Position numbers and translations under genes: made by a program
Shown here: in pieces, positions 1 through 62,159 of the stretch
Numbering within the stretch: position 1 is the stretch's first letter
Layout of the letters: every line of letters begins with the position of its first letter
The notes under the pieces: generated by a model
Databases searched by the model: none
Seen by the model: only the letters and a program-made list of their open reading frames with translations
What the model was told of the DNA's origin: nothing
Source of the DNA: Burkholderiales bacterium
GTDB taxonomy: Bacteria > Pseudomonadota > Gammaproteobacteria > Burkholderiales > SG8-41
DNA length: 62,159 nt
Assembly (NCBI GenBank): GCA_038106575.1
Contig: JAYOED010000006.1
Location: 1 to 62,159 of the forward strand
Direction of reading: 5' to 3'

Positions 1-1
1 A

Positions 2-508
2 CTTTGGATCGAGCGTGAGGATTTCACCGAAACGCCGCCTAAGGGATACTTCAGGCTGTTTCCCGGAAACAAGGTGCGGCTGCGCTACGGTTATGTCGTC
101 GAATGCACAGGTTACGACAAGGATGCCGCTGGCAACGTCACAGCAGTGTATTGCAATTACCTAGCCGAAACCAAGTCCGGTACCCCCGGCGCCGACTCGG
201 TCAAGGTCAAGGGCAACATCCACTGGCTCAGCGCACGCCATTCCTGCGCAGCCGAAGTCAGACTCTATGACCGGCTGTTCAAGGTGCCGCACCCCGGTTC
301 AGGTGGCCGTGATTTCCTGCTCGACATCAATACTGAAGCGCAACGCACGATTACCGCGCAACTGGAACCGAAGCTGCGCGATACGGCTCCCGAAACCCGA
401 TACCAATTCGAGCGCCACGGCTATTTCATCGCCGACCGCGTAGACACCAAACCGGGAAAACCCGTATTCAATCGCACTGTCACCCTGCGCGATTCCTGGG
501 TGAAGTGA
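2..508 (+). CDS. glnS: glutaminyl-tRNA synthetase, C-terminal part (5' end lies outside the window)
   Basis: Frame 2 is open from the window edge (LWIEREDFTETPPKGYFRLFPGNKVRLRYGYVVEC ... RYQFERHGYFIADRVD). This matches the GlnRS anticodon-binding C-terminus. The ORF-track entry 74..508 starts at an internal GTG. Confidence 0.85.
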   Translation, partial: LWIEREDFTETPPKGYFRLFPGNKVRLRYGYVVECTGYDKDAAGNVTAVYCNYLAETKSGTPGADSVKVKGNIHWLSARHSCAAEVRLYDRLFKVPHPGSGGRDFLLDINTEAQRTITAQLEPKLRDTAPETRYQFERHGYFIADRVDTKPGKPVFNRTVTLRDSWVK

Positions 509-535
509 TTTTTAAATCAACAGGGATAATCAATC

Positions 536-1291
536 ATGAGCACAGCCAAAACTGCAATCATAACCGGGGCCGGCAGCGGCATCGGCAAGGCCACCGCTCT
601 CGCTTTCCTCGAGGACGGCTGGAACGTTGTGCTAACCGGTCGGCGCCAGGCCAATCTCGACGAGGCGCTGGCTGAGGCCGACTCCAATCAATCCCGCTGT
701 GCGGCCATTACCTCGGACGTCAGTGATCCGCAATCCGTAGCCGCGTTGTTCGAGCAGACCGTCAAAAAATTCGGACGCCTAGATGTGCTGTTCAACAATG
801 CCGGACAGAACGCCCCCGGCGTACCGTTTGAGGATCTACCCTGGGAAAAATGGAAAGCCGTGGTTGATACCAATCTAAGCGGGTCCTTCCTCTGTGCACA
901 GGCGGCCTTCCGGGTGATGAAGGCACAGAACCCACAGGGGGGTCGCATCATCAACAACGGCTCGATTTCGGCACACGCACCGCGCCCGGATTCGGCTCCC
1001 TATACCGCTTCCAAGCACGGCGTCAGCGGCCTCACCCGTACGATGTCGCTCGACGGACGCAAGTACGACATTGCCGTCTGCCAGGTCGATGTCGGGAACG
1101 CGATGACCGAACTCGCCGCGCGCATGTCGAAGGGCGTCAAGCAGGCCGACGGCACGATCAAGGTAGAACCAATGATCGACGTCAAGGATGTGGCGCGATC
1201 AGTGCTGTTCATGGCCAACCAGCCGCCCGGCGTCAACATCTATCACCTGATGGTCATGGCCAACAACATGCCCTACGCCGGACGCGGTTGA
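536..1291 (+). CDS. SDR-family short-chain dehydrogenase/reductase
   Basis: 251-aa ORF with the Rossmann motif [10 protein letters not shown] and the catalytic Y-x3-K motif (YTASK). Confidence 0.85.
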
Positions 1292-1310
1292 TTTCATCTG
1301 CAGACGACGA

Positions 1311-1345
1311 AAAAAACAAAGGCGCCCGCGGGCGCCTTTGTTTTT
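1311..1345. terminator. bidirectional rho-independent terminator between convergent genes
   Basis: Perfect hairpin aaaaaacaaaGGCGCC-cgcg-GGCGCCtttgttttt. An A-run and a T-run flank the GC stem. It lies between the SDR gene stop and the ettA stop. Confidence 0.65.
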
Positions 1346-1361
1346 CAGGTCTTCTAGTCGT

Positions 1362-3026
1362 CTAGATTTTGAGCGGCTTGTAACGTAGCCGCTTCGGTTT
1401 TGCACCCTCTTCCCCGAGACGTTTGCGCTTGTCGGCCTCATATTCCTGGTAGTTGCCGGCAAAGAAAGTCCACTGTGAATCGCCCTCGGCCGCAAGGATA
1501 TGCGTCGCAATGCGATCGAGAAACCAGCGGTCATGCGAAATCACCAGTATGCAGCCGGCGAATTCAAGCAGCGCATCTTCAAGCGCACGCAGCGTCTCGA
1601 CGTCCAGATCGTTTGACGGCTCGTCGAGCAACAGCACGTTGGCGCCGGTCAGCAGCGTGTGCGCGAGATGCAGTCGGCCGCGCTCGCCACCCGACAATGT
1701 GCCGACCTTCTTCTGCTGGTCCTGGCCCTTGAAGTTGAAACGACCGAGGTAAGCGCGCGACGGCATCTCGAACTTGCCGACATTGATGATATCGAGCCCG
1801 CCGGAGATCGCTTCCCAGGCGGTCTTGTCGTTGGGCAGTGCCTCGCGCGACTGGTCTACCATAGCCAGTTTCACGGTGGAGCCGATCACGATATTTCCGG
1901 AATCCGGCTTCTCCTTACCGCTGATCATTCGGAACAGACTCGACTTGCCGGCGCCGTTGGGACCAATGATGCCTACGATCGCGCCCGGCGGAATCGCGAA
2001 AGACAGCTTGTCGATCAGCAGCCGGTCACCGTAGCCCTTCGATACGTTCTTAAATTCGATCACGCTGTCGCCGAGACGGTCAGCGACCGGAATGAAGATT
2101 TCCTGGGTCTCGGTGCGTTTCTGGTATTCATGCGAGGACAGTTCCTCGAAACGTGCAATCCGCGCCTTCGATTTTGCCTGCCGCCCCTTCGCGTTCTGGC
2201 GCACCCATTCGAGTTCCTTCTTCAGCGCCTTCTGCCGTGCCGACTCAGCAGCCTCTTCCTGCTTCAGCCGCTCTTCCTTCTGTTCCAGCCACGAACTGTA
2301 GTTACCTTTCCACGGTATACCGTGGCCGCGGTCAAGCTCCAGAATCCACTCGGCTACGTTGTCGAGAAAGTAGCGATCATGGGTCACCGCCACCACGGTA
2401 CCGGGAAAACGGTGCAGGAACTGCTCCAGCCAGTCGACGCTTTCTGCATCGAGATGGTTGGTCGGCTCGTCGAGCAGCAACATGTCGGGCTTGGACAGCA
2501 GCAGCCGGCACAAAGCGACGCGACGCTTCTCGCCCCCGGAAAGCTTGTCAATTTTTGCATCCCACGGTGGCAAACGCAGTGCGTCGGCGGCAATCTCCAA
2601 CTGATGCTCGGTGTCGGTACCGGCATTGGAAACCAGCGCCTCGTATTTGGCCTGCTCAGCAGCCAGCTTGTCAAAATCGGCGTCGGGTTCGGCATAGGCA
2701 GCGTAGATCTCCTCAAGCTTCGCCTTGGCCTGGAAAACCTCACCCAGACCTTCCTCGACGGCCTCTCGCACGGTCTGCTGGGGATCGAGCTGCGGCTCCT
2801 GCGGCAGGAAACCGATATTCAGGTTCGGCATCGGCGTCGCCTCGCCGTCGATCTCGGTATCGACGCCGGCCATAATTTTAAGCAGGCTCGACTTTCCGGA
2901 ACCATTGAGTCCGAGTACACCGATCTTGGCGCCGGGGAAAAACGACAGCGAAATGTCCTTGAGGATGGCGCGCTTGGGCGGCACGACCTTGCTCACCCGG
3001 TTCATCGTATAAACGTATTGAGCCAT
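1362..3026 (-). CDS. ettA: ABC-F ATPase, energy-dependent translational throttle protein EttA
   Basis: Two Walker A motifs (GLNGSGKSS, GPNGAGKSS) and two signature motifs (LSGGEKRR, LSGGERGR). The N-terminus MAQYVYTMNRVSKVVPPKR is typical of EttA. Start moved from 3077 to the ATG at 3026, giving 554 aa. Confidence 0.9.
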   Translation of the reverse strand: MAQYVYTMNRVSKVVPPKRAILKDISLSFFPGAKIGVLGLNGSGKSSLLKIMAGVDTEIDGEATPMPNLNIGFLPQEPQLDPQQTVREAVEEGLGEVFQAKAKLEEIYAAYAEPDADFDKLAAEQAKYEALVSNAGTDTEHQLEIAADALRLPPWDAKIDKLSGGEKRRVALCRLLLSKPDMLLLDEPTNHLDAESVDWLEQFLHRFPGTVVAVTHDRYFLDNVAEWILELDRGHGIPWKGNYSSWLEQKEERLKQEEAAESARQKALKKELEWVRQNAKGRQAKSKARIARFEELSSHEYQKRTETQEIFIPVADRLGDSVIEFKNVSKGYGDRLLIDKLSFAIPPGAIVGIIGPNGAGKSSLFRMISGKEKPDSGNIVIGSTVKLAMVDQSREALPNDKTAWEAISGGLDIINVGKFEMPSRAYLGRFNFKGQDQQKKVGTLSGGERGRLHLAHTLLTGANVLLLDEPSNDLDVETLRALEDALLEFAGCILVISHDRWFLDRIATHILAAEGDSQWTFFAGNYQEYEADKRKRLGEEGAKPKRLRYKPLKI

Positions 3027-3158
3027 GTTGCGAATTTCGGTTGCTGTTGATAAAAGGAAAAGCGAAGGATAGCCCAAAAGGTCGCTCCTGACGCCAGAAT
3101 CCGAGCTTTGCGGCGATAATCAGGAGCAATACATATTATTTTCGGCAGGAGTTTTTGC

Positions 3159-3908
3159 ATGTCCATCGTCGCCCCCTGGCTGCACCTGGGCTATGTCATT
3201 CCGCATCTCTATACCGACATGGACGCCTACCAGTTCTATCGCGTCGCGCCTGACGGCATGATGCTGGTGACCACTGGACTGAATCTCAGGGAATATTCGC
3301 TCGCCGCTGTCGAATCCGAGCTGCCTGCGTTGTGGAGCGCATTTGACCGGCTGAAACACAAGAAGGTGGACCGTATCGCGTTGAGCGGCGTGCCGGTGGC
3401 CTCGGTGCTGGGCCGGAAAAAGATGTGCGAGATTCTCGACGAGGGCGCGCAGCGCACCGGCATCGCCTGCGACACCGACCTCGAGGCCCATATTGCGACG
3501 CTGCAGCATTTCGGTATCACCAGGCTGGCACTCGCCACGCGCTGGCCCGAGCACGTCAACGCCGCATTGTCGAACTACCTGAAGGAAGCCGGTATCGAAG
3601 TGGTATCGCTACGCGCGCAGGGACGCAACCTTGAGCAGAACAAACTGTCGAGCCCGCTCGCCGACCATGAGCTCGCGCTGGAACTAGGTCGTGCCGCACT
3701 CGCCGCAGCGCCCGAAGCGCAGGCCCTGCTGTTGCCGGGCGGACTGTGGTTTGCCATCCATGCCGTACCGACACTTGAAGCCGAATTCGGCAAACCCGTC
3801 CTGCTCAACATCCTGTCAACGACCTGGGCAGCGCTCAATGCCGCACCGAAGCCGCTGCAGCACAAGCCCGATCCGTGTTGGGGCAAGGTGCTGGGATGTC
3901 TTGCATGA
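3159..3908 (+). CDS. Asp/Glu/hydantoin-racemase-superfamily protein (maleate isomerase / arylmalonate decarboxylase-like)
   Basis: 249 aa. The architecture resembles maleate isomerase and AMDase (RLALATRW...YLKEAGIEVV...LGKPVLLNILSTTWAAL). AGGAG RBS upstream. The stop TGA overlaps the next gene's ATG (ATGA at 3905-3908). Confidence 0.65.
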   Translation: MSIVAPWLHLGYVIPHLYTDMDAYQFYRVAPDGMMLVTTGLNLREYSLAAVESELPALWSAFDRLKHKKVDRIALSGVPVASVLGRKKMCEILDEGAQRTGIACDTDLEAHIATLQHFGITRLALATRWPEHVNAALSNYLKEAGIEVVSLRAQGRNLEQNKLSSPLADHELALELGRAALAAAPEAQALLLPGGLWFAIHAVPTLEAEFGKPVLLNILSTTWAALNAAPKPLQHKPDPCWGKVLGCLA

Positions 3909-4945
3909 GCCTGCCGGGTTTCGCCAGCAATGTCATTGAGGTCGATGATGCCACCGCGGCGAATGAACTCTATCAGCGAAACGGCTGGACCGACGGCCTG
4001 CCTATTGTGCCGCCGACCGAAGAAGCGGTCGCACGTTTTCTTGAGGCGTCGCACTGCGCCCCAGATGATGTCATCGGCATCGAGCCGGTTCGCCGGCGCA
4101 CATTGACCGCAGAAAAAATCGCCATTGCCGCAGTGATGGCCGGCTGCCTGCCTGAATACCTGCCGGTGGTGCTGGCCGCGGTACGGGCGATGTGCCAGCC
4201 CGAATACGCACTGCATGGCAGCACGGCAAGCACCGGCGGCAGCGCACCCTTCCTCGTCGTCAACGGCCCGATCCGCAACGTACTCGGCATGAACGCGACG
4301 CATAATGTTCTCGCTAACGCCTGCCGCGCCAATGCCACCATCGGCCGCAGTATCCGCCTGATCCTGCTCAACGTGCTCGGTGGCATACCGGGCCAGCTCG
4401 ACCGCTCGACGCTGGGGCATCCGGGCAAGTTCACCTTCTGCATCGCGGAAGACGAGGAAGATTCACCGTGGCTGCCGCTGTCGGTGGAACGCGGAATTCC
4501 CGCCGGCACCTCGGCGGTGACCGCATTGCAGGTCGAGTCGCCGCACCAGATCATGAATGAGTGGACGCACGACCCGCGGGAAATCCTCGATACCTACGTT
4601 GCGGCGATGCGCAGCAACCTGCTGACCTATTCGATCTGGGAAGGCAACTACGCCTTTGTCATCCCCAAGCAGCACCGCGAGATTTTCGCTGCCGCCGGCT
4701 GGAGCAAGCAGAACATCCGCGACTACACCTTTGAGAAAGCCTGCGTGAAGCGCGGCGAGTGGCGCAGCGTCGGCAAGGCCGCGGTCGCCGGCCGCAAGGA
4801 CGAAGACCGGCTTTACCGCGCGCTGCGCGCGCCGGACGACCTGCTGGTGATCGCCGCCGGCGGACCAGCCGGCGGTTTCGGCGCCATCCTGCCGCCGTGG
4901 TACGGTAAGAAATCGCTCGCCGTGACGACGCCCATACAACCCTGA
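3905..4945 (+). CDS. uncharacterised DGLPxxPPT-motif protein, stand-alone partner of the UGSC selenoprotein
   Basis: 346-aa ORF, with the start set at ATG 3905 (ATGA overlap with the upstream stop). It is homologous by eye to the C-terminal ~350 aa of the proteins at 8386..10116 and 18403..20103 (GWTDGLPIVPPT, MAGCLPEYLPVVLAAV, VVNGPI). Confidence 0.7.
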   Translation: MSLPGFASNVIEVDDATAANELYQRNGWTDGLPIVPPTEEAVARFLEASHCAPDDVIGIEPVRRRTLTAEKIAIAAVMAGCLPEYLPVVLAAVRAMCQPEYALHGSTASTGGSAPFLVVNGPIRNVLGMNATHNVLANACRANATIGRSIRLILLNVLGGIPGQLDRSTLGHPGKFTFCIAEDEEDSPWLPLSVERGIPAGTSAVTALQVESPHQIMNEWTHDPREILDTYVAAMRSNLLTYSIWEGNYAFVIPKQHREIFAAAGWSKQNIRDYTFEKACVKRGEWRSVGKAAVAGRKDEDRLYRALRAPDDLLVIAAGGPAGGFGAILPPWYGKKSLAVTTPIQP

Positions 4946-4967
4946 ACATTTCTGCAAGGAGAGTCCC

Positions 4968-5498
4968 ATGACCCTGCGCGTCCTCGACCCCCGGCAATCG
5001 GCCCACGGCGAAGCCCTGCGCCTCGCGCCGCCACTAGCCTCCCTCGACGGTGCCGTCATCGGCATGATCGACAACGCCAAGATCGGCACCGAGCGCCTGT
5101 TCGACTTCGTTGAAGAAATTCTCAAGAAGGAACACGGCGTGCGCGAATGCATCCGCCGCCGCAAGCCCGACGCATCACGACCGGTGCCGGAGGCCATGTT
5201 GCTGGAAATGCGCGGCGCCGATGCCGTGCTGGCGGCAATCGGCGACTGAGGCAGCTGCTCGTCGTGCAGTCTGCACGACGCAATCGCAGCAGAACGGCTC
5301 GGCATCCCGGCGGTGGCCATCATCACCGACCGCTTTGCGCGCACCGCTCAGTCGGTAAGCCAGGTCAACGGACTGAAGGACTATCCCTTTGCGGTGATTT
5401 CGCACCCGGTGGCCAACAACAACGATGAAGTGCTACGCGAGAAAGCGCGCATCGCGCTCGCCGACATCCTACCGATGCTGATGCAGCGATCCGCGTAA
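4968..5498 (+). CDS. UGSC-motif selenoprotein (in-frame UGA at 5247-5249 read as selenocysteine), 176 aa
   Basis: ORFs 4968..5249 and 5313..5498 share one frame and are separated only by a TGA. Reading through gives ...ADAVLAAIGD-U-GSCSSCSLHDAIAAERLGIPAVAIITD..., conserved in two paralogs that carry TGA at the same column. AGGAGAG RBS before ATG 4968. Hairpin at 5260-5280. Confidence 0.8.
5260..5280 (+). promoter_or_regulatory. putative bacterial SECIS hairpin
   Basis: The 8-bp perfect stem CGUCGUGC/GCACGACG with loop AGUCU starts 11 nt after UGA 5247-5249. Confidence 0.6.
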
Positions 5499-5508
5499 CA
5501 AAAACCCG

Positions 5509-6708
5509 TCAGTCCCGCGTCGCCACCACCTTGTCGGCGATCAGCCGGTCGATGGCCGGCCTGTCGAGTCCGATGGATTCGAGCACACCACGGGTATGTT
5601 CCCCCACCTGTGGGATATCGATGCGGGTTCCGAAGCGCTGCCCGTCCATCTCGATCGGCAATACCGGCACCTTGGTCTTGACGCCGTTGTTCAGCGTCAC
5701 CGGTGTCATGCCTTTCGAAGCATTCAGGTGCTTGTCCTCGAACAGGTCTTCAGGTTTGGCGATGGGTGCGAACGGGAGGCCAAGTTTTTCGCAACGGTCC
5801 ATCAGCTCCTGCTTGCCCATCTTCGCGAAGATTTCGCTGACGATGGGCAGGATGCGCGGCCGCTGCTCGACGCGCTGTGGATTGGTTTTCATGTCCTGAT
5901 CGTTGAACAGCTCCATCAGCCCGAACGATTCGCAGAATACCTTCCACTGCGTGTCTGTCACCACGCCGACGAACACCAGATCACCGTCCTTCGTCTTAAA
6001 GTTGTCGTAGAGTGCCCACGCGCGCACGCGGTCGGGCATGGGCTTTACCGGCTTGCCGGTGGCGAAGCCTTCGAGCATGTGCTGCGCGACCAGGAATGCA
6101 TTGTTCTCGAACAGCGCGCTCTGCACGTACTGACCCTTGCCGGTGGCATGACGTTGATTCAGTGCAGCGAGTATCGCCACCGCGCCGAACACGCCGCCCA
6201 TCACGTCGTTGACCGAGGCACCAGCGCGCAATGGCCCGAAACGCCCGCCGGTCATGTAGGCGAGCCCGCCCATCATCTGCACCACTTCATCGAGTCCGGT
6301 GCGATGATCGTACGGCCCGGGCAAAAATCCTTTCAGCGAGCAAAAGACCAGCTCGGGCTTCAGCTTGCTCAATGCTTCATAGCCGAAGCCGAGCTTGTCC
6401 ATGGCACCGGGACGGAAGTTTTCAGTGACCACGTCGGCGCTGGCAATCAGCTTCAGCACCAGTTCGCGGCCTTTCTCCGACTTGAGATCGACAGCTAAGC
6501 TTTTCTTGTTGCGGTTGTAGGTCGGGAAAAACCCCGCGCCCGAAGCCGTCAGCTTGCGGGTGTGGTCGCCGTCAAGCGGCTCGACCTTGATCACCTCGGC
6601 ACCGAGATCGGCAAGCACCAGGCCGCAGGTCGGGCCCATCACCACGTGGCAGAACTCGATGACGCGGATGCCCGCGAGCGGTAGTGGCTGAGTCATGTCT
6701 GAATCCAT
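5509..6708 (-). CDS. family III CoA-transferase (CaiB/BaiF type)
   Basis: 399-aa ORF with the N-terminal pattern PLAGIRVIEFCHVVMGPTCGLVLADLGAEVIKVEP. The start could instead be the ATG at 6696. It is co-directional with the rhodanese gene upstream, with an 88-nt gap. Confidence 0.85.
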   Translation of the reverse strand: MDSDMTQPLPLAGIRVIEFCHVVMGPTCGLVLADLGAEVIKVEPLDGDHTRKLTASGAGFFPTYNRNKKSLAVDLKSEKGRELVLKLIASADVVTENFRPGAMDKLGFGYEALSKLKPELVFCSLKGFLPGPYDHRTGLDEVVQMMGGLAYMTGGRFGPLRAGASVNDVMGGVFGAVAILAALNQRHATGKGQYVQSALFENNAFLVAQHMLEGFATGKPVKPMPDRVRAWALYDNFKTKDGDLVFVGVVTDTQWKVFCESFGLMELFNDQDMKTNPQRVEQRPRILPIVSEIFAKMGKQELMDRCEKLGLPFAPIAKPEDLFEDKHLNASKGMTPVTLNNGVKTKVPVLPIEMDGQRFGTRIDIPQVGEHTRGVLESIGLDRPAIDRLIADKVVATRD

Positions 6709-6796
6709 TCAATATGGCTGTGTTGCCGGATGAAATTACTTTGCAGGCAATTCCCCGCGGGAAGGCCGACTATATCGCGAACCGGAAAACATGCTA

Positions 6797-8386
6797 CTAG
6801 GGGTAGCGGCGAAAGCCAAAATCGGAATCGCTGGCCACTGCATCAAGCAGCTCCACTTCCCATCTCAGGTATTCACGCATTGCCTGTTCAACGTTGTCCT
6901 TGCGGTCGAGCGCGCGATAGCTCAGGTCATCGGCAGCGCCGGTCATACGCGCGTCCCCAGTTTCCAGTCCGTAACCCGCCAATTGCCACGCAGCAGTGCC
7001 GCCAGTAAGCGCCTTGACTGGGGTTGCAGTCAGGGTCGCCGCGTCGGCCGCAGCCAGACGCGCCAGCATTTCTTCGGCTGCCGTGAACACCAGCAGCGCC
7101 GCCTGGGGAATTTTTATCAGCTGGTCCCGTATCCGGGAACGCACCACGTGCCACGCACCCGGAATATGTCCCTCGCGATACTGCAGGCTGCTACCAAGGT
7201 CGGCCACCTGCGCCTTGCCGTCTGCCAGCAGGCTCTGCAATTCCGCCGCCGCCACTGTTGCGGAGCATGGCTGTGCGCCGTCGAGCAGTGTCACCGGCAC
7301 CGGCCCGCGCTCGGTCAACGATGCCTCATCACAGGCCAGCACGTGCACTTCATCGTGACCCATCTGCGCCAGCCATGCCGCGGTCATCGTTGCACGAACG
7401 CCATCATTGTCGGTTAGTACTACCACCGACGGACGCACCGCGATGAAGGTATCGGTTGCCTGCACCAGTTGTCCGCCAGGTGCGGATAAGGCTCCCGGCA
7501 GATGGCCGGCTTCGAATTCCTCAGGGGCGCGCACGTCCAGCAGGTACAGCGTGCGCTTGCCGTCGGCCCGCAGTGCCTGCAACCGGGCAGCATCAATACG
7601 GCGGATGCCGAAGCGCTGCGCCACACGCTCTGCCGCCTGCTGTGCCCAAGCCCTGCCTTTGGTCGAAGGCGGCGGAACCGCCTCGGTGCGGCCGTGGTTC
7701 AGCTGCAGGCCAGCCAGCTTCCAGCCCTGGGTGCCGTCCTTCAGTGCATAGACCGGGTTCGGAAAACCAGCATTGATCAGCACCTGAGCGCCGATGATGC
7801 TGCGCGTGCGTCCGCCGCAGTTGACCACAACCGTCGTCTGCGCGGAACGCACGAAATCGGTCATGCGGTACGGTAGCTCCGCGCTCGGACAATCCCAGGC
7901 ACCGGGTATGCTGTTGCGACGGAATTCCGCCATTGGCCGGCTGTCGACGACCACCATGTCCCTGCTAGATTTCATCCACGCGTCGAGTTCGGTTGCCGTA
8001 ACTTCGCGCGGCGCATCTTCGTGCTGGATGTATTCGCCGAAAGCCTTGCTCGGCACGTAAACACCGGTGTAGAGCCGGAATCCCGCGGCCTTCCACGCCG
8101 ACGTTCCGCCATCGATCAACTGCACGTCGGCATAGCCGCCCGCCAGCAGTTTCACCGCAGCTAATTCCGCCAGGCCTTCGCCGCCGTCACAAACGACGAT
8201 ACGCACGTTCTTGCGCGGCAGCAGCGCCTGCACACGCAACTCGAGCACGCTCAACGGTACATTCGACACCCGCAGCAGATGACCATCTCCCGAATAGACA
8301 CCCTCCTCGCGTACGTCGAGTACGGCAATTTCTTCGCCATCGTCGAGCAGTCCCCGTAGTTGTCGAGGCGTGATCCGTCGCACCAT
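6797..8386 (-). CDS. four-domain rhodanese-like sulfurtransferase
   Basis: 529 aa from ATG 8386 (MVRRITPRQLRGLL...). Four rhodanese repeats are present. The active-site loops carry Cys in repeats 1 (VVCDGGEG) and 2 (VNCGGRTRS) but not in repeats 3 (LTDNDGVR) or 4 (FTAAEEM). The ATG overlaps the upstream TGA stop (TGATG). The 612-aa track ORF is an upstream extension. Confidence 0.8.
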   Translation of the reverse strand: MVRRITPRQLRGLLDDGEEIAVLDVREEGVYSGDGHLLRVSNVPLSVLELRVQALLPRKNVRIVVCDGGEGLAELAAVKLLAGGYADVQLIDGGTSAWKAAGFRLYTGVYVPSKAFGEYIQHEDAPREVTATELDAWMKSSRDMVVVDSRPMAEFRRNSIPGAWDCPSAELPYRMTDFVRSAQTTVVVNCGGRTRSIIGAQVLINAGFPNPVYALKDGTQGWKLAGLQLNHGRTEAVPPPSTKGRAWAQQAAERVAQRFGIRRIDAARLQALRADGKRTLYLLDVRAPEEFEAGHLPGALSAPGGQLVQATDTFIAVRPSVVVLTDNDGVRATMTAAWLAQMGHDEVHVLACDEASLTERGPVPVTLLDGAQPCSATVAAAELQSLLADGKAQVADLGSSLQYREGHIPGAWHVVRSRIRDQLIKIPQAALLVFTAAEEMLARLAAADAATLTATPVKALTGGTAAWQLAGYGLETGDARMTGAADDLSYRALDRKDNVEQAMREYLRWEVELLDAVASDSDFGFRRYP

Positions 8387-10116
8387 CAAATCCGGCACTC
8401 GTCGGCGGTGCAACCCAGATCGCGATCCGATTCGGCCAGCAGCCGGTCGAATGACTCCGGCGTGCGGATCACCCGTCCCACGACTGCAGGCGAATGCGCC
8501 TGCAGCCACTGGCTGTGCGTCGGATGGTCGCCGCCGGCGACCACCAGGATCAGGTTGTCGGGTTTCTGCGCGATCGGCCACGGATCGAGCCTGATGCTGT
8601 CGCGCGCCACCGGATTGGCATCGATCTCGATCCACGCCGGCCCGCCGCCGCGCTTGAGTTGCGCCATCGGAATCTTCGAATTTTCCCAGAGAAAATCACG
8701 CAGCTTCTTCGGCGTCCAGCCGAGCTTCGCCATCATGCCCGCGACCACCGGCGAGATCAGCATCGCGCCGGGCGTGCCCTTCTCCCATCCTGCCAGCGCG
8801 GCAAGATTCGGCGTGCGCATGAAATCCGCCATGCGCCACAGGCCCTGGGTGATGTCCTCTTCCGGCGTTTCCTTTTTTGCGCCACGGCGGCGGATGTTGC
8901 TGACGCCGCTGGCGAAAAACACCGACACTGCGTTTGTACCGGGCTCGAAACCGTGGCGCTGGGTCGCATGCGGCGCCCAGCCCTCGGGCAGGCTCGCCTC
9001 ATCCTCGGCAAACACAGCGTTGGTGTAGCGCATCGCGCCGAAGATCGCCATGGTGCCGATGCCCGGCAGCGCGCCGCCGACGTTCTGCTGCAGCAGGCGC
9101 AGCGCGCGGCCGATGCTGGCACCGGCGGGCCGCTGCGGATCAGGGCCGAGACAGCCAAAACCGGAATTGAGGCGGATGTCCTCCGCAATCGGGCCGTTGA
9201 CGATGACGACCGGAAAAGGGCTGCCCGAAGTCGCCTGCACCTGATCGAACAGCGTTGCGGGATCGAGGCAGGCCTCAACCGCAGCAACCAGCACCGGCAG
9301 GTACTCGGGTCGACCCCCGGCCATCGCCAGCGCCACCGCGCAGGTCTCGACCGTGGTGACGCCGCCGCGCGGCGGGAACTTGCCCAGCACCTGTGTGCGC
9401 GGGTAAGCCGAGCCGCGCAGTATCCAGTCGACGCGCTCGCGTGTCGCCGGCCACACCGGCAGGCCGTCGCCCCACAGATTGGTGATCAGCAGGTTGTTGG
9501 CTTTCTGCAGCGCGTCCTCATAGGTTTTCCCCTCCACGCTCAACATTGGCAGTTCGCCGTCTGCGGATTGCGCGTAATCGGATTTCCATTTCATCAATCC
9601 GTTGTAGAACTCCTTCTTGCGGGTGGAAATCGCCGTCAGATCGCTTCCCGGCAGGAACATATCGATCGGAAACGTCACCATCGCCGCATCGGGCGCAAGA
9701 CCGAGGCCCGACACCGCATTCTTCATCACGCCGACAAAATCCGTCCGCGTCAGGGTGACGGTGGGTATTCCCAGTGTTTCTATCCTCGCGGCAGCACGGC
9801 CGCAAGCGGTGGCGCAGGAGCCTCAGGCCGCGTTGCCGACGATGACCGCTTCAACGCCGCTTTTCTGGACCAGCGCAGCGGTCTCCTCGGTGGGAATCAG
9901 CACATTACCCTGGGGATAGGCATCGATCGGCAGCAGTTCCGCAGTCGGATAATCGGCCTTGATCAGATCGCGCAGCAGCGGCAGCATGCGAAACGCCTGC
10001 CACTGCTCGTTACTGACGAAACCGATGCGCTTGCCGTCGAGGGTATCGATGCGTGGCGCAAACGGCAGGGTGACCTCCAGCGCGCCGGACGGATCATGAA
10101 ATTCAAGTGTGACCAT
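8386..10116 (-). CDS. fused UGSC-motif selenoprotein + DGLPxxPPT domain (UGA at 9823-9825 read as Sec), 576 aa
   Basis: ORFs 9823..10116 and 8386..9729 share one frame and are joined across a TGA: ...VEAVIVGNAA-U-GSCATACGRAAARIETLGIPTVTL... The C-terminal part has NLWGDGLPVWPAT, MAGGRPEYLPVLVAAV and IVNGPI. GGAGG RBS before ATG 10116. Confidence 0.8.
9785..9806 (-). promoter_or_regulatory. putative bacterial SECIS hairpin
   Basis: Stem CUUGCGGC/GCCGCGAG (8 bp, one G-U pair) with loop CGUGCU, starting 17 nt after the UGA. Confidence 0.55.
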
Positions 10117-10142
10117 TGGTTAAACCTCCTTCGCCGATAATA

Positions 10143-11324
10143 CTAGCTGAGCAACATCTGCTGTATTCCTGCGTCCGCATTGTCTACTCCCAGACGATGT
10201 AGTGCCCCCACCCGCACCCCCAGCAGGCGGATGCGACGGTCAAGCGGCACGCGTTTCAGGCATTCCCCCGCGGCGCGGCGAATAACTTTTGCATCCTGCG
10301 TCGGCGTCTCCAGCGTCAGGTCGCGGGTGACGGTGTGAAAATTGTCGAAACGGATTTTGAGCCCTATGGTGCGTCCGGCGTGACCCTTGCGCCGCAGATC
10401 GCCGGCCACGCGCTCGCACAATGCCGTAAAAATCTCCGACAGCCGCGCCTTGTCGCGTACCGCATGCAGATCATTGTCGAACGTCGTCTCGCGGCTGATC
10501 GACTTGGGTTCACTCCAGGTTTTCACCGGACGGTCATCACGGCCATGCGCTGCTTCGTGCATCCACGCACCGAAGCTGTTGCCGAAATGCCTGACCAGCA
10601 GCGCCGGATCGGCCTGCGCCAGCTCGCCAACCGTGCGTATGCCCAGCTCCTCCAGCTTGACGTTCGCCTTCGGCCCGATGCCGTTGACCTTGCGCACCGC
10701 CAGCGGCCACACCAACTTGCGCACGTCGTCGTCGCGGATCACGCTGATGCCGGCGGGCTTGTTGAGTTCGGAGGCGATCTTCGACAGTAGCTTGTTGCGG
10801 GTAATGCCGATCGAACACGACAACTGCGTCGCTTCGCGCACCGCGCGCTGGATATCGGTGGCAATCGAGCGTACCCGCGCCCACGGATCGGGCGCACCTT
10901 CGGTAGCACTGGCCGCCACCACTTCCGTGAGATCGATGTAGATTTCATCAATGCCGCGATCCTCGACCTGAGGCGCAATCGCACGCACGGCATCCTTGAA
11001 TAGTCGCGAATAGCGGCGGTAGGCGTCGAAATCCGCCGGCAGCAGGATCGCATCGGGCGCAAACTTCGCCGATTTCATCAGCCCCATGCCCGAAAACACG
11101 CCGAGCGCCCGCGCTTCGTACGTCGAAGTCGTCACCACGCCACGGCCGGTATAGCCGCGCAGCGTGGCGAAGGTTCCGGTTTCCGCCTCATCCTGCACGC
11201 GCCGCCGTCCACCGACCACCACCGCCTTGCCGCGCAATTGGGAATAACGCAGCAATTCGACCGACGCGTAGAAGGCGTCCATGTCGAGATGGGCAATAAA
11301 GCGGGCGGGCGCGGCGGGTTCCAT
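10143..11324 (-). CDS. dinB: DNA polymerase IV (Y-family)
   Basis: 393 aa from ATG 11324 (MEPAAPARFIAHLDMDAFYASVELL...). Y-family palm, finger and little-finger regions are recognisable. The 518-aa track ORF is an upstream extension. Confidence 0.85.
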   Translation of the reverse strand: MEPAAPARFIAHLDMDAFYASVELLRYSQLRGKAVVVGGRRRVQDEAETGTFATLRGYTGRGVVTTSTYEARALGVFSGMGLMKSAKFAPDAILLPADFDAYRRYSRLFKDAVRAIAPQVEDRGIDEIYIDLTEVVAASATEGAPDPWARVRSIATDIQRAVREATQLSCSIGITRNKLLSKIASELNKPAGISVIRDDDVRKLVWPLAVRKVNGIGPKANVKLEELGIRTVGELAQADPALLVRHFGNSFGAWMHEAAHGRDDRPVKTWSEPKSISRETTFDNDLHAVRDKARLSEIFTALCERVAGDLRRKGHAGRTIGLKIRFDNFHTVTRDLTLETPTQDAKVIRRAAGECLKRVPLDRRIRLLGVRVGALHRLGVDNADAGIQQMLLS

Positions 11325-11418
11325 ATTGCGACAACCATGATACCGACCACGGGTGACAGCAGCACAGGGTTGGGTGTTTAATCGTGCGCTCCGCAATCCA
11401 GACCGACAGAAACCGATC

Positions 11419-12147
11419 ATGACTGAAGTCACCGCCGCCCTCCGCTCCGAATTTGCCCCCACCGGCACCCTCCGCGTAGGTCTCAACATGAGCAATTTCC
11501 TGCTGACCCGCACCGAAGCCGGCAAGCCACGCGGCGTAGCCCACGACCTGGGCATGGAGCTTGCCCGCCGCCTCGGCGTGCCCGCTGAGATGGTGCCGCT
11601 GCCGAATCCCGGCGCGCTCGCCGATGCCGCGGCCAAGAACGTCTGGGACGTGGGTTTTCTCGGCGCCGAACCTGCGCGCGCCAATGAAATCGATTTCACT
11701 GCGGCTTACGTCGAAATCGATTCGACTTATCTGGTACAGCCCGGTTCCACACTGAAACACGCCGACGAAGTCGACCGCAAGAGTGTGCGCATCATCGTTC
11801 CGGAACGTGCAGCCTACGAGCTCTATCTGTCACGCACGATCAAGAATGCCGAACTCGTAAAGGACAAGGGGGGAGACCTTTGCTTCCAGCGCTTCGTCGA
11901 CGAGAAATTCGACGCACTGGCCGGACTCAAGCCACGGCTGCTGTCCGATCAGGCCAAGCTGCCGGGATCGCGCATCGTTGACGGCCGCTTCACTGCCGTG
12001 CAGCAGGCCGCCGGCGTACCGAAGGGTAGGCCCAACGCAGCGAAATACCTCGCTGCCTTCATAGAAGACGTCAAAGCTTCAGGGCTGGTTGCAAAAGCGA
12101 TCAAGAACAACAACGTGGTCGGTCTGACCATCGCCGCTGCAGCCTGA
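11419..12147 (+). CDS. family-3 solute-binding-domain protein (PBPb type)
   Basis: 242 aa from ATG 11419 (MTEVTAALRSEFAPTGTLRVGLNMSNF...). It resembles polar amino-acid binding proteins. No obvious signal peptide. Start uncertain (the track gives 11353). Confidence 0.65.
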   Translation: MTEVTAALRSEFAPTGTLRVGLNMSNFLLTRTEAGKPRGVAHDLGMELARRLGVPAEMVPLPNPGALADAAAKNVWDVGFLGAEPARANEIDFTAAYVEIDSTYLVQPGSTLKHADEVDRKSVRIIVPERAAYELYLSRTIKNAELVKDKGGDLCFQRFVDEKFDALAGLKPRLLSDQAKLPGSRIVDGRFTAVQQAAGVPKGRPNAAKYLAAFIEDVKASGLVAKAIKNNNVVGLTIAAAA

Positions 12148-12162
12148 CTCAGGCGCAGTTTC

Positions 12163-13011
12163 TTACTGAGGACGCTCGCCGCTAATCTGAACGCGGTGCA
12201 TCATGCGCCGCGCTCTGTTGTCGAACGAATCGCGGCGGTGGATCACGCAGCGGTTGTCCCAGATAAGGGTATCACCCTGCCGCCACTCCTGCCCCCAGAC
12301 AAACTGCGGCTGTGAGGCATGCGCCCAAAGCCAATCGAGCAGTTCCTCGCTCTCTTCCAGCGGCATGCCGATGATCCAGGCATTGCGGCGGCGGCCAAGA
12401 GCCAGTGCCGGGCGTTTGGTCAGCGGATGCATTCGGAAGATTTTGTGCTGTGCTCCCGGCGCCTCGCGCGGATCCTTCACTTCTGAAAATCCTTTCCGCA
12501 ACTGGCCGGCGCTGTTGTAGGTCTCGTCGTGGATCAGCATCTTGCCATCGAGCTTTTTCTTCAGCTCCTCGGGCAGCGTGTCATAGGCCAGATACTGATT
12601 GGCGAAATAGGTATTGCCTCCAGCCGGAGGCACCTCCAGTGCATGCAGTATCGCGTAAGTGCAGGGTTTCACGCGATAGGACATGTCGGTGTGCCATATC
12701 GCTTCACCGTTGCCGAGGTTGCCCAGCGGATGGCCGTTCTCGGTAAGATTGGAAATCACCAGAATATCGGGATAGTCATCGAGGTAGGGCTTACCGATGA
12801 TGCTCATCCCCGGGGGCTCCAGCGGACCCAGTGTCTTCCCCAGCGCAACCAGTTGCGCATCGGAAATCAGCTGGTTGCGCACGACGACCACTAGATGTTC
12901 GAGCAGCGCCTGCTGGATGGCATCGACCGATGCAGTATCGAGCGCGACCAGATCCACTCCGGCCACCTCGGCACCGCAGCCCTTGCCTGATGGGATGATA
13001 CGGGTGCCCAT
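12163..13011 (-). CDS. TauD/TfdA-family Fe(II)/2-oxoglutarate dioxygenase
   Basis: 282 aa, H-x-D motif in IWHTDMSY, C-terminal ...WDNRCVIHRR. Confidence 0.85.
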   Translation of the reverse strand: MGTRIIPSGKGCGAEVAGVDLVALDTASVDAIQQALLEHLVVVVRNQLISDAQLVALGKTLGPLEPPGMSIIGKPYLDDYPDILVISNLTENGHPLGNLGNGEAIWHTDMSYRVKPCTYAILHALEVPPAGGNTYFANQYLAYDTLPEELKKKLDGKMLIHDETYNSAGQLRKGFSEVKDPREAPGAQHKIFRMHPLTKRPALALGRRRNAWIIGMPLEESEELLDWLWAHASQPQFVWGQEWRQGDTLIWDNRCVIHRRDSFDNRARRMMHRVQISGERPQ

Positions 13012-13029
13012 CGCGATCTACCCTTGGTC

Positions 13030-14469
13030 TTACAAGCCCGCCTGGGTCACGAACTTGCCGACCAGGTACGGCTCCATCGCCTCGGTGCCGCCCTCCGAAC
13101 CGTAGCCCGAATCCTTGACGCCGCCGAATGGCACTTCAGGCAGTGCAAAGCCGAGATGGTTGATGGTCATCATGCCGGTTTCAACCTGCGCTGCAATCGC
13201 GTTCGCTGTTTTCGCCGACTTGGTCCACGCATAGGCCGCGAGTCCGTAAGGCAAGCGGTTGGCTTCGGCCACTGCATCATCAAACGTCTTAAACGGATTA
13301 ATGATTGCCAGCGGGCCAAAGGGCTCGGTGTTCATCGCCATTGCGTCGATTGACAGCTCGGTCACCACAGTCGGCTCGAAGAAATTGCCTTTTTCTCCGA
13401 TCGGATAGCCGCCGGTCTGTACCTTGCCACCCTTTTTCTTGGCATCTTCGACATTGGCTACCATCGCACTCTGCCGACGCGGGTTGGCCAGCGTCGCCAT
13501 TTTGGTGTCCTTGTCGAAGCCGTCGCCGACCTTGATCCCCTTGGCGCCTTCGACGAACTTGTCGACGAACTTCTCGTAGATGCCTTCTTGGACCAGGAAC
13601 CGCGTCGGAGAAACACAGACCTGCCCGGCATTGCGGTACTTGTGCGCCAACATTGTTTTGGCCGCCACTTCGACATCGGCGTCATCGAAAATGATTACCG
13701 GCGCGTGACCGCCGAGCTCCATCGTCGCACGCTTCATGTGCTGTCCCGCCAGCCCCGCAAGCTGCTTGCCCACCGGCGTTGAGCCGGTGAAGGTCATCTT
13801 GCGGATCACCGGATGAGGAATCAGGTAGCTCGAGATTTCCGCTGGGCTGCCGTAGACCAGGTTGATCACGCCTGCCGGCACTCCGGCGTCGACGAATGCA
13901 CGCACCAGTTCCGCAGGTGATGCAGGAGTTTCCTCGGGCGCTTTCAGGATGATCGAACAGCCAGAAGCCAGCGCCGCTGAAAGCTTGCGCACCGCCTGGT
14001 TGATCGGAAAATTCCAAGGCGTGAAAGCGGCGACCGGGCCCACCGGCTCCTTGACCACCAGCTGATAGACGCCCTCGGCGCGTGCCGGAATCACCCGGCC
14101 GTAAGCACGGCGGCCCTCCTCGGCAAACCAGTCGATCAGATCGGCGCCTGCCAGCGTTTCCATTTTCGCTTCGACCAGCGGCTTGCCCTGCTCAAAGGTC
14201 ATGTAAGTCGCCACGGTATCCGCGCGATCGCGAAACAGCTGAGCCGCCTTGCGCATGATCTTGCAGCGCTCGAATGCCGACACCTTGCGCCAGACCTTGA
14301 AACCGGCATCGGCAGCTTCCAGCGCGCGGTCAAGATCAGCCTTCTCGGCATAGGCCAATGTTCCGATCTGCTGATGGTTGGCGGGATTGACCACTGGAAT
14401 CGTGCGGCCGGAAGCGGCGGCACACCACTGGCCGTTGATATGGAGCAACGTGTTCGGATAGGCGGACAT
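13030..14469 (-). CDS. NAD(P)-dependent aldehyde dehydrogenase (succinate-semialdehyde dehydrogenase-like)
   Basis: 479 aa, with the ALDH motifs MELGGHAP and the catalytic Cys region [11 protein letters not shown]. Confidence 0.9.
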
Positions 14470-14542
14470 GACGAAAACCCTTACAGATAAATTGAACAGA
14501 GAGGCCGAAGGATAAACCAGTTTCGCGGTGGGGCGCAGCCGG

Positions 14543-15361
14543 TCAGTCGCTGATCTTCCGGAAATAGGCCTTGTTAGCGATATCGACCACGCTCATGCCC
14601 GCGGCGACGTCACAGTTGCGCTCTTCCTCCCCGGCCGAAAGCGCCTGCGCACGGGCCAGCACCTCCGCAATGCGGTTCCTTGGGATAAAACACACGCCAT
14701 TGTCGTCGGCAACGACCAGATCGCCCGCGCCGACAGGTACCCCGCAGATCTGCACCGGTCCGTTGATCGCCACGGTCTCGACGCGCCACTTACCGGTAAT
14801 CAGGCTGACGCCACGCGCCCAAACCGGATAACCGATGCTGCGTGCGGTGGCAATGTCGCGCGTCGCACCATCGACGATGGCGCCAGCTTCGCCCTGACGC
14901 TTGCCGACGTTGGCAGAATTGCCGCCGAGGCTGGAGATGTGCTCGACGCCTTCGATCACTAGCACGTCGCCGGGCTGCGCGAGATTGTGCGCCTCGATAT
15001 CGGCCTGTTTTGATTTGCGCTCCATCGCACCGAGCGTCGGCGGCACCGACTGCATGATGTTGCGCACGGTCAGCGCCGGCCCCACCATGCGCGCGCCGGG
15101 TAGCATCGGATTCAGTTTCCCAGCAGGCACTGCGCCGTGGATACCTAGTTCATCCATCGCATCGGACACCGTGCTGGCGAGGTCGGTCAGCGTGAGAAAG
15201 GCGTCGGTCACGGCCTTACCGGGACGCGGAATGTCGCGCATCACGATGCGTGCAGGATTGATCTTGCCGGTCAGCAGTTTGTTAGGCAATGCAGTGGTTT
15301 CCCCAATAGCGGCACACACAGCGTGCACCATGTGGATGCAGGCGATGATACCAAGAGTCAT
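14543..15361 (-). CDS. RraA-family protein (regulator of RNase E / HMG-aldolase-like)
   Basis: RraA core GDVLVIEG...[24 protein letters not shown]. The start is uncertain (candidates 15397, 15361, 15331) and none has a convincing RBS. Confidence 0.7.
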
Positions 15362-15417
15362 TGTGGGATACTTTGGTGAAAATAGTCTTGGCCGCAACCG
15401 GCTTGGAGGAACACATC

Positions 15418-16284
15418 ATGACCCTTAAAACACGCCGCCTGTCCAACGCGCTTGGCGTGGAACTGTGCGAGATCGACATCTCGAAGCCGATGAGCGAGAG
15501 CACGTTCGGCGAAATCCACCGCCAGTTTCTCGATCACGGCATCCTATTGCTGCGCGACCAGAACGTCAGCCGCGAACAGCACATCGAGTTCAGCCGCCGC
15601 TTCGGCGAGCTTGATGACCACGCATCGCTTCCGCGCGACCGCCACCCTGACTATCCCGAACTGCTGCTGGTCACCAACCGTCCCAACGCCGACGGTTCGC
15701 CGTCGGAATCGCGCTATACCGGCCGCCAGTGGCACACCGACCTGTCCTACACCACGGTGCCGGCGCTGGGTTCGCTGCTCAAGTGCTACAACCTGCCCGA
15801 AGTTGGCGGCGACACATTGTTCGCCAACATGACCATGGCCTACGAAGCGCTGTCCGACGGCATGAAGAAACTGATCGCCGATCTGCACGGCATCCATCTC
15901 TCGGGCACGCGCAAGATCAACGTCGCCGATGCCGGAGCCGCACGCCGCGACGAAGTGATGAAACTCAATCCGCCGATTGCGCAGCCGGTGGTGCGCGTGC
16001 ATCCCGAAACCGGACGCAAGGCGCTGTATCTCGGCGAGAAAGTGCGGCGCTTCGATGGTATGACCGAAGAGGAAAGCAAGCCGCTGATCGATTACCTGAA
16101 CAAACACTCCACCAAACCGGAATTCGTCTACCGCCATCAATGGCGCGAACACGACATCCTGGTCTGGGACAACCGCCGCACCCTGCACCAGGCGCTGGGC
16201 GACTTCGACGAAACCCAGCTGCGCCACATGGAGCGCACTACGGTAAAAGGGACTCCTTCGGGTTACGTCGTCAGTAACGGTTGA
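15418..16284 (+). CDS. TauD/TfdA-family Fe(II)/2-oxoglutarate dioxygenase
   Basis: 288 aa from ATG 15418, with a GGAGGA RBS 8 nt upstream. WHTDLSY motif, C-terminal VWDNRRTLH. Confidence 0.85.
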   Translation: MTLKTRRLSNALGVELCEIDISKPMSESTFGEIHRQFLDHGILLLRDQNVSREQHIEFSRRFGELDDHASLPRDRHPDYPELLLVTNRPNADGSPSESRYTGRQWHTDLSYTTVPALGSLLKCYNLPEVGGDTLFANMTMAYEALSDGMKKLIADLHGIHLSGTRKINVADAGAARRDEVMKLNPPIAQPVVRVHPETGRKALYLGEKVRRFDGMTEEESKPLIDYLNKHSTKPEFVYRHQWREHDILVWDNRRTLHQALGDFDETQLRHMERTTVKGTPSGYVVSNG

Positions 16285-16290
16285 CGCTGC

Positions 16291-16782
16291 TCAGCTCTGG
16301 GCGAAAACCGTTTCGATCAGCAGATCGATCGCCGCAGCCGCGAACGCATGCATGTTGGCGACGCGGTCTGTGCTGCCGGTCTCCATCGTGATCGCGCGTT
16401 CGACTGCCGGACCGACGACTGCAAGACAGGCGTGTCCCGCCGCGTAGCCGTAGCGGCTGCCGGTCGGCCCGGCAGCGCCGGTTTCTGTCAATGACCATTC
16501 GGTTGAAAGCTTTTCGCGCACGCGGCGCGCTTTCAGCAACGCATAGACTTCGGTGGAAGGCGTCATGTCCTTCATCTCGGCATCACTGATGCCGAGCAGT
16601 GCGCGGCGCAGTTCATAGGTATAGACCACCAGCCCGCCACGGCAGCAGGCTGAAGCACCGGGCACCGCTAGCAGCGCGGCATTGATCAACCCGCCCGCCG
16701 AGGATTCGGCGACGGCGATCATTTCACTGCGCGCGCTCAACAGTTTCACCGCACGTTCAGCGCGGAGCAGCAGTTCTTTCAT
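16291..16782 (-). CDS. CinA C-terminal-domain / PncC-like nicotinamide-nucleotide amidohydrolase family protein
   Basis: 163 aa from ATG 16782 (MKELLLRAERAVKLL...), with IAVAESSAGGLI as in CinA/PncC. Confidence 0.75.
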   Translation of the reverse strand: MKELLLRAERAVKLLSARSEMIAVAESSAGGLINAALLAVPGASACCRGGLVVYTYELRRALLGISDAEMKDMTPSTEVYALLKARRVREKLSTEWSLTETGAAGPTGSRYGYAAGHACLAVVGPAVERAITMETGSTDRVANMHAFAAAAIDLLIETVFAQS

Positions 16783-16810
16783 GTTGACCTTAATCTCTAG
16801 AGAATATATT

Positions 16811-18403
16811 TCAGTGCGGTGCACGCCTGATCATTTCGCCCGGCAGCGCATCGCTGCGGTTGCCGTGTTCTAGTACTGGCACGCCGTTGACCATAACCGC
16901 GACAACGCCAACCGCGAACTGGTGCGGGTCAGCATAGGTCGCACGTTCGGCGATGGTTACCGGGTCAAATACGGTCACATCGGCACGGCAGCCTGGACGC
17001 AACAGACCTCGGTCAGCCAGCCCAAGCGCCGCAGCCGAACGCCCTGTCATCTTGGATACCGCGGTTTCCAGCGGCAGCAGGTTCTCCTCGCGCACGTAGC
17101 GCCCGAGCACGCGGGCGAAGGTGCCGTAGAACCGCGGATGCGGTTTACCCTGGCCGGTAATCCCGGTCGGTGCAACTGCGTTGCCGTCCGAACCCACCAT
17201 CACTTCGGGAGCCCGCACGAATGCACGCACGTCATCCTCGGAAATTGATTCGACGACCACCCGAGTCTGGCCGCGGTCGGCAATAATGTAGTCGAGCGCT
17301 GCGTCGAACGGGTCCTTGTTCTGTTCCAGCGCAATCTGCGCGATGGTTTTGCCGGCGTGATGTCCAAGATCAGGCGATATCGAAATACGCACCGCATCCC
17401 AGGAGCGGATTCTTCCAAAATTGTTCAACCCGCCTGCGGCGATCTCGTCACGAACCCGTGCACGAACCGCCTCGTCGCCCAGCCTTACCAGCATGGCATC
17501 GATACCGTCCTGCTGCAGCCACGACGGCATCAGATTGCGCAGCGGATTGGATGCGGCGGTGTACGGATACTGGTCGCAGTCAATCTGCACGCCATCCGCA
17601 CGCGCTGCGGCTAGCCGCGCGAGGAAACGCTCCACAGTGCCCCAGTTGTCAGTACCCGACACCTTGGCATGCACAATCTGCACATGGACTCCCGTCTGCG
17701 CGCCGAATTCAATCGCCTCCTCGGCGGCATCGAACACCGCGTTGGCTTCGTCCCGCAGATGGGTGAAATAGCGCGCACCGTGGCGCCGCAGTACGCGACC
17801 GAGTTCGACCATCTCTTCGCCGCGCGCATACGACCCGGGCGCGGTAAACAGTCCTGACGACAGCCCCAGCGCTCCGGCTGCGAGCGCCTCCTCGAGCAAG
17901 GACACCATCAGCGCAAGCTCCACCGGTGTGGGTTTTCGAGCCTCCATACCCATGGCCATCAGGCGCAGCGTGTTGTGACCGACCAGCATTACGCGATTGA
18001 CAGCTGTGGCCGGATAGTGTGCCGCATAATCAGCGTAGCTCGTATCGCGGAATTCCAGCCACGGCGCGCTAGGCGAAAGGTATTGGCGTAGCGCGGCGGC
18101 GCGTCCCGGCAGGCAGGGTGCACAGGAATAACCGCAATGCCCGATCACTTCGGTAGTCACACCCTGGCGAATCTTGCTCTCAGCCTGCGGCATCAGCGGC
18201 AAAGTCCAGTCCGAATGTGTCTTGATGTCGATAAAACCGGGGGCAACCACCAGGCCCCGCGCATCGATCACCCGCGCACCGGTAACAGGCAGGTCACGAC
18301 CGACCGCTGCGATACATCCGTCTCGCAGCGCTACGTCAGCCGACTGTGGCGGGCCGCCGGTGCCGTCAATGACGGTACCGCCACGTACAACGATCGACTC
18401 CAT
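16811..18403 (-). CDS. N-acyl-D-amino-acid deacylase (D-aminoacylase) family amidohydrolase
   Basis: 530 aa from ATG 18403 (MESIVVRGGTVIDGTGG...APGFIDIKTHSD...EVIGHCGYSCAP). The ATG overlaps the upstream selenoprotein's TGA stop (TGATG). Confidence 0.85.
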   Translation of the reverse strand: MESIVVRGGTVIDGTGGPPQSADVALRDGCIAAVGRDLPVTGARVIDARGLVVAPGFIDIKTHSDWTLPLMPQAESKIRQGVTTEVIGHCGYSCAPCLPGRAAALRQYLSPSAPWLEFRDTSYADYAAHYPATAVNRVMLVGHNTLRLMAMGMEARKPTPVELALMVSLLEEALAAGALGLSSGLFTAPGSYARGEEMVELGRVLRRHGARYFTHLRDEANAVFDAAEEAIEFGAQTGVHVQIVHAKVSGTDNWGTVERFLARLAAARADGVQIDCDQYPYTAASNPLRNLMPSWLQQDGIDAMLVRLGDEAVRARVRDEIAAGGLNNFGRIRSWDAVRISISPDLGHHAGKTIAQIALEQNKDPFDAALDYIIADRGQTRVVVESISEDDVRAFVRAPEVMVGSDGNAVAPTGITGQGKPHPRFYGTFARVLGRYVREENLLPLETAVSKMTGRSAAALGLADRGLLRPGCRADVTVFDPVTIAERATYADPHQFAVGVVAVMVNGVPVLEHGNRSDALPGEMIRRAPH

Positions 18404-20103
18404 CAACGTCGCCCCGGCATCGCAATGGCCTTGCACACTGGAAACCCCAGTACCCCGTTGTGCGCGAACACGTAAATGCTGTTGCGGCCGAGATCGCCGG
18501 TGACAACGATCTGATAATCCCCGGGCCTCCATACCACGGGCACCAGCCGCTCCGGATCATCGGACTCGTGGAACAGCTTTGGAATGCGCCCGGCCTCGTG
18601 TTCCTCCTTCAGATTCCATGTCGGCTTCTGCGTCCAGTCGCGGAGAATGCGCTCGAAACGGTGAGCGGGCATGCGCGCCCGCGCAAACAGTTCCTCGCGG
18701 AATTTCTGCTTCGACCAGCCGCTGCCGGCGATGGTCTCGGCGACGATCGGCGACATCAGAATCAGCGGCCGCAGCGTGTCGTAGCCCTGCCCTACCGAAA
18801 ACATGATCTGCCATGAATACTGGCTGATCACCGCGTCGGCGATGTAAGGCATCAACTCTTCGGGTTTCGATCCCGACACCGACGAAATGTGGTTGCCGCC
18901 GGTGTAGCGCCCGACCGACAGCGCGTTGGTGCCTGCGGCGAAACCGTAATCGGCGCAGTTCGGCGTCCAGCCGATTTTCTTCACCACGTCCTCGTTCTCG
19001 GCCACCACCACGCGCCAAGTGTTGCCGAAAGTGGCCTTGTCGTTGCCGTGCGGCAGGAAGCCAGCGATGTTGCGCAGGCACAGCCGCCAGAAGCGGCCGA
19101 CCGTGGAATTAGCCTGGAAACCATCGCGCATCACGCCCTGCGTGTAATTGAAACCGAGTTCCTTGATCACCGGGCCGTTGAGGACGATCAGGTTCTCGCC
19201 GCCGGGGGTATTGCCGCTGTGCTCTACGCCATAGTTGTGATCCGCCATCGCTTCCACCGCCGCCACCAGCACCGGCATGTACTCCGGGCGGCAGCCCGCC
19301 ATTACGCCGTTGACTGCGGCGCTCCACACCGTCGCCGTGCGGTTGTCGGGCAACAGCACGCCAATGACTTCATCGGGTTTGCGGTCGGTATATTTTAAGA
19401 AAGCCTCGACCTTCTCCACCGTAGGCGGCACGACCGGCAGCCCGTCCGACAGCTGGTTGGCGATAAAATATTCGTTGATCTCTTCAAATGAGCCGGTGCA
19501 GACGACATCACGCGCCCCCGGTTCGCCGCTGACGGTTTTCGCCGCCGGCATGGTCAGCAGGTTGTCGATCACGCTGTTAAGCGTCAGCTCGCGCACGTTC
19601 TGCTGCAACGCTTCCTTGCTCTGCAAGCCAGGATGGCCACGCACCGGTGCCACCGCAATGTTCGGAAAACCTAAACCCTGCGAGGCCGCCTTTGCCAGCG
19701 TCATGAAGCTCTCACAGACCAGCGTCGAGGAGGGAATCCCTGCGCCTTCCGCCGCCACACTCGCCCGCAACACGGCGGGCGTGCAGCTTCCTCAACAACC
19801 CATCCCGGAAACGACGGCGTCGGCACCGAGCTCGCGAAGCTTCTGCGGCAGGTTGGCCACCACATTACGCTCGTCACTGCCATGGGTATTGCCGAACAGA
19901 TCCCAGTGCAGGAATTTCACGCCCGGATATTTCGCCGCCAGGCTTTTCTCAAGCTGCTCGAACACCTCGTTGCCGCGGAACACATAGTCCCACACCCAGG
20001 CGATGGTTTTGCCTTGCAGCGTATCGAGCCGTTTCGCCAGCGGTTTGACCTTGGCCTGGCGCGGACCGCGCGGCCACAGCGCCGCGTATTGCCGATCTGT
20101 CAT
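18403..20103 (-). CDS. fused UGSC-motif selenoprotein + DGLPxxPPT domain (UGA at 19792-19794 read as Sec), 566 aa
   Basis: ORFs 19792..20187 and 18403..19773 share one frame and are joined across a TGA: ...ADAVVSGMGC-U-GSCTPAVLRASVAAEGAGIPSSTL... The C-terminal part has NQLSDGLPVVPPT, MAGCRPEYMPVLVAAV and VLNGPV. Start set at ATG 20103, preceded by an AGGAG RBS. Confidence 0.8.
19762..19781 (-). promoter_or_regulatory. putative bacterial SECIS hairpin
   Basis: 7-bp perfect GC-rich stem CGCCCGC/GCGGGCG with loop CGUGUU, starting 11 nt after the UGA. Confidence 0.6.
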
Positions 20104-20225
20104 GCGAACTCCTGATTTTTCTTTTGATGGAACAGCATAACGCAACATTGCTCGGCGCCAGACACGGTTTCCACACTGCGGCGCCATGTCGCTAGAATCG
20201 ATGCTTCACCCCTATCCGGTATTGC

Positions 20226-21395
20226 ATGGACCAACGGCCCGCACGCATCCTCCCGGTCATCGTCGCCTCGCAGTTCGCCGGCACCTCGCTGTGGTTTGCA
20301 GGTAACGCCGTGCTCGCTGATCTGCAGCGCCTGTGGGGACTCGCGCCGGATGCACTCGGCTACGTGACCTCCGCGGTACAGCTGGGTTTCATCTGCGGCA
20401 CGCTGGTGTTCGCGTTTCTGACAATCGCCGACCGATATTCGCCGCGGCTAGTGTTCCTGCTATGTTCGCTCGCCGGGGCAGCTTCCAATCTCGGCGTGCT
20501 CGCCGCTGACGGCGGGCTGACCCCGCTGCTCGCCTGCCGTTTCGCCACCGGGTTTTTCCTTGCCGGCATTTATCCAGTGGGTATGAAGATAGCGGCGGGT
20601 TGGTACAAAACCGGACTCGGCAACGCGCTGGGCTTCCTGGTCGGCGCACTGGTGCTGGGCACCGCGTTTCCGCATCTGCTGAAGGCCCTGGGCCAATCAT
20701 GGCCATGGCAGCACGTGCTGATTGGCGTCTCGCTGATCGCCGCAGCGGGTGGCGGGCTGATGTACCTGCTGGTGCCCGACGGCCCCAATCTCGCCAAGAG
20801 CCCCAAATTCGATCCGCGCGCGCTCGCAGCGGTGTTCGCCGTCAGGAATTTCCGCGCCTCGGCGTTCGGCTACTTCGGCCACATGTGGGAGTTATATGCC
20901 TTCTGGGTGTTCGTTCCGGTCGCGCTCTCCGCGCGCGCGCCGCAGTTCGACGTGTCGCTATGGTCGTTCATCGTCATTGCTGTTGGAGCGCTTGGCTGCG
21001 TGGGCGGCGGCCTGATATCACTGCGTAGCGGCAGTGCCCGTGTTGCCTGGATTCAACTCTCCACCTCGGGCCTGTGCTGTCTGATTTCACCGCTGATGCT
21101 GTTAGCACCACCGGTGGCTGTCATCAGCTTTCTGGTGATCTGGGGCGTTGCCGTGGTCGGCGACTCGCCACAATTTTCGGCATTGAACGCCGCTAACGCG
21201 CCGCGCGCGTCAGTGGGCTCGGCGCTCACCATCGCCAACTGCATCGGCTTTGCCATCACTATCGGCAGCATCGAGCTGCTCAACGCGGCATCACACACCC
21301 TGCCGGTCGAATACCTGTTCCTGCTGCTAGCACCGGGGCCGGGGCTGGGATTGCTGGCGCTGCGCCCGCTTCTGCGGGCACAGCACCCCGCGTAA
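20226..21395 (+). CDS. MFS-type transporter
   Basis: 389 aa, highly hydrophobic with about 12 predicted membrane segments. It is divergent from the selenoprotein operon at 20103. Confidence 0.8.
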   Translation: MDQRPARILPVIVASQFAGTSLWFAGNAVLADLQRLWGLAPDALGYVTSAVQLGFICGTLVFAFLTIADRYSPRLVFLLCSLAGAASNLGVLAADGGLTPLLACRFATGFFLAGIYPVGMKIAAGWYKTGLGNALGFLVGALVLGTAFPHLLKALGQSWPWQHVLIGVSLIAAAGGGLMYLLVPDGPNLAKSPKFDPRALAAVFAVRNFRASAFGYFGHMWELYAFWVFVPVALSARAPQFDVSLWSFIVIAVGALGCVGGGLISLRSGSARVAWIQLSTSGLCCLISPLMLLAPPVAVISFLVIWGVAVVGDSPQFSALNAANAPRASVGSALTIANCIGFAITIGSIELLNAASHTLPVEYLFLLLAPGPGLGLLALRPLLRAQHPA

Positions 21396-21397
21396 CG

Positions 21398-22366
21398 TTA
21401 TTTCAGTTTCAGTCCGACCGACTTCACCACCTTCGCCCAGGTATCGATTTCCTCGTTGAAGCGTTTGGTGAATTCTTCCTGCGTGTTGGCGACCACATCG
21501 AGGCCCTGGGTCAGCAACAGCTTGTCGGTCTTCGGATCAGTGAGGATGCGCGAGACAGCCTGCTGGATTTTTACAGCGATGGCCTTGTCGGTCTTGCCGG
21601 GCAGAAACAGCGCATACCAGTTCTCCACACCGAAGCCGGGCACACCCGATTCGGCGATGGTCGGATACTCAGGCAGCGCAGGGGTGCGCTTCGGACCAAC
21701 GACCGCCAGCACGCGCAAGCGGCCCTTGGTGAAGAACGGCCGCGTCGAAATCACACTCGCCACCGTCAGCGTGATACGCCCGGCTACCGTATCGGTAATG
21801 CTCGGCGCCGTTCCCTTGTACGGCACGTGGGTCATCTTGATGCCGGTCATCTGCGAGAACATTTCCTGCGTCAGATGCTGCGCCGAGCCCAGCCCAGACG
21901 ATGAATAGAACAGTTCGTTGGGGCGCGCCTTGGCGAACGCGACAAGTTCCTTGATGCTTTTCACCGGCAGCGACGGATGAACCACCATGACGCCGGGCGA
22001 AACCACTGCCATCGTCACCGGCAGCAGATCGGTGCGGGCGTTGTAGCCGAGCTTCAACAGGCTCGGCGTGATGCTCACGCCCGCCGAGGTCATCAGCAGA
22101 GTGTAACCGTCGCCCGGCGATTTGGCGACGATGTCGGCGGCGATGGTACCGCCGGCGCCCGGACGGTTATCAGCCACCACGTTCTGTCCCCAGGCTTCGC
22201 CCAGCTTCGATGCGATGAAACGCCCGGTGGTATCGACGCCGCCGCCGGGGGCGAGCGCGATGATCATGCGGATCGGTTTGGTCGGAAAGTTCTGCGCGAA
22301 CGCCGCGCCCGTCATCAAACTCCCCAGCAGTATAGTGCCCAAGGCGACCGAAATCATTTTTTTCAT
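21398..22366 (-). CDS. Bug/TctC-family tripartite tricarboxylate transporter substrate-binding protein
   Basis: 322 aa from ATG 22366 with an AGGAGG RBS. Signal peptide MKKMISVALGTILLGSLMTGAAFA, then FPTKPIRMIIALAPGGGVDTTGR, typical of Bug receptors. Confidence 0.85.
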   Translation of the reverse strand: MKKMISVALGTILLGSLMTGAAFAQNFPTKPIRMIIALAPGGGVDTTGRFIASKLGEAWGQNVVADNRPGAGGTIAADIVAKSPGDGYTLLMTSAGVSITPSLLKLGYNARTDLLPVTMAVVSPGVMVVHPSLPVKSIKELVAFAKARPNELFYSSSGLGSAQHLTQEMFSQMTGIKMTHVPYKGTAPSITDTVAGRITLTVASVISTRPFFTKGRLRVLAVVGPKRTPALPEYPTIAESGVPGFGVENWYALFLPGKTDKAIAVKIQQAVSRILTDPKTDKLLLTQGLDVVANTQEEFTKRFNEEIDTWAKVVKSVGLKLK

Positions 22367-22430
22367 TGTTGCCTCCTGTTGATTGGTTCTGCGAACTGCT
22401 TTGTAAAACAAGTCTGAAATCGGTTGGTTG

Positions 22431-23213
22431 TCACTCCCACAGCCGCTCGGGTAGCGGCAGCCCGGCGAGATCGGCGGCGGTCAGCGGCCGGTCGGGGGTG
22501 ACGCCGATGCGCTCTAATACCTCAATCAGCTGCCGGCAGTGCTGCGCCGAATGCCAAGTCACCCGCTCAAGCACTAGGTGCGCGGGGGTTTCTCCAAAAT
22601 AAGTCTTGAGCACGCGTTCGAGTTCGCGATCTTCGATCCCGGTCCACCAGGATTCGAAGCGCTTCCACACGCCTTCGCCGTAGCACGCGATGTCGTCGCC
22701 GCTCTGTAATGCTTCCGGCGGCTCGTTATCGGCAATCTTCACCGAATACTCGGCGCCGTCCCAGGTTTCGAGGAACGACTCGCCGATGCGGAACACGTGG
22801 TAGCACAGCGTACGAATTACACGCTCGCGATGCGGAATCACGCGGTCACGAAAATGCTCCGCCGGAAACTGGCGCGCGTAACGCGCCGCAGCGGCAAACA
22901 CCATTCCGTATTTTCTGTACAGCTGTTCCGGAGAAAGGCGATCCTTACCCGGCAGCGGCAGTCTGGCAAACTTGGCAAAGGGATCGAGCATCTGGCCGAA
23001 TGCGTATTTATCGCCCTTCGCCAGCACCGGAACCTTGCGGATGCCGTATTTGTTGAACAGCAATTCACGGCCGCCCGGGTCGTTCAGCACATCGATCACG
23101 AGCATGTCCACACCATTTTTCGAAAGAAACTCTTTCGTGCGAAGGCAGCTACTTCACCCGGGCTGGGTGAAATAAAGAAATTTGTCGGCGGGGATGTCGG
23201 TCAATGTCGTCAC
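22431..23213 (-). CDS. glutaredoxin-like (U-x-x-C) + DinB/YfiT-like domain selenoprotein candidate (UGA at 23154-23156), ~260 aa
   Basis: The frame upstream of track ORF 22431..23111 stays open except for one TGA: (V)TTLTDIPADKFLYFTQPG-U-SSC-LRTKEFLSKNGVDMLVIDVLNDPGGRELL..GIRKVPVL. This is a Grx/Trx fold with Sec at the first redox position. The C-terminal domain has a DinB-like HSAQH motif. The start (GTG 23213 or TTG 23204) is uncertain. Confidence 0.65.
23121..23137 (-). promoter_or_regulatory. putative bacterial SECIS hairpin
   Basis: Stem CGAAAG/CUUUCG (6 bp) with loop AGUUU, starting 17 nt after the UGA. It is weaker and more AU-rich than the other three. Confidence 0.4.
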
Positions 23214-23299
23214 GAGATTTTACTGCGAAAGAAGCGGTATTGTAGTGCCATCGCAGCCGCTAGAGGTAGTTACAAAATAATCAATTAAAAAATATTTAA

Positions 23300-24253
23300 T
23301 CAATATCCGCGGGTCCGGTCCACCTCCGTGATGAACGGTTCGCTAGCAATATGGCGCCTCGCGTTTTCGGCAAAGATGTCGGCCACCATCGCGCCACGGG
23401 TGGCGTGGCCGCCGCCGATGTGCGGCAGCACGACGATGTTTTCAGTGGTCCAGAACGGATCCGAGGGCGGGAGTGGTTCTTCGCGAAATACATCGAGCAC
23501 CGCGCCGGCGATGGTCTTCCCCTTCACCGCGGCGATCAGATCTTCATCCTTGATCAGCGGGCCGCGGCCGAAGTTGAGCAGCCAGGCTGTAGGCTTCATC
23601 GTCTTCAGCCGCGTGGAATTCATGAAATTCTCGGTCTCCGGCGTTACCGGCATCAGCAACACGACGAAATCCGACTGACGCAGTACTTCTTCTGACTGAT
23701 AGCTGCTACAAACTCTTTCCACGCCATCCAACGCACCCGGCGTACGCTTGGTGCCGATCACCCGCATTTCCAACGCCGCCGCCTTGCGCGCGAGTTCCTG
23801 CCCGATAAAGCCAAGGCCGAGGATGCCTAGCGTCTGTCCGGCGAGCAACGCCGACTGTCGCCGCGTCCAGTGGCTCTGCTTCTGGTCCTGCACTACCGCC
23901 GCGTAGGGCTTGGTCAGGTGGAACAGTGCGCCGAGGATGTTCTCCGACATCGAGTGGCGGTGCGAGCCACGCGCGCAGCAAAGCGCAACCTCGTCGCGCA
24001 GGCCGGGCGCGCCGAGCCAGGCTTCGACGCCGGCGGTCATCGCCTGAATCCAGCGCAGCTTGGGCATGCGGGCGAGCAGCTTGCCGTGCCTCCAGCTGGC
24101 GAGCACCTCCACCCGCGGAATGATGTCATCTGGCGGCGTTCCATCGCGCGGCACGTGATGCAGTTCAAAATGATCGCCGAGGCCCGCGCGAGCGAGGGAT
24201 TGTTCGTAGGCTTTAAAATCATCCAGCCAAAGCAGACAGACGGGCTTGCTCAT
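23300..24253 (-). CDS. D-isomer-specific 2-hydroxyacid dehydrogenase family protein
   Basis: 317 aa, with the NAD motif GILGLGFIGQELARKA plus LLNFGRGPLI and the catalytic-His region VVLPHIGG. Confidence 0.85.
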   Translation of the reverse strand: MSKPVCLLWLDDFKAYEQSLARAGLGDHFELHHVPRDGTPPDDIIPRVEVLASWRHGKLLARMPKLRWIQAMTAGVEAWLGAPGLRDEVALCCARGSHRHSMSENILGALFHLTKPYAAVVQDQKQSHWTRRQSALLAGQTLGILGLGFIGQELARKAAALEMRVIGTKRTPGALDGVERVCSSYQSEEVLRQSDFVVLLMPVTPETENFMNSTRLKTMKPTAWLLNFGRGPLIKDEDLIAAVKGKTIAGAVLDVFREEPLPPSDPFWTTENIVVLPHIGGGHATRGAMVADIFAENARRHIASEPFITEVDRTRGY

Positions 24254-24314
24254 CGAATTATATCCTTCATGAAAAACGCCGGCTTACCGGGCCGGCGTGG
24301 ATAAAGATAACAAA

Positions 24315-25103
24315 CTAGGCTTTTGCGCGTTTGACCGGGCTGCGCAGCGTGCCGATGTCCTTCTGGATGATCTCGCAGACATCGCCGTCCTTGAGATCGG
24401 GTTCGGTGGCGTCATCGGTGCCGAGCCAGATCACGTCGCCGGGATGCAGCGTCATGTATTTGGTGATCTCGGCGATGTAGTGCTGCGCCGAGAACAGCAT
24501 CTTGGAAGTGTTGTAGCCGGCGACGCGCTTGCCGTTAATGTGGATCTCAACATCAAGGCTCATCGGATCAAGCCCGGTGGCAATGAACGGGCCCATCGGC
24601 TTCCAGGTATCACAGTTCTTGGCGCGCCACAGCGTGCGGTCGGATTTCTGCCAGCTGCGTTCGCTGACGTCGTTGCCCAGCGTATAGCCAAGGATGCACG
24701 ACAGCGCGTTGGCTTCGGTCAGATTCTTCGCGGTCTTGCCCACTACCGCTACCAGCTCGCCCTCGAACTGCACCGGGCCGTTCGAATCGGCGGGGATCAC
24801 GATCGCCTCGCCGGTTGCGACCAGCGCGTTGTTGGAGCGGTAACCGACGTCGGCCTTCTCTGGTATTTTCACCGGCAGCCCTTTGCGCTTGGCGGCCCAC
24901 TCAATGTGCGCGGCATAGTTGAGTCCCGCGCAATAGAAATTGCGCGGCTCGACCGGCAGCAGCGTCTTTACGGCAGACAGTGCATAGGTCTTGGCAGAAG
25001 TCTTCCAGGTATCGAAGGGCGACCCCTCAAGTTCAGTGACCTTGTCGCCTTCGACGAGACCGTAGAAAGTGCGGGATTGGTGCTGAAAGCGGCCGAATTT
25101 CAT
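24315..25103 (-). CDS. fumarylacetoacetate hydrolase (FAH) family protein
   Basis: 262 aa, with FAH-fold patterns (FYCAGLNYAAHI...EGELVAVVGK...GTP-like segment). Confidence 0.85.
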   Translation of the reverse strand: MKFGRFQHQSRTFYGLVEGDKVTELEGSPFDTWKTSAKTYALSAVKTLLPVEPRNFYCAGLNYAAHIEWAAKRKGLPVKIPEKADVGYRSNNALVATGEAIVIPADSNGPVQFEGELVAVVGKTAKNLTEANALSCILGYTLGNDVSERSWQKSDRTLWRAKNCDTWKPMGPFIATGLDPMSLDVEIHINGKRVAGYNTSKMLFSAQHYIAEITKYMTLHPGDVIWLGTDDATEPDLKDGDVCEIIQKDIGTLRSPVKRAKA

Positions 25104-25515
25104 TGATATCTTCCCTGTTCTTTTTGGGTGTCTTGACCATTAATTTTATTTCATATTTTCGGACTGCATCCGACCTAGCCGTGTACAAAGTTGCCAAAGC
25201 TATAATTCACCATCAGGAAACACTTCTAAAGACATGCCCAGCCCCGAACACGAATCTGCCGATCTCGGTGAGCTAATCAGCAGCGCTAGCGACCAGATCG
25301 CAGTCGGCGAGCACACCTTCATCGATGTCGGGAAAATACGGTTTAAGTGCGTACGCGATTTATCTTGTGCTTCCTCCGGATTAAGGCATCAGTCATAAAG
25401 CGTTCCGGCAACACTGGCAACCGCAGCAGATTTCTGTCCGGCGCGGTACAAAACTGTTCACCAATCGGCGGCGTGCCTGTATGGTGTCGCTTTTGATTTT
25501 GTAAGGTAGCGCGGC

Positions 25516-26244
25516 GTGGGACCAAAACTGGGGGTGCTGGGCGGCATGGGGCCGATGGCCACGGTCGATTTTCTGCATAAGCTCGTCGATCGTACACCGG
25601 CCAAAGCCGATCACGAGCATATTCCCACCATCACCTGCTCGGTGCCCCAGCTTCCTGATCGCATCCAGGCAATTTTCGAAGGCGGCGCGTCACCGCTGCC
25701 CCGGTTAATCGATGCGATTGAAACTCTGCAGAATGCCGGCGCGGTGTGCATCGCGATGCCCTGCAATACCGCACACTACTGGTACGAGGAATTTGCCCCC
25801 GCTGCGAAAGTACCGTTTCTGCACATCGCCGACACCGCAATGACCGCCGTCGGGAACGGTAAGTCATCAAAAATGAAGCTCGGCCTGATGGGCACGCGCG
25901 GCACGCTGAAGGCCGGGTTCTACCAGAAGCGTTTTGCGGCACAGGGCATTGACCATCTGGTCACGGCCGCCGCCGATCAGGAAAAACTTGTCGATCCGGC
26001 AATCAAGGCGATCAAGGCCAACGAACTCGAACAGGCGACACCGCTGATCGAGCGCGCCGCGGAATCGCTGCTGGCTCAGGGCGCGACCACCGTGGTGCTG
26101 GCGTGCACCGAGATTCCGGTGGTGATGCACCGCTTCAGGCCGGAACTCCGTGAACGCTGCATCGATGTCACCGTCGCGCTCGCGGACGCTAGTATCGCAT
26201 GGTGGCAGTCGTATCAGCAGCTCTCCGGAAAACCTGCGTACTGA
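25516..26244 (+). CDS. aspartate/glutamate racemase family protein (aspartate racemase-like)
   Basis: LGVLGGMGPMAT at the N-terminus and both catalytic-Cys motifs (MPCNTAHYW, LACTEIPVV). The GTG start at 25516 is uncertain. Confidence 0.8.
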   Translation: MGPKLGVLGGMGPMATVDFLHKLVDRTPAKADHEHIPTITCSVPQLPDRIQAIFEGGASPLPRLIDAIETLQNAGAVCIAMPCNTAHYWYEEFAPAAKVPFLHIADTAMTAVGNGKSSKMKLGLMGTRGTLKAGFYQKRFAAQGIDHLVTAAADQEKLVDPAIKAIKANELEQATPLIERAAESLLAQGATTVVLACTEIPVVMHRFRPELRERCIDVTVALADASIAWWQSYQQLSGKPAY

Positions 26245-26253
26245 GTGCGGTAA

Positions 26254-27162
26254 TCACTGCTCGTCTGCGATATTTTTTGCGGTATCCCTGAGGATGGCTA
26301 TGAACTGCCGCGCGGCCGGCGACAGGTAGGCATCCTTGCGATGGAAGACACCGACGCTGCGCTTCACGCTGAATCCCTTGATAGGCAATTCGACCACGCG
26401 GTAGCGCGTTTTGATTTGCTTTAGCAGCCGCTTGGATGAAGTACTGAGCAGATCGGTATTAGCTACCAGCTGGTCGCGAAAGGACATCGAGCTAGTCTGC
26501 ACCACATAGTGCAGCGCGTTACGGCCGCGATCCTGCAATGCCAAGCTCAGCAGCGGCAGCGCCGGGGCACTAAAGGCAGTGGCGGCCCAGCGTTCACATT
26601 CAAGATCGTTGAGCGTGACCTGCTTGCGCTTGGCCAACCGGTGTTGTGCGGAAGCGAAGACCACGATTGCGTCATCAATCAACGGTATCTGCACCATGTC
26701 GGGATGCGGCGGTGACGGCATCACGCTGACGCCGAGATCGAGCCGCCCTTCGCGGATCGCGCTCACCGCCGATTCGATGGACTCGACGGTGACCGACAGC
26801 GTCACGCTGGGCGCGGCATTTATCAGCGCGCAGCAGGCGGGTCCCATCAGATTGTCCATCACGCCGGCGTGCGCACCCACACGCAGGTTGCCAGCACGGC
26901 CCTGGCTCAGGTCTTCAACCTCGCGCATGACGTCTTCGCGTGTCTGGCGCAGCCGCCGCACCTGCGACAACAGCACGTGCCCTACATCTGTCAGCTCGAT
27001 GCCCCGGGGCGTGCGCTTACACAGCTTGGTGTTCATCGACTGTTCGAGCCGGCGCAGGCTCACGCTCAGCGCCGGCTGTGTCAAACCCAGCGCCTCAGCC
27101 GCACGCCCGACGTGGCCGTGTTCGGCGAGTACGGCGAAATACTCGATATCGCGGAAATTCAT
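26254..27162 (-). CDS. LysR-family transcriptional regulator
   Basis: 302 aa, with the N-terminal wHTH FAVLAEHGHVGRAAEALGLTQPALSVSLRRLE. It is divergent from the sulfatase operon. Confidence 0.9.
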   Translation of the reverse strand: MNFRDIEYFAVLAEHGHVGRAAEALGLTQPALSVSLRRLEQSMNTKLCKRTPRGIELTDVGHVLLSQVRRLRQTREDVMREVEDLSQGRAGNLRVGAHAGVMDNLMGPACCALINAAPSVTLSVTVESIESAVSAIREGRLDLGVSVMPSPPHPDMVQIPLIDDAIVVFASAQHRLAKRKQVTLNDLECERWAATAFSAPALPLLSLALQDRGRNALHYVVQTSSMSFRDQLVANTDLLSTSSKRLLKQIKTRYRVVELPIKGFSVKRSVGVFHRKDAYLSPAARQFIAILRDTAKNIADEQ

Positions 27163-27165
27163 TTG

Positions 27166-27180
27166 ATAAATGAAATTTAT
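27166..27180. promoter_or_regulatory. candidate LysR-type T-N11-A operator palindrome
   Basis: ATAAAT-GAA-ATTTAT is a perfect inverted repeat a few nt upstream of the LysR start codon, in the divergent intergenic region. A further ATTTATG copy lies at about 27190. Confidence 0.3.
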
Positions 27181-27302
27181 GAAAAAAGCATTTATGGATG
27201 ATTGCGTATATCAAATGAGGGTGTCAACATCGGCCTATTCACCCTGATGCCGCACGCTTGCCCGGGCAAAGCCGAGCGCGGCACCACCCCGATGGAGACT
27301 GC

Positions 27303-28772
27303 ATGGCCGCCAAGCGCCCCAACATCATTCTCATCACTTCGGACCAACAGCGCGCTGACTGCAACGGTTTCGAAAATCCGCACCTTAAAACCCCGCATCT
27401 GGACCGGCTGGCGCGCGATGGTACGCGGTTTAAGGCCTGCATGACTCCGAACCTCGTCTGCCAGCCTTCACGCGCCTCGATACTGACCGGGCTGCTGCCG
27501 CTGACGCACGGCGTGTGGGATAACGGCGTCGACCTCGATCCGAAAGTAGGCGAGCAGGGTTTTGCCGGGACGCTGGGGCGCAGCGGTTACCGCACTGCGT
27601 TCATCGGCAAGGCTCATTTCGCGACCAAGGCCACGTTCAAGGCGACCGGCACGCCGGAATGTAACAAGAGCCAGGCGAAATACGGACCCAATTGGAACGG
27701 CCCCTACATGGGCTTCGAATACGCTGAGCTGACCGTGCTGGGACATACTCACCGCACGCGCCCGCTGGACCGCCCGCCGATGGGACACTACGAGCGCTGG
27801 TTCATTGGGCGCGGCAATGACGAAGAGGCCTACAAGCTGTGGGCGCAGTCGACGCGACCCGAAACCGGTGCTGCGCAGACCTGGAGTTCGGCGCTGCCGG
27901 TCTCCTGGCACAACAGCACCTGGACCGCCGACCGCACCATCGAACTGCTGACGCATCAGGACAAGAGCAAGCCGCTGGCGATGTGGGTGTCGTTCGCTGA
28001 TCCCCACCATCCGTTCGACTGCCCCGAGCCGTGGAGCAGTATGTACGATCCGAAGAGCATCGTGCTGCCGCAGCATCGCAGCATGGATCTTGACCGCCGG
28101 CCATGGTGGCACAAGGCCCAGCTTGAAGGTGTACCGCAACTCAACGATCCGGAGCTGCGAAAATTCCGCGCCGAAGGTTCGCGTGTTCCGGTGCAGACCG
28201 ACGCCCAGCTCGCCGACATGACTTCGAACTACTACGGCATGATTTCGCTGATCGACCACAACGTCGGCCGCATCCTCAATACGCTCGATGACCTCGGCAT
28301 GGCCGAAGACACGCTGATTGTCTACAGCACCGACCACGGCGATATGCTCGGCAACCATGGGCTCTACCTGAAGGGTCCCACGCCCTACGAAGACCTGATG
28401 CGGGTGACGATGATCGCGCGCGGTCCCGGCGTCAAAACCGGTCAGGTGGTTGCAGAGCCGGTGTCGACGCTCGATCTCGCGGCCACGTTCTACGATGCGG
28501 CGGACACTTCGGCGCCGCACGCGCTACAGGGCCGCAGCCTGAAGGATCTGCTTGCAGGCAAGGACGCGCCGCGTGAGGCCGCGTGGAGTGAGTGGCATGT
28601 GCATCCGTCGCGCTGCGGCGTCGGCCTGCAGTTGCGCACCGTGCGCACCATGGACTGGAAGTGCACGTTCGAGCTCGGATCGGGCGCTGGCGAGATGTAC
28701 AAGCTCAAGGATGATCCGAACGAAATGGACAACCTGTTCGATGATCCCGGCTATGCCAAGGTTAATATTTAA
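27303..28772 (+). CDS. sulfatase (arylsulfatase family)
   Basis: 489 aa from ATG 27303 (MAAKRPNIILITSDQQRADC...). Formylglycine motif C-x-P-x-R in VCQPSRASILTG. Confidence 0.85.
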   Translation: MAAKRPNIILITSDQQRADCNGFENPHLKTPHLDRLARDGTRFKACMTPNLVCQPSRASILTGLLPLTHGVWDNGVDLDPKVGEQGFAGTLGRSGYRTAFIGKAHFATKATFKATGTPECNKSQAKYGPNWNGPYMGFEYAELTVLGHTHRTRPLDRPPMGHYERWFIGRGNDEEAYKLWAQSTRPETGAAQTWSSALPVSWHNSTWTADRTIELLTHQDKSKPLAMWVSFADPHHPFDCPEPWSSMYDPKSIVLPQHRSMDLDRRPWWHKAQLEGVPQLNDPELRKFRAEGSRVPVQTDAQLADMTSNYYGMISLIDHNVGRILNTLDDLGMAEDTLIVYSTDHGDMLGNHGLYLKGPTPYEDLMRVTMIARGPGVKTGQVVAEPVSTLDLAATFYDAADTSAPHALQGRSLKDLLAGKDAPREAAWSEWHVHPSRCGVGLQLRTVRTMDWKCTFELGSGAGEMYKLKDDPNEMDNLFDDPGYAKVNI

Positions 28773-28915
28773 TTGAACGAACTTTTGCTCGCCAGAACCG
28801 TTAGGGTTTCTTCCATTCTGGCGGAGCCCATCGGCATGGCTTGATGCATTAAATATACCAACAACAACGAAAACGACCGTTCCAGCAACCCGCTTTTTTT
28901 CGAGGAGGAATCCAG

Positions 28916-29878
28916 ATGAAAAAAATCATACTCAGCATTTTCTTTCTTTGTATCTGCGTCCCGGCCTTTGCGCAAAACTGGCCCAATCGGCCGATCCGCG
29001 TACTGGTGGGCTTTGCGCCCGGAGGCACTTCCGACCTATCGGCACGCCTGCCGGCAGATATGGTATCGCGGGAACTAGGACAGCAGGTCATCGTGGAGAA
29101 CCGCCCCGGCGGTTCCGGCAGCGTTTCCATCGAGGCACTGGTGCGCAGCGCGGCGGATGGCTATACCTTGGTTGTCGGTTCGGACTCGGCGTTCTACCAG
29201 CCGGTGCTCAATCCGAAACTGCCCTACCGCGCCGACAAGGACCTGGCGCCGATCACCATCCTCGTCAATCAGCCGATCATCATCGCCGTGCATCCGGCTC
29301 CCGGCTGGAAATCGATCGCCGACATGCTCAAGGCCACGCGCGCGCAACCCGGCGAAGTGCCGTATGCCATTTCATCGCCAACCGGTACCCAGGCACTCGC
29401 CGGACTGCTGTTTTTCCGGCTGGCCAAGTCCAAACTGACACCAGTACCATTCAAGGGCGGCGGTCAAGCGATTGTCTCCCTGGTCAGCGGCGAGGTGCCT
29501 ATCGCGGTTCTGGGTTCGGGTCCGATTGTTCCGCAGGCCAAAGCCGGACGCGTCAAGATGCTCGCCGTCACCTCCGGCAAGCGCTCGAAAGCGCTGCCCG
29601 ACGTACCAACGCTGGCTGAGGTCGGCTACCCAGAAATCGACATCGTGCAGTGGTTCGGCATCATGGGCAAAGCCGGTACTCCGAACGATGTAATCGGCAA
29701 ACTCTCCGCCGCCTACAACAAGGCGCTGGCTGATCCGAAAATTGAACAACGCCTGTTCAGTGTCGGTGCCGAAACTGCAGGTGGCTCGCCGAGAGAAATG
29801 CTGGTGCGCATGAAGGCTGAGATGGCGGTGTGGGCTAAGGCCGCGAAGGAAGCCGGAATGGGCAAGCGGCGCAGGTAA
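28916..29878 (+). CDS. Bug/TctC-family substrate-binding protein
   Basis: 320 aa, signal peptide plus NWPNRPIRVLVGFAPGGTSD. GAGGAGG RBS upstream. Confidence 0.85.
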   Translation: MKKIILSIFFLCICVPAFAQNWPNRPIRVLVGFAPGGTSDLSARLPADMVSRELGQQVIVENRPGGSGSVSIEALVRSAADGYTLVVGSDSAFYQPVLNPKLPYRADKDLAPITILVNQPIIIAVHPAPGWKSIADMLKATRAQPGEVPYAISSPTGTQALAGLLFFRLAKSKLTPVPFKGGGQAIVSLVSGEVPIAVLGSGPIVPQAKAGRVKMLAVTSGKRSKALPDVPTLAEVGYPEIDIVQWFGIMGKAGTPNDVIGKLSAAYNKALADPKIEQRLFSVGAETAGGSPREMLVRMKAEMAVWAKAAKEAGMGKRRR

Positions 29879-29881
29879 ATC

Positions 29882-31240
29882 ATGGAGAAAATATCGTCAC
29901 CGAACATCGTCCTGATCCTCGCCGACAACCTCGGCTGGGGCGAACTGGGCTGCTACAACGGCGGACTGATACGCGGCGCGCCGGCACCGACACCGCGCAT
30001 CGACCGGCTTGCCGAAGAAGGGCTGAAGTTCCTCAACTTCAACGTCGAGAGCGACTGTGTGCCAACGCGCTCGGCGCTGATGACCGGACGCATGCCGATC
30101 CGCACCGGTGCGATTCAATCTGTGCCGGCTGGGCTGCCGCAAGGGCTGATCCCGTGGGAAGTGACGCTGGCGCAACTGCTATCCGCACGTGGTTACGCCA
30201 CCGGAATCTACGGCAAGTGGCATCTCGGCGACCGCGAAGGCCGCTACCCCAAGGACCGCGGTTTCGATGAGTGGTACGGCATTCCGCGCACCACCAACGA
30301 AAGTATGTTCACCTCCACACCTGGCTACGACTCCTCGGTCGTCGGCCTGCCCTACGTGATGGAGGGGCGCAAGGGCGAGCTAGCGAAAAACGTCGCTGTT
30401 TTCGACCTCGAGATGCGCCGCCGCATCGACTCCGACCTGATCGGGCACGCCAACGACTTCATGCGCCGCCAAGTGAAGGCGAAGCGCCCGTTCTTCACCT
30501 ACATTCCGCTGACCCAGGTGCATTTCCCGACGCTGCCCCATCGCGATTTCGCCGGAAAGACCGGCGCCGGCGATTTTGCCGATTCGATGGTGGAAATGGA
30601 TCACAACGTCGGCCGGGTACTCGATGAACTGCAGTCGCTGGGTGTTGCCGAGGATACGCTGTTCTTTTTCGGCAGCGACAACGGTCCTGAATTCCGCCGT
30701 CCCTGGCGCGGCACCGCCGGTATGTGGCGCGGCACTTATCACACCTCGATGGAAGGTTCGTTGCGGGTACCGTTCATGGTGCGCTGGCCCGGCAAAATCG
30801 CAGCGGGCCGGGTCAGCAACGAGATTGTGCACATCACTGACCTCTACACTACGCTCGCACGTGTCGCCGGAGCCGAAGTGCCACAGGACCGGCCTATCGA
30901 CGGCATCGACCAGCTGGACTTTTTCATTGGCAAGCAGGAAAAATCGAACCGTGAAGGTTTCGTGTTCTATATCAAGCAGGAAATGCGCGCCGCCAAGTGG
31001 CGCGACTGGAAAATGCACATGGTATGGGAACCGGAACCGAACACCGGACCGATCCATCTCGAAACGCCGTGGATATTCAACGTCACCCGCGACCCCAAAG
31101 AAGAAACCGAGGTCGGGACCGAGGAAGTCTGGGTGCGCGGTCCCTTTCTGCGGATGATCAATGAATTTCGCTACAGTCTTAAACAAAATCCACCGATCCC
31201 GCCGGGCGCTCCGGACGACTACATACCTACAGTCGAATAA
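29882..31240 (+). CDS. sulfatase (arylsulfatase family)
   Basis: 452 aa, NIVLILADNLGWGELGCY..., C-x-P-x-R motif in CVPTRSALMTG. Confidence 0.85.
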   Translation: MEKISSPNIVLILADNLGWGELGCYNGGLIRGAPAPTPRIDRLAEEGLKFLNFNVESDCVPTRSALMTGRMPIRTGAIQSVPAGLPQGLIPWEVTLAQLLSARGYATGIYGKWHLGDREGRYPKDRGFDEWYGIPRTTNESMFTSTPGYDSSVVGLPYVMEGRKGELAKNVAVFDLEMRRRIDSDLIGHANDFMRRQVKAKRPFFTYIPLTQVHFPTLPHRDFAGKTGAGDFADSMVEMDHNVGRVLDELQSLGVAEDTLFFFGSDNGPEFRRPWRGTAGMWRGTYHTSMEGSLRVPFMVRWPGKIAAGRVSNEIVHITDLYTTLARVAGAEVPQDRPIDGIDQLDFFIGKQEKSNREGFVFYIKQEMRAAKWRDWKMHMVWEPEPNTGPIHLETPWIFNVTRDPKEETEVGTEEVWVRGPFLRMINEFRYSLKQNPPIPPGAPDDYIPTVE

Positions 31241-31346
31241 CGGGCGACGTTACGCACCTTCAGGATACAAATGCTGCCCGGCAGCGACCAACACATTCGC
31301 AAAATTATTTAAATAATTTATTTAATTTATTTTTTTAATCCTACGC

Positions 31347-32519
31347 CTAGCTGATTTTTTCGTGTAGCAGCGTAATAGTCTTTAACACCTTCTCGTCGAT
31401 AGTGACGCCAAGGCCCGGCCCAGTGGGGACGTTCACATAACCGTCGACAATTTTGAAATCGCTTTCGGGGCACAAAGGATCCTTCACTGTGGAATTCAGA
31501 CCGAGCACGAACTCGGCTGCCCCCATCATCCTCGATAGGGGTACGCTCGAATAAAAATGCGCGCCGGCCGCGGCTTCTAGCTGTGACTGCATGGCGAGGC
31601 CGCCGCAGTTCAACTGGATGTTGCTCGCTTCGGCAATCGCGGCGATTTTTCGGGCCGGGGTGATCCCGCCAATCTTGTAGAGCTTGATGCAGTAGGCATC
31701 GATCGCGCGTGCTTGCGCCAGCGCAAAAGCATCCTGGATCGTGAATACGCCTTCGTCGGCCATCACCGGCACGCCGCCAGCGGCGCGGCGGATTTCGGCC
31801 ATGCCCTTGATGTCGCGGCGTTCAATCGGCTGCTCGATGTACCCGAGGTCCATCGGCAGGATCTCAGCAATCGCACGCAGCGAATCGGCCAGCGTCCAGC
31901 CGGCGTTTGGATCGATGCCGATCATGATGTCCTTGCCTACCGCCTTTCGCACCGCAGCGAAGTTGGCGACGTCGCGCTTCCAGCCGCGGTGATCAGCCAT
32001 CTTCAGGCACAGCACTTTGATGCCAAACTCGTCGACCGCGCGCTTCGCTTCGGCAATCATGGTCTGCACGTCGTCGGCCATGCTCACCGACCATTCAAGC
32101 GGGATGCGCGGTTGGCAGCAACCGCCGATCAGGTTGTAGACCGGCGTGTTGAGAGCCTTGCCGGCAGCGTCGCGCACTGCGATATCGAGCACCGCGCGCG
32201 CCGCCGGGTTGCCATGCAGCCGGTTGTCGAACATTGCGTTGATGCCCTCGGTGTCGAAGATCGAACGGCCGATCATGGCCGGACCGTAGATTTCCTTGAT
32301 CGCGGCGACCATGCTCTGCGTGGTGTCGGCGACGAAGTGGCCGGGGCTGATCGGGCGGATCTGGCCCATGCCGGTGACGCCGCCAGCGTGGATCTTCACC
32401 AATACCGGCTTGCCGTTGATGCTGTCGAGCGGTCCGGTGTCATAAACGCCGCTGGAAAAGATACGCTTGAGCCGTTCGGTCAGCGCGGTGACGTAAATCT
32501 CGATGCGTTCGATTTTCAT
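31347..32519 (-). CDS. enolase-superfamily enzyme (mandelate racemase / muconate lactonizing enzyme family)
   Basis: 390 aa with an MR/MLE-like capping domain and barrel (IGIDPNAGW..., YIEQP..., ADEG...). Confidence 0.85.
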   Translation of the reverse strand: MKIERIEIYVTALTERLKRIFSSGVYDTGPLDSINGKPVLVKIHAGGVTGMGQIRPISPGHFVADTTQSMVAAIKEIYGPAMIGRSIFDTEGINAMFDNRLHGNPAARAVLDIAVRDAAGKALNTPVYNLIGGCCQPRIPLEWSVSMADDVQTMIAEAKRAVDEFGIKVLCLKMADHRGWKRDVANFAAVRKAVGKDIMIGIDPNAGWTLADSLRAIAEILPMDLGYIEQPIERRDIKGMAEIRRAAGGVPVMADEGVFTIQDAFALAQARAIDAYCIKLYKIGGITPARKIAAIAEASNIQLNCGGLAMQSQLEAAAGAHFYSSVPLSRMMGAAEFVLGLNSTVKDPLCPESDFKIVDGYVNVPTGPGLGVTIDEKVLKTITLLHEKIS

Positions 32520-32547
32520 GTTTCCTCCGTATGGGTGCCCAGCGCAA

Positions 32548-33372
32548 TTAGTCTTCGGCCTGTAATTTAAGGTACGACGAGCGACCGCCGTCGGCGGCGA
32601 TGGTAGTGCCGGTGATCATGTGTGAATCCTCAGAAGCAAGGAAAAGCGCGATGGAAGCAATGTGTTCCGGCTCGCCCAGCGAAAACGGATACAGCTGTTG
32701 CGCCAGCTTACGCACGCGTGCTGCGGGCGACAGCTCCTTCGCCGCCATCATTTCGCCGTAGCGCTTGATTTGGCGCTCGGTCAACACCGACCCCGGCGCG
32801 ACCGCATTGACGCGGATGTTGTGCGACGCATACTGCGCCGCCAGCGTCTTAGTGAATGAAATGATACCGCCCTTGGTCGCCGCATAGGCAGGCTTGATCG
32901 ACCCCATCAGCCCGAGATGCGAAGTGACGTTGACGATCACGCCTCCGCCGGCCTTGAGCATGTGCGGAATGCCGTGGCGGCAGGTCAGAAACGGGTGCAG
33001 TAGGTTGAGGTTGATGGTGTGATGCCAGACCTTTAGGTCCATTTCGTGTACTGGAAGGTCTTCCTGCAGCGAACCGCCGGCGCAGTTAAAGATGATGTCG
33101 AGGCCGCCGAATTTCTTGACTGTGGCCGCCACTGCGTCGCGCACGCTTTCGTCATTGGTTACATCGGTTTCGACAAACAGCGCTTCGCTACCGGCGTCTC
33201 GGATTTCGCGTTCGGCTGCAGCGCCGGTCTCGCGGTTGAAATCGATGATCGCGACCTCGGCACCCTCTCGCGCATAGAGCCTGGCCGTAGCACGGGCGAT
33301 ACCCGCACCCGCACCGGTGAGAAAGGCAACCTTGCCCGCCAGTTTGCCGGCTGTGTTCGAAGATTGGGACAT
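32548..33372 (-). CDS. SDR-family oxidoreductase
   Basis: 274 aa, TGAGAGIARA Rossmann motif and YAATK catalytic motif. Confidence 0.85.
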   Translation of the reverse strand: MSQSSNTAGKLAGKVAFLTGAGAGIARATARLYAREGAEVAIIDFNRETGAAAEREIRDAGSEALFVETDVTNDESVRDAVAATVKKFGGLDIIFNCAGGSLQEDLPVHEMDLKVWHHTINLNLLHPFLTCRHGIPHMLKAGGGVIVNVTSHLGLMGSIKPAYAATKGGIISFTKTLAAQYASHNIRVNAVAPGSVLTERQIKRYGEMMAAKELSPAARVRKLAQQLYPFSLGEPEHIASIALFLASEDSHMITGTTIAADGGRSSYLKLQAED

Positions 33373-33550
33373 GGGGGTGAAGATTCGAATCGGGTGAAAG
33401 ACGCTCGATTGTGGCGAAGCACCTCTGGCAGATCAAGCGCCGCAGCGGATGTCGATCATGTGGACGCATCACTCAGCCCGCATCGCGGAATTACCGGTCA
33501 GACCGCAGCGAAATAATGGTAGAAACCGTTTTTGGCTAGCATCCCCGATC

Positions 33551-36253
<2,703 letters not shown>

Positions 36254-36273
36254 ACCCGCTTCCTGATCCCGTA

Positions 36274-37137
36274 ATGACCCGGACCATCAATCCCCGCATT
36301 CGCGCCCGCGAGATTCTTGCCGGCAGCGAATGCCTTTCGCCGGCCAGCGTATACGATGCCCTGTCGGCACGCGTCGCCGAGCAGACCGGCTTCGGGCTCG
36401 GCCTGTTTTCCGGATCGGTAGCATCAATGACTACACTGGCCGCTCCAGACCTCGTCGTCATCACCCTCAGCGAATTCGCCGACCAGGTGCGGCGCATCAT
36501 GCGTGCCTCCAACCTGAGCCTGCTAGTCGACGCCGACCATGGCTACGGCAACGCGCTGAACGTGATGCGTACCGTGAATGAGCTCGAACACGCGGGCGTC
36601 TCCATCCTCGGCATCGAGGACACCGTACAGCCGGCGCCCTTTGGCGGCGACGGCGGTCTGGTTCCTATCGCCGAAATGACCGGGAAGCTGCGCGCTGCAC
36701 TGGCGGCACGGCAGGATCCGCAACTGGTGATCGCGGCGCGCATCGCCAGCGCACGCATTGAAGCTGTCGAGGGCACCGTGGCGCGCGCCAAAGCCTACGC
36801 GCAGACCGGGGTCGACGCGCTGTTCGTGGTCGAAGTCGACGATATCGAGATCATCAGGGGTGTCAGCGCTGCGACGAGGCTGCCGCTGATCGTTGGCTCA
36901 GGGGCGATGACCGCGCTGCGCAGGGAACTGACACCGCTGCGGGCGCGCATCCTGCTACAAGGACACCAGCCGGTGGCGGCAGCAGTCAAGGCGCTGCGCG
37001 GCATCTATGAACACCTGCACCGGGGCGGGGCGCCAGATGACCTGAAGTCCGTGATCGCCACGCCAGCGGAACTGGACAAACTGATTCATGCGGAAGCCTA
37101 TCAGCAGGCTCGCCGCAAATATCTGAAAAAACCGTAA
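36274..37137 (+). CDS. isocitrate lyase / PEP mutase family protein (oxaloacetate decarboxylase or methylisocitrate lyase-like)
   Basis: 287 aa, with LLVDADHGYGNALNV and GIEDT motifs of the ICL/PEPM superfamily. Confidence 0.8.
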   Translation: MTRTINPRIRAREILAGSECLSPASVYDALSARVAEQTGFGLGLFSGSVASMTTLAAPDLVVITLSEFADQVRRIMRASNLSLLVDADHGYGNALNVMRTVNELEHAGVSILGIEDTVQPAPFGGDGGLVPIAEMTGKLRAALAARQDPQLVIAARIASARIEAVEGTVARAKAYAQTGVDALFVVEVDDIEIIRGVSAATRLPLIVGSGAMTALRRELTPLRARILLQGHQPVAAAVKALRGIYEHLHRGGAPDDLKSVIATPAELDKLIHAEAYQQARRKYLKKP

Positions 37138-37175
37138 TCCGTCGTCCCTATATACTCACATCAGGAGGAGAACCC

Positions 37176-38141
37176 ATGAAACAGTTCATCGGAATTGCCG
37201 CAGTGCTCACCTTGCTTTCCACTGCAACCACCACGGTTCAGGCGCAGGATTTTCCGAACAAACCGATACGCATCGTGGTCGGTTTCGCAGCCGGCGGTGG
37301 CGTCGACAAGTCTGCGCGCTTCATCGGCAAACACCTGACCGATTCGATGGGTCAGCAAATCATCGTCGATAACCGTCCGGGTGCAGCCGGCAACATTGCC
37401 GCCAGTGCGGTCGCCAAATCGCCGGCGGACGGCTACACCCTGCTGATGGCCAACGCCACACTGTCGATGCCGGGGCTGTTCAAGAACATGCCGTTCGACG
37501 TGCGTACCGACCTGGATCCGGTAAGCCTGCTGGCCATCGGCCCCTCGGTGCTGGTCGCGCATCCGTCGATGCCGGTCAAATCCCTGAAAGACATGCTGGC
37601 ACTGGCGAAATTACGTCCAAACGAACTGCTCTACGGGTCCGGTGGTGTCGGCAACATCACTCACCTTGAAATGAGTCTGCTCAACGCGCTGACCAAGACC
37701 CGGATGGTGCACGTGCCGTACAAGGGCAGCGCGCCGTCAATCGTTGGGCTGCTCACTGGCGAAGTGCACGTACTGTTCTCATCAATACCAGCCGCACTGG
37801 GACAGATCAAGGCAAAGAAAATGCGTGCCGTTGCCGTGTCGACCGCGAAGCGCAGCAGCGCCCTGCCCGATGTGCCGACTGTTGCCGAATCAGGCGTAGC
37901 TGGTTATGACGCGGCCAGTTGGTATTTTGTACTTGCACCCGGAAAAACCCCAAAACCCATCGTCGACAAGCTGAGTGGCGCGATTGTCAAAATCGTGGGC
38001 TCCGCCGAAATCAAGTCCACCCTGATCAGGGACGGCTTCGAGCCCGCAGGCTATACGCCCGAAGTCTCGGCAAAGTTTCTGCAGAACGAACTGTCCAAAT
38101 GGGCCAACGCCATTCGCGTCGCTGGCATCAAGCCTGAATAA
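37176..38141 (+). CDS. Bug/TctC-family substrate-binding protein
   Basis: 321 aa, signal peptide plus DFPNKPIRIVVGFAAGGGVD. AGGAGGAG RBS upstream. Confidence 0.85.
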   Translation: MKQFIGIAAVLTLLSTATTTVQAQDFPNKPIRIVVGFAAGGGVDKSARFIGKHLTDSMGQQIIVDNRPGAAGNIAASAVAKSPADGYTLLMANATLSMPGLFKNMPFDVRTDLDPVSLLAIGPSVLVAHPSMPVKSLKDMLALAKLRPNELLYGSGGVGNITHLEMSLLNALTKTRMVHVPYKGSAPSIVGLLTGEVHVLFSSIPAALGQIKAKKMRAVAVSTAKRSSALPDVPTVAESGVAGYDAASWYFVLAPGKTPKPIVDKLSGAIVKIVGSAEIKSTLIRDGFEPAGYTPEVSAKFLQNELSKWANAIRVAGIKPE

Positions 38142-38176
38142 CTTCAGTACAAACCCGAACCCAACAAGGAGTTTCC

Positions 38177-38857
38177 GTGTCAAACATCGGTTTTCGCATC
38201 CTGCCGCCCGCCCCGCAACCGCCGCGTGAATGGATCAAGGCTCTGCGCAGCATTGTCACCGCCCACTTGAGCGACAACATGAGCCGGCTGAAAGCCGTTT
38301 CCTCCGACATCCGTCCTTATCACGACAAGACCAAGCTGGTCGGCACCGCCTTAACCGTCAAGGTTCCCCCAGGCGACAACCTGATGGTGCACAAGGCAAT
38401 CGACATCGCACGACCCGGAGACGTCATCGTCGTCGATGCCGGTGGTATCTGCACCAACGCCATCATCGGTGAAATCATGTCGTCAATGGCGCTCGCTCGC
38501 GGCGTCGCCGGCATGGTCATCGACGGCTCCATCCGCGATGCCGATGCCGTGGCCAAATCCAGTTTTCCGGTTTTTGCCAAAGGTATTACCCACCTCGGCC
38601 CCTACAAGAACGGCCCCGGCGAAATCAATGTGCCGGTATGCATCGGGGGGGCTATCGTGAACCCGGGCGACATCGTGGTCGGTGACGAAGACGGTTTGGT
38701 CATGGTCCCGCAAGGCGAAGATGTCGCGAAACTCATCGAAATCGCGATAGCCTATGCCGAGAAAGAAGACGTAATGCTCAAGAACATCCGTAGCGGCAAG
38801 GGCGTCGACCGCTCCTGGGTCGACAAGACGTTGATAGAGAAGGGCTGTACGTTCTAA
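38177..38857 (+). CDS. RraA-family protein
   Basis: 226 aa, GDVIVVDAGG...ARGVAGMVIDGSIRD core. Confidence 0.8.
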   Translation: MSNIGFRILPPAPQPPREWIKALRSIVTAHLSDNMSRLKAVSSDIRPYHDKTKLVGTALTVKVPPGDNLMVHKAIDIARPGDVIVVDAGGICTNAIIGEIMSSMALARGVAGMVIDGSIRDADAVAKSSFPVFAKGITHLGPYKNGPGEINVPVCIGGAIVNPGDIVVGDEDGLVMVPQGEDVAKLIEIAIAYAEKEDVMLKNIRSGKGVDRSWVDKTLIEKGCTF

Positions 38858-38875
38858 GTCGACGCGGTCACGCGT

Positions 38876-39823
38876 CTAATACGCGGTCGCACCTTTCGCT
38901 CTTGCGTAACGGGCATGCGGTGGAAGCTGCAGCGCATCCGGCGCCTCATAAGGACGGTGCCCCTCAACCTGGGCAGCATAGAGAACGCGGCGGCTGTCGG
39001 ATGCAAATGCATCGCGCTTGTGTAGGGTCGCGCGATTGTCCCACACCACTATATCGCCCTGCTGCCAGAGGTGCTCGTAGACGAATTCCGAATTTGTGGC
39101 ATGCGCCCATAGCTCGTTGAGCAGTATCTCGGAATCCTCCAGCGACAGCCCGTTCACATACGCACCGTGGCGGCGGCCGAGAAACAGCATGTTGCGGCCG
39201 GTTTCCGGATGCGTGGAAATGATCGGATGACTGGGGCCGGGGAAGGCACGAATATCGGCATCAAGCGATGCGCCGGGACGCAGCTTCATCGCAGTATCGA
39301 CAATGTCAGCCTGCTTGACGGTGAAACCGCTGATGCGCTTCTTCATCGCCTCGGGCAGTGCATCATATGCGGCATAGCAGTTGGCAAAATAAGTATGTCC
39401 GCCAGCTGGAGGAATTTCTACTGCCAGCAACATGCGCGCAGCAGTCGGTTTTTCCTTGAACGAAAAATCAGCATGCCATACAACCTCGCCATCGCCGAGA
39501 ATGCCGACGGGCTTGCCGTTATCGCGCACATTGGTCACTACGGTGATTTCAGGTGGCAGATTAAATACCTGATTCGCCGTACGCTCCGCTAGATCACGCT
39601 TGTGCAGGTTGGATGACGTCACGGGCGTGCCGAAACGGTGGACCAGCGTGACCAGATCCTGCACACCGAATTTCTGCTTACGGAAAACCAGCAGCATGTG
39701 CTCCAGAAAATGTTCGTGCAACCGGTCAAAAGTAGCATCATCGATCCGGGTCAGATCGAGTCCGCGAATTTCAGCACCGAGTGCGGCAACGGCTGGCACG
39801 ACTTCGAATGCGGCAGCATTCAT
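38876..39823 (-). CDS. TauD/TfdA-family Fe(II)/2-oxoglutarate dioxygenase
   Basis: 315 aa, VWHADFSF H-x-D motif, C-terminal VWDNRATLHKR. Confidence 0.85.
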   Translation of the reverse strand: MNAAAFEVVPAVAALGAEIRGLDLTRIDDATFDRLHEHFLEHMLLVFRKQKFGVQDLVTLVHRFGTPVTSSNLHKRDLAERTANQVFNLPPEITVVTNVRDNGKPVGILGDGEVVWHADFSFKEKPTAARMLLAVEIPPAGGHTYFANCYAAYDALPEAMKKRISGFTVKQADIVDTAMKLRPGASLDADIRAFPGPSHPIISTHPETGRNMLFLGRRHGAYVNGLSLEDSEILLNELWAHATNSEFVYEHLWQQGDIVVWDNRATLHKRDAFASDSRRVLYAAQVEGHRPYEAPDALQLPPHARYARAKGATAY

Positions 39824-40023
39824 GACTATGTCTCCCAGGCTATCCAGCTATTATAGTGAGTGGACTGAGGCCGGTCAGCATGGCACCCAGAATCCGGATT
39901 CCCAGTCCAGCAAGTCTGCGGGGGCCTGCTGGCCAGCAATCCGTAATGAAACTTCATGTCAATCGGGAAAGGTCTTCGTGGATCGCTACGGCAACCCGTA
40001 AGGCCTGGTGCGAAGAATTGCTC

Positions 40024-41421
40024 TCAGGTCCGCGCCGCCAGCAGCTGGATCAGGCGGTCCAGGCTGGCTGCGCCGGCAAAACCGCTCACCTCGTCGAGTA
40101 AGGCATCAACCTGCTCCGGGGTGTAGCGTCTGTTCATTTCTGCGCTGAAGCGTGCGATGTGGTCATCCATCGTGAACGGCCGCGATGCGCTGCCCTTCGG
40201 GGCCTCGATAAAGGTCTCGACGGTCTTGCCGGATGTGAGTCTGAAGGCGACTTTCGCACCCACCGACTGTTCGGTGCTGACCCGCTCGGCATCAGGGTCC
40301 AGCGCGCAGTCGATGGCTTTTGATATTGCCATGGTCTGCGGATCGGCTAGGGCAGCGTCGAAATCGTCGATGTTGATGGCAAAGCCCGCGGGCACGTCCC
40401 TGCCTTTGCGCACCACCATCGCCATGCAGAACGGCAAACTCATCTGCCCCGCTTGCACGTCCTTGGGTTCACCAACGGTCAGCCGCCCCTGAATGATTTT
40501 AGGAATGCCGACGCGGATGGATTCAATGTCGTTCGCGGTGAGGCCGTTGTCCCGGCACAAATGCGCAGTAGCCTCAATCGCAGACAGCACGCGGGCACTG
40601 GTGGCATGCGGCTTGATCGCTGTTTCAAGCAGCCGCCAATCACTACCGATGCCGGCTAGTCCCTTGTCAAAATCATGACCGTCGGCATAGGCGCGCGCAA
40701 AACCGTCCTTGCCCTCGAGTATGTCGGCGGGACCCGAGAAGCCGGCTTCGGCCAGCAAAGCGGCATGTACGCCTTCGCCGGCAGCGTGCGCAGCGTGGAT
40801 ACGCTTCACCGTCGATCCGGAATGATAGAACTGCGTCAACCCGCCGCTGAATGACGCCACGAGGCCGATGGATTCGGCTATGCGTTGCGCGCGGTCAGCA
40901 CCGTTGAACAGCAGACTTGCGGCGGCAGTGGCGGCGCCGAAACCGCCGCAGGTCGCAGTGCTCTGGAAGCCGCGACGGAAATGCGAGGGCTGGATCGCGA
41001 GCCCGATACGGATCATGTTTTCGTAACCGGCAGCAATTGCGGCGAGTATCCGCTCGCCGCTGCATTGACGCGCTTCGCCGATGGCCAGCGCCGCCGAAAT
41101 CACGATGCAGCCCGGATGCAGCATCGAGCCCACGTGCACGTCATCGGCGTCAATGCTGCCCGAATAAGTCGCGTTAACGAACGCCGCACGCTCGGGATCG
41201 GTGCGGTCGTGCGAAAAAAGCAGCGTCGATTGTTCACGCCCGCCAAGTTCACGTGCGAGATTGGTCGCCCACGCGCTCCAGCTCATACGCTGCCCCAGCG
41301 AGGCGACGCGCAGATAGTCGAGCAGGTACACGGTCAGCGCCGAGCGTACGGATGTCGGCAATGCCGCATAATCCAGTCCGGCGGCGAATTCGGAAAAACG
41401 CAGGGTTTCTTTCACGGTCAT
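40024..41421 (-). CDS. MmgE/PrpD-family protein (2-methylcitrate dehydratase-like)
   Basis: 465 aa. The length and sequence pattern fit the PrpD fold (N-terminal FAAGLDYAALP...). Confidence 0.85.
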   Translation of the reverse strand: MTVKETLRFSEFAAGLDYAALPTSVRSALTVYLLDYLRVASLGQRMSWSAWATNLARELGGREQSTLLFSHDRTDPERAAFVNATYSGSIDADDVHVGSMLHPGCIVISAALAIGEARQCSGERILAAIAAGYENMIRIGLAIQPSHFRRGFQSTATCGGFGAATAAASLLFNGADRAQRIAESIGLVASFSGGLTQFYHSGSTVKRIHAAHAAGEGVHAALLAEAGFSGPADILEGKDGFARAYADGHDFDKGLAGIGSDWRLLETAIKPHATSARVLSAIEATAHLCRDNGLTANDIESIRVGIPKIIQGRLTVGEPKDVQAGQMSLPFCMAMVVRKGRDVPAGFAINIDDFDAALADPQTMAISKAIDCALDPDAERVSTEQSVGAKVAFRLTSGKTVETFIEAPKGSASRPFTMDDHIARFSAEMNRRYTPEQVDALLDEVSGFAGAASLDRLIQLLAART

Positions 41422-41707
41422 CGACTCACTGTGTTTTATAACTAATTGTTTTAAAAAGTTTTATTAAAAATTCGCCTCCATGATTAACAGCGAATTTTTT
41501 GGTAATGGCGAGGCGCTATTGTAAGCGGGGGCGTTTCATCACCGGCGCTTTTGACCACATGCTGAATGCCAATGCATGCAGTGACGGCCTCGTACCGGCC
41601 GCCGGTAGGCGCAAGACCGTAGTCGTGCGTTAAGTCTATGGCCTGCCCGAGGCACATCTTTCCACCTGAGGCCGCGGGAACCGCATCCGAACTGATAAAA
41701 TGTCTAA

Positions 41708-42862
41708 ATGAAAATAATCAAACTGATACCGCAAAGTAAGTACGGCTGGCTGCGTGCAACCGCCTGCGCTCTCGTGTTCTGCTTCACGGCTGCCAACGCG
41801 GCCCAGCAAGCCCCGACACAACCTTCTAGTATCGACTCCGTCGCCCGCCTGATCGCCGGCCTGACGCCGTCCAATCCTGAGCATGTTGAACTGGCTGCCG
41901 GCAACTCGTGGCAAAAACACAGCACAGCCATGCTGAAATCATGGTCAAAGGTCCGCGACGGCCAGCTAGCCGCGATGAAAACCTGGCGCGCCGCGGAGCT
42001 ACCGGCAAAATGCCCCGTCGGCAACACACTGTTCTACCCGTTCAGCGGCCCCGACTTCCTCAATGCATGGACGCTGTTTCCAGATTGCGAAACCTACGTG
42101 ATGTTCGGCCTCGAACCAATCGGCAAGATGCCTGATCCGTCAAAAATGGGTCCGAAAGAATTCGCGAAACTGCTGGCTACCGTGCGCGATGCGATGGCCA
42201 ACCTGTTCGAGCGCAATTACTTCGTCACCAACACCATGCGCCGCAACCTGCGCACCGAGCAGCTGCGCGGCGTGGTGCCGATCTTCACGATGTCGATGGT
42301 GTTTTCGGGCGTCGAAGTGGTCGGTATCGGACCAGCGCCGTTTCCAAAATTAACCGGAAAGAAATCCCGGCTCGACGGCATGGCCATCGATTACCGGGTG
42401 CCGGGCAGCGGGCGCACGCAGCGGGTGATCTACTATTCGGTCGACATTTCGGACAAGGGCCTTGCTGACTATCCGGAATTCCTGACCTACCTTCGCGGGC
42501 TGACGCCGACCACGACTTTGGTCAAGGCGGCTTCGTACCTGATGCACATCAAGGAGTTCAGCAAGATCCGCGGTGTATTGCTTGATACCAGCGAATTCCT
42601 GCTGCAGGACGATACCGGCATTCCATACAACTTCCTGGTAAAGCGCGGATTTACCGTGCAGCCCTACGGTATCTACAAGAAACCGATCCCGCCGTTCGAG
42701 CCGCAGTATCAGCCCTCGCTGAACGCGCTCTACCAGTCGACCAAGGCACCGGCGCTGCCGTTCCGCTTTGGGTATCACACCTCCCTGGCTGAGAGCCGCT
42801 CGACCCTGCTGATCGGACGGCGCACGCAGCCGGCTCCGCAACAACGATCGGATGCCCGTTAG
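41708..42862 (+). CDS. secreted hypothetical protein
   Basis: 384 aa, with a clear signal peptide (…ALVFCFTAANA-AQ). I do not recognise any family motif. Confidence 0.6.
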   Translation: MKIIKLIPQSKYGWLRATACALVFCFTAANAAQQAPTQPSSIDSVARLIAGLTPSNPEHVELAAGNSWQKHSTAMLKSWSKVRDGQLAAMKTWRAAELPAKCPVGNTLFYPFSGPDFLNAWTLFPDCETYVMFGLEPIGKMPDPSKMGPKEFAKLLATVRDAMANLFERNYFVTNTMRRNLRTEQLRGVVPIFTMSMVFSGVEVVGIGPAPFPKLTGKKSRLDGMAIDYRVPGSGRTQRVIYYSVDISDKGLADYPEFLTYLRGLTPTTTLVKAASYLMHIKEFSKIRGVLLDTSEFLLQDDTGIPYNFLVKRGFTVQPYGIYKKPIPPFEPQYQPSLNALYQSTKAPALPFRFGYHTSLAESRSTLLIGRRTQPAPQQRSDAR

Positions 42863-43757
42863 CGATGGCCAGCTGACACCGTCCAGCCTTCTGGCGTGTG
42901 CCTGGCTGCTGTTTGTCGCACACGCCGGCTGCGCATACTCCATGGATCCCCGGCTCTACAGCACCAGCTTTCTAACCAGCGATGGCGTAAAGCTCCATGT
43001 GGTCGAGTCATGTCCGGGCGGCGCTGATGCGCAGCAGGCCCGCGCTCCTGTCATCGCATTCGTCCCCGGCTGGTCCATGCCCTCATCGAGCTGGCGCGAA
43101 CAGTTGGTGGCACTGGGCGCCACTCACTGCGTTGCCGCGCTCGACCCGCGCGGCCAGGGAGAATCCGATCTGCCCGCTCAGGGTTATGCCATCGAGCGAC
43201 GCGCCGCGGACGTTGCCGAATTCATCGCGCGCTATCCGCAGGTGATTCTGGTCGGCTGGTCGCTGGGCGCGCTGGAAGCGCTGGAGTGCATCAACCGTCA
43301 CGGCCACGACAATATCCGTGCACTAATCCTGGTCGACAGCTCCGTGGGTGAAGAACCGGCCCCAGCGTCCGAATCCGGCCCGGGTTTCAAGGAAAAACTG
43401 CGGGCAGACCGTGAGGGAACGCTCGATGAATTCGTCCGAGCCATATTCTCTGCAACGCGGGAAGAATCCGAAATTGAATCCCTGATCCGGTCTGCGCTGC
43501 GCCTGCCGCTGGATGCCAGCCTGTCCCTGTTCCCTTCTGCCGTGCCGCGCACGCACTGGCGCGACATCGCCTGGGCATTTCCCAAACCACTGCTCTATGC
43601 GGTCAGCCCGCAGTTTGCGGAACAGGCACGCTCTTTGCAGCACAACCGTCCCGGGACGCAAATCGAAATCTTCGAGGAAGCCGGACATGCATTGTTCGCC
43701 GACGAGCCTGAACGCTTCACCGAACTGCTGGTGAAATTCGCCGCGGGCGCGCGCTAG
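42852..43757 (+). CDS. alpha/beta-fold hydrolase
   Basis: Nucleophile elbow GWSLGA, PGWSMPSSSW and a C-terminal GHALF His motif. The start is either 42852 (hydrophobic N-terminus LLACAWLLFVAHAGC) or ATG 42942. Confidence 0.75.
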   Translation: MPVSDGQLTPSSLLACAWLLFVAHAGCAYSMDPRLYSTSFLTSDGVKLHVVESCPGGADAQQARAPVIAFVPGWSMPSSSWREQLVALGATHCVAALDPRGQGESDLPAQGYAIERRAADVAEFIARYPQVILVGWSLGALEALECINRHGHDNIRALILVDSSVGEEPAPASESGPGFKEKLRADREGTLDEFVRAIFSATREESEIESLIRSALRLPLDASLSLFPSAVPRTHWRDIAWAFPKPLLYAVSPQFAEQARSLQHNRPGTQIEIFEEAGHALFADEPERFTELLVKFAAGAR

Positions 43758-43822
43758 CACATTGCTTTTTCAACTACCCGTCAGGCCACGGACAGATACG
43801 ACTTGATATCCACCTCGTCAAT

Positions 43823-44149
43823 TTACTCCAGCGCCATGAATTTCTGCGCGTATTCGCGATATATGCCCGAGCGCAGAAACAGGTCAAACAGTTGCGGATC
43901 AATGTGCCGGTCCTTTTTCATGAAGGACATGATCTTGATCGTCCCAGACAGTGTCTTGCCTTTCTCGTAGGGTCTGTCCGTCGAGGTCAAGGCCTCGAAA
44001 ATGTCGGCAATCGCCATCATCTGCGCCACCGGACTCATTTTCTCTTTCTTCAACCGCTTCGGATAACCGGTGACGTCCATTTTCTCTTGATGGCCTCCGG
44101 CAATTTCCGTAACACTGCGCAAATGCTTCGGGAACGGCAGTTGAGTCAC
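43823..44149 (-). pseudogene. C-terminal remnant of an HD-GYP-domain phosphodiesterase
   Basis: Only about 108 codons remain: ...IAGGHQEKMDVTGYPKRL...IADIFEALTSTDRPY. The GYP part is present but there is no HD part or N-terminal domain. The upstream space is occupied by an intact ADH gene. Confidence 0.55.
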
Positions 44150-45180
44150 CCCATCAACAATGCCGCACGCCCTGTAACTGCTGCACTTTCCAGCCGCTGG
44201 TGTATCGCTTCGGCTTCGGTAAACGGCACTTTCTCAGTCACCATCGGCCACAGGTCGCCGCGAGCGACCAGCTCCAGCGATTCGATCACTTCCTGTTTGG
44301 TGGCATAGCGGCTGCCCATCACCTCGATTTCCTTGCGCATGATCGAAGGTGCATCGGCATCAAAGCGCTGCCCGTTGCCGGCAAGCAGTACTAGCCGGCC
44401 GCCCTTGTTAAGTCCGGCAACGGAATCCTCGATCGATTGTTTGCTGCAGACAAAATCGAATATCACATCCACCAGTTTCCCGCCGTTGACCTCGCGCAAT
44501 TGCTCGGCAACCTTACCGTCGGAGGCGTCAATCGTCGCATCCGCACCAGCCTTCAGGCAGGTCTCGAACTTGGATGCCATGGTGTCAACGGCAATCACCT
44601 TGCGTGCATGCGCCCAGCGAGACACCATCAGCATGTGCACGCCGAGTCCGCCGCCGGCACCGATCACCGCTACCGTGTCGGTCACAGCGACGCGCGCCTT
44701 GCGCGTCACCTTGACCGGCGTAGCGATCGCATCACAAATCACACCGCATTCGGCAGGATGCCTTTTCCAGTCCATGGCCTCTGGCAGGGGTATGAAGTTT
44801 TCCGCCGGCAACTTCATGTATTCGGCATAACCGCCGTCGCATTCGCGACCGACATAGCCGGAGAAGTTGTCGCACAGCGTTTCGCGGTTGATGCGGCACC
44901 AGTAGCAATGACCGCAATTGAGATAGAAATATGCGGTGACTGCATCACCCTTCTTGAGCCGGGTCACGCCTGCGCCAGTGGCGACAATTTCGCCTGTAAT
45001 TTCATGGCCAACAATGCGCGGATATTGCAGGTTCAGTCGACCTGCACGGGCATGGTGCACGGTCAGACCTGCTCCGCAAGCCAGTACCTTTGCCACTGCC
45101 TCGCCGGGGCCCGGCACCGGATCCGGTACGTTTTCAATGACAAACGGCTGGTTTTTCCCCTTCAACAACATCGCCTTCAT
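44146..45180 (-). CDS. zinc-dependent alcohol dehydrogenase family protein
   Basis: 344 aa, with GHEITGEIV, the structural-Zn CGHCYWC cluster and the NAD motif VIGAGGGLGVH. Confidence 0.85.
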   Translation of the reverse strand: MKAMLLKGKNQPFVIENVPDPVPGPGEAVAKVLACGAGLTVHHARAGRLNLQYPRIVGHEITGEIVATGAGVTRLKKGDAVTAYFYLNCGHCYWCRINRETLCDNFSGYVGRECDGGYAEYMKLPAENFIPLPEAMDWKRHPAECGVICDAIATPVKVTRKARVAVTDTVAVIGAGGGLGVHMLMVSRWAHARKVIAVDTMASKFETCLKAGADATIDASDGKVAEQLREVNGGKLVDVIFDFVCSKQSIEDSVAGLNKGGRLVLLAGNGQRFDADAPSIMRKEIEVMGSRYATKQEVIESLELVARGDLWPMVTEKVPFTEAEAIHQRLESAAVTGRAALLMG

Positions 45181-45368
45181 GTAGCCCCTCCTTTGCGCAC
45201 ATCTTAACGCAGCCGCGCTGCCGACACCCCTATTGGTCCAGTCAGATTTATGGCAGGTATTTTGACGTAAAGCAAAGCGCTGTCCTTTCTGCCCATTACC
45301 AAGGACAAAACCTCAAAGCCTAAGTGGTCTTCCCCACGGATACCTGTGAAAACTGCTGGAGTATCTGC

Positions 45369-45770
45369 ATGAAAGTCGTTGTTGTTCTGGGCGGCATCAC
45401 CTCGATCAGGAGTAGCGAGCATCCTGACGCAGAAGTGCATCGCTGGAACGTCGCCCGTGCGGCTGCGGCCATGGCAGCAGTTTCCCGCACCCATGAAGTT
45501 ATAGTTACTCATGGCAGCGCCACAGATCGGCATACTGGCAATGCAGGGCGACGCCTATTCAGCAGTCAATCCTTATCCGCTCGACGTACTGGGCGCCGAA
45601 ACCGAAGGCATGATCAAATACATGACCGAGCACGAACTGCGCAGCCTGCTACTCAACCGTCATATGTCACCCTGTTGATGCAGATTGAAGTCAGTCACCG
45701 CGACGCTGCCTTTCGCCGCCCGGAAACCGCACTCGACTTTACCGTGGATGCTGGCCTGATTGCTCCCTGA
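45369..45770 (+). pseudogene. arcC: frameshifted, 3'-truncated carbamate kinase remnant
   Basis: MKVVVVLGG...HEVIVTHGS, then a frame change to [35 protein letters not shown], then another to [19 protein letters not shown]. Only about 135 of roughly 310 codons are recognisable. Confidence 0.6.
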
Positions 45771-45912
45771 GCGATCTGATGCGCAGCGATAGGCCACCTA
45801 AAAGCCGTTACAATTCCGGACCGGGTTGCGGGCGATAGTCAGGGGCATTGCCCGCCGCTGCCCCGCCCTGCACTTCCACCCTGAACACGTCCCGGATGCC
45901 CTCAGCCTGCGC

Positions 45913-48900
45913 ATGGATATGCCTGAACACGACAACGATCGCATCGTCATCCGCGGCGCGCGCCAGAACAATCTGAAAAACCTGAATCTCGATCTGCCGC
46001 TAAACGAGCTGGTAGTGGTCACCGGTATCTCCGGCAGCGGCAAATCTTCGCTGGTATTCGACACACTCTATGCAGAGGGCCAGCGCCGCTACGTCGAAAC
46101 CTTCTCGCCTTACGCGCGCCAGTTCCTCGATCGCCAGGACCGTCCGCAGGTAGACAGCATCGAGGGCATTCCACCGGCCATTGCCATCGATCAGGTCAAC
46201 CCGGTCCGCACTTCACGCTCAACGGTCGGCACGATGACCGAGCTCAACGATCATCTGAAACTGCTGTTCGCCCGCGCGGCGCATCTGCACTGCCGCGGCT
46301 GCGGTGCGAAGGTGGTGCGCGACAGCCCGCAAACGATAATTGCGTCATTGCAGTCGCGGGCACGAGAAGCCAAAGATCCGCGGCTGGCCATCACCTTTCC
46401 GGTCTCAGTACCGGCAAATTTCAAGGCCGAAGAAGTTAGGGCCCTGCTTACGGCACAGGGTTACACGCGTTTCCTGCGTGAGGACAAAAGCGGTTTCGAA
46501 GTGGTGCAGGACCGGCTGCGCTTGGGCAACGCTGAACGGGTGCGGGTGGTCGAGGCCATCGAGGCGGCGCTAAAAGTCGGCCAGGGTCGCGTCAACGTGC
46601 ACCAGTTGGCAGATGCCGATTCCAACACGGGCAGCGGCACGGTCTGGAAATACTCGGCCGACCTGCACTGCGCCGAATGCGACATCCATTACACCGAACC
46701 CAATCCAAGCCTATTCTCGTTCAATTCGCCGATGGGTGCCTGCGACACCTGCCGCGGCTTCGGTCGCGTGATCGGCCTCGACTACGGACTGGTAATTCCG
46801 GATGAATCGAAATCGCTGCGCGACGGTGCGATCAAGCCCTGGCAAACGCCCTCCTACAAGGAATGCCAGGACGACCTAATGAACTACGCGCGCAAGCGTG
46901 GCATTGCAGTCGACCGGCCCTGGCGCGAGCTGTCTGCAAAGGAAAAACGCTGGGTGCTCGACGGAGAGCCGGACTGGATCAACTGGCGCAAGTCATGGCC
47001 GGGCACCTGGTACGGCGTCTCTCGCTTCTTCAAGTGGCTGGAAACCAAGGCCTACAAAATGCATGTTCGCGTGCTGCTGTCCAAATACCGGGCCTACACC
47101 GAATGCACGACCTGCACCGGCGCCAGACTAAAGGCCGAGGCGCTGCTGTGGCGCATCGGCTCGGCGGATAACGCCCGCGGCGCGCTGGCCAGCCGGCCGC
47201 GCCACCGGCCGCAGGGCATGAATCTCAACGAGAAACAGCTCGAAGCATTGCCCGGCCTCACTTTGCACGACGTGATGCTGCTGCCGCTGGAGCGCACCAA
47301 GGTTCTGTTCGAAAAACTGGAACTGCCGGCGCCTCTGGATGAAGCCACCGACATGCTGGTCGGTGAAATCCGCACCCGGCTCGATTATCTGAACCAGGTC
47401 GGGCTCGGCTATCTGACGCTGGACCGCCAGTCGCGCACGCTGTCCGGCGGTGAAGTACAACGTATAAATCTCACCACCGCCCTCGGCACCTCGCTGGTCA
47501 ATACGCTGTTCGTGCTCGACGAGCCTTCAATCGGACTGCATCCGCGCGACATGGGTCGCGTCATCGGCGTCATGCACCGTCTGCGCGACGCCGGCAATTC
47601 GCTGGTCGTGGTCGAACACGATCCGCAGGTGATGCTCGCCGCCGACCGTCTGCTAGACATCGGCCCCGGGCCGGGATCTAAAGGCGGTGAAATCGTCGCC
47701 TTCGATACGCCGGCACGGGTCACGCGCAAACTCAATTCCATCACCGGTCGCTATCTCGCCGGCGAATTGCGCGCCGACAATGCAGTAGAAGTGAAACCGC
47801 CCGCAAAAAACGGGCCCTGCATCCGCCTTCGCGGCGCAGCCGAACACAACCTTAAACGCATCGACGTCGATTTCCCGCTACAGCGGCTCGTTTGCATTAC
47901 CGGGGTTTCCGGTTCCGGCAAGTCGACACTGGTGCAGGACGTGCTGCATGCCGCGCTGCGCAAGGCGCTGGGCAAGCCGACAGAGATCCCGGGGAAGCAC
48001 GATCATCTCTACGGGGCAGATCAAATCGGCGACGTGATCATGGTCGATCAGTCGTCGATTGGCCGCACTACGCGTTCCAACCCTGCGAGCTACGTAGGCG
48101 CATTTGACGCCGTTCGTTCGCGTTTCTCTTCGACGCCGCTGGCGCAGTCCCGCGGCTACACCGCGGGCACATTCAGCTTCAATTCCGGCACCGGCCGCTG
48201 TCCGACCTGCAGCGGAAACGGTTTCGAGCATGTCGAGATGCAGTTTCTCTCCGACGTCTTTCTGCGCTGTCCGGACTGCGACGGACGGCGCTATCGCGCC
48301 GAAGTGCTCGAAATCACCGTCTCCGGAAAGTCGATTGCCGATGTGCTCGAAATGACGGTAGCCGACGCACTAGAATTCTTCGGTCATGCGCCAGACGTCT
48401 CGCGCGCGTTGCAGCCACTGGTCGATGTCGGTCTCGATTACCTGAAGCTGGGACAGCCAGTACCGACGCTATCAGGCGGCGAAGCGCAACGCCTCAAGCT
48501 CGCCGGTTTCCTCGCAGCAGCCGCGACCGGTCCGAACGCGAAAGGCACAAAAAAAACGCTGTTCCTGTTCGATGAGCCGACCACCGGGTTGCACTTTGAC
48601 GACGTACGAAAGCTCCTTGGCGCATTCCGCAAACTGCTTTCGGCAGGACACTCGCTGATCGTCATCGAGCACAATCTTGACGTAATCCGCGCCTCCGACT
48701 GGATCATCGATCTCGGCCCCGAAGGCGGCGATGCCGGGGGAACGATGTTGTGTAACGGCACGCCGGAGGCCATTGCCGCACAGGAAAACTCACATACCGG
48801 TAAGGCGCTGCGTGATTACGCCGCCGCACTCGGCACGCCCGCAGCTCCACCGCAAGCGCTGCCAGCAACCGTCGCACGCCACGGCGATGCCATAAGCGTC

Positions 48901-51555
48901 AGCCATGCCCGCGAGCACAACCTGAAAAACGTCAGCGTCGACATTCCGCGAGGACGGTTCACGGTAATTACCGGCGTTTCTGGCAGCGGCAAATCGACGC
49001 TGGCCTTCGACATCGTGTTTGCCGAGGGTCAGCGACGTTACCTGGAATCTTTGAACGCCTACGCGCGGCAATTCGTGCAGGCGGCGGCGCGGCCCGATGT
49101 CGATGCAATTTACGGAATTCCACCCACGGTCGCCATCGAGCAACGTAACAGCCGCGGTGGCCGCCGCAGTACGGTGGCGACACTGACCGAGATCTACCAT
49201 TTCCTGCGCCTGCTCTACGTCAAGCTGGGCACCCAGTATTGCCCCTGCTGCGACGTTGCCATTGAACCACAGAGCATCGACCAGATTGCCGCGCGCATTC
49301 TGAGGGATTACCGCGGCGACCGCATCGGCCTGCTCGCACCTCTGGTGGTCAGCCGCAAGGGTTATTACACCGATCTCGCAAAATGGGCTGCCGGCAAGGG
49401 CTACACCCACCTGCGCGTTGACGGTGATTTCCTGCCGGTCGCATCTTGGCCGCGACTCGCGCGCTTCCGCGAACACAGCATCGACCTCCCGGTCGCCGAT
49501 CTCCGCGTAAAGCCGGAAAACGAAGCTGCCTTGCGTGCCGGACTTGCAACGGCGCTGGAGCACGGCAAAGGCGTAGTGCGCGTGTTGGGCGGACTCGATA
49601 CGCTAGCTGCCGCGATGGCAAAGAAAAATGCCCGGCTGGTACGTTTTACCGAGGCGGAATTTTCAGTGAACCGCGCCTGCCCCTCATGCAACAAAAGCTT
49701 TCCTGAACTTGACCCGCGGCTGTTTTCCTACAACTCCAAGCACGGCTGGTGCCCAACCTGTTTTGGTACCGGGCTGTCGCTGGAAAAAGTCGAATGGGAT
49801 GAAGAACGCGAAAAGACCGGCACCGAGGAGCACGTCCTCGACTCGTGGCTCAACTGGTTGGAAATCGACGAACCCTGTCCTTCATGTCGCGGTAAGCGGC
49901 TTAATACGGTGGCGCTGGCAGTGCGTTACCGCAAACGCTCGATCGCCGAACTGACGGCTTTACCGGTGGCGAAGCTGGCCGCTGAATTTTCCGGGGTCTC
50001 GTTGTACGGCCGCGAGGCAGCCATCGCGCGCGACATCCTTGCCGAACTGCGCAGCCGCCTGCGTTTTCTCGACGAAGTCGGACTCGGTTATCTGGCGCTC
50101 GATCGCGCTGCCCCCACCCTTTCCGGCGGTGAGGCCCAGCGCATCCGGCTGGCGGCGCAACTTGGCTCCAACCTGCGCGGCGTCGCCTACATCCTCGACG
50201 AACCGACGATCGGCCTGCATCCCCGCGATAACCGTATCCTGCTCGACACGCTGGCGAAACTGCAAACACGCGGCAATACCCTGATCGTCGTCGAGCATGA
50301 TGAAGACACGATCCGCCGTGCCGATCACGTGATCGATCTCGGACCCGGGGCCGGACGCCGCGGCGGCGAAGTCGTCGCCGCCGGGAATGCCGCGCCACTG
50401 AAAAGGAATCCGCAATCAGTCACCGGTCGCCTGCTGTCAAAACCACTGCAGCATCCGCTGCAGCCGCCGCGGCACATCGGCGCAGGAACCCCCGCGCTGG
50501 AAATTCGCAGCGCCAGCCTGCACAACCTGCGGCGCGTAAACGCACGCGTGCCACTGGGCCGGCTGACGGTGATCACCGGCGTATCGGGCTCGGGCAAATC
50601 GACGCTTGCGCGCGACGTGCTCCACGCCAACCTTGTACGACTAGTAACCGGAAAAACAAAAAAATCAATTAAAACATCGTTTTGTGATGAAATTTCTGGA
50701 TGGCAAGCCATCGGTCGTGTGCTCGAGGTCGACCAAACGCCGATCGGCAAAACACCGCGGTCCTGCCCCGCCACTTACGTCGGATTCTGGGACAACATCC
50801 GCCGCCTCTATGCCGAAGCCCCGGATGCGCGCATGCGCGGTTACACCGCTAGCCGCTTCTCCTTTAACACCAAGGGCGGCCGCTGCGAAGCCTGCGAAGG
50901 CCAGGGTGTGCAGAAAATCGAGATGAGCTTCCTGCCGGATGTCAAAGTAAATTGCGACGTCTGCAACGGCGCACGTTTCGACGCGGAAACGTTATCCGTG
51001 AAGTTCAAGGACAAATCGATCGGCGAAGTGCTGATGCTGTCGGTCGACGAGGCCGTCGATTTCTTTGCTGCGCACCCGCAAATTCATCACGCGCTGCGCC
51101 TGCTGCAGGACGTCGGCCTCGGCTACCTGACGCTCGGCCAACAGAGTCCAACGCTGTCAGGCGGCGAGGCCCAGCGCATCAAGCTGGTGACCGAACTAGC
51201 CAAGGTGCGGATCAGCAACGGTGACGCCGCAGCGCGACCAGGTCGCGGCAGCTCACATAAACATACGCTCTATATACTTGACGAGCCGACCGTCGGCTTG
51301 CACATGGCCGACGTTGAAAAACTGATCCGCGTGCTGCACAGGCTGGTCGACGCCGGCAATTCGGTGGTAGTCATCGAGCACAACCTTGATGTCATGGCTG
51401 ACGCCGACTGGATCATCGACCTCGGACCCGAAGGCGGCGACGGCGGCGGCCGCGTGGTTGCGGCGGGAACTCCAGTGCAGATCACCTCCAGGTCCGCACA
51501 CTCGCATACCGCTCGCATCCTCGGCGAATTCCTGCGCGAACGTGGCAGCGGTTAG
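45913..51555 (+). CDS. tandem-duplicated UvrA-like ABC ATPase (two UvrA units, four nucleotide-binding domains)
   Basis: About 1880 aa from ATG 45913. Four Walker A motifs (GISGSGKSS and GVSGSGKST three times), four LSGGE(A/V)QR signatures, and Zn-finger Cys pairs in each half. Confidence 0.85.
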   Translation: MDMPEHDNDRIVIRGARQNNLKNLNLDLPLNELVVVTGISGSGKSSLVFDTLYAEGQRRYVETFSPYARQFLDRQDRPQVDSIEGIPPAIAIDQVNPVRTSRSTVGTMTELNDHLKLLFARAAHLHCRGCGAKVVRDSPQTIIASLQSRAREAKDPRLAITFPVSVPANFKAEEVRALLTAQGYTRFLREDKSGFEVVQDRLRLGNAERVRVVEAIEAALKVGQGRVNVHQLADADSNTGSGTVWKYSADLHCAECDIHYTEPNPSLFSFNSPMGACDTCRGFGRVIGLDYGLVIPDESKSLRDGAIKPWQTPSYKECQDDLMNYARKRGIAVDRPWRELSAKEKRWVLDGEPDWINWRKSWPGTWYGVSRFFKWLETKAYKMHVRVLLSKYRAYTECTTCTGARLKAEALLWRIGSADNARGALASRPRHRPQGMNLNEKQLEALPGLTLHDVMLLPLERTKVLFEKLELPAPLDEATDMLVGEIRTRLDYLNQVGLGYLTLDRQSRTLSGGEVQRINLTTALGTSLVNTLFVLDEPSIGLHPRDMGRVIGVMHRLRDAGNSLVVVEHDPQVMLAADRLLDIGPGPGSKGGEIVAFDTPARVTRKLNSITGRYLAGELRADNAVEVKPPAKNGPCIRLRGAAEHNLKRIDVDFPLQRLVCITGVSGSGKSTLVQDVLHAALRKALGKPTEIPGKHDHLYGADQIGDVIMVDQSSIGRTTRSNPASYVGAFDAVRSRFSSTPLAQSRGYTAGTFSFNSGTGRCPTCSGNGFEHVEMQFLSDVFLRCPDCDGRRYRAEVLEITVSGKSIADVLEMTVADALEFFGHAPDVSRALQPLVDVGLDYLKLGQPVPTLSGGEAQRLKLAGFLAAAATGPNAKGTKKTLFLFDEPTTGLHFDDVRKLLGAFRKLLSAGHSLIVIEHNLDVIRASDWIIDLGPEGGDAGGTMLCNGTPEAIAAQENSHTGKALRDYAAALGTPAAPPQALPATVARHGDAISVSHAREHNLKNVSVDIPRGRFTVITGVSGSGKSTLAFDIVFAEGQRRYLESLNAYARQFVQAAARPDVDAIYGIPPTVAIEQRNSRGGRRSTVATLTEIYHFLRLLYVKLGTQYCPCCDVAIEPQSIDQIAARILRDYRGDRIGLLAPLVVSRKGYYTDLAKWAAGKGYTHLRVDGDFLPVASWPRLARFREHSIDLPVADLRVKPENEAALRAGLATALEHGKGVVRVLGGLDTLAAAMAKKNARLVRFTEAEFSVNRACPSCNKSFPELDPRLFSYNSKHGWCPTCFGTGLSLEKVEWDEEREKTGTEEHVLDSWLNWLEIDEPCPSCRGKRLNTVALAVRYRKRSIAELTALPVAKLAAEFSGVSLYGREAAIARDILAELRSRLRFLDEVGLGYLALDRAAPTLSGGEAQRIRLAAQLGSNLRGVAYILDEPTIGLHPRDNRILLDTLAKLQTRGNTLIVVEHDEDTIRRADHVIDLGPGAGRRGGEVVAAGNAAPLKRNPQSVTGRLLSKPLQHPLQPPRHIGAGTPALEIRSASLHNLRRVNARVPLGRLTVITGVSGSGKSTLARDVLHANLVRLVTGKTKKSIKTSFCDEISGWQAIGRVLEVDQTPIGKTPRSCPATYVGFWDNIRRLYAEAPDARMRGYTASRFSFNTKGGRCEACEGQGVQKIEMSFLPDVKVNCDVCNGARFDAETLSVKFKDKSIGEVLMLSVDEAVDFFAAHPQIHHALRLLQDVGLGYLTLGQQSPTLSGGEAQRIKLVTELAKVRISNGDAAARPGRGSSHKHTLYILDEPTVGLHMADVEKLIRVLHRLVDAGNSVVVIEHNLDVMADADWIIDLGPEGGDGGGRVVAAGTPVQITSRSAHSHTARILGEFLRERGSG

Positions 51556-52634
51556 AGCCCGGCAATCACCTCGCGGGTGATGTCGGCGGTGCCGCTGCTG
51601 CCGCCGAATTCGAACGGCATAATCCGCTTTTCCGCATAAGCAAGGTCGATGGCCCGTTCCAGCGCTCGTGCTGCATCACCCAGCCGTTGGTCCGAACGGT
51701 GCGATGCAAGCCAGTCAAGCATCAAGACTACCGACAGCAGCATCGCCGTGGGATTGGCAATGCCCCGCCCCGCGATGTCCGGCGCCGAACCGTGCGCCGG
51801 CTGGAACAACGCGTGTGACTCGCCGATGTCCGCGGACGGCGCCATACCCATGCCGCCGACCAGAGCCGCGCCGAGATCTGAAAGTATGTCGCCAAGCAGG
51901 TTCTCGGTAACCATGACATCGTAGTCCCAGGGCTTCATTACCAGATTGAGGGCCATCGCATCCACGTAGGCGGCATCGACAATGACGTCGGGGAATGCCG
52001 CGGCACGCTCCTCGAAAACCCGGCGAAAATAAGCCATTGAACCCAGCACGTTGGCCTTGTCGACACAGGTGACCCGCCCTGGCCGGCCCCTAGCTTTGCG
52101 CTGTCGGCCCAGTTCCAGCGCGAAATCGGACACGCGCTGCACACCGGCACGGGTAATCACCATGGCATCACGCGCCTCTTCATCGCTCTTCATCGCGGTG
52201 GCGCCGCGCTCTTTGAACAAACCTTCGGTCTGCTCGCGCACCATCACGAAGTCGATACTGGCGGCTCGCGGATCAGCCAGTTTCGAAGGCACCCCCGTCA
52301 GCGGACGGATCGGACGCACACCGGCAAAAAGCCCGAAATGCTCGCGCAGATCCAGCTGCGGCGAGATTTCAGTACCATCGTCGTAGCGGATGTGCGGCAG
52401 GCCCATCGCGCCCAGCAGCATCGCATCGGCCTCTCCCGCAGCCCGGATGGTTTTATCGGACAACGCCGTTCCGGTTTCCTGATAGGCAATCGCCCCGACA
52501 CGGTGATGCTGAGGCACAAATCGCATATCGATCTTGCTACCCAGCGCTTCGAGCACCTTTAATGCGGAATGCGTGACATCGATGCCAATGCCGTCGCCGG
52601 GCAAGGCAGCGATCGTGATGGAATCCATCTTCAT
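51552..52634 (-). CDS. isocitrate/isopropylmalate dehydrogenase family protein (tartrate dehydrogenase-like)
   Basis: 360 aa from ATG 52634 (MKMDSITIAALPGDGIGIDV...). NLLGDILSDLGAALVGGMGMAPSA motif. It is convergent with the UvrA-like gene and overlaps it by 4 nt. Confidence 0.85.
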   Translation of the reverse strand: MKMDSITIAALPGDGIGIDVTHSALKVLEALGSKIDMRFVPQHHRVGAIAYQETGTALSDKTIRAAGEADAMLLGAMGLPHIRYDDGTEISPQLDLREHFGLFAGVRPIRPLTGVPSKLADPRAASIDFVMVREQTEGLFKERGATAMKSDEEARDAMVITRAGVQRVSDFALELGRQRKARGRPGRVTCVDKANVLGSMAYFRRVFEERAAAFPDVIVDAAYVDAMALNLVMKPWDYDVMVTENLLGDILSDLGAALVGGMGMAPSADIGESHALFQPAHGSAPDIAGRGIANPTAMLLSVVLMLDWLASHRSDQRLGDAARALERAIDLAYAEKRIMPFEFGGSSGTADITREVIAGL

Positions 52635-52711
52635 CCTCCCTGCCAGAGGGTCGCCGCGCACAGCAGGTTTGTCAATCCAGGGGGATATATTTCAATACCG
52701 GAATCAAGTTC

Positions 52712-53203
52712 TTGCCGACCGGCTATAATTTTCCCCTCAAACAACAGTGCAGTCATGCTTTATTTATCCAACATCCTCAGCGTATTCGGCCTTTCGCCCT
52801 GGTCGGGCTTTCAGTCTCATGCACAACGCTTGGAAACCCTCCGATTCCGTTGCCACAGGGTCGCTGGGAACTGCTGTCGGCAAATTTCACGCCCGACATC
52901 GGCTGTATACCTGGCGTTCCGCTTGTACCGCTGGAAATCCGCGGTAAACGACTTGCCGCTTTCAGCGGCTGCAACCGCGGCACTTCCGGAATCAACTCCG
53001 TAGATGGGCGAATGGTGATCACTGAACTGGCGGCAACACGCTGCGCCTGCATGGAACCGCTCGGCGGTTTTGAAGAACGCCTGTTAAAGATGCTGCGGGA
53101 TAAGCCATATTTTCGCACTGAAGCTGATGTACTGACACTCGCTGCCGGCGATATCAGCTCCCGCTTACGCCGCCTGCCCGAGCCCCCGGCAAAATCGGTG
53201 TAA
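52712..53203 (+). CDS. META-domain (HslJ-like) protein
   Basis: [11 protein letters not shown]...[12 protein letters not shown]...[24 protein letters not shown] matches the META/DUF306 pattern. N-terminus and start are uncertain. Confidence 0.6.
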
Positions 53204-53205
53204 CT

Positions 53206-53844
53206 ATGAGCGAACAAACTCTGGCCGCGCTGCGCCGCGAATATCATGGACGCCCGTTGAGCAAAACCGATGCCGCAGCCGATCCTTTTGCGCAATTCCA
53301 GCGCTGGTTCGACGAGGCCATACGCGCGGAAGTGCCAATGGCCAACGCGATGACGCTGGCAACCGTCGACGACGGCGGCCGGCCATCGGCACGCGTGGTG
53401 CTGCTAAAAGGCGTCGATCACGGCGGTTTCGTATTTTACACCAGCTATGACAGCCGTAAGGGACGTGAGATTGCCGCCAATCCCCGCGCCGCCCTGGTCT
53501 TTTACTGGCAGGAACTCGAGCGCGAAGTGCGCATTGAGGGTTCTGCCTCAAGAGTGACGGCAATCGAATCAGACACTTATTTCGAGCAGCGCCCATTGGG
53601 CAGCCGCCACGCGGCGATTGCTTCGCCGCAGAGCGAAACCGTTCCCGACCGCACCGCGCTGGAGCAGCGCTACGCCGCAGCCGCACAACTGGGCGACCGT
53701 CCTTCGCGTCCGGCGCACTGGGGCGGCTACCGGATCAGCCCGGATTCACTGGAATTCTGGCAAGGCCGGCCAAACCGGCTGCATGACCGCCTGCTTTACA
53801 CCCGCGACGGAGACCGCTGGACTGTCAGCCGGCTAGCGCCCTGA
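53206..53844 (+). CDS. pdxH: pyridoxamine 5'-phosphate oxidase
   Basis: 212 aa with characteristic PdxH motifs (RVVLLKG...[13 protein letters not shown]...[15 protein letters not shown]). Confidence 0.9.
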
Positions 53845-54404
53845 CCGGCTGCGTTCTTCCGTAGCGCAGCTGCCACTCGGCCTCGAGTTCGGCATCGGTC
53901 TTGTAGTGGGGCACGCGGAAAATATAGCGATACCAGTTCTGCAGCCGAAATGGTCGGTCGAGGGTCTCATTTCCCAGCGCCAATCCCCCATCCTGATGTT
54001 TTTCTCCTGATCTATTTCCCAATGCCTGCGTGAACGCGGACCGCCGAACAGGTACAACCTGCTATCCACGATCTTGAAGGTATTGGCGCCGATGTTGGCT
54101 TTCATCGCGTACGGCGCACCACTTGCACAGAACCCGCCATAAGTTGGTACAAACGCTGGGGTGCCGTCTCGAACTGCCGTCGATGTTTTTTGCTGATGAG
54201 GCGTTAGGTCACGCCCGCATGCTGCTACTTGATCCGGAGATCGCCTTGCACCGCCTTGACCATGGTGTCGTAGGCCACGGGATCATTGCCACGCAGCATC
54301 AGGCGGGCATCATCGCCGTCAGCGACTATGTTGATGGTGGAGCATGCGGGCAGCAGAATCAGCGCCGCCAGCGCGATCCAGCAGGACACGGGATTTTCAA
54401 TCAT
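53833..54404 (-). pseudogene. decayed YHS-domain lipoprotein gene
   Basis: Starts at ATG 54404 with a lipoprotein signal (MIENPVSCWIALAALILLPAC). In-frame TAG at 54225-54227 and TAA at 54204-54206, then a 1-nt frameshift near 54150 before PTYGGFCASGAPYAMKANIGANTFKIVDSRLY. Confidence 0.6.
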
Positions 54405-54486
54405 CGCGCAAACCCTTCACCTGCGCATATTACTTCAGGGCAGGCCGGGTATACTGCGTGCCTTTCAGACCCCGACGACCGACCTT

Positions 54487-55392
54487 TTGGGTTACACCCC
54501 ATCCAATAACACCCGGGACACCCTGCTGGCCTGGTATTTCGTATCGGTATGGGGCTCAGGATTTCTGGCCACCAAGATCGGGCTGCAGCACGCCCCACCA
54601 TTCACGTTCCTGACGCTACGTTTCGCTTTCGGCATTCTCTGTCTGGTGCCCATCGTGCTGATCCTGAAGCCGAGATGGCCCGCAAGCCGCAGCGAATTTG
54701 GCCATATCATCGTCGCCGGACTGCTGATGCACGCCATCCACCTCGGCGGCAGCCATTACACCCAGTATCTGGGCATGTCGGCCGGAATTACCGCAGTGCT
54801 GCTGTCGATTCAACCGCTGCTGACCGCGATCATCGCTGAGCGCTGGATGAACGAACGGCTGGGCGCCCGCCAGTGGCTGGGCATTGCACTTGGCCTTGCC
54901 GGTGTCGCCCTGATCGTCTGGCATAAGATCGACATCCACGAGGCCACGCCGGGCTCCCTAATCGCAGTCGGCATTTCGCTGGCCGGCGTTACCGCGGGCA
55001 CCCTCTATCAGCGCACCTGGTGCCCCGCGGTGGATTTGCGCTCGGCTGCGCTGCTGCAGTTTGTCGCAACCATCCTAGTGCTGGCACCGCTGGCGTGGAC
55101 CATCGAAGACACATCCGTTCGCTTTTCGTACTCGCTGGCCGCCGCCATCGTATTCTTAGTCATCGGCGCTTCGATACTTGCCGTCAACTCCCTGCACGTG
55201 CTGATGCGGCGGGGACAGGCAACCCGGGTCACCAGCCTGATCTATCTGACGCCGGTATTCGCGGTAGCACTTGAACTGGTGATGTTCGGCATCGCCCCTA
55301 CGGCCATTTCAATGGCCGGAATAGTCGTCACCTGCACGGGTGTGGCCATGGTGTCTTGGCAGAGCTATCACCAAAAAAAACGGGGCGCCTGA
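54487..55392 (+). CDS. EamA/DMT-family transporter
   Basis: About 300 hydrophobic residues with two EamA repeats. There is no ATG near the expected N-terminus, so TTG 54487 is proposed. The track ORF start at 54286 overlaps the YHS remnant. Confidence 0.7.
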   Translation: MGYTPSNNTRDTLLAWYFVSVWGSGFLATKIGLQHAPPFTFLTLRFAFGILCLVPIVLILKPRWPASRSEFGHIIVAGLLMHAIHLGGSHYTQYLGMSAGITAVLLSIQPLLTAIIAERWMNERLGARQWLGIALGLAGVALIVWHKIDIHEATPGSLIAVGISLAGVTAGTLYQRTWCPAVDLRSAALLQFVATILVLAPLAWTIEDTSVRFSYSLAAAIVFLVIGASILAVNSLHVLMRRGQATRVTSLIYLTPVFAVALELVMFGIAPTAISMAGIVVTCTGVAMVSWQSYHQKKRGA

Positions 55393-55409
55393 CGCCCCGT
55401 TTCCCGTTT
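55373..55409. terminator. bidirectional rho-independent terminator
   Basis: aaaaaaaa-CGGGGCG-cctga-CGCCCCG-tttcccgtttt, between the convergent EamA and SWIB genes. The EamA stop codon lies in the loop. Confidence 0.6.
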
Positions 55410-55423
55410 TCTCATGAAAACGC

Positions 55424-55738
55424 TTACTTGAGGTGTTTGTTGACCAGCTTGGTCATTTCGAACATGGATACCTGCTTCTTGCCGCCAAACACATCGCGGA
55501 GTTTGTCGTCGGCATTGATGTTGCGGCGGTTCTTGCTGTCCTGCAGGCCATGTCGCTTGATGTAGGCCCAGATTTTCTTGGTAACTTCTGTACGCGGCAT
55601 GGGGTTGTTGCCGATCACTGCGCCGAGCGCTGCGCTCGGTTGCATCGCCTTCATGAAAGCGGCATTGGGTTTACGCTTTGCGCCGCTTTTCTTTTTCTTA
55701 GCGGCGGGTTTCTTGCTTGCCTTCTTCTTTGCAGCCAT
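55424..55738 (-). CDS. SWIB/MDM2-domain protein with a lysine-rich N-terminal tail
   Basis: 104 aa: MAAKKKASKKPAAKKKKSGAKRK..., then the SWIB core (PMPRTEVTKKIWAYIKRHGLQD...DDKLRDVFG). Confidence 0.85.
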   Translation of the reverse strand: MAAKKKASKKPAAKKKKSGAKRKPNAAFMKAMQPSAALGAVIGNNPMPRTEVTKKIWAYIKRHGLQDSKNRRNINADDKLRDVFGGKKQVSMFEMTKLVNKHLK

Positions 55739-56133
55739 CGATAGATCTCCCGTTCAGGTCTGACTGGTTTAGGTTCTATTAGTCTGATTTGCCGTGTAAT
55801 GCACGGTGTCTAGAGCATGCCGAGGGAAAATGGCTTTGTCAATGTTTTCCAGAGGGGAAAACCGGTTTTTCCCGATAGTATTCATCCGTCTTAATCATCA
55901 ACGCAACATACCATCTTGAAATCCCGTTTGTATCTGCCCCCGACTCGCCGCACAATAGCAAGACCTGTGCCGAGGGAATCGGCGTCAAGTATGCAAGCAA
56001 GAGCAGAAACAAATCAATGACCTAGTCGGGAAACTTGAATTGTATGTCTGCAATAAATGTCTCTTATGATGCAAATAGTTCATCGTCGCTGCACGGTGAC
56101 ATATTGATGCCGCTGCCGGGGTAAGCCTGCGTC

Positions 56134-57147
56134 ATGGCCAAGCAACTGTCCCTGTTCAAGGTCGAGGCGCGTTCCGGTACGCCTCGCCACGAGGTTGCAA
56201 TCACGGCGGCGGCGGCCGGACAGGAGCTGTACGACCTAGCTCGACAGCTGCCTGCGGGTCTGCGCTTGGGGACTTCGTCCTGGCATTTCCCGGGCTGGAA
56301 GGACATTGTCTGGAGAGAAACAGCCGCTCCCGGAGACCTGTCGCGTTACGGGCTTGCAGCGTACGCACAGCATCCTCTGTTCAGCACGGTGTGTATCGAC
56401 CGGTCGTTTTAAGGACCACTGTCCGCCCGTCAATACGCCACTTATGCGCGTCAGGTGCCTGAAGGTTTTTCCTTCGTTGTCAAGGCACCCAGCCTGCTCA
56501 CCAGCACCTGGCTGCGCGGTGAAGACGGTGGGCGCAGCAGACCCAACACGCAATTCCTCGACGCCGCTTACGCCATCGAGCAGTTCATCAATCCGCTGCG
56601 CGAAGGACTGGACACGACTGCGGATCCGTTGCTGTTCCAGTTCCCCCCATTGGGACGAACGCTGACCCGGTCACCTGAACGTTTCATCGCCCTGTTGCAG
56701 GAATTTCTCGACCGGCTGCCCAAAAATTACCGTTACGCAGTCGAAATGCGTGATGACCGCATCATCACCCGCCGTTTCTTTGCCGTGCTGAAGGAAACCG
56801 GGGTTCGCTACTGCCTCAGCGTGCATCCGCGCATGCCGCCTGTCGCTGCCCAGGCCGCGGCGATGTCCGGCTTTGGACCCGGGCCGCTGCTGGTGCGCTG
56901 GAATCTGCACTCGGGGTACAGCCATGAAGAGGCACAGCAGCGCTTCACCCCTTTTGACAAGCTGGTCGATGAAGACGTTGCAACGCGGGAATCCATCGCC
57001 TGGCTGTGCCTGTCTACATTAGCGACGGGCCAGGAATGCATTGTTATCACCAACAACAAGGCCGAGGGCTCGGCGCCTCTAACCCTGATCAAGCTGGCGA
57101 AAGCAGTAGTGTCCGCGGCGCGCCAGCGCGCGCGATCTGCCGGATAG
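56134..57147 (+). pseudogene. DUF72-family gene interrupted by an in-frame TAA (56410-56412)
   Basis: ORFs 56134..56412 and 56455..57147 share one frame. Reading through gives ...LGTSSWHFPGWKDIVW...TVCIDRSF-*-GPLSARQY...VPEGFSFVVKAP. The stop falls where DUF72 proteins have the Tyr of an F-Y-x-x-P motif. Confidence 0.6.
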
Positions 57148-57180
57148 GAGGCAGGGCGCCATCGCTTTCGGATGTAAAAG

Positions 57181-57744
57181 TTATTTCTTCAACCAGTCGG
57201 CGAACTTCTTGCGGAATTTCTCGACCTTGGGCGATACGACGTACTGGCAGTAAGGCTGGCGCGGATTATTCTCGAAATACTCCTGGTGATATGCCTCGGC
57301 CTCGTAAAACTGTACTGCAGGGGAAATTTCAGTAACGATCGGGTGCGCGTAGGCCTTTTCCGCAGTCAGCCGCTGCAAGGCCTTTTCGGCAGACACCTGC
57401 TGCGCCGAAGAATGGTAATAAATCACCGAACGATACTGGGTTCCGACATCGTTGCCCTGCATGTTTAGCGTGGTCGGGTCATGTATCGAAAAGAACACTT
57501 CGAGCAGGTCATCGTAGCGGATGACTGAAGGATCAAACGCTACTTGCACCACTTCGGCATGACCTGTATCACCGCCGCAGATGTCCTGATACGTAGGATT
57601 CAGTGTCTCCCCCCCGGTGTAACCGGATTCGACGGATATCACCCCGTGAAGGCGGTCGAACACGGCTTCCAGGCACCAAAAGCAGCCGCCCCCGAGAGTG
57701 GCGACTTCACGGGTACCGGTATTTTCCACCGCAACGGTCATCAC
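57181..57744 (-). CDS. msrA: peptide-methionine (S)-S-oxide reductase
   Basis: 187 aa, with the GGGCFWC active site and GYTGG...GHAEVVQV motifs. Confidence 0.9.
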   Translation of the reverse strand: MMTVAVENTGTREVATLGGGCFWCLEAVFDRLHGVISVESGYTGGETLNPTYQDICGGDTGHAEVVQVAFDPSVIRYDDLLEVFFSIHDPTTLNMQGNDVGTQYRSVIYYHSSAQQVSAEKALQRLTAEKAYAHPIVTEISPAVQFYEAEAYHQEYFENNPRQPYCQYVVSPKVEKFRKKFADWLKK

Positions 57745-57803
57745 ATGCTCCTGTCAGAAGTTGCTCAGCGCAGGTTGGCGCGGCACGTACCAATTCCTGA
57801 CAT

Positions 57804-58802
57804 TCAGCTACCGTTGCCGTAGTAGCCCGTCACGCGCTGCACCTCGTTGCGGGAGCCGAGAATGACGCCGACGCGCTGGTGTAGTTTGGTGGGCTGCACC
57901 TCCAGTATGCGCTGTCGTCCATTGGTCGCCGCACCTCCTGCCTGCTCGACGATGAAAGACATCGGATTGGCCTCGTAGAGCAAGCGCAGGCGGCCTTCCT
58001 TATATTTAGCATCCTGCGGATACATGAAAATGCCGCCGCGGGACAGTATCCGGTAGACATCGGCAACCATAGACGCCACCCAACGCATATTGTAATCCTT
58101 GCCCAGCGGACCATTTTTTCCGGCCAGGCATTCATCAATGTAACGCGTGACCGGCGCGTCCCAGTTGCGCCGGTTCGACATATTGATCGCAAATTCAGCA
58201 GTGTCGGCCGGTATTTCTATTTTCGGCTGCGTCAGTACCCAGCTGCCAAGTTCGCGATCGAGCGTGAATCCGGCAACGCCATTGCCCACGGTCAGCACCA
58301 GAACCGAGGAAGGTCCATAAACCGCGAATCCTGCCGCCACCTGCCGTGCACCCGGCTGCAAAAAGGCCTGCTCGTCGGGTTTGCATCCCTCCGGACAGCG
58401 TAGAACGGAAAAAATGGTGCCAATCGACACATTGACGTCGATATTGGACGAACCGTCGAGGGGATCTATCAGCAGCAGAAACTCGCCTTTCGGGTAGCGA
58501 TTGGGAATCTGGTGCGGGTGCTCCATTTCTTCCGAGGCCAATGCCGCCAGATGTCCGCCCCACTCGTTGGCTTCCAGCAGCACCTCATTAGAAATGACAT
58601 CGAGCTTCTTTTGCGCCTCGCCCTGCACGTTGTCGGTGCCAGCACCACCGAGTATGCCGCTCAGTGCGCCCTTGCTGACAGCATTGCCGATCGACTTGCA
58701 GGCTCGCGCCACGACTTCAACCAGCAAGCGAAGATCGGCCGATACGACGCCTTTTTCCCGTTGTTGTTCGACCAGATACTGCGTGAGTGTAATGCGCCGC
58801 AT
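57804..58802 (-). CDS. fbp: class 1 fructose-1,6-bisphosphatase
   Basis: 332 aa, with [23 protein letters not shown] and GGIFMYP motifs. Confidence 0.9.
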
Positions 58803-58891
58803 GCTTTCTCCACTAATGAACGAAGCCCGGTAAGCCGGGTCTATGAGTCGGAATTATCCGATATACTGGTTTCAACCGGGAGAGCCGATCA

Positions 58892-59530
58892 ATGTTCATG
58901 ATTTTGAAAGCTATTTTCTTGCGCTTCACGCTGCTGTTCGCCACCCTCCTGCCGGTTGCCGGTCATGGCCAGTACGCTCCGGCGCCTCTGCCCAAACCGA
59001 TTCCCGGTACCGCGATCGCCACTTTTGGCGGCGGCTGCTTCTGGTGCGTAGAGGAAGCTTTCGATATAGTGCCTGGGGTGCTGTCCACCACCTCCGGTTA
59101 CATGGGCGGACACATCAGGAATCCATCCTATCCCATGGTTTCCACCGGCGACACCGGACACAACGAGGTGGTGCAGGTAGTCTACGATCCGGCGAAAGTG
59201 AACTACACGCAATTGCTCAACGCCTTCTGGCGCAACATCGACCCCACCCAATTCAACGGACAATTCTGTGACCACGGTTCACAATACCGTAGCGAAATCT
59301 TTTATCACAACGAAGAACAGCGCAAGGCTGCCGAAGCTTCGAAAGTGGCGCTGATGAAAAACAAACCATTCAAGGGTGAAATCCGCACCCTGATCACCCG
59401 TGCCTCCGATTTTTATCCCGCCGAGACCTATCATCAGGACTACTACAAGAAAAACCCGCTGCGCTACAAGTACTACAAGACAAGCTGCGGAAGAGCGGAT
59501 CAGTTGAAGGACATCTGGAAAACCCGTTGA
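58892..59530 (+). CDS. msrA: peptide-methionine (S)-S-oxide reductase, exported paralog
   Basis: 212 aa, with an N-terminal signal-like segment (ILKAIFLRFTLLFATLLPVAGHG) followed by the GGGCFWC core. Confidence 0.85.
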   Translation: MFMILKAIFLRFTLLFATLLPVAGHGQYAPAPLPKPIPGTAIATFGGGCFWCVEEAFDIVPGVLSTTSGYMGGHIRNPSYPMVSTGDTGHNEVVQVVYDPAKVNYTQLLNAFWRNIDPTQFNGQFCDHGSQYRSEIFYHNEEQRKAAEASKVALMKNKPFKGEIRTLITRASDFYPAETYHQDYYKKNPLRYKYYKTSCGRADQLKDIWKTR

Positions 59531-59558
59531 TGTCGCGGATTAGGGTGACGCGAAACGC

Positions 59559-60695
59559 ATGAAACGCCGCCTGCTGCTGATTGGCGGCGGCCACAGCCAC
59601 GTCGAAGTTATCCGCCGCTGGAGGCTGGCACCAGAGCCTGACGTCATAGTCACCCTAGTCAGCCCCGACAGGCATACGCCTTATTCAGGCATGCTGCCGG
59701 GCTTCATTGCCGGGCATTACGTTCATGCCGACTGCCATATCGATCTTGATGCACTGTGTGCGGCGGCGGGGGTCACGCGAATTGCTACCACCGTAAACTT
59801 TCTCGATCTGCAAGCCCGCGCTGCTTGCTGCGAACAAGGGCAGGACCAGCCTTTCGATCTGCTGTCCATCGACACCGGCTCCACACCGGTTACTGCCCCT
59901 ATCCCCGGCGCGACGGAACACGGCATCGCCATCAAGCCGGTTGCGGCATTTGTCGAACGCTGGGACCGGTTGCGGGAAAAGGCGCAGCAACCGTTGCACA
60001 TCGCGGTTGTCGGTGCCGGCGCCGCCGGCGTCGAAGTGATCCTTGCCATGCACCACCGCATTGCTGCAGACGGCGGCCACGCTCGCTTCACGCTGATCGG
60101 AAATGAGCCGGTCATACTGGGCATACATCCTCGTGGGGTTCAGCGCCGCTTCGAGCGCGCCCTGCATGAGCGTGGCATTAGCCTGCTGGCGGGTACCGCA
60201 GTGTCACGGGCCGAAGCAGGTGTGTTGGTGCTCAACGGCAGCGAGCGCCTATCTTGCGATGAAACCGTATGGATTACCGGTGCGGCGGCACCTGCATGGC
60301 TGCGCGCAAGCGGTCTGCGCACCGACGGCGCCGGATTCATCCTGGTCGACCGCCACCTGCAGTCGCTTTCACATCCGAAAATATTCGCCGCAGGCGACGT
60401 TGCCACCATGGCCGAAACCCCGCATCCGAAATCCGGCGTCTACGCCGTACGTCACGGTCCGGTGCTGACCGAAAACCTGCGTCGTGCACTGCGCGGTGAA
60501 CCCATGACCGTTTACAGCCCACAGACAATTTCCCTGGCGCTGATCAGCGCCGGCAAACGTCACGCCGTGGCCTCCTACGGACCATTCGCGTTCGGCGGAG
60601 ACTGGGTGTGGCGGTGGAAGGACCGCATCGACAGGCAATTCATGGGTCGCTATGTCGGAATTTCCGGTCCTCCCGGAGAAAAAAATAACCTGTAG
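59559..60695 (+). CDS. FAD-dependent pyridine nucleotide-disulfide oxidoreductase family protein
   Basis: 378 aa, with LLLIGGGHSH and VVGAGAAGVE dinucleotide-binding motifs plus TPYSGMLPG and IFAAGD. Confidence 0.8.
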   Translation: MKRRLLLIGGGHSHVEVIRRWRLAPEPDVIVTLVSPDRHTPYSGMLPGFIAGHYVHADCHIDLDALCAAAGVTRIATTVNFLDLQARAACCEQGQDQPFDLLSIDTGSTPVTAPIPGATEHGIAIKPVAAFVERWDRLREKAQQPLHIAVVGAGAAGVEVILAMHHRIAADGGHARFTLIGNEPVILGIHPRGVQRRFERALHERGISLLAGTAVSRAEAGVLVLNGSERLSCDETVWITGAAAPAWLRASGLRTDGAGFILVDRHLQSLSHPKIFAAGDVATMAETPHPKSGVYAVRHGPVLTENLRRALRGEPMTVYSPQTISLALISAGKRHAVASYGPFAFGGDWVWRWKDRIDRQFMGRYVGISGPPGEKNNL

Positions 60696-60906
60696 TTTTA
60701 ATTATGGGCTTTGGAAGCAAACGCGACTCTAGACGCCTTGCTCTGAGTAACTTTAACAACGCCAGATAGATCAACTCCGGTATCGTCAACTCAATCGACA
60801 GTGAACGCCATCGCCCCCCATTACACCCAGTCGCACCCAACACCAGAAACCACACCAGCCCCATGCACAATGCCCACAGCACGATTCACCTAGAATGTGC
60901 ACCACT

Positions 60907-60944
60907 GCGGGTGTCGTTCAATGGTAGGACTCTTACTTCCTAAG
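60907..60944 (+). other. tRNA-Gly-like 5' fragment (no T-arm or 3' half)
   Basis: GCGGGTGTCGTTCAATGGTAGGAC resembles the acceptor 5' strand and D-arm of bacterial tRNA-Gly. It is followed by a CTTCCTA loop-like segment (anticodon TCC). No GGTTCGA T-arm follows. Confidence 0.3.
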
Positions 60945-60955
60945 CACCTTAATAC

Positions 60956-62155
60956 TTATTGAATGGTCACGCGCGCGAACTTACGCTTGCCGACCTGAAG
61001 TACCACGTTCGTACCACGCTCGAGTTTCAGTGACTTGTCGCTGATTTTCTCGCCATCCATCCTGACACCGCCCTGCGCGAGCATGCGCAGCGCATCGGAT
61101 GTGCTTGGTGTCAGCCCCGCCTGCTTTAGCACCGCCGCGATTGGTAATCCGCCACTATCGGCAACCAATTTCACCTCCGGCAGATCAGCGGGAATCTCAT
61201 CGCGGCTGAATCGCGCCTCGAAATCGGCGAGAGCCCTGCGCGCAGCATCTGTACCATGAAAACGACCAACGATCTCCAGCGCAAATGCCACCTTGATGTC
61301 CCGCGGATTGCGTCCCGCTTTCACTTCATCTCGCCAGCCACGAGTAGTTTGCAATGGCTCAAACGACAGCAGCTCAATGTATTTCCACATCAGTTCGTCG
61401 GAAACCGACATCAGCTTGCCGAAGATCTCGTTCGGTGGCTCCTGGATGCCGACGTAATTGTTCATGGATTTGGACATCTTATTGACACCGTCCAGTCCTT
61501 CGAGCAACGGCATGGTCAGTATGCATTGCGGCGGCCGCCCATTCTGCTTCTGCAGTTCGCGCCCCATCAGCAGGTTAAATTTCTGGTCAGTGCCGCCAAG
61601 TTCGACGTCAGCTTTCAGCGCCACCGAGTCGTAGCCCTGTACCAGCGGATAGAGGAATTCGTGAATCGCGATCGGCTGGTTGCCACGGTAGCGCTTGGAA
61701 AAATCATCGCGCTCGAGCATGCGCGCGACGGTATGCGTAGCCGCGAGCCGGATCATATCGACGGCACTCATCTTGTCCATCCATGCCGAGTTGAACACGA
61801 CCTCGGTGCGCGACCGGTCGAGAATCCTGAATACCTGCTCGGTATAGGTCTTGGCGTTGCGTGCAACTTCGTCACGCGTCAACGGCGGACGCGTTGCATT
61901 CTTGCCGGTCGGATCTCCGATCATCCCGGTGAAGTCTCCGATCAGGAACAGGATGTGATGCCCGAGTTCCTGAAACTGGCGCAGCTTGTTGATTAGCACG
62001 GTATGACCGAGATGTAGGTCAGGTGCTGTCGGATCGAAGCCCGCTTTGATACGCAACGGCCGCCCCGCCTCAAGCTTAGTGCGTAATTCCGTTTCCAGCA
62101 GCAATTCGTCACACCCGCGGCGGATGATCTCGATTTGCTCGGCGATTGTGGTCAT
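60956..62155 (-). CDS. tyrS: tyrosyl-tRNA synthetase
   Basis: 399 aa, with the class I motifs HLGH and KMSKS and a C-terminal S4-like domain. Confidence 0.9.
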
Positions 62156-62159
62156 GCAC

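Follow-up and report, generated by a model that had tools for sequence, protein, structure and literature searches.

The window, that is, the whole stretch of 62,159 nucleotides that was analysed, contains three loci at which a UGSC module lies with a large domain carrying the DGLPxxPPT motif. As the sequence-only reading had proposed, one locus (copy A) is a split pair and two (copies B and C) are fusions, each with an in-frame TGA in the U-G-S-C motif. The features are as follows.

3159..3908, plus strand: arylmalonate-decarboxylase-like gene of the Asp/Glu-racemase superfamily (Pfam Amdase, 1.7e-21; below the NCBIfam cut-off)
3905..4945, plus strand: copy A large domain (DGLPxxPPT/MAGC) as a separate gene, 346 aa by translation
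4968..5498, plus strand: UGSC selenoprotein of copy A as a gene of its own, 176 aa, Sec codon TGA at 5247..5249
5260..5280, plus strand: copy A SECIS hairpin, with a 9-bp stem, a GUC loop and G23-U24 (numbering starts at the U of UGA)
6797..8386, minus strand: four-rhodanese-domain protein (Pfam Rhodanese, four stretches), its start overlapping the copy B stop (TGATG)
8386..10116, minus strand: copy B, UGSC (N-terminal) fused to the large domain in one frame, 576 aa
About 9568..10116 (UGSC) and 8458..9567 (large domain, by HMM), minus strand: parts of copy B, Sec codon at 9823..9825
9785..9806, minus strand: copy B downstream hairpin
16811..18403, minus strand: Amidohydro_3 metallohydrolase (Pfam; below the NCBIfam cut-off), its start overlapping the copy C stop (TGATG)
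18403..20103, minus strand: copy C, UGSC fused to the large domain in the same order as in copy B, 566 aa
About 19516..20103 (UGSC) and 18406..19530 (large domain, by HMM), minus strand: parts of copy C, Sec codon at 19792..19794
19754..19787, minus strand: copy C downstream hairpin

No further U/CGSC or DGLP..PPT sites of this kind were found in the whole window. The ATG of the copy A large domain at 3905 overlaps the stop of the upstream gene as ATGA, so that the two are translationally coupled, and the copy A UGSC gene has an AAGGAG ribosome-binding site upstream. A ribosome-binding site also precedes the copy B ATG at 10116, and AGGAG precedes the copy C ATG at 20103. The database gene call for copy C (P0271) corresponds to the part after the TGA only. 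In BLASTP comparisons, the large domains of A and B are 32% identical (E 4e-35) and those of A and C 34% identical (E 4e-44); B and C align over 554 aa at 29% identity (E 7e-50). These similarities are far above chance, and the three conserved blocks of the large domain noticed by eye were all recovered in the window copies.

Three lines of comparative evidence indicate that the in-frame TGAs are selenocysteine codons. First, the frame and the homology run on past each TGA. Second, natural homologs have CGSC, CGAC, CGGC or CGTC at the same site. Third, a SECIS hairpin with a G23-U24 loop, as required by SelB, is conserved downstream and shows compensatory changes. Among 141 unique homologous sites, 89% of the cells of the stem pair in register, versus 11–48% with a shifted partner; 137 of them have a GUN loop, and the pair 21–27 changes from CG to GC or UA among homologs. 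Hairpin z-scores of single sequences are non-significant with respect to shuffles, hence the need for the comparative analysis. An Rfam scan of the window gave no match at gathering thresholds, and no tRNA-Sec was found in the window. In the best 150 representative clusters, about 64 gene calls end at the Sec codon.

The UGSC modules of the window belong, by profile scores, to a named family. Against PF24696 (gathering score 25), copies A, B and C reach 170.8, 72.8 and 93.8 bits, respectively. Against NF041046, copy A scores 131.9 bits, above the equivalog cut-off of 125, which copies B and C do not reach (43.6 and 46.4 bits). The U-G-S-C motif, the in-frame TGA, the SECIS element and the Pfam scores above threshold are shared with the family, and NCBI already labels some fused relatives as “UGSC family (seleno)protein”. 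Zhang and Gladyshev described this family as “UGSC-containing protein” (PMC1976440, PMC2398784). It is one of the most abundant prokaryotic selenoproteins, named as such since about 2005–2008 (PMC2398784, PMC13188914) and still without an assigned function according to a 2026 review (PMC13188914). In the Global Ocean Sampling (GOS) data, 255 Sec forms were counted versus 21 Cys forms, the top ratio shown in that table (PMC2398784). Such an excess fits a chemistry in which selenium is hard to replace.

A fusion was also reported earlier. The 2008 metagenome paper describes “UGSC/Unknown_1” from GOS data (PMC2398784, Fig. S1A), in which UGSC is fused to a conserved uncharacterized domain with a conserved cysteine. 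Since all UGSC fusions that we found contain the large domain, Unknown_1 almost certainly corresponds to it. [quoted passage not shown] The window genes thus add new members to a known, unsolved family. The link between UGSC and the large domain is not new, and what our analysis brings is a sharper hypothesis rather than a discovery of kind.

Whichever of the two parts is taken as the seed, the pairing is nearly obligate. Starting from the large domain, UGSC adjoins it on the same strand in 72 of 80 genome loci, almost all of them with TGA. Starting from UGSC, the large domain lies directly upstream in 64 of 80 metagenome loci, with one intervening gene in 1 more. The remaining 15 loci have sequence missing on one side and are no counterexamples, which brings the pairing to 65 of 65 testable loci. 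L150 and L154, considered as partnerless UGSC genes, were discarded on the same grounds, since both simply end without downstream sequence. The split form is commoner than the fused one. The best 150 representative clusters include fusions with UGSC first, three with the large domain first and two proteins with two large domains. Full-length natural fusions containing Cys also exist. Five of 18 full-length fusions have no redox motif at all, and tandem large-domain proteins occur with no UGSC nearby. The survey of co-occurrence, fusion and Sec/Cys state suggested from the sequence alone agrees with the idea that the two parts work jointly, as do the fusions in both orders and a confident model of one fused homolog (P0244, pTM 0.93).

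These data also bear on a more trivial explanation, in which the association is operon hitch-hiking and the fusions arise artificially from reading through true TGA stops. Public gene calls do stop at the TGA, and the non-significant single-sequence hairpin energies would fit as well. However, this explanation is refuted by the SECIS covariation, the natural full-length Cys fusions, an adjacency that spans more than eight phyla in both search directions, and the existence of both fusion orders; we leave it virtually no likelihood.

The large domain is, by sequence searches and a predicted structure, a domain of about 350 aa without recognizable relative; the sequence-only reading had likewise been unable to assign it. 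Homologs of the copy A domain have 344–347 aa. No match was found in Pfam-A 2025, NCBIfam 20.0 or PDB sequences, and a scan of 115 members gave no consistent family. The AlphaFold model of the copy A domain, computed from an ATG at 3896, has a pLDDT of 95.3, and no PDB fold matched it below E 1e-3. The best Foldseek matches, 6uq9 (E 2.5e-3) and 5hy4 (E 3.6e-3), are weak, with TM-scores of 0.18–0.31, rmsd values above 11 Å and probabilities of at most 0.6. On these values, a class I (Fe-S) fumarate hydratase or a “Toblerone-fold” cyclic amide hydrolase was rejected as an assignment. Moreover, unlike class I fumarate hydratase, the large domain has a single conserved cysteine and therefore no three-Cys cluster site. 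With numbering from the ATG at 3896, the positions conserved to 90% or more across 145 diverse homologs are D33, G34, P36, T41, A82-G83-C84, G124-P125, R151, E185 and W192, and the near-invariant polar residues are D33, T41, T71, N146, R151 and E185. C84 is 92% conserved and is absent from 12 of the 145 homologs. These include copy B, which has MAGG in place of MAGC and carries a GC-x4-C tail at its C-terminus. We also considered MAG|C as a pyruvoyl-forming self-cleavage site of the PrdA/GrdE type. This reading was not adopted, as C84 is located at a helix start between two helices in the model and is missing from copy B.

For the UGSC module, we used the model of P0244, a natural Cys-type fusion that shares 34–37% identity with close relatives of copy C. 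It shows a confident, rigid two-domain arrangement (pLDDT 93.4) with a low-confidence linker. The UGSC part consists of five alternating β-α units, and the U-x-x-C position follows a β-strand, at the start of a helix. Its PDB fold matches, 7r2p (probability 1.0), 2yxb and 1o1x, are flavodoxin-like or Rossmann-like, and matches of this type vanish in a search with the large domain by itself. UGSC is thus predicted to be a flavodoxin-like α/β domain. A thioredoxin-like fold, the earlier guess of the literature, would have required the order β-α-β-α-β-β-α and was set aside in view of the five β-α units and the flavodoxin-like matches.

A resemblance to the Sec region of GrdB/PrdB, the selenoproteins B of the glycine, sarcosine, betaine and D-proline reductases, had also been noticed, and profile comparison speaks for it. 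With hhalign, UGSC aligns to a set of PrdB/GrdB-like selenoproteins with a probability of 71.7% (P 3.5e-5) over 78 columns; Sec is matched to Sec, and GIP to GI(P/S)T. The score was 38.2, versus 14.1 for a reversed control and at most 31.2 among 20 block-shuffled ones. The comparison set itself matches TIGR04483 PrdB with E values of 1e-13 to 2e-24. In direct searches, UGSC matched none of PF07355, TIGR01918 and TIGR04483 (E up to 0.01 for NCBIfam and up to 10 for Pfam); the current PF07355 model stops just short of Sec. The alignment suggests that UGSC is remotely homologous to the Sec region of GrdB/PrdB. Both appear to share the same layout (β-strand, U-x-x-C, helix, G-I-P, strand and an H-P-like segment), and both show a large excess of Sec over Cys forms. 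In PrdAB and GrdBE, the Sec subunit acts with a separate substrate-binding subunit, a division reminiscent of UGSC and the large domain. On the other hand, the N-terminal part of PrdB/GrdB is missing from UGSC, which pairs with something other than a PrdA/GrdE pyruvoyl proprotein, and the large domain has no similarity to PrdB-like sequences (hhalign P 0.55). Moreover, the pair occurs mostly in aerobic or non-Stickland lineages such as Burkholderiales, Dehalococcoidia and Methylomirabilota; Sheuella amnicola NBD-18 and Hyphomonas neptunium are examples of cultured carriers. By Pfam, no partner of the PrdA/GrdE pyruvoyl type or the GrdA/PrdC type lies beside the three window copies, and no such family is among the 25 commonest of 139 flanking genes elsewhere.

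The genes around the pair vary widely. For the 139 genes that flank it in 80 genomes, 142 Pfam families were counted, the commonest of which occurs only 6 times. When 14 window neighbors were searched with phmmer in the 80 loci, an SDR was found at 16 and a CoA-transferase III at 8, and the others at 5 or fewer. Homologs of the Amdase-like neighbor of copy A were found at 1 of 80 related loci, those of the Amidohydro_3 neighbor of copy C at 3, and those of the rhodanese neighbor of copy B at none. Neither search revealed a conserved third partner gene. Nor does a thioredoxin or thioredoxin-reductase gene accompany the pair consistently; Pyr_redox_2 appears in 4 of the 139 flanking genes. The substrate hint once drawn from Bug receptors, racemases and acylases therefore does not generalize, and the function of the pair is probably general rather than bound to one catabolic pathway.

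Copy B is translationally coupled to the four-rhodanese protein, and the succession of U, the cysteine three residues downstream and C84, together with the CX4C tail of the copy B clade, resembles a (seleno)thiol relay. The pair could thus be a carrier or transferase of selenium or sulfur (persulfide, perselenide or selenide) that transforms no organic substrate. Against this, no homolog of the rhodanese neighbor was found at the 80 related loci, Rhodanese is not among the 25 commonest flanking Pfam families, and no sel, suf or isc gene adjoins the pair in the window. We regard such a role as distinctly improbable.

Since the two parts are almost never apart across bacteria, they very probably form one selenium enzyme. 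In our judgment, there is an even chance that a fuller proposal is right, in which the three loci code for a selenoenzyme of two parts, produced as two coupled polypeptides (copy A) or as one chain (copies B and C). In such an enzyme, the large domain would bind and activate a small substrate, and the selenol of UGSC would act on it as nucleophile or reductant. The Cys three residues downstream of Sec (Cys97 and Sec94 in copy A) would then resolve the intermediate to a selenenyl-sulfide, following the scheme of D-proline and glycine reductases. A general thiol system would afterwards return the enzyme to its reduced state, perhaps via C84; in the B clade, where this residue is missing, the C-terminal CX4C tail may take its place. 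The chemistry would be reductive or isomerizing, and the three paralogs may differ in substrate. Several findings count against the proposal: the lack of a direct HMM match of UGSC to GrdB/PrdB and the hhalign probability of no more than 72%, the absence of a PrdA/GrdE-like neighbor at the window copies, the homologs without C84, the fusions without redox motif, the tandem large-domain proteins and the missing consistent link to a thioredoxin system.

Alternatively, the large domain could be the whole enzyme, for instance a Cys84-dependent hydrolase, isomerase or lyase, with UGSC as its private thioredoxin-like redox keeper or switch. The strong conservation of C84 at a helix start, the classic redox U-x-x-C of UGSC and the nature of the weak fold matches (hydro-lyases and cyclic amide hydrolases) would agree with this, as would the fusions that keep the large domain after loss of the redox motif. 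A plain thiol keeper, however, is normally Cys-based and shared among enzymes. Here, the family favors Sec by about 12 to 1 over Cys (PMC2398784), and UGSC has one dedicated partner, to which it is often fused. In addition, copy B and the 11 other clusters without C84 keep U-x-x-C, and the PrdB/GrdB alignment sets Sec at the catalytic position. We therefore consider a redox-keeper role for UGSC unlikely.

Returning to the two-part selenoenzyme, what was an “unknown small selenoprotein” becomes a testable object, with one partner of about 350 aa that is essentially always present. UGSC is now known to be fused to it in either order, has a flavodoxin-like model and is aligned with the catalytic Sec of PrdB/GrdB, while the partner offers a fold to which no solved structure is related, and a few invariant polar residues. 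The large domain also marks an annotation gap: with over 6000 clusters (50% identity), it has neither a Pfam nor an NCBIfam model. More tentatively, and with rather more doubt than belief, the pair may stand for a phylum-spanning class of Sec-dependent reductases of aerobic and non-Stickland bacteria, related to glycine and D-proline reductases through the Sec module only and having a catalytic subunit of unseen fold. If true, such a class would explain the abundance of UGSC in aquatic metagenomes.

Translation confirmed, as the sequence-only reading had described, three copies in the window of a pair made of a UGSC module (a small selenoprotein domain with a U-G-S-C motif) and a large domain carrying DGLPxxPPT and MAGC motifs (MAGG in copy B).

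Copies of the pair in the window
3905..4945, + strand: large domain A, separate gene, 346 aa
4968..5498, + strand: UGSC gene A, 176 aa, 22 nt after large domain A; TGA at 5247..5249, context GD-U-GSC
8386..10116, - strand: copy B, single frame with N-terminal UGSC, then large domain; TGA at 9823..9825
18403..20103, - strand: copy C, single frame with N-terminal UGSC, then large domain; TGA at 19792..19794

A six-frame scan of the 62 kb found no further [U/C]GSC site in a UGSC-like frame and no further DGLPxxP(P/A)T site. Large domains A and B share 32% identity (E 4e-35), A and C 34% (E 4e-44), and B and C are 29% identical across 554 residues spanning both modules (E 7e-50). Similarity among the three large domains is therefore significant, and their sequences make them clearly paralogues.

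Pairing was surveyed from both partners. In 80 loci seeded with the large domain, on contigs of one genome per species, a same-strand UGSC module adjoins the large domain in 72. Some loci have more than one large domain; copy by copy, 68 lie directly upstream of UGSC, 10 directly downstream in a separate frame, and 2 are fused to it. The eight partnerless loci comprise three truncated contigs, three loci without UGSC, one with UGSC 4 kb off and one with UGSC on the opposite strand only. In 80 metagenome loci found with the post-Sec half of UGSC, the large domain is directly upstream of UGSC in 64 and, in one more, 1.5 kb upstream with one gene between; the other 15 have at least 1.3 kb of sequence absent on one side. 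Loci L150 and L154 were rejected as cases of partnerless UGSC, only downstream sequence being absent. No counterexample to pairing was found among these 80 UGSC-seeded loci.

Among the best 150 representative clusters, 56 contain the large domain alone and 64 add an N-terminal extension of 45-130 aa. This extension is the recognisable post-TGA half of UGSC in 32 cases and probably the same in the other 32; all 64 would be Sec-type fusions whose gene call begins after the TGA. Eighteen are full-length UGSC-large fusions without a stop (CGxC in 13, motif lost in 5), three are reverse-order fusions ending at TGA (e.g. P0148, ending '...AVVTAIGD'), seven are tandem large-large proteins, and two combine two large domains with UGSC. 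Fusions in both orders and near-obligate adjacency across phyla provide strong evidence that UGSC and the large domain form a functional unit, which upholds the earlier proposal that the two parts work as one enzyme. Such pairing and fusion make coincidence or artefact extremely improbable, and it is very probable that, in general terms, these loci encode one two-part selenoenzyme.

In 64 of the best 150 clusters, public gene calls of the fused selenoproteins begin after, or end at, the Sec codon, usually under the name 'hypothetical protein'; P0271, the call for copy C (window 18403..19773), is likewise cut at this codon. In loci L081 and L082, the stand-alone UGSC gene is called as two fragments. 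UGSC plus two large domains occur in P0204 (1254 aa) and P0263 (1226 aa). The N-terminal hydrophobic segment of P0204, its acidic Cys-rich repeats, LPKTG sortase-like motif and CGLC instead of UGSC suggest that this version is Cys-based and anchored at the surface of a Gram-positive organism. The tandem proteins (P0121, P0129, P0131, P0135, P0143, P0147 and P0255; locus L163; about 710-740 aa) have mostly lost DGLP..PPT and MAGC, and around P0121 the 4 kb upstream and the 0.5 kb downstream contain no UGSC; these tandem proteins may be a UGSC-independent offshoot. U/C-x-x-C is wholly lost in five of the 18 full-length fusions (P0130, P0150, P0162, P0167 and P0172; e.g. 'GVGGGASG'), and the UGSC domain can apparently persist without redox chemistry.

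In copies A, B and C, in-frame homology runs on at either side of every TGA. TGA serves as Sec codon in 82 of 84 UGSC modules of the large-domain-seeded loci and in 80 of 80 UGSC-seeded loci; some natural homologues have Cys there instead (CGSC, CGAC, CGGC or CGTC). Related loci supplied 159 homologous UGA sites for comparison, with 141 unique sequences. Numbering from the U of UGA, nucleotides 14-22 pair with 26-34, with standard pairs in 89% of cells in register vs 11-48% after a register shift of 1-3 nt in the 3' partner. The hairpin loop is G23-U24-N in 137 of the 141 sequences, and pair 21-27 is C-G in 129, G-C in 8 and U-A in 2. The classical bacterial SECIS, known from E. coli fdhF, has the same geometry. 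In copies B and C, the hairpins are placed differently, with GU in the loop, and sequences of either subtype are too few for covariation. Fold energies of single sequences alone (no significance) and Rfam (no match) were uninformative. Overall, the TGAs encode selenocysteine. The conserved peptide S-S-C-S-(L/V)-H-D right after U-G-S-C (window 5259..5279; homologous sites in L001-L162) is encoded by the SECIS stem-loop itself, so part of this protein 'motif' may be an RNA rather than a protein constraint. Neither the window ORFs scanned nor the tRNA scan contained selA, selB, selD or tRNA-Sec.

By profile score, the UGSC module is a member of an already named family. Pfam PF24696 gives 170.8 (A), 72.8 (B) and 93.8 bits (C); for NCBIfam NF041046, 'UGSC family (seleno)protein', with a cut-off of 125, A passes at 131.9, and B (43.6) and C (46.4) fall short. 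UGSC was described as 'a selenoprotein of unknown function' (PMC1976440), was among the most abundant families in Global Ocean Sampling (GOS) data, with 255 Sec vs 21 Cys forms (PMC2398784), and is still listed among uncharacterised selenoproteins in a 2026 review that mentions no partner (PMC13188914). Unknown_1, the domain fused to UGSC in the GOS paper (Figure S1A of PMC2398784), is very likely the same large domain, since every UGSC fusion found involves it. The three genes add new members to a known, functionally unsolved family, and a precedent for the fusion dates from 2008.

The sequence-only reading could not assign the large domain to a family. Indeed, at E up to 10, neither Pfam nor NCBIfam has a match for the three window copies; a Pfam scan of 115 diverse members gave no recurrent family, and the PDB yields no sequence or profile match. 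At least 7982 proteins match the domain at E up to 1e-5, and with clustering at 50% identity the matching clusters number 6427 at E up to 1e-3 (1843 at E up to 1e-30); source-given names are all 'hypothetical protein' among the 120 matches listed. Hosts include Beta-, Alpha-, Gamma- and Deltaproteobacteria, Dehalococcoidia, Methylomirabilota/Rokubacteria, Binatia, Actinomycetota, Acidobacteriota and others. Residues at least 90% conserved (counted from the ATG at 3896 of copy A) are D33, G34, P36, P39, T41, T71, A76, A82-G83-C84, P86 and P90 in the N-terminal part, and G124-P125, N146, G150-R151, L155, G174, E185 (100%), W192, G200, V208, G268 and G322 in the rest. The B-type clade (window B, P0334, P0336, P0123, P0124) has Gly in place of Cys84 (MAGG) and a conserved C-terminal tail, DRD(L/I)GC-x4-C-(R/L)I (window 8386..8420 in copy B); C84-less clusters outside this clade are without it. 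The GC-x4-C tail may be a mobile redox tail standing in for C84.

The model of large domain A, from the ATG at 3896 (pLDDT 95.3, pTM 0.94), gave no PDB match under E 1e-3. Its best fold matches, both at rmsd >11 A, were class I fumarate hydratase (E 2.5e-3, TM 0.24) and cyclic amide hydrolases of the Toblerone fold (E 3.6e-3, TM 0.21). On this model, we take the fold to have no solved relative. C84 is predicted to sit at the N-terminus of a helix, flanked by helices 72-82 and 86-99, a typical place for a reactive thiol. That UGSC is the private redox keeper of a Cys84 enzyme is conceivable, though unlikely.

We also modelled a natural Cys-type fusion, P0244 (566 aa, CGTC; 34-37% identity to close relatives of copy C), with a 130-sequence alignment. 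Its pLDDT of 93.4 (<70 only in the interdomain linker and one loop) and pTM of 0.93 imply that the two domains would pack in a defined manner. Residues 1-180 form five alternating beta-alpha units, with the redox motif between strand 92-98 and helix 103-116. Foldseek matched the UGSC part to flavodiiron protein 7r2p in the PDB (probability 1.0, 161 columns), and further to the methylmalonyl-CoA mutase B12 domain 2yxb, RpiB 1o1x and hydantoin racemase 2eq5; all four are absent from the search with the large domain alone. The predicted structure shows the UGSC module in the flavodoxin-like/Rossmann-like fold class. The thioredoxin fold guessed in the literature is thus unsupported.

Resemblance of UGSC to GrdB/PrdB had been noticed by eye. 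The comparison set was 21 selenoprotein reads of the GOS data (supplement of PMC2398784), each bearing the label 'proline reductase' or 'GrdB'. Four reads tested match TIGR04483 (PrdB) at E 1e-13 to 2e-24, plus GrdB-family models; all score under equivalog cut-offs, and these are thus superfamily relatives. Aligning the 84-sequence UGSC alignment to the reads with hhalign gave a probability of 71.7%, P = E = 3.5e-5 and a score of 38.2 over 78 columns, vs 14.1 for the reversed alignment and 31.2 for the best of 20 shuffles (8-column blocks). The alignment matches Sec with Sec, the +3 Cys with Cys, GIP with GI(P/S)T, and H-P with the G(H/R)xxGxP region. The superfamily has no PDB entry, so Foldseek could not find this relation. 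The resemblance is probably real remote homology of the Sec-bearing half only; the large domain has no similarity to the same sequences (P 0.55).

Based on this alignment and the ~12:1 Sec:Cys ratio, the large domain would hold the substrate, on which the selenol would act either as nucleophile or as reductant, and the Cys at +3 would resolve the intermediate, giving a selenenyl-sulfide. Re-reduction of the enzyme by a thiol system would follow, possibly via C84, which the C-terminal GC-x4-C tail might replace in the B clade (MAGG, no C84). We give this reductase mechanism, as worded, an even chance; a role of the pair in S/Se trafficking is improbable.

Neighbouring genes in the window (Pfam, first three)
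Overlapping the start of large domain A by its terminal ATGA: arylmalonate-decarboxylase-like gene
6797..8386, - strand: four-rhodanese protein, 529 aa, ATG overlapping the stop of copy B (TGATG)
Overlapping the stop of copy C by its ATG (TGATG): Amidohydro_3 hydrolase
5509..6708, - strand: family III CoA-transferase, convergent

These overlapping junctions suggest that each copy may be co-translated with a different neighbour enzyme. The four-rhodanese architecture is unusual, and homologues were not found beside the pair in other sampled genomes. Across 80 genomes, 139 immediate flanking genes gave 142 Pfam families, led by Amidohydro_2 (6), Abhydrolase_1 (6), Pyr_redox_2 (4) and CoA_transf_3 (2), with no conserved third gene among them. 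The substrate hint taken earlier from local racemases, acylases and Bug receptors does not carry over: with flanking families varying elsewhere (commonest 6/139), the substrate is not readable from local genes, which favours a self-contained module of general use. The family III CoA-transferase recurs modestly (within 6 kb in 8/80 loci, some outside Burkholderiales), and in L081 (3857..5104) and L082 (1740..2960 and 4651..5874) it is interleaved with the genes of the pair. This is a weak hint at acyl-CoA or organic-acid substrates for some subfamilies. Elsewhere, window 27219..31240 and 33398..41460 hold two sulfatase genes around a TctC receptor, as well as genes for an aconitase (951 aa) and for proteins of the PEP-mutase and MmgE/PrpD families, which as a set resemble methylcitrate-cycle genes; 45802..51555 (+) is a 1917-codon open frame with high GC3.

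The pair is not a new kind of system. New here are its near-obligate association in both search directions, the both-order fusions, the flavodoxin-like fold predicted for UGSC, the statistically supported tie of UGSC to the catalytic Sec region of PrdB/GrdB, and evidence that the partner domain is a large family for which there is neither a family model nor a structural relative that has been solved. Together, they offer a concrete route toward solving a long-standing 'unknown selenoprotein'.

What the first reader, a model, noticed from the sequence alone, without database searches (positions are those of the whole stretch)
4968..5498. In-frame UGA at 5247-5249 joins two ORFs into a 176-aa U-G-S-C (UxxCxxC) selenoprotein
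ORFs 4968..5249 and 5313..5498 are in the same frame (offset 345 nt) and the only interruption is the TGA at 5247-5249. The 63 nt between the TGA and the next possible start contain no stop. They encode GSCSSCSLHDAIAAERLGIPA, which is conserved at protein level in two paralogs in this window. Those paralogs carry a TGA at the identical column.

Eleven nt after the TGA there is a perfect 8-bp hairpin with loop AGUCU (5260-5280). This is the position and shape expected for a bacterial SECIS element. The local motif D-U-G-S-C-S-S-C places Sec directly after a predicted beta-strand (ADAVLAAIG) and at the start of a helix. A gene caller would report two fragments or a truncated 93-aa protein.
Basis: partly seen in the sequence, partly recalled or inferred. 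Interest (0 to 1): 0.85.

Follow-up and report, generated by a model that had tools for sequence, protein, structure and literature searches.

The report
Known UGSC selenoprotein, unnamed obligate partner
The in-frame UGA is a genuine selenocysteine codon in a member of the already catalogued but functionally unknown "UGSC" selenoprotein family, and the gene always travels with one unnamed partner protein, often next to thioredoxin-system or selenocysteine-machinery genes.

Summary
It is not new.

With Sec written as Cys, the 176-aa product scores above the curated cutoff of NCBIfam NF041046 "UGSC family (seleno)protein" and matches Pfam PF24696. The family has been in the selenoproteome literature since the Sargasso/GOS surveys.

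Evidence that UGA encodes Sec:
- All 80 best genome orthologs have TGA at this column, and 67 of 69 copies do in a sample chosen through the partner gene.
- Natural Cys forms exist.
- Gene callers split the gene into 93-aa and 61-aa pieces.
- The hairpin after the UGA shows synonymous-site constraint and compensatory changes, and its loop G-U sits in the same register as in E. coli fdhF.

What I add:
- The gene is half of an obligate pair. A ~346-aa protein with no Pfam, NCBIfam or PDB relative is encoded directly upstream (3905-4945) and is fused to UGSC in the window's two paralogs.
- Models indicate a flavodoxin-like fold, not a thioredoxin fold.
- Thioredoxin reductase-type genes and selA-selB-tRNA-Sec operons recur beside the pair in other genomes.

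The substrate is unknown. The source genome's own sel genes could not be checked.

The parts
3905..4945 (+). Partner gene (346 aa). It belongs to an unnamed family, and its ATG overlaps the stop of the upstream Amdase-like gene (ATGA).
   Evidence: No Pfam or NCBIfam hit. It is 32-34% identical to the C-terminal domains of the two fusion paralogs. A partner gene lies directly upstream of UGSC in 77 of 80 genome loci. The model has pLDDT 95.7 and no convincing PDB relative.
4956..4961 (+). Shine-Dalgarno sequence AAGGAG, 6 nt before the UGSC start codon.
   Evidence: Read directly from the sequence.
4968..5498 (+). UGSC-family selenoprotein gene, 176 aa with Sec at residue 94.
   Evidence: NF041046 scores 131.9 bits against a cutoff of 125, and PF24696 matches at E = 3.9e-50. 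It is a single frame with one TGA.
5247..5249 (+). UGA selenocysteine codon in the motif D-U-G-S-C-S-S-C.
   Evidence: TGA in all 80 best genome orthologs and in 67 of 69 copies from partner-selected metagenome loci. It is TGC in natural Cys forms.
5260..5280 (+). SECIS hairpin: stem 5260-5268 paired with 5272-5280, loop G-U-C at 5269-5271.
   Evidence: Folds. 99% of cells pair in 68 distinct orthologs, with compensatory changes. Covariation is 0.233 against 0.096 in shuffles across 64 diverse sequences, and the loop G and U are invariant. Its register matches E. coli fdhF.
8386..10116 (-). Paralog 'fusion 3' (576 aa): an N-terminal UGSC domain joined to a partner domain. UGA at 9825-9823; hairpin about 9806-9785 with loop CCGUGC.
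   Evidence: The partner domain lacks both conserved cysteines.
6797..8386 (-). Four-domain rhodanese gene (529 aa) whose ATG overlaps the fusion 3 stop (TGATG).
   Evidence: PF00581 matched four times. The junction was read.
18403..20103 (-). Paralog 'fusion 2' (566 aa): a UGSC domain joined to a partner domain. UGA at 19794-19792; hairpin about 19787-19754 with loop CGUGUU.
   Evidence: All 120 listed database relatives are post-UGA fragments.
16811..18403 (-). Amidohydro_3 gene (530 aa) whose ATG overlaps the fusion 2 stop (TGATG). A CinA gene follows at 16824-16291.
3159..3908 (+). Amdase-like (Asp/Glu-racemase superfamily) gene, first gene of the apparent operon Amdase-like, partner, UGSC.
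   Evidence: PF17645 at E = 1.7e-21. The same gene order is seen on a Logan contig.
5509..6708 (-). Family III CoA-transferase gene, convergent with the UGSC gene. It is a recurrent neighbour in Burkholderiales loci.
   Evidence: PF02515 at E = 4e-110. CoA_transf_3 was found in 8 of 147 neighbour ORFs sampled from 25 loci.

Best explanation
Window 4968-5498 is one gene for a 176-aa selenoprotein of the UGSC family.

**Decoding.** UGA at 5247-5249 is read as selenocysteine. The mRNA hairpin at 5260-5280 presents an invariant G-U in its loop, 19 nt after the UGA. This is the arrangement that recruits SelB carrying Sec-tRNA in bacteria.

**Protein.** The protein is a flavodoxin-like alpha/beta domain. 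Sec sits at the end of a beta-strand and the N-terminus of a helix, followed by Cys three residues later (U-G-S-C).

**Partner.** It does not act alone. It is the small redox subunit of a two-part enzyme whose large subunit is the 346-aa protein encoded immediately upstream (3905-4945). In the window's other two copies the two parts are fused into one chain.

**Inferred, not shown.** The Sec/Cys pair cycles between selenol/thiol and selenenylsulfide. It is re-reduced by a thioredoxin-reductase-type flavoprotein (with or without thioredoxin). It delivers electrons or a nucleophilic selenolate to a small-molecule substrate bound by the partner, probably a carboxylate taken up by TctC or MFS systems. 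This resembles in outline how PrdB/GrdB work with PrdA/GrdE. The substrate is unknown.
For: **Identity.** NF041046 above its cutoff and PF24696. RefSeq uses that name for homologs. The family is described in PMC2398784, PMC9312934 and PMC13188914.

**Sec decoding.**
- TGA in 80 of 80 genome orthologs across several phyla.
- 67 TGA against 2 TGC in partner-selected loci.
- Cys forms exist.
- Three independent TGA sites in one window, each with intact, coding-like downstream frames.
- UGA is otherwise a normal stop, ending 19 of 44 window genes.

**SECIS.**
- Third-codon-position entropy is 0.31 bits inside the hairpin against 1.37 bits outside.
- 99% of cells pair, with 12 cells changed on both sides against 3.5 +/- 1.4 in shuffles.
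- In the diverse set, covariation is 0.233 against 0.096 +/- 0.011, five pairs are never unpaired, and G23 and U24 are invariant.
- Positions 23-30 are identical to, and in the same register as, the E. coli fdhF SECIS.
- Cys forms lose the hairpin-forming codons.

**Sec machinery in relatives.** selA, selB, a TrxR-like gene and tRNA-Sec lie beside the pair.

**Pairing.**
- Both fusion orders and adjacent genes occur.
- The partner is directly upstream in 77 of 80 loci.
- 92 of 92 partner domains are paired with UGSC.
- 71 of 73 evaluable partner-selected loci have UGSC adjacent or fused.
- The fusion model has pTM 0.93.

**Fold.** Best PDB matches are flavodoxin, lumazine synthase and azoreductase.

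**Thioredoxin link.**
- Arthrobacter operon trxB-trxA-partner-UGSC.
- A TrxR-like CADC flavoprotein is directly upstream of the pair in Cys-form locus L005.
- The same flavoprotein is present in 11 Sec-form loci.
Against: - No selA, selB, selD or tRNA-Sec is in the window. The source genome could not be examined.
- selD was not seen in any fetched locus.
- The closest relatives (L009-L018) also lack adjacent sel genes.
- The redox-relay mechanism is inference from gene neighbourhood. The TrxR-like gene inside sel operons might serve selenium assimilation rather than this enzyme.
- The partner's two conserved cysteines are missing from fusion 3, and one is missing from fusion 2, so a Cys relay into the partner cannot be general.
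- No metabolic neighbour is conserved across phyla, so the substrate is unconstrained and may differ between paralogs.
- Foldseek matches for the UGSC domain are weak (E 1.6e-3 or worse, TM to target about 0.6).
Confidence: 0.85

Rival explanations
1. The TGA is a real stop. The locus encodes a truncated 93-aa protein, or two separate small genes, or it is a decaying pseudogene.
For: Gene callers report 93-aa and 61-aa products. The single-sequence hairpin z-score is modest. No sel genes are in the window.
Against: - The frame after the TGA is conserved down to 48% protein identity, and TGA is kept in 80 of 80 loci.
- Cys forms are continuous proteins.
- The 61-aa ORF lacks the 21 conserved residues GSCSSCSLHDAIAAERLGIPA.
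- Three paralogs share the same column.
- The hairpin shows covariation.
Confidence: 0.02
2. The UGA is read through, but as a standard amino acid (Trp, Cys, Arg or Gly) by near-cognate suppression or a reassigned code. No selenium is involved.
For: Some database gene calls translate this codon as W. The Sec machinery is unverified for this genome.
Against: - UGA terminates 19 of 44 window genes, including the partner and both fusions.
- A structured element with an invariant G-U loop in the SelB-type register is conserved.
- selA, selB and tRNA-Sec lie beside the orthologous pair in relatives.
- The only alternative residue seen in nature at this column is Cys.
Confidence: 0.03
3. The UGSC-partner pair works in selenium or sulfur trafficking, for example as a perselenide or persulfide reductase or carrier that feeds selenide to the Sec pathway. 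It would not be a catabolic reductase.
For: - The pair lies beside selA-selB-TrxR-like-tRNA-Sec operons in 11-16 loci.
- Fusion 3 overlaps, by one base (TGATG), a four-domain rhodanese gene.
- Rhodanese and GST genes recur among neighbours.
- No selD was seen nearby.
Against: - Cys-form pairs occur in haloarchaea and Arthrobacter, with no sel genes seen in the flanks shown.
- Three paralogs per genome in different catabolic operons fit substrate-specific enzymes better.
- Selenoprotein genes commonly sit next to sel genes simply because they depend on them (my own knowledge, not tested here).
Confidence: 0.2
4. UGSC is a divergent member of the GrdB/PrdB 'selenoprotein B' family (Pfam GRDB PF07355), and the partner is a PrdA/GrdE equivalent.
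For: - The U-x-x-C-x-x-C motif is present in this subfamily.
- There is a marginal TIGR04483 PrdB hit to fusion 2 (E = 0.097) spanning the Sec region.
- Like PrdB, it has a two-subunit architecture and prefers Sec. PrdB with U151C is inactive (PMC11229817).
- Some operons carry thioredoxin-system genes.
Against: - PF07355 is not matched even at E <= 1.
- The PrdB hit scores 12 bits against a cutoff of 300.
- The partner matches no Pfam family at all, so no sequence relationship to PrdA or GrdE was detected.
- The third Cys is not conserved across the family.
- No PrdB or GrdB structure or sequence was available for a profile or fold comparison.
Confidence: 0.1
5. UGSC is a stand-alone thioredoxin-fold thiol oxidoreductase, as guessed in the 2008 GOS paper.
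For: It has a UxxC motif at a helix N-terminus. [quoted passage not shown]
Against: - A confident model (pLDDT 92.5) finds flavodoxin-like proteins, not thioredoxins, as its best PDB matches.
- The protein is never found without its partner.
Confidence: 0.04

Closest known systems
UGSC family (seleno)protein: NCBIfam NF041046, Pfam PF24696, and the 'UGSC-containing protein' of Zhang & Gladyshev
   Same: It scores above the curated cutoff and has the U-G-S-C motif at the family's Sec column. It is Sec-dominant, as reported (255 Sec against 21 Cys in GOS). Fusion to an unknown domain was already noted as 'UGSC/Unknown_1' (PMC2398784).
   Different: Nothing differs at the family level; this is an ordinary member. 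Three points are not in the literature I could search: the partnership is obligate and occurs as adjacent genes and as fusions in both orders; the fold is flavodoxin-like; and the pair is linked to thioredoxin-system and sel genes. I could not confirm that 'Unknown_1' is this partner, because the figure is held only as an image.
PrdB/GrdB selenoprotein B of D-proline and glycine reductases, working with PrdA/GrdE
   Same: A small Sec subunit with UxxC(xxC), working with a separately encoded larger subunit. It prefers Sec over Cys. Thioredoxin-system genes occur in some operons.
   Different: There is no significant sequence match (PF07355 is absent; the PrdB hit has E = 0.097). The partner shows no detected sequence relationship to pyruvoyl proproteins. 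The hosts are Burkholderiales, Binatia, Rokubacteria, actinobacteria and haloarchaea rather than Stickland fermenters.
E. coli fdhF SECIS element
   Same: Counting from the U of UGA, positions 23-30 (GUCUGCAC) are identical and in the same register. The loop G23-U24 is invariant across the family, and the loop lies within the 16-37 nt range.
   Different: The loop has 3 nt (GUC or GUU) rather than 4 (GGUC). The stem is a continuous helix of 7-9 bp, with none of the unpaired stem residues needed to fold the fdhF sequence. Rfam has no model that matches it.
Flavodoxin-like alpha/beta/alpha proteins (flavodoxin, flavodiiron FMN domain, lumazine synthase, azoreductase)
   Same: These are the best structural matches to the UGSC domain (about 160 aligned columns, TM to target up to 0.60).
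   Different: The scores are weak (E 1.6e-3 or worse) and no FMN-binding motif was examined. The redox centre here is Sec/Cys, not a flavin.

Membership tests
UGSC family (NF041046 / PF24696) | Score at or above the curated HMM cutoff | tested here: met
   NF041046 scores 131.9 bits against a cutoff of 125. PF24696 scores 170.8 bits against a cutoff of 25. The two fusion paralogs pass PF24696 (93.8 and 72.8 bits) but fall below the NF041046 cutoff (46 and 44 bits).
UGSC family (NF041046 / PF24696) | U/C-G-S-C motif at the conserved column | tested here: met
   The motifs are D-U-G-S-C at 5244-5258, C-U-G-S-C in fusion 2 and A-U-G-S-C in fusion 3.
UGSC family (NF041046 / PF24696) | Homologs with Cys at the Sec column | tested here: met
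   P0002, P0003, P0004, P0006, P0020 and P0025. L005 and L008 carry TGC. Arthrobacter and Natrinema carry Cys forms.
Bacterial Sec-decoded gene | In-frame UGA with a conserved coding sequence downstream | tested here: met
Bacterial Sec-decoded gene | SECIS hairpin with its apical loop 16-37 nt after the UGA (PMC10778597) and a G in the loop, supported by covariation | tested here: met
   The loop G-U-C starts 19 nt after the UGA. Fusions 2 and 3 have loops 17 nt and 24 nt after the UGA, each containing GU.
Bacterial Sec-decoded gene | selA, selB, selC and selD present in the same genome | not testable with these tools
   None is in the 62-kb window. Only the window is available for this genome. 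In relatives, selA, selB and tRNA-Sec flank the orthologous pair. selD was not found in any fetched locus.
Bacterial Sec-decoded gene | Selenium in the full-length product | not testable with these tools
   This needs 75Se labelling or mass spectrometry.
GrdB/PrdB selenoprotein B (Pfam GRDB PF07355) | Match to the family HMM | tested here: not met
   PF07355 is not listed at E <= 1. TIGR04483 PrdB scores 12.1 bits against a cutoff of 300 on fusion 2 only.
GrdB/PrdB selenoprotein B (Pfam GRDB PF07355) | Partner is a PrdA/GrdE-type pyruvoyl proprotein | tested here: not met
   The partner has no Pfam or NCBIfam family at all.
Thioredoxin-fold oxidoreductases | Thioredoxin fold | tested here: not met
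   A model with pLDDT 92.5 has flavodoxin-like top matches and no thioredoxin-fold protein among its 50 best.

The most novel reading that the evidence does not exclude
UGSC and its unnamed ~350-aa partner together form a widespread, previously unrecognised two-component selenoenzyme. The partner family has at least 5,178 clusters at 50% identity and no Pfam, NCBIfam or PDB relative. The enzyme would be thioredoxin-reductase-dependent and would carry out a reductive step on small organic acids in aerobic or facultative soil and freshwater bacteria, as a non-clostridial functional analogue of the glycine and proline reductases. The partner would have a fold not yet represented in the PDB.
Probability: 0.4. 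Interest if true: 0.65.

Novelty: already known. Interest (0 to 1): 0.35.

Why it matters
The selenoprotein call itself only matters for annotation. Standard gene callers split this gene and truncate the two fusion paralogs, and even a RefSeq plasmid carries an unannotated Sec-form fusion.

The wider interest is that UGSC is one of the most abundant environmental selenoprotein families and has had no assigned function since it was first described (PMC2398784, PMC13188914). This work gives a concrete experimental handle:
- UGSC is never separate from one specific partner protein.
- The pair recurs next to thioredoxin-reductase-type genes and sel operons.
- Natural Cys forms exist in culturable Arthrobacter, Variovorax, Paracoccus and haloarchaea.

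Co-expressing the pair with the neighbouring reductase and screening substrates suggested by the operons is now a feasible experiment.

Tried and rejected
- **Pfam GRDB / PrdB homology.** No hit, or only a marginal one. No PrdB or GrdB sequence or structure was available for a profile or fold comparison.
- **Rfam.** No SECIS or other family matched in the window, and a permissive scan of 5200-5340 gave only noise.
- **PDB by sequence.** Nothing for UGSC or the partner.
- **Foldseek for the partner.** Only weak matches to Toblerone-fold cyclic amide hydrolases and class I fumarases (TM about 0.2, RMSD 12-17 A). I do not treat these as meaningful.
- **Modelling the window's own proteins.** I modelled a natural Cys-form fusion (P0384) and the window's partner instead.
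- **Source contig.** P0151 matches the window's fragment at 100% on a 67,858-bp NCBI contig, but the contig could not be retrieved.
- **Plasmid search.** A search with the first 25 kb of the window gave no related replicon.
- **Failed or flawed calls.** The first genome scan with alignment A1 failed for lack of a conserved stretch. One alignment (A6) contained a wrong coordinate and was discarded. My first Sec-against-Cys hairpin comparison used an HMM column that was off by one for some rows; it was redone by motif. With only 2 Cys forms in that sample, no statistical contrast of folding energies was possible.
- **selD.** Sought in 1.75 Mb of fetched loci and not found.
- **'Unknown_1'.** The figure in the 2008 paper is held only as an image, so the partner could not be compared with it.
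Full report
**1. The observation**

Window 4968-5498 (+) translates as one frame of 177 codons. It has a single internal stop, TGA at 5247-5249, and ends with TAA. An AAGGAG Shine-Dalgarno sequence lies 6 nt before the ATG.

A tblastn of the read-through product against the window finds two paralogs on the minus strand. Both have a stop aligned exactly with the TGA, in the motifs GC*GSCT and AA*GSCA. Both stops are TGA, at 19794-19792 and 9825-9823. All coordinates and sequence claims in the finding are correct.

**2. Family identity**

With Sec written as Cys, the protein scores 131.9 bits on NCBIfam NF041046 "UGSC family (seleno)protein", an equivalog model with a cutoff of 125. It also matches Pfam PF24696 "UGSC family" at E = 3.9e-50.

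- "UGSC-containing protein" is listed as one of the most abundant selenoprotein families in the Global Ocean Sampling data. That survey counted 255 Sec forms and 21 Cys forms, gave the motif as UxxC, found no known domain, and noted a "UGSC/Unknown_1" fusion (PMC2398784).
- Reviews from 2022 and 2026 still list it without a function (PMC9312934; PMC13188914).
- RefSeq names distant homologs "UGSC family (seleno)protein".

**3. Is the UGA decoded as Sec?**

(a) Homologs fall into three classes:
- full-length proteins with Cys at the column (GDCGSCSSC);
- full-length gene calls with W there, which I take to be TGA read as Trp under an alternative code, and which stay conserved downstream;
- calls of about 100 aa that end exactly at "...GD".

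(b) Public gene calls for this very sequence are 93-aa and 61-aa fragments, and both hit PF24696.

(c) A scan of one genome per species returned 194 relatives. All 80 of the best have TGA at the column. They come from Burkholderiales, Candidatus Binatia, Rokubacteria/Methylomirabilota, Deltaproteobacteria, Entotheonella and others, and reach down to 48% protein identity.

(d) In 80 metagenome loci chosen through the partner protein, and so not selected on this codon, the count is 67 TGA to 2 TGC.

(e) UGA is an ordinary stop in this organism. It ends 19 of 44 Pfam-supported window genes, including the partner gene and both fusion genes.

**4. The SECIS element**

Numbering the U of UGA as 1, the hairpin pairs positions 14-22 with 26-34, and the loop is G23 U24 C25 (window 5260-5280).

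- **One sequence alone.** The fold is only modestly better than shuffles (z = -1.97).
- **Orthologs.** Among 81 sequences (68 distinct), third-codon positions inside the hairpin have a mean entropy of 0.31 bits, against 1.37 bits outside. 99.0% of cells pair, against 0.5-45% when the 3' partners are slid. Pair 15-33 switches between G-C (47), A-U (11) and G-U (5). Twelve cells are changed on both sides, against 3.5 +/- 1.4 in shuffles, and no shuffle out of 500 reaches that.
- **Diverse set.** In 64 distinct sequences from partner-selected loci, pairs 17-31 to 21-27 are never unpaired. Pair 19-29 is UA 46, GU 15, AU 2 and CG 1. Pair 21-27 is CG 53, GC 7, UG 3 and UA 1. Covariation is 0.233 against 0.096 +/- 0.011 in shuffles (0 of 500). 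G23 and U24 are invariant.
- **Coupled amino-acid changes.** Several of these substitutions need coordinated amino-acid changes: C..H becomes S..L, G..L or W..H. The RNA structure therefore constrains the protein sequence. Cys-form genes encode T-L-S, T-L-H, T-V-R or C-I-R over this stretch and lose the complementarity.
- **Comparison with fdhF.** The E. coli fdhF SECIS read from K-12 has the same GUCUGCAC at the same positions 23-30.
- **Loop position.** The loop begins 19 nt after the UGA, inside the 16-37 nt range given for bacterial SECIS elements (PMC10778597). The two paralogs have their own hairpins, with GU-containing loops 17 nt and 24 nt after their UGAs.
- **Rfam.** No model matches.

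**5. Sec machinery**

The window has no tRNA, and no selA, selB or selD among its roughly 55 genes.

In Burkholderiales relatives the picture is clear. ARAGORN scanned 40 loci, and the only tRNAs it found were tRNA-Sec, in L020, L025, L026 and L035. Pfam confirms SelA, SelB and a ~300-aa Pyr_redox_2 flavoprotein in L020 and L025. The order is selA, selB, flavoprotein, tRNA-Sec, next to the CoA-transferase, partner and UGSC genes. In L025 all of these are on one strand; in L020 the sel operon is on the opposite strand. By tblastn, selA is in the flanks of 16 loci and selB of 11.

The closest relatives (L009-L018) and the window lack this arrangement.

**6. The gene is half of a pair**

Both paralogs continue past the UGSC domain into a ~400-aa domain, giving products of 566 and 576 aa. 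The gene ending 23 nt upstream of the finding (3905-4945) is homologous to that domain, at 34% identity (E = 1e-43) and 32% identity (E = 1.5e-34).

This partner has no Pfam or NCBIfam family and no PDB relative by sequence or profile. It is nevertheless a large family:
- at least 7,982 clusters at 90% identity;
- 5,178 representatives at 50% identity with E <= 1e-3, of which 1,206 have E <= 1e-30.

Among its top 150 representatives, a local UGSC HMM finds three kinds of attached UGSC sequence:
- UGSC-then-partner fusions;
- partner-then-UGSC fusions that end at the UGA;
- many post-UGA fragments.

The pairing holds from both sides:
- **UGSC side.** The partner is directly upstream in 77 of 80 genome loci. 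The other three have a 220-nt gap, a partner hit cut by the contig end, or too little flank to tell. Counting every copy in the fetched DNA, 92 of 92 partner domains and 92 of 93 UGSC domains are paired.
- **Partner side.** 71 of 80 metagenome loci have UGSC adjacent or fused, 7 are cut by contig ends, one has UGSC 1.5 kb away and one has none.
- **Distant taxa.** Cys-form pairs occur in Arthrobacter and, in reverse gene order, in the archaeon Natrinema. RefSeq calls the partner "hypothetical protein" there.

**7. Structure**

A natural Cys-form fusion (P0384) models at pLDDT 92.5 and pTM 0.93.

Foldseek against the PDB gives no hit at E <= 1e-3. The best matches cover about 160 columns of the UGSC domain. 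They are flavodoxin-like proteins: the flavodiiron FMN domain, lumazine synthase (TM to target 0.60), azoreductase and flavodoxin. None is a thioredoxin-fold protein, contrary to the guess in PMC2398784.

The window's partner models at pLDDT 95.7 and pTM 0.94. Its best PDB matches have TM about 0.2 and RMSD 12-17 A, so it has no convincing relative.

Near-invariant partner residues are D30, P33, C81, G121, N143, R148, E182, E184 and W189. C179 is 82% conserved. Fusion 2 lacks C179, and fusion 3 lacks both C81 and C179.

**8. Context and mechanism**

The finding's gene sits in an apparent operon: Amdase-like gene, partner, UGSC. The Amdase-like stop overlaps the partner start (ATGA), and a family III CoA-transferase gene is convergent downstream. 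Fusion 2's stop overlaps the start of an Amidohydro_3 gene (TGATG), which is followed by CinA. Fusion 3's stop overlaps the start of a four-domain rhodanese gene in the same way.

Across 25 diverse loci the most frequent neighbours are TctC (10), CoA_transf_3 (8), MFS (6), GST (4), SelA (3) and Pyr_redox_2 (3). No catabolic enzyme is conserved across phyla.

The recurring redox neighbour is of the thioredoxin-reductase type:
- trxB-trxA-partner-UGSC in Arthrobacter;
- a 301-aa flavoprotein with a CADC motif directly upstream of the Cys-form pair in L005;
- its homolog, at 38-42% identity and with the same CADC motif, inside the sel operons of Sec-form loci.

From this I infer that UGSC is the Sec/Cys redox subunit of a two-part enzyme, that a thioredoxin-type system reduces it, and that the partner supplies the substrate site. 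Only the pairing and the neighbourhood are shown. The electron path, the chemistry and the substrate are inference.

A role in selenium or sulfur trafficking is the main functional rival. The evidence for that rival is the rhodanese coupling and the adjacency to sel operons.

**9. Verdict**

The feature is a typical member of a curated, published selenoprotein family, so its novelty is low.

The added value is in three results that I did not find in the searchable literature:
- the obligate, still unnamed partner;
- the flavodoxin-like rather than thioredoxin-like fold;
- the links to thioredoxin-reductase-type genes and to sel operons.

Together they make the long-open question of UGSC function experimentally approachable.

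Noticed in passing
window 45826-51555 (+): A 1,909-aa ORF with UvrA interaction and DNA-binding domains and several ABC ATPase hits. It is roughly twice the usual length of UvrA (my recollection).
   Followed up: no
window 57181-57744 (-) and 58892-59530 (+): Two methionine sulfoxide reductase A (PMSR) genes flank a fructose-1,6-bisphosphatase gene. A Pyr_redox_2 gene follows at 59559-60695.
   Followed up: no
window 41708-42862 (+) and 22431-23111 (-): ORFs of 384 aa and 226 aa with coding-like composition but no Pfam family, apart from a sub-threshold DinB_2 hit on the second.
   Followed up: no
window 6791-7417 and 7502-7876 (+): My composition-based gene caller picked two spurious plus-strand ORFs here. 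The real gene is the four-domain rhodanese on the minus strand at 8386-6797. The amidohydrolase at 18403-16811 was missed in the same way.
   Followed up: yes
L020 2206-6604, L025 3094-7611, L042 3153-7864: The sel operons beside the UGSC pair hold a ~300-aa gene after selB. In L020 and L025 Pfam confirms it as a thioredoxin-reductase-like flavoprotein (CADC motif), and tRNA-Sec follows it. In L042 the gene is a blastp homolog with the same motif, and no tRNA-Sec was detected. No selD was found in 1.75 Mb of fetched loci.
   Followed up: partly
L093 (Acidovorax sp. T1 IncP plasmid p2-T1, NZ_CP021650.1) 4992 onward: A Sec-form UGSC-partner fusion on a conjugative plasmid is annotated only as a 97-aa hypothetical protein. 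After the partner domain the frame runs on without a stop into unrelated sequence, so the gene may be disrupted; the cause was not examined.
   Followed up: partly
P0024 (NCBI, 221,671-bp contig): A 106-aa gene call joins the partner's N-terminal motif (NELFQRNGWTDGLPIVPPTE) to the N-terminal half of UGSC and ends at the UGA. It looks like an internal deletion that fused the two genes.
   Followed up: no
P0273, P0278, P0285, P0300, P0333: Representatives of about 710 aa each match the partner in two or more separate stretches, which suggests two partner domains in tandem.
   Followed up: no
L091 (Arthrobacter sp. ERGS1:01) 1672-2460 and L092 (Natrinema zhouii) 2500-2967: A 'phosphosulfolactate synthase' gene lies near the pair in both an actinobacterium and a haloarchaeon. 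The window has three TauD dioxygenases, two sulfatases and a PEP-mutase-family gene. This may point to an organosulfonate or C3-acid theme.
   Followed up: no
L091 5001-5816: The Arthrobacter Cys-form UGSC protein (271 aa) has a C-terminal extension of about 95 aa with a CSDC motif that is absent from the window's protein.
   Followed up: no
whole window: A crude scan for coding-like frames interrupted by a single TGA gave 21 candidates. Only the three UGSC sites have homology support, and the other 18 were not examined individually.
   Followed up: partly

Follow-up and report, generated by a model that had tools for sequence, protein, structure and literature searches.

The bSECIS consensus of Zhang and Gladyshev, as summarised in PMC13188914, describes a hairpin with an apical loop of 3-9 nt on an upper stem of 4-16 bp, lying 16-37 nt from UGA to apical loop, with a free energy of -7.5 kcal/mol or lower and a G at loop position 1 or 2 that is usually followed by G or U. 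Among selenoproteins, the UGSC family has a U-G-S-C motif and Sec forms that far outnumber Cys forms, it is abundant in non-marine samples (GOS/Olavius symbiont metagenomes), and its fusion to an unknown domain has been known as 'UGSC/Unknown_1' since 2008 (PMC2398784, PMC1976440).

We analyzed a 62,159-nt stretch of Burkholderiales-like DNA, hereafter the window. It contains genes for four selenoproteins: a UGSC protein that stands alone (S1), two fusions of UGSC to an uncharacterised domain that we call X (S2 and S3), and one glutaredoxin-DinB fusion (S4). All four TGAs are in frame and are followed, after a spacer of 10 or 16 nt, by a hairpin of 6-8 bp; because a hairpin of the Sec-insertion kind follows each in-frame UGA, we regard these as real, mis-annotated selenoprotein genes, and the hairpins are very probably bSECIS elements inside their coding regions. 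The features are as follows.

3875..4945, plus strand: gene for a stand-alone X protein, directly upstream of S1, homologous to the S2/S3 C-terminal domain
4968..5498, plus strand: S1 gene, stand-alone UGSC family selenoprotein (PF24696, NF041046), 176 aa, Sec at residue 94
5247..5249, plus strand: S1 Sec codon UGA, in frame, motif U-G-S-C
5260..5280, plus strand: putative S1 SECIS hairpin CGUCGUGC/AGUCU/GCACGACG, 8 bp, 10 nt spacer
8386..10116, minus strand: S2 gene, UGSC plus X domain of ~430 aa, 576 aa, Sec at residue 98
9823..9825, minus strand: S2 Sec codon UGA
9785..9806, minus strand: putative S2 SECIS hairpin CUUGCGGC/CGUGCU/GCCGCGAG, 8 bp including one U-G, 16 nt spacer
9788-9803, minus strand: hairpin core conserved in S2 orthologs, GCGGC-CGUGCN-GCCGC
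18403..20103, minus strand: S3 gene, second UGSC-X fusion, 566 aa from the Met at 20103, Sec at residue 104
19792..19794, minus strand: S3 Sec codon UGA, 10 nt spacer to the hairpin
19754..19787, minus strand: putative S3 SECIS, upper hairpin plus lower stem GCUGCA/UGUGGC
19762-19781, minus strand: S3 upper hairpin CGCCCGC-CGUGUU-GCGGGCG, 7 bp
22431..23213, minus strand: S4 gene, glutaredoxin-DinB_2 fusion, 260 aa from the GTG at 23213, Sec at residue 20
23154..23156, minus strand: S4 Sec codon UGA, 16 nt spacer to the hairpin
23121..23137, minus strand: putative S4 SECIS hairpin CGAAAG-AGUUU-CUUUCG, 6 bp

An earlier note on this DNA had described a hairpin with GU at loop positions 2-3 after each of four candidate Sec codons. 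This is true at 4/4 sites, where its coordinates, loops (AGUCU, CGUGCU, CGUGUU and AGUUU) and stems (8, 8, 7 and 6 bp) are all correct and the peptides over the hairpins (SSCSLHD, ACGRAAA, TPAVLRA and TKEFLS) are as translated. All four apical loops begin N-G-U, 17-24 nt past the UGA. Neither a scan for a hairpin after any TGA nor one for TGAs flanked on either side by open frames of high GC3 found further Sec codons in the window.

Around each of the four TGAs the reading frame continues unbroken with high GC3 and encodes a member of a known redox or selenoprotein family, either UGSC (PF24696/NF041046) or glutaredoxin; in Cys-containing homologs the Cys aligns with the TGA position. The S1 protein scored 170.8 bits against PF24696 and 131.9 bits against NF041046 (cutoff 125), and GC3 is 0.79 upstream and 0.78 downstream of its TGA. 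S2 and S3 scored 72.8 and 93.8 bits against PF24696, above the cutoff of 25, and only 43.6 and 46.4 bits against the NF041046 equivalog, below its cutoff because they are fusions. UGSC homologs alternate as GNAA[U/C]GSC, with UGSC, UGAC or UGTC in the orthologs; the Cys-form homologs of S2 (575 aa) have GNAACGSC at the aligned position and the Sec of S3 aligns with a Cys of P0047, while the ortholog loci searched held no Cys-form UGSC genes. S4 has the active site U-S-S-C, a PF00462 score of 44.7 bits (cutoff 22.9) and a DinB_2 match, and its Cys forms carry QPGCSSCLRTKEFL and show QPGCSSC or QPGCTSC, with Cys in place of Sec. The TGA itself is kept in L001 and in six S1-type paralogs or orthologs, in 79/79 S2 orthologs (66-95% identity), in 12/12 unique S3 orthologs and in all 77 metagenomic S4 orthologs that contain the region. 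In the +/-10 kb flanks of 80 S2 loci, S1/S3/S4 orthologs were present only at L001 (S1, S3) and L003 (S3), and S3 and S4 orthologs were therefore searched separately.

A rival reading is that the hairpins merely follow from the peptides they encode and from codon choice in GC-rich DNA, without a function in the RNA; the UGAs might then still be read as Sec through another signal. The rarity of comparable structures elsewhere speaks against it. A narrow pattern (stem of at least 6 bp, loop of 5-6 nt beginning N-G-U, offset 10-16) is present at 4/4 sites and at just 3/1799 other TGAs (0.2%) and 63/24832 sampled positions (0.25%); the background is about 2% for a looser pattern and 18% for any hairpin of at least 6 bp. 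Under the bSECIS constraints plus a loop GU, 0.2% of other TGAs match the energy of S1-S3 and 4.1% that of S4, a hairpin that is not exceptional within the single genome. The earlier note had raised the frequency of such hairpins after ordinary stops: none of the 15 genuine TGA stops is followed by a GU-loop bSECIS hairpin at or below -7.5 kcal/mol. When synonymous codons were resampled with the peptide kept, the native hairpin was matched or beaten in 20 (S1), 335 (S2), 59 (S3) and 60 (S4) of 3000 resamples; the S2 peptide favours GC hairpins on its own (p about 0.11), which speaks for a by-product at that site. The note's proposal of minimum-free-energy folds against shuffled controls yielded nothing significant, with z-scores of -1.5, 0.27, -1.09 and 0.14 in 60-nt windows against dinucleotide shuffles. 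The lack of significance is a point for by-products, but such scores are uninformative for hairpins this short, and the test is powerless here.

The main RNA-level evidence is the freezing of synonymous sites, which in three independent sets of orthologs coincides exactly with the hairpins; codon entropy is 0-0.1 there against about 1.0 in the flanks. Neighbouring S2 codons vary, yet third positions stay fixed in UGC (79/79), GGC (79/79) and CGU (75/79), as does the third C in GCC/GUC (79/79); entropy is 0.10 over the S2 hairpin versus 1.02 outside (p = 0.005). S3 codons +4 to +9 (ACG CCC GCC GUG UUG CGG) are unchanged in 12/12 orthologs (entropy 0 inside versus 0.96 outside, p = 1.6e-4), and S4 codons +6 to +11 (ACG AAA GAG UUU CUU UCG) are identical in 77/77, every synonymous site included (0 versus 0.98, p = 5e-5), with third-position entropy in the S4 flanks mostly about 1-1.7 bits. 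GC3 in the genes of this genome is near 0.75, yet the frozen codons include the rare AAA, UUU and CUU. In two Cys forms of S2 the GRAAA peptide is unchanged but is spelled GGG CGA GCG and GGU CGC GCG rather than with the frozen GGC CGU. On the other side, one Cys form has an unrelated chance GC hairpin, and the peptide CLRTKEFL is conserved in S4 Cys forms too, both of them points for a by-product. The hairpin nucleotides are selected beyond what the protein requires, and we consider it very improbable that the structures are incidental to the peptides.

Conservation of the pairing, another point of the earlier note, is confirmed for cores of 7, 5, 6 and 6 bp (S1-S4) and fails for the outer 1-3 bp of S2 and S3. 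The outer 3 bp of S2 occur in only some orthologs and were left out because they are not conserved, giving a conserved stem of 5 bp; in S3 the seventh pair is not conserved (the partner is G or A in 5 sequences each and C in the other 2), giving 6 bp. In 14 S2 orthologs an Ala to Val change (GCC to GUC) maintains the pair as G-U. The loop GU is kept in all S1-type, S3 and S4 sequences and in 75/79 S2 orthologs, the other 4 having GG. Conservation extends to 7 bp among the seven S1-type sequences, which show one compensatory pair (GC in four, CG in three) and one C-G to U-G wobble change that also keeps pairing; these pair changes come with amino-acid changes (SSCSLHD to SSWSVHD). A lower S1 stem, GCUGC/GCAGC, was dropped because orthologs do not conserve it. 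Compensatory substitutions, for which the note had called, thus amount to that one S1-type pair and are nearly absent from the other ortholog sets, because the hairpins are invariant. Its view that structure is maintained independently of peptide holds across the four paralogous genes, whereas each ortholog set shows next to no covariation. Invariance therefore establishes constraint at the nucleotide level, and only the S1 type gives direct support for base pairing. The data are a clear example of synonymous-site freezing that reveals short bacterial SECIS elements which neither covariation nor MFE z-scores pick up.

With the hairpins read as bSECIS elements, we infer SelB binding from the mechanism established in E. 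coli and Moorella. SelB-GTP with its Sec-tRNA(Sec) cargo would use its C-terminal winged-helix domain to bind the apical stem-loop and read the extruded loop G-U. So anchored, it would stay where the mRNA enters the ribosome and, once the UGA is in the A site, would deliver Sec-tRNA(Sec) in competition with RF2. The reading of the earlier note, an element of the kind recognised by SelB, gains support from codon retention, Sec/Cys pairing, the bSECIS fit and the frozen synonymous sites. No selA, selB, selD or tRNA-Sec gene lies within the window, which would suit decoding or bypass of the UGAs without SelB, either by hairpin-stimulated near-cognate or suppressor read-through or as split genes with coupling or re-initiation, and gene callers in public databases do annotate the pieces as separate ORFs. 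We give this little credence: the UGA always takes the place of the first Cys in a U/CxxC redox motif, a Sec hallmark; both UGSC and glutaredoxin count among the recognised selenoprotein families (PMC2398784, PMC13188914); in spacing and in the loop G-U the hairpins agree with the SelB-dependent model and with E. coli fdhF; and downstream fragments often have no proper start at the junction, the first start codon in the S2 frame lying 31 codons past the UGA. At least 15 further genes of the window use TGA as their ordinary stop, and there is therefore no codon reassignment. Least probable by far, and in practice refuted by the ortholog data, is that the TGAs are genuine stops, recent pseudogenising mutations or sequencing errors beside coincidental hairpins. 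Although the window contains one interrupted ORF (a DUF72 gene with an in-frame TAA at 56410-56412), orthologs of various species and metagenomes have TGA at the same codon in 79/79, 12/12 and 77/77 cases, with high protein conservation and GC3 on either side.

For genes decoded in this SelB-dependent way the mechanism is textbook, so that the main value of the result is practical and concerns annotation: the four elements add members to known bSECIS and selenoprotein kinds and no new mechanism. For three of the genes, every close homolog in the databases is truncated at the Sec codon, as fragments of 446, ~455 and 224 aa, so that mis-annotation affects thousands of UGSC-X and Grx-DinB entries; the frozen hairpin sequences could serve as repair markers. 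S4 has more than 3600 homologs, and the best 120 all bear the annotation 'DinB family' in a truncated form of 224 aa. Against the NCBIfam Uxx-star models NF041212, NF047338 and NF041211 it scored far below cutoff (27.6/66, 19.9/97 and 17.4/100 bits, score/cutoff) and is not a member of these curated families, and a limited literature search found no description of a Sec-containing Grx-DinB fusion.

The X domain has no sequence match in Pfam, NCBIfam or the PDB and no Foldseek match at E < 1e-3. The stand-alone X protein shares 32% identity with the S2/S3 C-terminal domain (E = 1e-35), and the pair of X and a short UGSC gene recurs in L020. The unassigned ORF at 41708-42862 was considered as a further X-domain homolog and rejected. 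UGSC and X, fused or adjacent, occur together three times in the window and could form a two-part selenoenzyme, and this recurrent pairing is a lead to the function of a very abundant environmental selenoprotein family. We propose tentatively, and with more doubt than confidence, both this two-part enzyme and S4 as a widespread, undescribed or uncurated selenoprotein subfamily with an atypical SECIS. If so, the S4 element would be AU-rich, 6-7 bp long, sub-threshold in energy and invariant over 18 nt in 77 orthologs, and SelB recognition in Burkholderiales may be sequence-specific rather than purely structural.

Rfam gave no hit at gathering score across the whole window and no relevant hit at E <= 10 within 4900-23400. 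Like known bSECIS elements, the four hairpins lie in the coding region immediately 3' of an in-frame Sec UGA (4/4), and a comparison with the model, which the earlier note had proposed, places all four within its loop, stem, spacing and loop-G constraints, with loops of 5 nt in S1 and S4 and 6 nt in S2 and S3, stems of 8, 8, 7 and 6 bp and UGA-to-loop distances of 18, 24, 17 and 22 nt (S1-S4). The isolated hairpins of S1-S3 (-13.3, -12.7 and -13.6 kcal/mol) are below the energy limit of -7.5, whereas the AU-rich S4 (-5.2, against a 60-nt MFE of -11.8) is above it; this hairpin is weak and convincing only through its 18 invariant nucleotides. The S1 apex is nearly that of the experimentally defined SECIS of E. 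coli fdhF (UGC-AGUCU-GCA versus UGC-AGGUCU-GCA), with G23-U24 in the same register and at equal distance from the UGA. In contrast to fdhF, the four hairpins have no counterpart of the bulged U17, their stems are perfect and, in S1-S3, more GC-rich, and the stem starts after 10 or 16 nt (12 nt in the L161 paralog) rather than 11 nt after the UGA; two discrete spacing classes of 10 and 16 nt were rejected because of that paralog. At the protein level, the window copies share the U-G-S-C motif of the UGSC family, and the AlphaFold model of the domain has its closest, though weak, matches among flavodoxin-like folds (E about 3e-3), whereas the 2008 paper suggested a thioredoxin-like fold. S4 resembles Sec-containing glutaredoxins (PF00462) in having UxxC in a glutaredoxin fold with a SECIS hairpin just downstream, and differs from them and from the Uxx-star families in its extra C-terminal DinB_2 domain. 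What sets this locus apart from the known UGSC family is the presence of three copies in one 18-kb stretch, with the partner X both fused (S2, S3) and encoded by a separate neighbour gene (3875-4945).

We located in the window sequence (62,159 bp, 60% GC) all four in-frame TGA codons that an earlier note had read as candidate selenocysteine (Sec) codons, here S1–S4, each followed by a hairpin as described. The peptides encoded over the hairpins (SSCSLHD, ACGRAAA, TPAVLRA and TKEFLS) differ as claimed, confirming the hairpin observation.

Candidate Sec sites, their genes and downstream hairpins
S1, gene 4968-5498 (+), 176 aa, UGSC family (seleno)protein (NCBIfam equivalog 131.9 against a cutoff of 125; PF24696, 170.8 bits); TGA 5247-5249, 10 nt spacer, CGUCGUGC-AGUCU-GCACGACG at 5260-5280, 8 bp stem
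S2, gene 10116-8386 (-), 576 aa, N-terminal UGSC domain (72.8 bits), then ~430 aa; TGA 9825-9823, 16 nt spacer, CUUGCGGC-CGUGCU-GCCGCGAG at 9806-9785, 8 bp stem with one U-G
S3, gene 20103-18403 (-), 566 aa, N-terminal UGSC domain (93.8 bits), then ~430 aa; TGA 19794-19792, 10 nt spacer, CGCCCGC-CGUGUU-GCGGGCG at 19781-19762, 7 bp stem plus lower stem GCUGCA/UGUGGC
S4, gene 23213-22431 (-), 260 aa, glutaredoxin domain (44.7 bits) and DinB_2, with U-S-S-C at the CxxC position; TGA 23156-23154, 16 nt spacer, CGAAAG-AGUUU-CUUUCG at 23137-23121, 6 bp stem

Reading through the TGAs gave continuous frames with coding-type GC3 on either side at all four sites, which would place Sec at residue 94 in S1, 98 in S2, 104 in S3 and 20 in S4. 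TGA also terminates at least 15 other genes of the window and so has not been reassigned. Ocean metagenomes had earlier yielded the UGSC family and a 'UGSC/Unknown_1' fusion (PMC2398784), and a 2026 review of prokaryotic selenoproteins lists both UGSC and Sec-glutaredoxin (PMC13188914).

Full-length 575-aa homologs of S2 with cysteine at the Sec position (Cys forms; ~61% identity) carry GNAACGSC opposite GNAA-TGA-GSC, the U of S3 aligns with the same cysteine, and Cys-form homologs of S4 (250–276 aa) carry QPGCSSCLRTKEFL. Among orthologs, TGA was found in all 79 loci containing the S2 region (80 genome loci examined, mostly Burkholderiales MAGs at 66–95% identity), in 12 of 12 unique S3 sequences and in 77 of 77 S4 sequences (metagenomes, 68–92% identity). 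The nearest public homologs are annotated as fragments beginning past the TGA (446 aa for S2, ~455 aa for S3, 224 aa for S4), and thousands of entries share this annotation error, a systematic truncation at the Sec codon. Databases label the S4-type fragments (window 22431-23105) 'DinB family protein'.

The hairpins proved to be constrained at the RNA level. In all 79 S2 orthologs, codons +7 (UGC), +8 (GGC) and +11 (GCC/GUC) have an invariant third position, and codon +9 is CGU in 75 of them, while neighbouring four-fold sites have an entropy of 1.2–1.9 bits; the frozen sites make up GCGGC-CGUGCN-GCCGC. Codons +4 to +9 of S3 (ACG CCC GCC GUG UUG CGG) are the same in 12/12 sequences, as are codons +6 to +11 of S4 (ACG AAA GAG UUU CUU UCG) in 77/77, the latter also at its six-fold Leu and Ser codons and at codons ending in A or U, which are unusual for this genome. 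Synonymous codon entropy inside the hairpin against outside was 0.10 versus 1.02 for S2 (p = 0.005), 0 versus 0.96 for S3 (p = 1.6e-4) and 0 versus 0.98 for S4 (p = 5e-5). Two S2 Cys forms encode GRAAA as GGG CGA GCG GCG GCG and GGU CGC GCG GCG GCG, and the frozen hairpin is absent from both; one of them has an unrelated chance GC hairpin. Nearer the UGA, S2 codons -5 to -3 and +2 to +4 (around 9823-9825) also have low synonymous entropy (0.1–0.4), and the Cys codon preceding the S3 UGA (19795-19797) is TGT in 12/12 sequences despite a GC-rich codon bias. These conserved synonymous sites may reflect a recoding context effect or extra structure.

Chance formation of such hairpins in a GC-rich genome was weighed against several backgrounds. 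A narrow signature (stem of at least 6 bp, N-G-U loop of 5–6 nt, offset of 10–16 nt) occurs at 4/4 sites, versus 3/1799 other TGA triplets and 63/24,832 sampled positions; the background is ~2% for a looser hairpin definition and 18% for any hairpin of at least 6 bp. Under bacterial SECIS (bSECIS) constraints (loop of 3–9 nt, G in the first two loop positions, 16–37 nt from UGA to loop; PMC13188914), a perfect hairpin at or below -7.5 kcal/mol follows 6.6% of other TGAs, or 1.3% if GU is required. Energies of S1, S2 and S3 (-13.3, -12.7 and -13.6 kcal/mol) are matched by only 0.2% of other TGAs, that of S4 (-5.2 kcal/mol) by 4.1%. Ordinary TGA stops, one of the comparisons by which the earlier note would have its proposal refuted, proved free of such hairpins at this -7.5 kcal/mol threshold (0 of 15 genuine stops of called genes). 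In the folding comparison, 60-nt MFE z-scores against dinucleotide shuffles were uninformative. Peptide-preserving synonymous resampling, the control proposed in the earlier note, equalled or beat the observed hairpin in 20 (S1), 335 (S2), 59 (S3) and 60 (S4) of 3000 trials. Within this genome alone, the S1 and S3 hairpins are clearly unusual and those of S2 and S4 only suggestive.

Covariation was scarce. In S1-type hairpins (n = 7), seven pairs are conserved, the loop is constant as A-G-U-N-U, and 91% of cells are paired, versus 16–59% when the 3' partners are slid. Here the apical pair shows a compensatory switch from C-G to G-C, coinciding with a change of peptide from SSCSLHD to SSWSVHD, and one C-G is changed to U-G. 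The core of the S2 stem is kept, including a pair retained as G-U where Ala becomes Val (GCC to GUC) in 14 orthologs, but its outer three pairs are unsupported (U-A in 17, G-C in 8 and A.A in 32 sequences); the S2 loop has GG in place of GU in 4/79 orthologs, and the seventh S3 pair is not conserved (12 orthologs). A paralogous fusion in another genome, L161, which also has S3 and S4 orthologs, extends the comparison:
L161 632-2332 (+), UGSC-X fusion paralog, TGA at 950, motif U-G-T-C, hairpin CCGGCCUC-GGU-GAGGCCGG 12 nt past the UGA
From one paralog to another the sequence changes, but a hairpin with a G[G/U] loop is retained, in agreement with the claim that structure is kept independently of the peptide.

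The ~430-aa C-terminal part of S2 and S3, which we call the X domain, had no match in Pfam, NCBIfam or PDB. A gene just upstream of S1 is homologous to it (32% identity, E = 1e-35), so the window has three cases of UGSC and X lying side by side or fused:
3875-4945 (+), X domain as a separate gene
8386-9729 (-), X domain, C-terminal part of S2
18403-19773 (-), X domain, C-terminal part of S3
The domain spans ~350–430 aa with motifs DGLPxxPPT and MAGxRPEYLPV, all three copies accompany a UGSC domain, and PMC2398784 probably describes it as 'Unknown_1'. When a Cys-form UGSC-X fusion was modelled with AlphaFold (pLDDT 81.3, pTM 0.76), the model gave no Foldseek match in PDB at E < 1e-3; the top matches were weak (E ~3e-3 to 1e-2) and came mostly from flavodoxin-like domains, with ~150 residues aligned each. 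We take these alignments to fall on the predicted UGSC domain, the aligned query range being absent from the search output, in which case X would have no structural relative.

Directly downstream of S2 lies a protein of four rhodanese domains (6797-8380, -), an arrangement recurring in ~12 of the closest S2 loci (L001, L003, L005, L011-L016, L021, L024); this neighbour possibly points to sulfur or selenium transfer as the role of the UGSC-X protein. The gene after S3-type UGSC-X genes is CinA/PncC-like (L161 11310-11801, L165 3382-3870, L171 3328-3822), and several genomes show it overlapping the UGSC-X gene end, with an overlap of 8 nt in L161. The window copy lies at 16291-16824 (-), with an amidohydrolase gene (16811-18532) between it and S3.

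The window is chromosomal, rich in TctC-type receptors, as suits a Burkholderiales origin, and closest to MAG contig JAYQOT010000001.1. It also holds a 1917-aa ORF (45802-51555, +) with repeated ABC ATPase and UvrA-type domains, a double-length UvrA-like protein, and two MsrA (PMSR) paralogs (57181-57753, -; 58847-59530, +) on either side of a fructose-1,6-bisphosphatase gene, both with ordinary codons and no in-frame TGA. A DUF72-like ORF (56125-57147, +), identified by eye from its translation, has an in-frame TAA stop at 56410-56412 ('IDRSF*GPLS'); it is no Sec codon and looks like a nonsense mutation, pseudogene or assembly error.

We regard the four hairpins as very probably SECIS elements. 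The SelB-type reading is supported in that the in-frame UGA is conserved, Sec and Cys alternate at its position, and a hairpin with a G-U loop, constrained at the nucleotide level, stands at SECIS distance. By analogy with E. coli and Moorella, SelB-GTP-Sec-tRNA(Sec) would bind the apical stem-loop, and the complex would hand over Sec with the UGA in the A site; selA, selB, selC and selD were not found within the 62,159-bp window. With S1–S4, an element of a known kind gains new members, mis-annotated so far and situated in selenoprotein families already described. Two findings go beyond the routine. One is a weak yet invariant SECIS in the Grx-DinB family, which is covered by no curated selenoprotein model; the other is the repeated pairing of UGSC with X. 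E. coli fdhF has 11 nt between the UGA and GGUUGCAGGUCUGCACC, S1 has 10 nt between the UGA and CGUCGUGCAGUCUGCACGACG, and UGC-AG(G)UCU-GCA is common to both. Counting from the U of the UGA, the loop G and U of S1 are nucleotides 23 and 24, the ones that SelB contacts in fdhF; the loop GU starts at 29 in S2, 22 in S3 and 27 in S4, at distances that the published model allows.

What the first reader, a model, noticed from the sequence alone, without database searches (positions are those of the whole stretch)
8386..10116. Second UGSC selenoprotein, here fused to a ~350-aa domain (UGA at 9823-9825, minus strand)
ORFs 9823..10116 and 8386..9729 are in one frame (offset 387 nt). Reading through the TGA gives ...VEAVIVGNAA-U-GSCATACGRAAARIETLGIPTVTLTRTDFVGVMKNAV..., which is collinear with the 4968..5498 protein. 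An 8-bp GC-rich hairpin with loop CGUGCU begins 17 nt after the UGA (9785-9806). The full product would be 576 aa. Without recoding, the 97-aa N-terminal piece and a 447-aa piece with no sensible start or RBS would be called separately.
Basis: partly seen in the sequence, partly recalled or inferred. Interest (0 to 1): 0.85.

Follow-up and report, generated by a model that had tools for sequence, protein, structure and literature searches.

The report
UGSC selenoprotein fused to unknown domain
This is a real 576-residue selenoprotein gene whose in-frame UGA codes for selenocysteine; it belongs to the known but uncharacterised UGSC family, is fused to a large unnamed domain, and is routinely split into two fragments by gene callers.

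Summary
On the minus strand, ATG 10116 (Shine-Dalgarno AAGGAGG 8 nt upstream) opens a frame that runs to TGA 8388-8386, broken only by TGA 9825-9823.

Evidence for selenocysteine at this TGA:
- The Pfam UGSC domain (PF24696) spans the TGA.
- Full-length 575-576-aa homologues carry Cys there (…GNAA-C-GSC…).
- All 80 closest species-level loci (Burkholderiales/Betaproteobacteria MAGs) keep TGA at that codon.
- The 31 codons between the TGA and the gene callers' Met have pN/pS 0.16.
- A conserved hairpin follows: GCGGC/GCCGC stem, CGUGC[AU] loop, and one covarying pair.

Sec machinery could not be checked. None lies in the 62 kb window.

The C-terminal ~425 aa have no Pfam, NCBIfam or PDB match. 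The same domain occurs as a separate gene next to the stand-alone UGSC gene at 4968..5498, and fused again in a third Sec gene at 20103..18403. Five of five distant stand-alone copies also have a TGA-split UGSC gene next door. UGSC is therefore probably the redox or catalytic selenol module of a two-part enzyme.

The family is known, and a "UGSC/Unknown_1" fusion was reported in 2008. I rate this a new member of a known kind, of moderate interest.

The parts
8386..10116 (-). Complete coding sequence of a 576-aa selenoprotein: N-terminal UGSC domain (residues ~7-150, Sec98) fused to a ~425-aa uncharacterised domain
   Evidence: Translation; Pfam PF24696 at 72.8 bits over residues 7-150; 100%-coverage Cys homologues of 575-576 aa; coding-type GC1/GC2/GC3 pattern on both sides of the TGA
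10125..10131 (-). Shine-Dalgarno AAGGAGG, 8 nt upstream of ATG 10116
   Evidence: Read directly from the sequence
9823..9825 (-). In-frame UGA read as selenocysteine (residue 98, motif U-G-S-C)
   Evidence: TGA in 80/80 orthologous loci; Cys codon at the same column in full-length homologues
9785..9806 (-). SECIS-like hairpin. The conserved core stem is 9803-9799 / 9792-9788 (GCGGC/GCCGC) with apical loop 9798-9793 (CGUGCU). The lower stem is 3 further pairs in this clade.
   Evidence: MFE fold; RNAalifold consensus on 80 sequences; core invariant at synonymous sites; pair 9805/9787 covaries AU35/UG16/GC9/CG4 with 9 unpaired, and 0/500 shuffles reach that score
8389..9666 (-). C-terminal 'partner' domain (residues 151-576). 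Conserved motifs: W-x-DGLP-x-x-P-x-T, MAG[GC]RPEY-x-P, VNGP, IGR-x-x-R, AEDE. This subfamily also has a C-terminal GC-x4-C tail.
   Evidence: No Pfam, NCBIfam or PDB hit; 3468 representative clusters in exhaustive HMMER; paralogues in the window; AF2 pLDDT 79-86 with no significant Foldseek PDB match
6797..8386 (-). Downstream gene for a 529-aa protein with four rhodanese domains. Its ATG overlaps the selenoprotein stop (TGATG). Same operon in this lineage only.
   Evidence: Pfam Rhodanese with 4 stretches, E = 4e-49; directly downstream in the 10 closest loci only; terminator-like hairpin at 6807-6793

Best explanation
Window 10116..8386 (minus strand) is one gene for a 576-residue selenoprotein. 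UGA 9825-9823 is decoded as selenocysteine by the bacterial SelB/tRNA-Sec system. Decoding is directed by a stem-loop in the coding sequence that starts 16-19 nt after the UGA, with a GC-rich 5-bp core and a CGUGC[AU] loop.

Shown:
- Sec98 sits in a U-G-S-C motif at the N-terminus of a helix of a UGSC domain. The predicted fold is a three-layer alpha/beta sandwich.
- This domain is fused to a ~425-aa domain of a large, unnamed family.
- That partner domain is also found as a separate gene next to stand-alone UGSC genes.

Inferred:
- The two parts work as one enzyme. The U-x-x-C selenenylsulfide/selenol-thiol centre would be the redox or nucleophilic module that serves the active site of the partner domain.
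- The partner domain has conserved D, T, R and E-x-E residues but no universally conserved Cys.
- The substrate is probably a small organic acid, given the surrounding catabolic genes.
- In this lineage the gene is translationally coupled to a four-rhodanese sulfurtransferase, which hints at persulfide or selenium-sulfur chemistry.
For: Single gene with Sec:
- The frame, RBS and TGA are as described.
- The Pfam UGSC domain spans the TGA.
- Cys is present at that column in homologues that are 60-63% identical over their full length.
- TGA is present in 80/80 species-representative loci at 69-95% identity. The motif is U-G-S-C in 53 and U-G-A-C in 27.
- pN/pS is 0.16 for the 31 codons between the TGA and the called Met.

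SECIS:
- RNAalifold predicts the 5-bp core. GGC and CGU third positions are invariant across 80 loci.
- A G-C to G-U change occurs in 12 loci.
- One flanking pair shows four Watson-Crick/wobble types, and 0/500 shuffles reach the observed score. Slid registers score 0.01-0.05 against 0.20.
- All three UGA sites in the window have a hairpin 13-19 nt downstream with G/U-containing loops.

Functional coupling of UGSC and the partner domain:
- The partner is paralogous to the separate gene 3875..4945 that abuts stand-alone UGSC 4968..5498 (E = 1e-35), and to the second fusion 20103..18403.
- Of 83 diverse family representatives, 27 carry UGSC and 1 carries an FTR-beta/FtrB redox module.
- Five of five distant stand-alone partners have a TGA-split UGSC gene adjacent.

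Context: carboxylate-catabolic neighbours, namely CoA-transferase III, Amdase, aconitase-like, UbiD, an Frd-like flavoprotein and TctC receptors.
Against: - Sec machinery (selA, selB, selC, selD) was not found in the 62 kb window and could not be sought in the rest of the genome.
- The hairpin in the single sequence is no more stable than shuffled GC-rich sequence (z = -0.5).
- A Cys-form orthologue also folds a hairpin at the same place, so part of the structure may follow from Ala/Gly/Arg codons.
- Only one base pair covaries. The other five never vary or vary on one side only.
- The NCBIfam equivalog model scores 43.6 bits against a cutoff of 125.
- The catalytic role of the partner domain, its substrate and the direction of electron flow are pure inference. 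Structural matches to class-I fumarate hydratase, Toblerone-fold and PrpD enzymes are not significant (E >= 0.013, TM ~0.2).
- The rhodanese neighbour is confined to the 10 closest loci.
- TctC genes are very numerous in these genomes, so their proximity may be chance.
Confidence: 0.9

Rival explanations
1. Two separate genes: a 97-aa UGSC-like fragment ending at a genuine UGA stop, and an independent 446-aa protein starting at ATG 9726. This is how public gene calls read it.
For: Every close relative in the protein database is called this way: 444-465-aa products and 97 + 446 aa in L001/L002. No Sec machinery is seen in the window.
Against: No Shine-Dalgarno precedes ATG 9726. The 31 intervening codons are under purifying selection in frame, pN/pS 0.16. 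The Pfam UGSC domain needs residues on both sides of the TGA. Cys-containing homologues are uninterrupted 575-576-aa proteins. The frame relation is kept in 80/80 loci.
Confidence: 0.03
2. A pseudogene: a Cys-form fusion gene inactivated by a TGC/TGT-to-TGA nonsense mutation.
For: TGA is one substitution away from a Cys codon.
Against: The same TGA is fixed in 80 species-level lineages down to 69% protein identity, with no further stops or frameshifts and strong purifying selection downstream. Two paralogous genes in the window carry TGA at the homologous position.
Confidence: 0.01
3. The UGA is recoded but not as selenocysteine. It could be read through by near-cognate tRNA (Trp or Cys) or inserted as Cys by a SelB-like route, with the hairpin acting only as a read-through stimulator.
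For: Sec machinery is unverified for this genome. A Cys-form orthologue keeps a hairpin at the same site, so the hairpin is not by itself diagnostic of Sec.
Against: The position aligns with the redox Cys of a family catalogued as a Sec/Cys family (NF041046 'UGSC family (seleno)protein'; PMC2398784, which reports 255 Sec forms in GOS). The hairpin's position and G/U-containing loop fit bacterial SECIS rules (my own knowledge of the E. coli fdhF and bSECISearch models). Three such genes in one window imply a dedicated system.
Confidence: 0.05

Closest known systems
UGSC family (seleno)protein (NCBIfam NF041046; Pfam PF24696; 'UGSC-containing protein' of Zhang & Gladyshev, PMC2398784)
   Same: The N-terminal 150 aa match the Pfam model (72.8 bits, cutoff 25). 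The U-G-S-C motif is at the same column. The protein is collinear with the bona fide family member at 4968..5498 (131.9 bits to NF041046). It shows Sec/Cys alternation among homologues. Function is unknown in both.
   Different: Typical members are stand-alone proteins of ~150-175 aa. This one is a 576-aa fusion and scores only 43.6 bits against the NCBIfam cutoff of 125, so NCBI's annotation rule does not rescue it. 27 of 80 orthologues have U-G-A-C instead of U-G-S-C.
'UGSC/Unknown_1' fusion selenoprotein from the Global Ocean Sampling survey (PMC2398784, Fig. S1A)
   Same: A UGSC selenoprotein domain fused to a conserved domain of unknown function, which also exists on its own.
   Different: Identity of 'Unknown_1' with the domain here could not be verified. 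The figure is held only as an image and the sequence supplement is truncated. The GOS reads were short fragments, whereas here the full 576-aa architecture, its SECIS and its genomic context are resolved.
E. coli fdhF-type bacterial SECIS (SelB-binding stem-loop just 3' of the UGA)
   Same: A stem-loop inside the coding sequence, starting 16-19 nt after the UGA. It has a GC-rich apical stem, an apical loop containing G-U, and in most clades an unpaired U just below the apical stem.
   Different: The 6-nt loop CGUGC[AU] differs in sequence. There is no Rfam model match. SelB binding is untested.
U-x-x-C / C-x-x-C redox modules fused or adjacent to their client enzymes (e.g. Prx-like and Trx-like selenoprotein fusions in PMC2398784; ferredoxin:thioredoxin reductase beta)
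   Same: The redox motif sits at a helix N-terminus. It is fused or adjacent to a partner domain. One family member swaps in or adds an FTR-beta/FtrB module.
   Different: The predicted UGSC fold gives only weak Foldseek matches, to Rossmann/flavodoxin-like three-layer alpha/beta proteins (DHQS N-domain, RpiB, TIR; E 1.5e-3 to 5e-2). It did not match thioredoxin, contrary to the 'likely Trx-like fold' statement in the literature.

Membership tests
UGSC family (Pfam PF24696) | HMM score above Pfam's gathering threshold | tested here: met
   72.8 bits against a cutoff of 25, residues 7-150, spanning the Sec codon
UGSC family (seleno)protein, NCBIfam NF041046 (equivalog) | HMM score above the curated cutoff of 125 bits | tested here: not met
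   43.6 bits, E = 3e-11, residues 27-147. The neighbour 4968..5498 scores 131.9. The protein is therefore a UGSC-domain protein but not an equivalog of the stand-alone family.
UGSC family | U/C-G-S-C motif at the conserved strand-helix junction, with Sec/Cys alternation among homologues | tested here: met
   U-G-S-C in the window; C-G-S-C in 575-576-aa homologues; Sec aligned with the Sec of the 4968..5498 protein
Bacterial selenoprotein gene | In-frame UGA conserved among orthologues and aligned with Cys in homologues | tested here: met
   80/80 loci have TGA; Cys in full-length homologues
Bacterial selenoprotein gene | Coding constraint continues downstream of the UGA | tested here: met
   pN/pS is 0.16 for the 31 codons after the TGA, 0.28 for the 30 codons before it, and 0.11 for the 30 codons after the called Met
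Bacterial selenoprotein gene | SECIS stem-loop shortly 3' of the UGA, with an apical loop 16-37 nt from the UGA containing G (bSECISearch-type criteria, from my own knowledge) | tested here: met
   The apical loop starts 24 nt after the UGA. The core stem is conserved and one pair covaries. Caveats: the single-sequence z-score is not significant, and a Cys-form orthologue also folds there.
Bacterial selenoprotein gene | Genome encodes selA, selB, selC (tRNA-Sec) and selD | not testable with these tools
   None in the 62 kb window (ARAGORN found 0 tRNAs; Pfam survey of 34 ORFs).
Bacterial selenoprotein gene | Selenium physically present in the protein | not testable with these tools
   Needs 75Se labelling or mass spectrometry
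UGSC/Unknown_1 fusion (PMC2398784) | The fused domain is the same as 'Unknown_1' | not testable with these tools
   Fig. S1A is held as an image only, and Dataset S1 was cut before the UGSC section
Thioredoxin-fold oxidoreductases | Trx fold (beta-alpha-beta-alpha-beta-beta-alpha) around the redox motif | tested here: inconclusive
   The AF2 model (pLDDT 86) gives a repeated beta-alpha pattern. The weak Foldseek hits are Rossmann/flavodoxin-like, none is thioredoxin, and none has E <= 1e-3.

The most novel reading that the evidence does not exclude
UGSC and the unnamed ~350-430-aa 'partner' domain form an obligate two-part selenoenzyme. The partner family has >3000 sequence clusters, no Pfam or NCBIfam model, and no detectable PDB relative by sequence or predicted fold. 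In this enzyme the U-x-x-C centre would be the catalytic or redox cofactor for a new type of reaction on small organic acids. This would give the first functional handle on one of the most abundant orphan selenoprotein families in aquatic metagenomes.
Probability: 0.4. Interest if true: 0.65.

Novelty: new member of a known kind. Interest (0 to 1): 0.42.

Why it matters
There are two reasons.

The first is practical. This subfamily is mis-annotated everywhere we looked. All 80 species representatives carry the TGA, and the close relatives in the public protein database are listed as 444-465-aa downstream fragments (97 aa + 446 aa in the two loci whose gene calls I saw). NCBI's UGSC model scores it below its cutoff. 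Selenoproteome censuses therefore probably undercount it, and the catalytic Sec is lost from the predicted proteins.

The second is biological. UGSC-containing proteins are among the most abundant selenoproteins in ocean and freshwater metagenomes, yet they have no known function. A consistent link between UGSC and one large, unnamed domain family, either fused or adjacent, gives a concrete partner and a genomic context (organic-acid catabolic islands, sometimes with FTR-beta and Frd-like electron-transfer proteins). Biochemistry could start from there.

Tried and rejected
- Rfam, at gathering threshold over the whole window and at permissive E-value on 9740-9860, found no SECIS or other RNA family.
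- Single-sequence folding with shuffles was not significant in this GC-rich context. I relied on the 80-locus alignment instead.
- I looked for Sec machinery in the window. ARAGORN and a Pfam scan of 34 ORFs found none.
- I tried to identify the window's own record through a 100%-identical protein (P0241, 67,858-bp NCBI contig). It is not retrievable.
- I tried to read 'Unknown_1' from the 2008 paper's supplement. The figure is an image and the dataset is truncated.
- Sequence searches of the C-terminal domain against PDB found nothing, both with a single sequence and with an 83-sequence profile. Pfam and NCBIfam also found nothing.
- Foldseek against PDB gave no hit at E <= 1e-3, for either the full-length or the C-terminal model. 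I considered calling the partner domain a class-I fumarate-hydratase-like or PrpD-like enzyme and rejected it, because TM is ~0.2 and probability <= 0.33.
- I considered the four-rhodanese gene to be a conserved partner and rejected that as general, since it is present in only the 10 closest loci.
- I considered TctC receptors as operon partners. Their position and strand are too variable to claim this.
- ORF 16811..18532 looked by length like a fourth fusion. It translates to a protein whose sequence looks like a D-aminoacylase-type amidohydrolase (by eye, no family search run).
Full report
**1. The observation**

On the minus strand an ATG at 10116 is preceded by AAGGAGG (10131-10125) with an 8-nt spacer. 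It opens a frame that runs to the TGA stop at 8388-8386, interrupted once by TGA at 9825-9823.

- Both pieces show the coding GC1/GC2/GC3 pattern: 0.69/0.41/0.72 before the TGA and 0.65/0.51/0.80 after it.
- The hairpin CUUGCGGC-CGUGCU-GCCGCGAG lies at 9806-9785.
- The stretch between the TGA and the ATG that gene callers use (9726) has no start codon and no ribosome-binding site.

**2. Identity of the N-terminal part**

- Residues 7-150, which span the TGA, match Pfam PF24696 'UGSC family' at 72.8 bits against a threshold of 25.
- NCBIfam NF041046 'UGSC family (seleno)protein' matches at E = 3e-11, but only 43.6 bits against a cutoff of 125. The neighbouring 4968..5498 protein reaches 131.9 bits.
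- The two proteins are collinear: 27% identity, E = 4e-13, with Sec aligned to Sec.

**3. Is the UGA decoded?**

A database search returned two kinds of relative. One kind is 575-576-aa proteins at 60-63% identity and 100% coverage. They carry the Pfam UGSC domain and have Cys where the window has TGA (...IIGNAA-C-GSCSTALGRAAAKLE...). The other kind is closer relatives at 75-95% identity that are all called as 444-465-aa fragments starting just after the TGA.

A scan of one genome per GTDB species returned 80 loci at 69-95% identity, all Burkholderiales/Betaproteobacteria MAGs.

- All 80 have TGA at exactly this codon. The motif is U-G-S-C in 53 and U-G-A-C in 27.
- Across these loci the 31 codons between the TGA and the called Met have pS 0.38, pN 0.06 and pN/pS 0.16. 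The 30 codons before the TGA give 0.28, and the 30 after the Met give 0.11.

This rules out a genuine stop with two genes, and it rules out a pseudogene.

**4. The RNA element**

RNAalifold on the 80 aligned 60-nt segments predicts a 5-bp stem GCGGC/GCCGC with loop CGUGC[AU]. In window coordinates these are 9803-9799, 9792-9788 and 9798-9793.

- Synonymous positions inside the stem (GGC Gly, CGU Arg, UGC Cys) never vary, although synonymous sites elsewhere vary freely.
- 12 loci change a G-C pair to G-U through an Ala-to-Val substitution.
- The third positions of the two flanking Ala codons (9805 and 9787) form AU in 35, UG in 16, GC in 9 and CG in 4 distinct sequences, with 9 unpaired. No shuffle of 500 reaches the observed covariation score, and slid registers give 0.01-0.05 against 0.20.
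- In the window's clade the lower stem is instead a contiguous 3-bp extension. The register below the core therefore differs among clades.
- The other two UGA sites in the window have comparable hairpins 13-14 nt downstream, with loops GUC and CGUGUU.

There are caveats. The single sequence folds no better than shuffles (z about -0.5). One Cys-form orthologue (L087) also folds a hairpin there, which could be a fossil SECIS or a by-product of Ala/Arg codons. No Rfam model matches.

**5. What could not be checked**

The window holds no tRNA and no SelA, SelB or SelD domain among 34 surveyed ORFs. The rest of the genome is out of reach. A 100%-identical protein points to a 67,858-bp NCBI contig, but it could not be fetched.

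**6. The C-terminal domain**

Residues ~151-576 have no detectable relative in curated resources.

- There is no Pfam or NCBIfam match, for three paralogues and for 83 diverse relatives.
- There is no PDB relative by sequence or by profile.

An exhaustive HMMER search finds 3468 representative clusters at E <= 1e-3, of which 2090 are at <= 1e-10. Their lengths cluster near 345-375 aa (stand-alone), 430-470 aa (most likely Sec fusions truncated at the UGA) and 540-575 aa (Cys fusions).

Conserved motifs are W-x-DGLP-x-x-P-x-T, MAG[C/G]-x-PEY-x-P, VNGP, IGR-x-x-R and AE-x-E. No Cys is conserved family-wide. The subfamily of the finding has its own invariant Cys322 and a disordered C-terminal GC-x4-C tail.

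Structure prediction:
- AlphaFold2 models are confident: pLDDT 86 and pTM 0.88 for a full-length Cys homologue, and pLDDT 79 and pTM 0.81 for the window's C-terminal domain.
- Foldseek finds no PDB match at E <= 1e-3.
- The full-length model weakly hits Rossmann/flavodoxin-like domains (DHQS, RpiB, TIR). These hits disappear when the C-terminal domain is searched alone, so they belong to the UGSC domain.
- The C-terminal domain's best hits are class-I fumarate hydratase, Toblerone-fold hydrolases and PrpD-type enzymes. With E >= 0.013 and TM ~0.2 they are not significant.

**7. UGSC and the partner domain belong together**

The window contains three versions of the same pair.

- System A is a separate 356-aa partner gene (3875..4945) directly upstream of stand-alone UGSC (4968..5498).
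- System B is the finding.
- System C is a second Sec fusion at 20103..18403, with TGA at 19794-19792.

The partner domains are 30-32% identical to each other, at E = 1e-35.

Of 83 diverse family representatives, 27 carry a UGSC domain. One (P0491) carries a C-terminal ferredoxin:thioredoxin-reductase-beta / FtrB module.

I looked up five distant stand-alone partners at 33-38% identity. All five have a UGSC gene immediately adjacent. For four of them the DNA was available, and it shows an in-frame stop at U-G-[GS]-C. The P0491 locus continues with a fumarate-reductase-like flavoprotein and an Fe-S subunit.

This fusion/fission pattern is strong evidence that UGSC is the redox or catalytic module of a two-part enzyme. 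The chemistry remains inferred.

**8. Context**

In the window the gene lies between a DinB-type polymerase gene and a gene for a 529-aa protein with four rhodanese domains. The rhodanese start overlaps the selenoprotein stop (TGATG), and a terminator-like hairpin follows it. That rhodanese gene is directly downstream only in the 10 closest loci.

TctC/Bug receptors lie within 4 kb in 52 of 80 loci, but at variable positions and on either strand. The wider window is an organic-acid and organosulfonate catabolic island with TauD x2, sulfatase x2, CoA-transferase III, Amdase, aconitase, PrpD and RraA-like genes.

**9. Comparison with what is known**

'UGSC-containing protein' has been a recognised selenoprotein family since the Sargasso Sea and GOS analyses. 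GOS reported 255 Sec forms against 21 Cys forms, with the family most abundant in non-marine samples. The same paper notes a fusion of UGSC with a conserved domain called 'Unknown_1', which also occurs alone (PMC2398784).

Later reviews still list the family as uncharacterised (PMC9312934, PMC13188914). I could not verify that 'Unknown_1' is the domain found here.

The finding is therefore a new, full-length, well-supported member of a known kind. The new elements are:
- systematic mis-annotation of this subfamily;
- its SECIS;
- the non-Trx fold prediction;
- the generality of the UGSC-partner link.

**10. Verdict**

Interest is moderate at 0.42. A selenoprotein specialist would not be surprised by a UGSC selenoprotein. 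The consistent pairing with a large orphan domain family does give a testable route to the function of an abundant orphan selenoprotein.

Noticed in passing
window 18403-20103 (-), TGA at 19792-19794: A third UGSC selenoprotein gene, also fused to the partner domain (~566 aa, starting MTDRQY...). A hairpin GCCCGC-CGUGUU-GCGGGC follows 14 nt after the UGA. NCBI labels one truncated relative 'UGSC family (seleno)protein' (P0328).
   Followed up: partly
window 3875-4945 (+) and 4968-5498 (+): A stand-alone 356-aa partner-domain gene sits directly upstream of the stand-alone UGSC selenoprotein gene, and just after an Amdase-family gene (3159-3908). This is the unfused version of the same two-part module.
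   Followed up: yes
L086:2452-6619 (GCA_041642995.1 contig JBGGHL010000031.1): A distant partner-domain protein (P0491) carries a C-terminal ferredoxin:thioredoxin-reductase-beta / FtrB-like domain. A TGA-split UGSC gene precedes it, and a fumarate-reductase-like flavoprotein plus an Fe-S subunit follow. This may be a complete electron-transfer chain.
   Followed up: partly
L087:5291-5350: The Cys-form orthologue (P0049) still folds a hairpin (CUUGGCG...CGCCAAG) at the position of the SECIS in the Sec forms. It could be a fossil SECIS or a consequence of the Ala/Arg-rich codons. Unexplained.
   Followed up: no
window 6797-8386 (-): A 529-aa protein with four tandem rhodanese domains. Its start codon overlaps the selenoprotein's stop. 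This arrangement is conserved only in the 10 closest related loci.
   Followed up: partly
P0419 (717 aa, from the representative library): A protein made of two tandem copies of the partner domain, with no UGSC domain.
   Followed up: no
window 16811-18532 (-): A 573-aa ORF that looks like a D-aminoacylase/amidohydrolase lies between a CinA-domain gene (16291-16824) and the third UGSC fusion. It is absent from the otherwise syntenic MAG locus L001. Conversely, L001 has TctC and HMGL-like genes that the window lacks.
   Followed up: no
window 22434-23153 (-): A 240-aa ORF with an N-terminal glutaredoxin domain (E = 1.6e-7) next to a TctC receptor gene. It was not examined for a redox link to the UGSC systems.
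   Followed up: no
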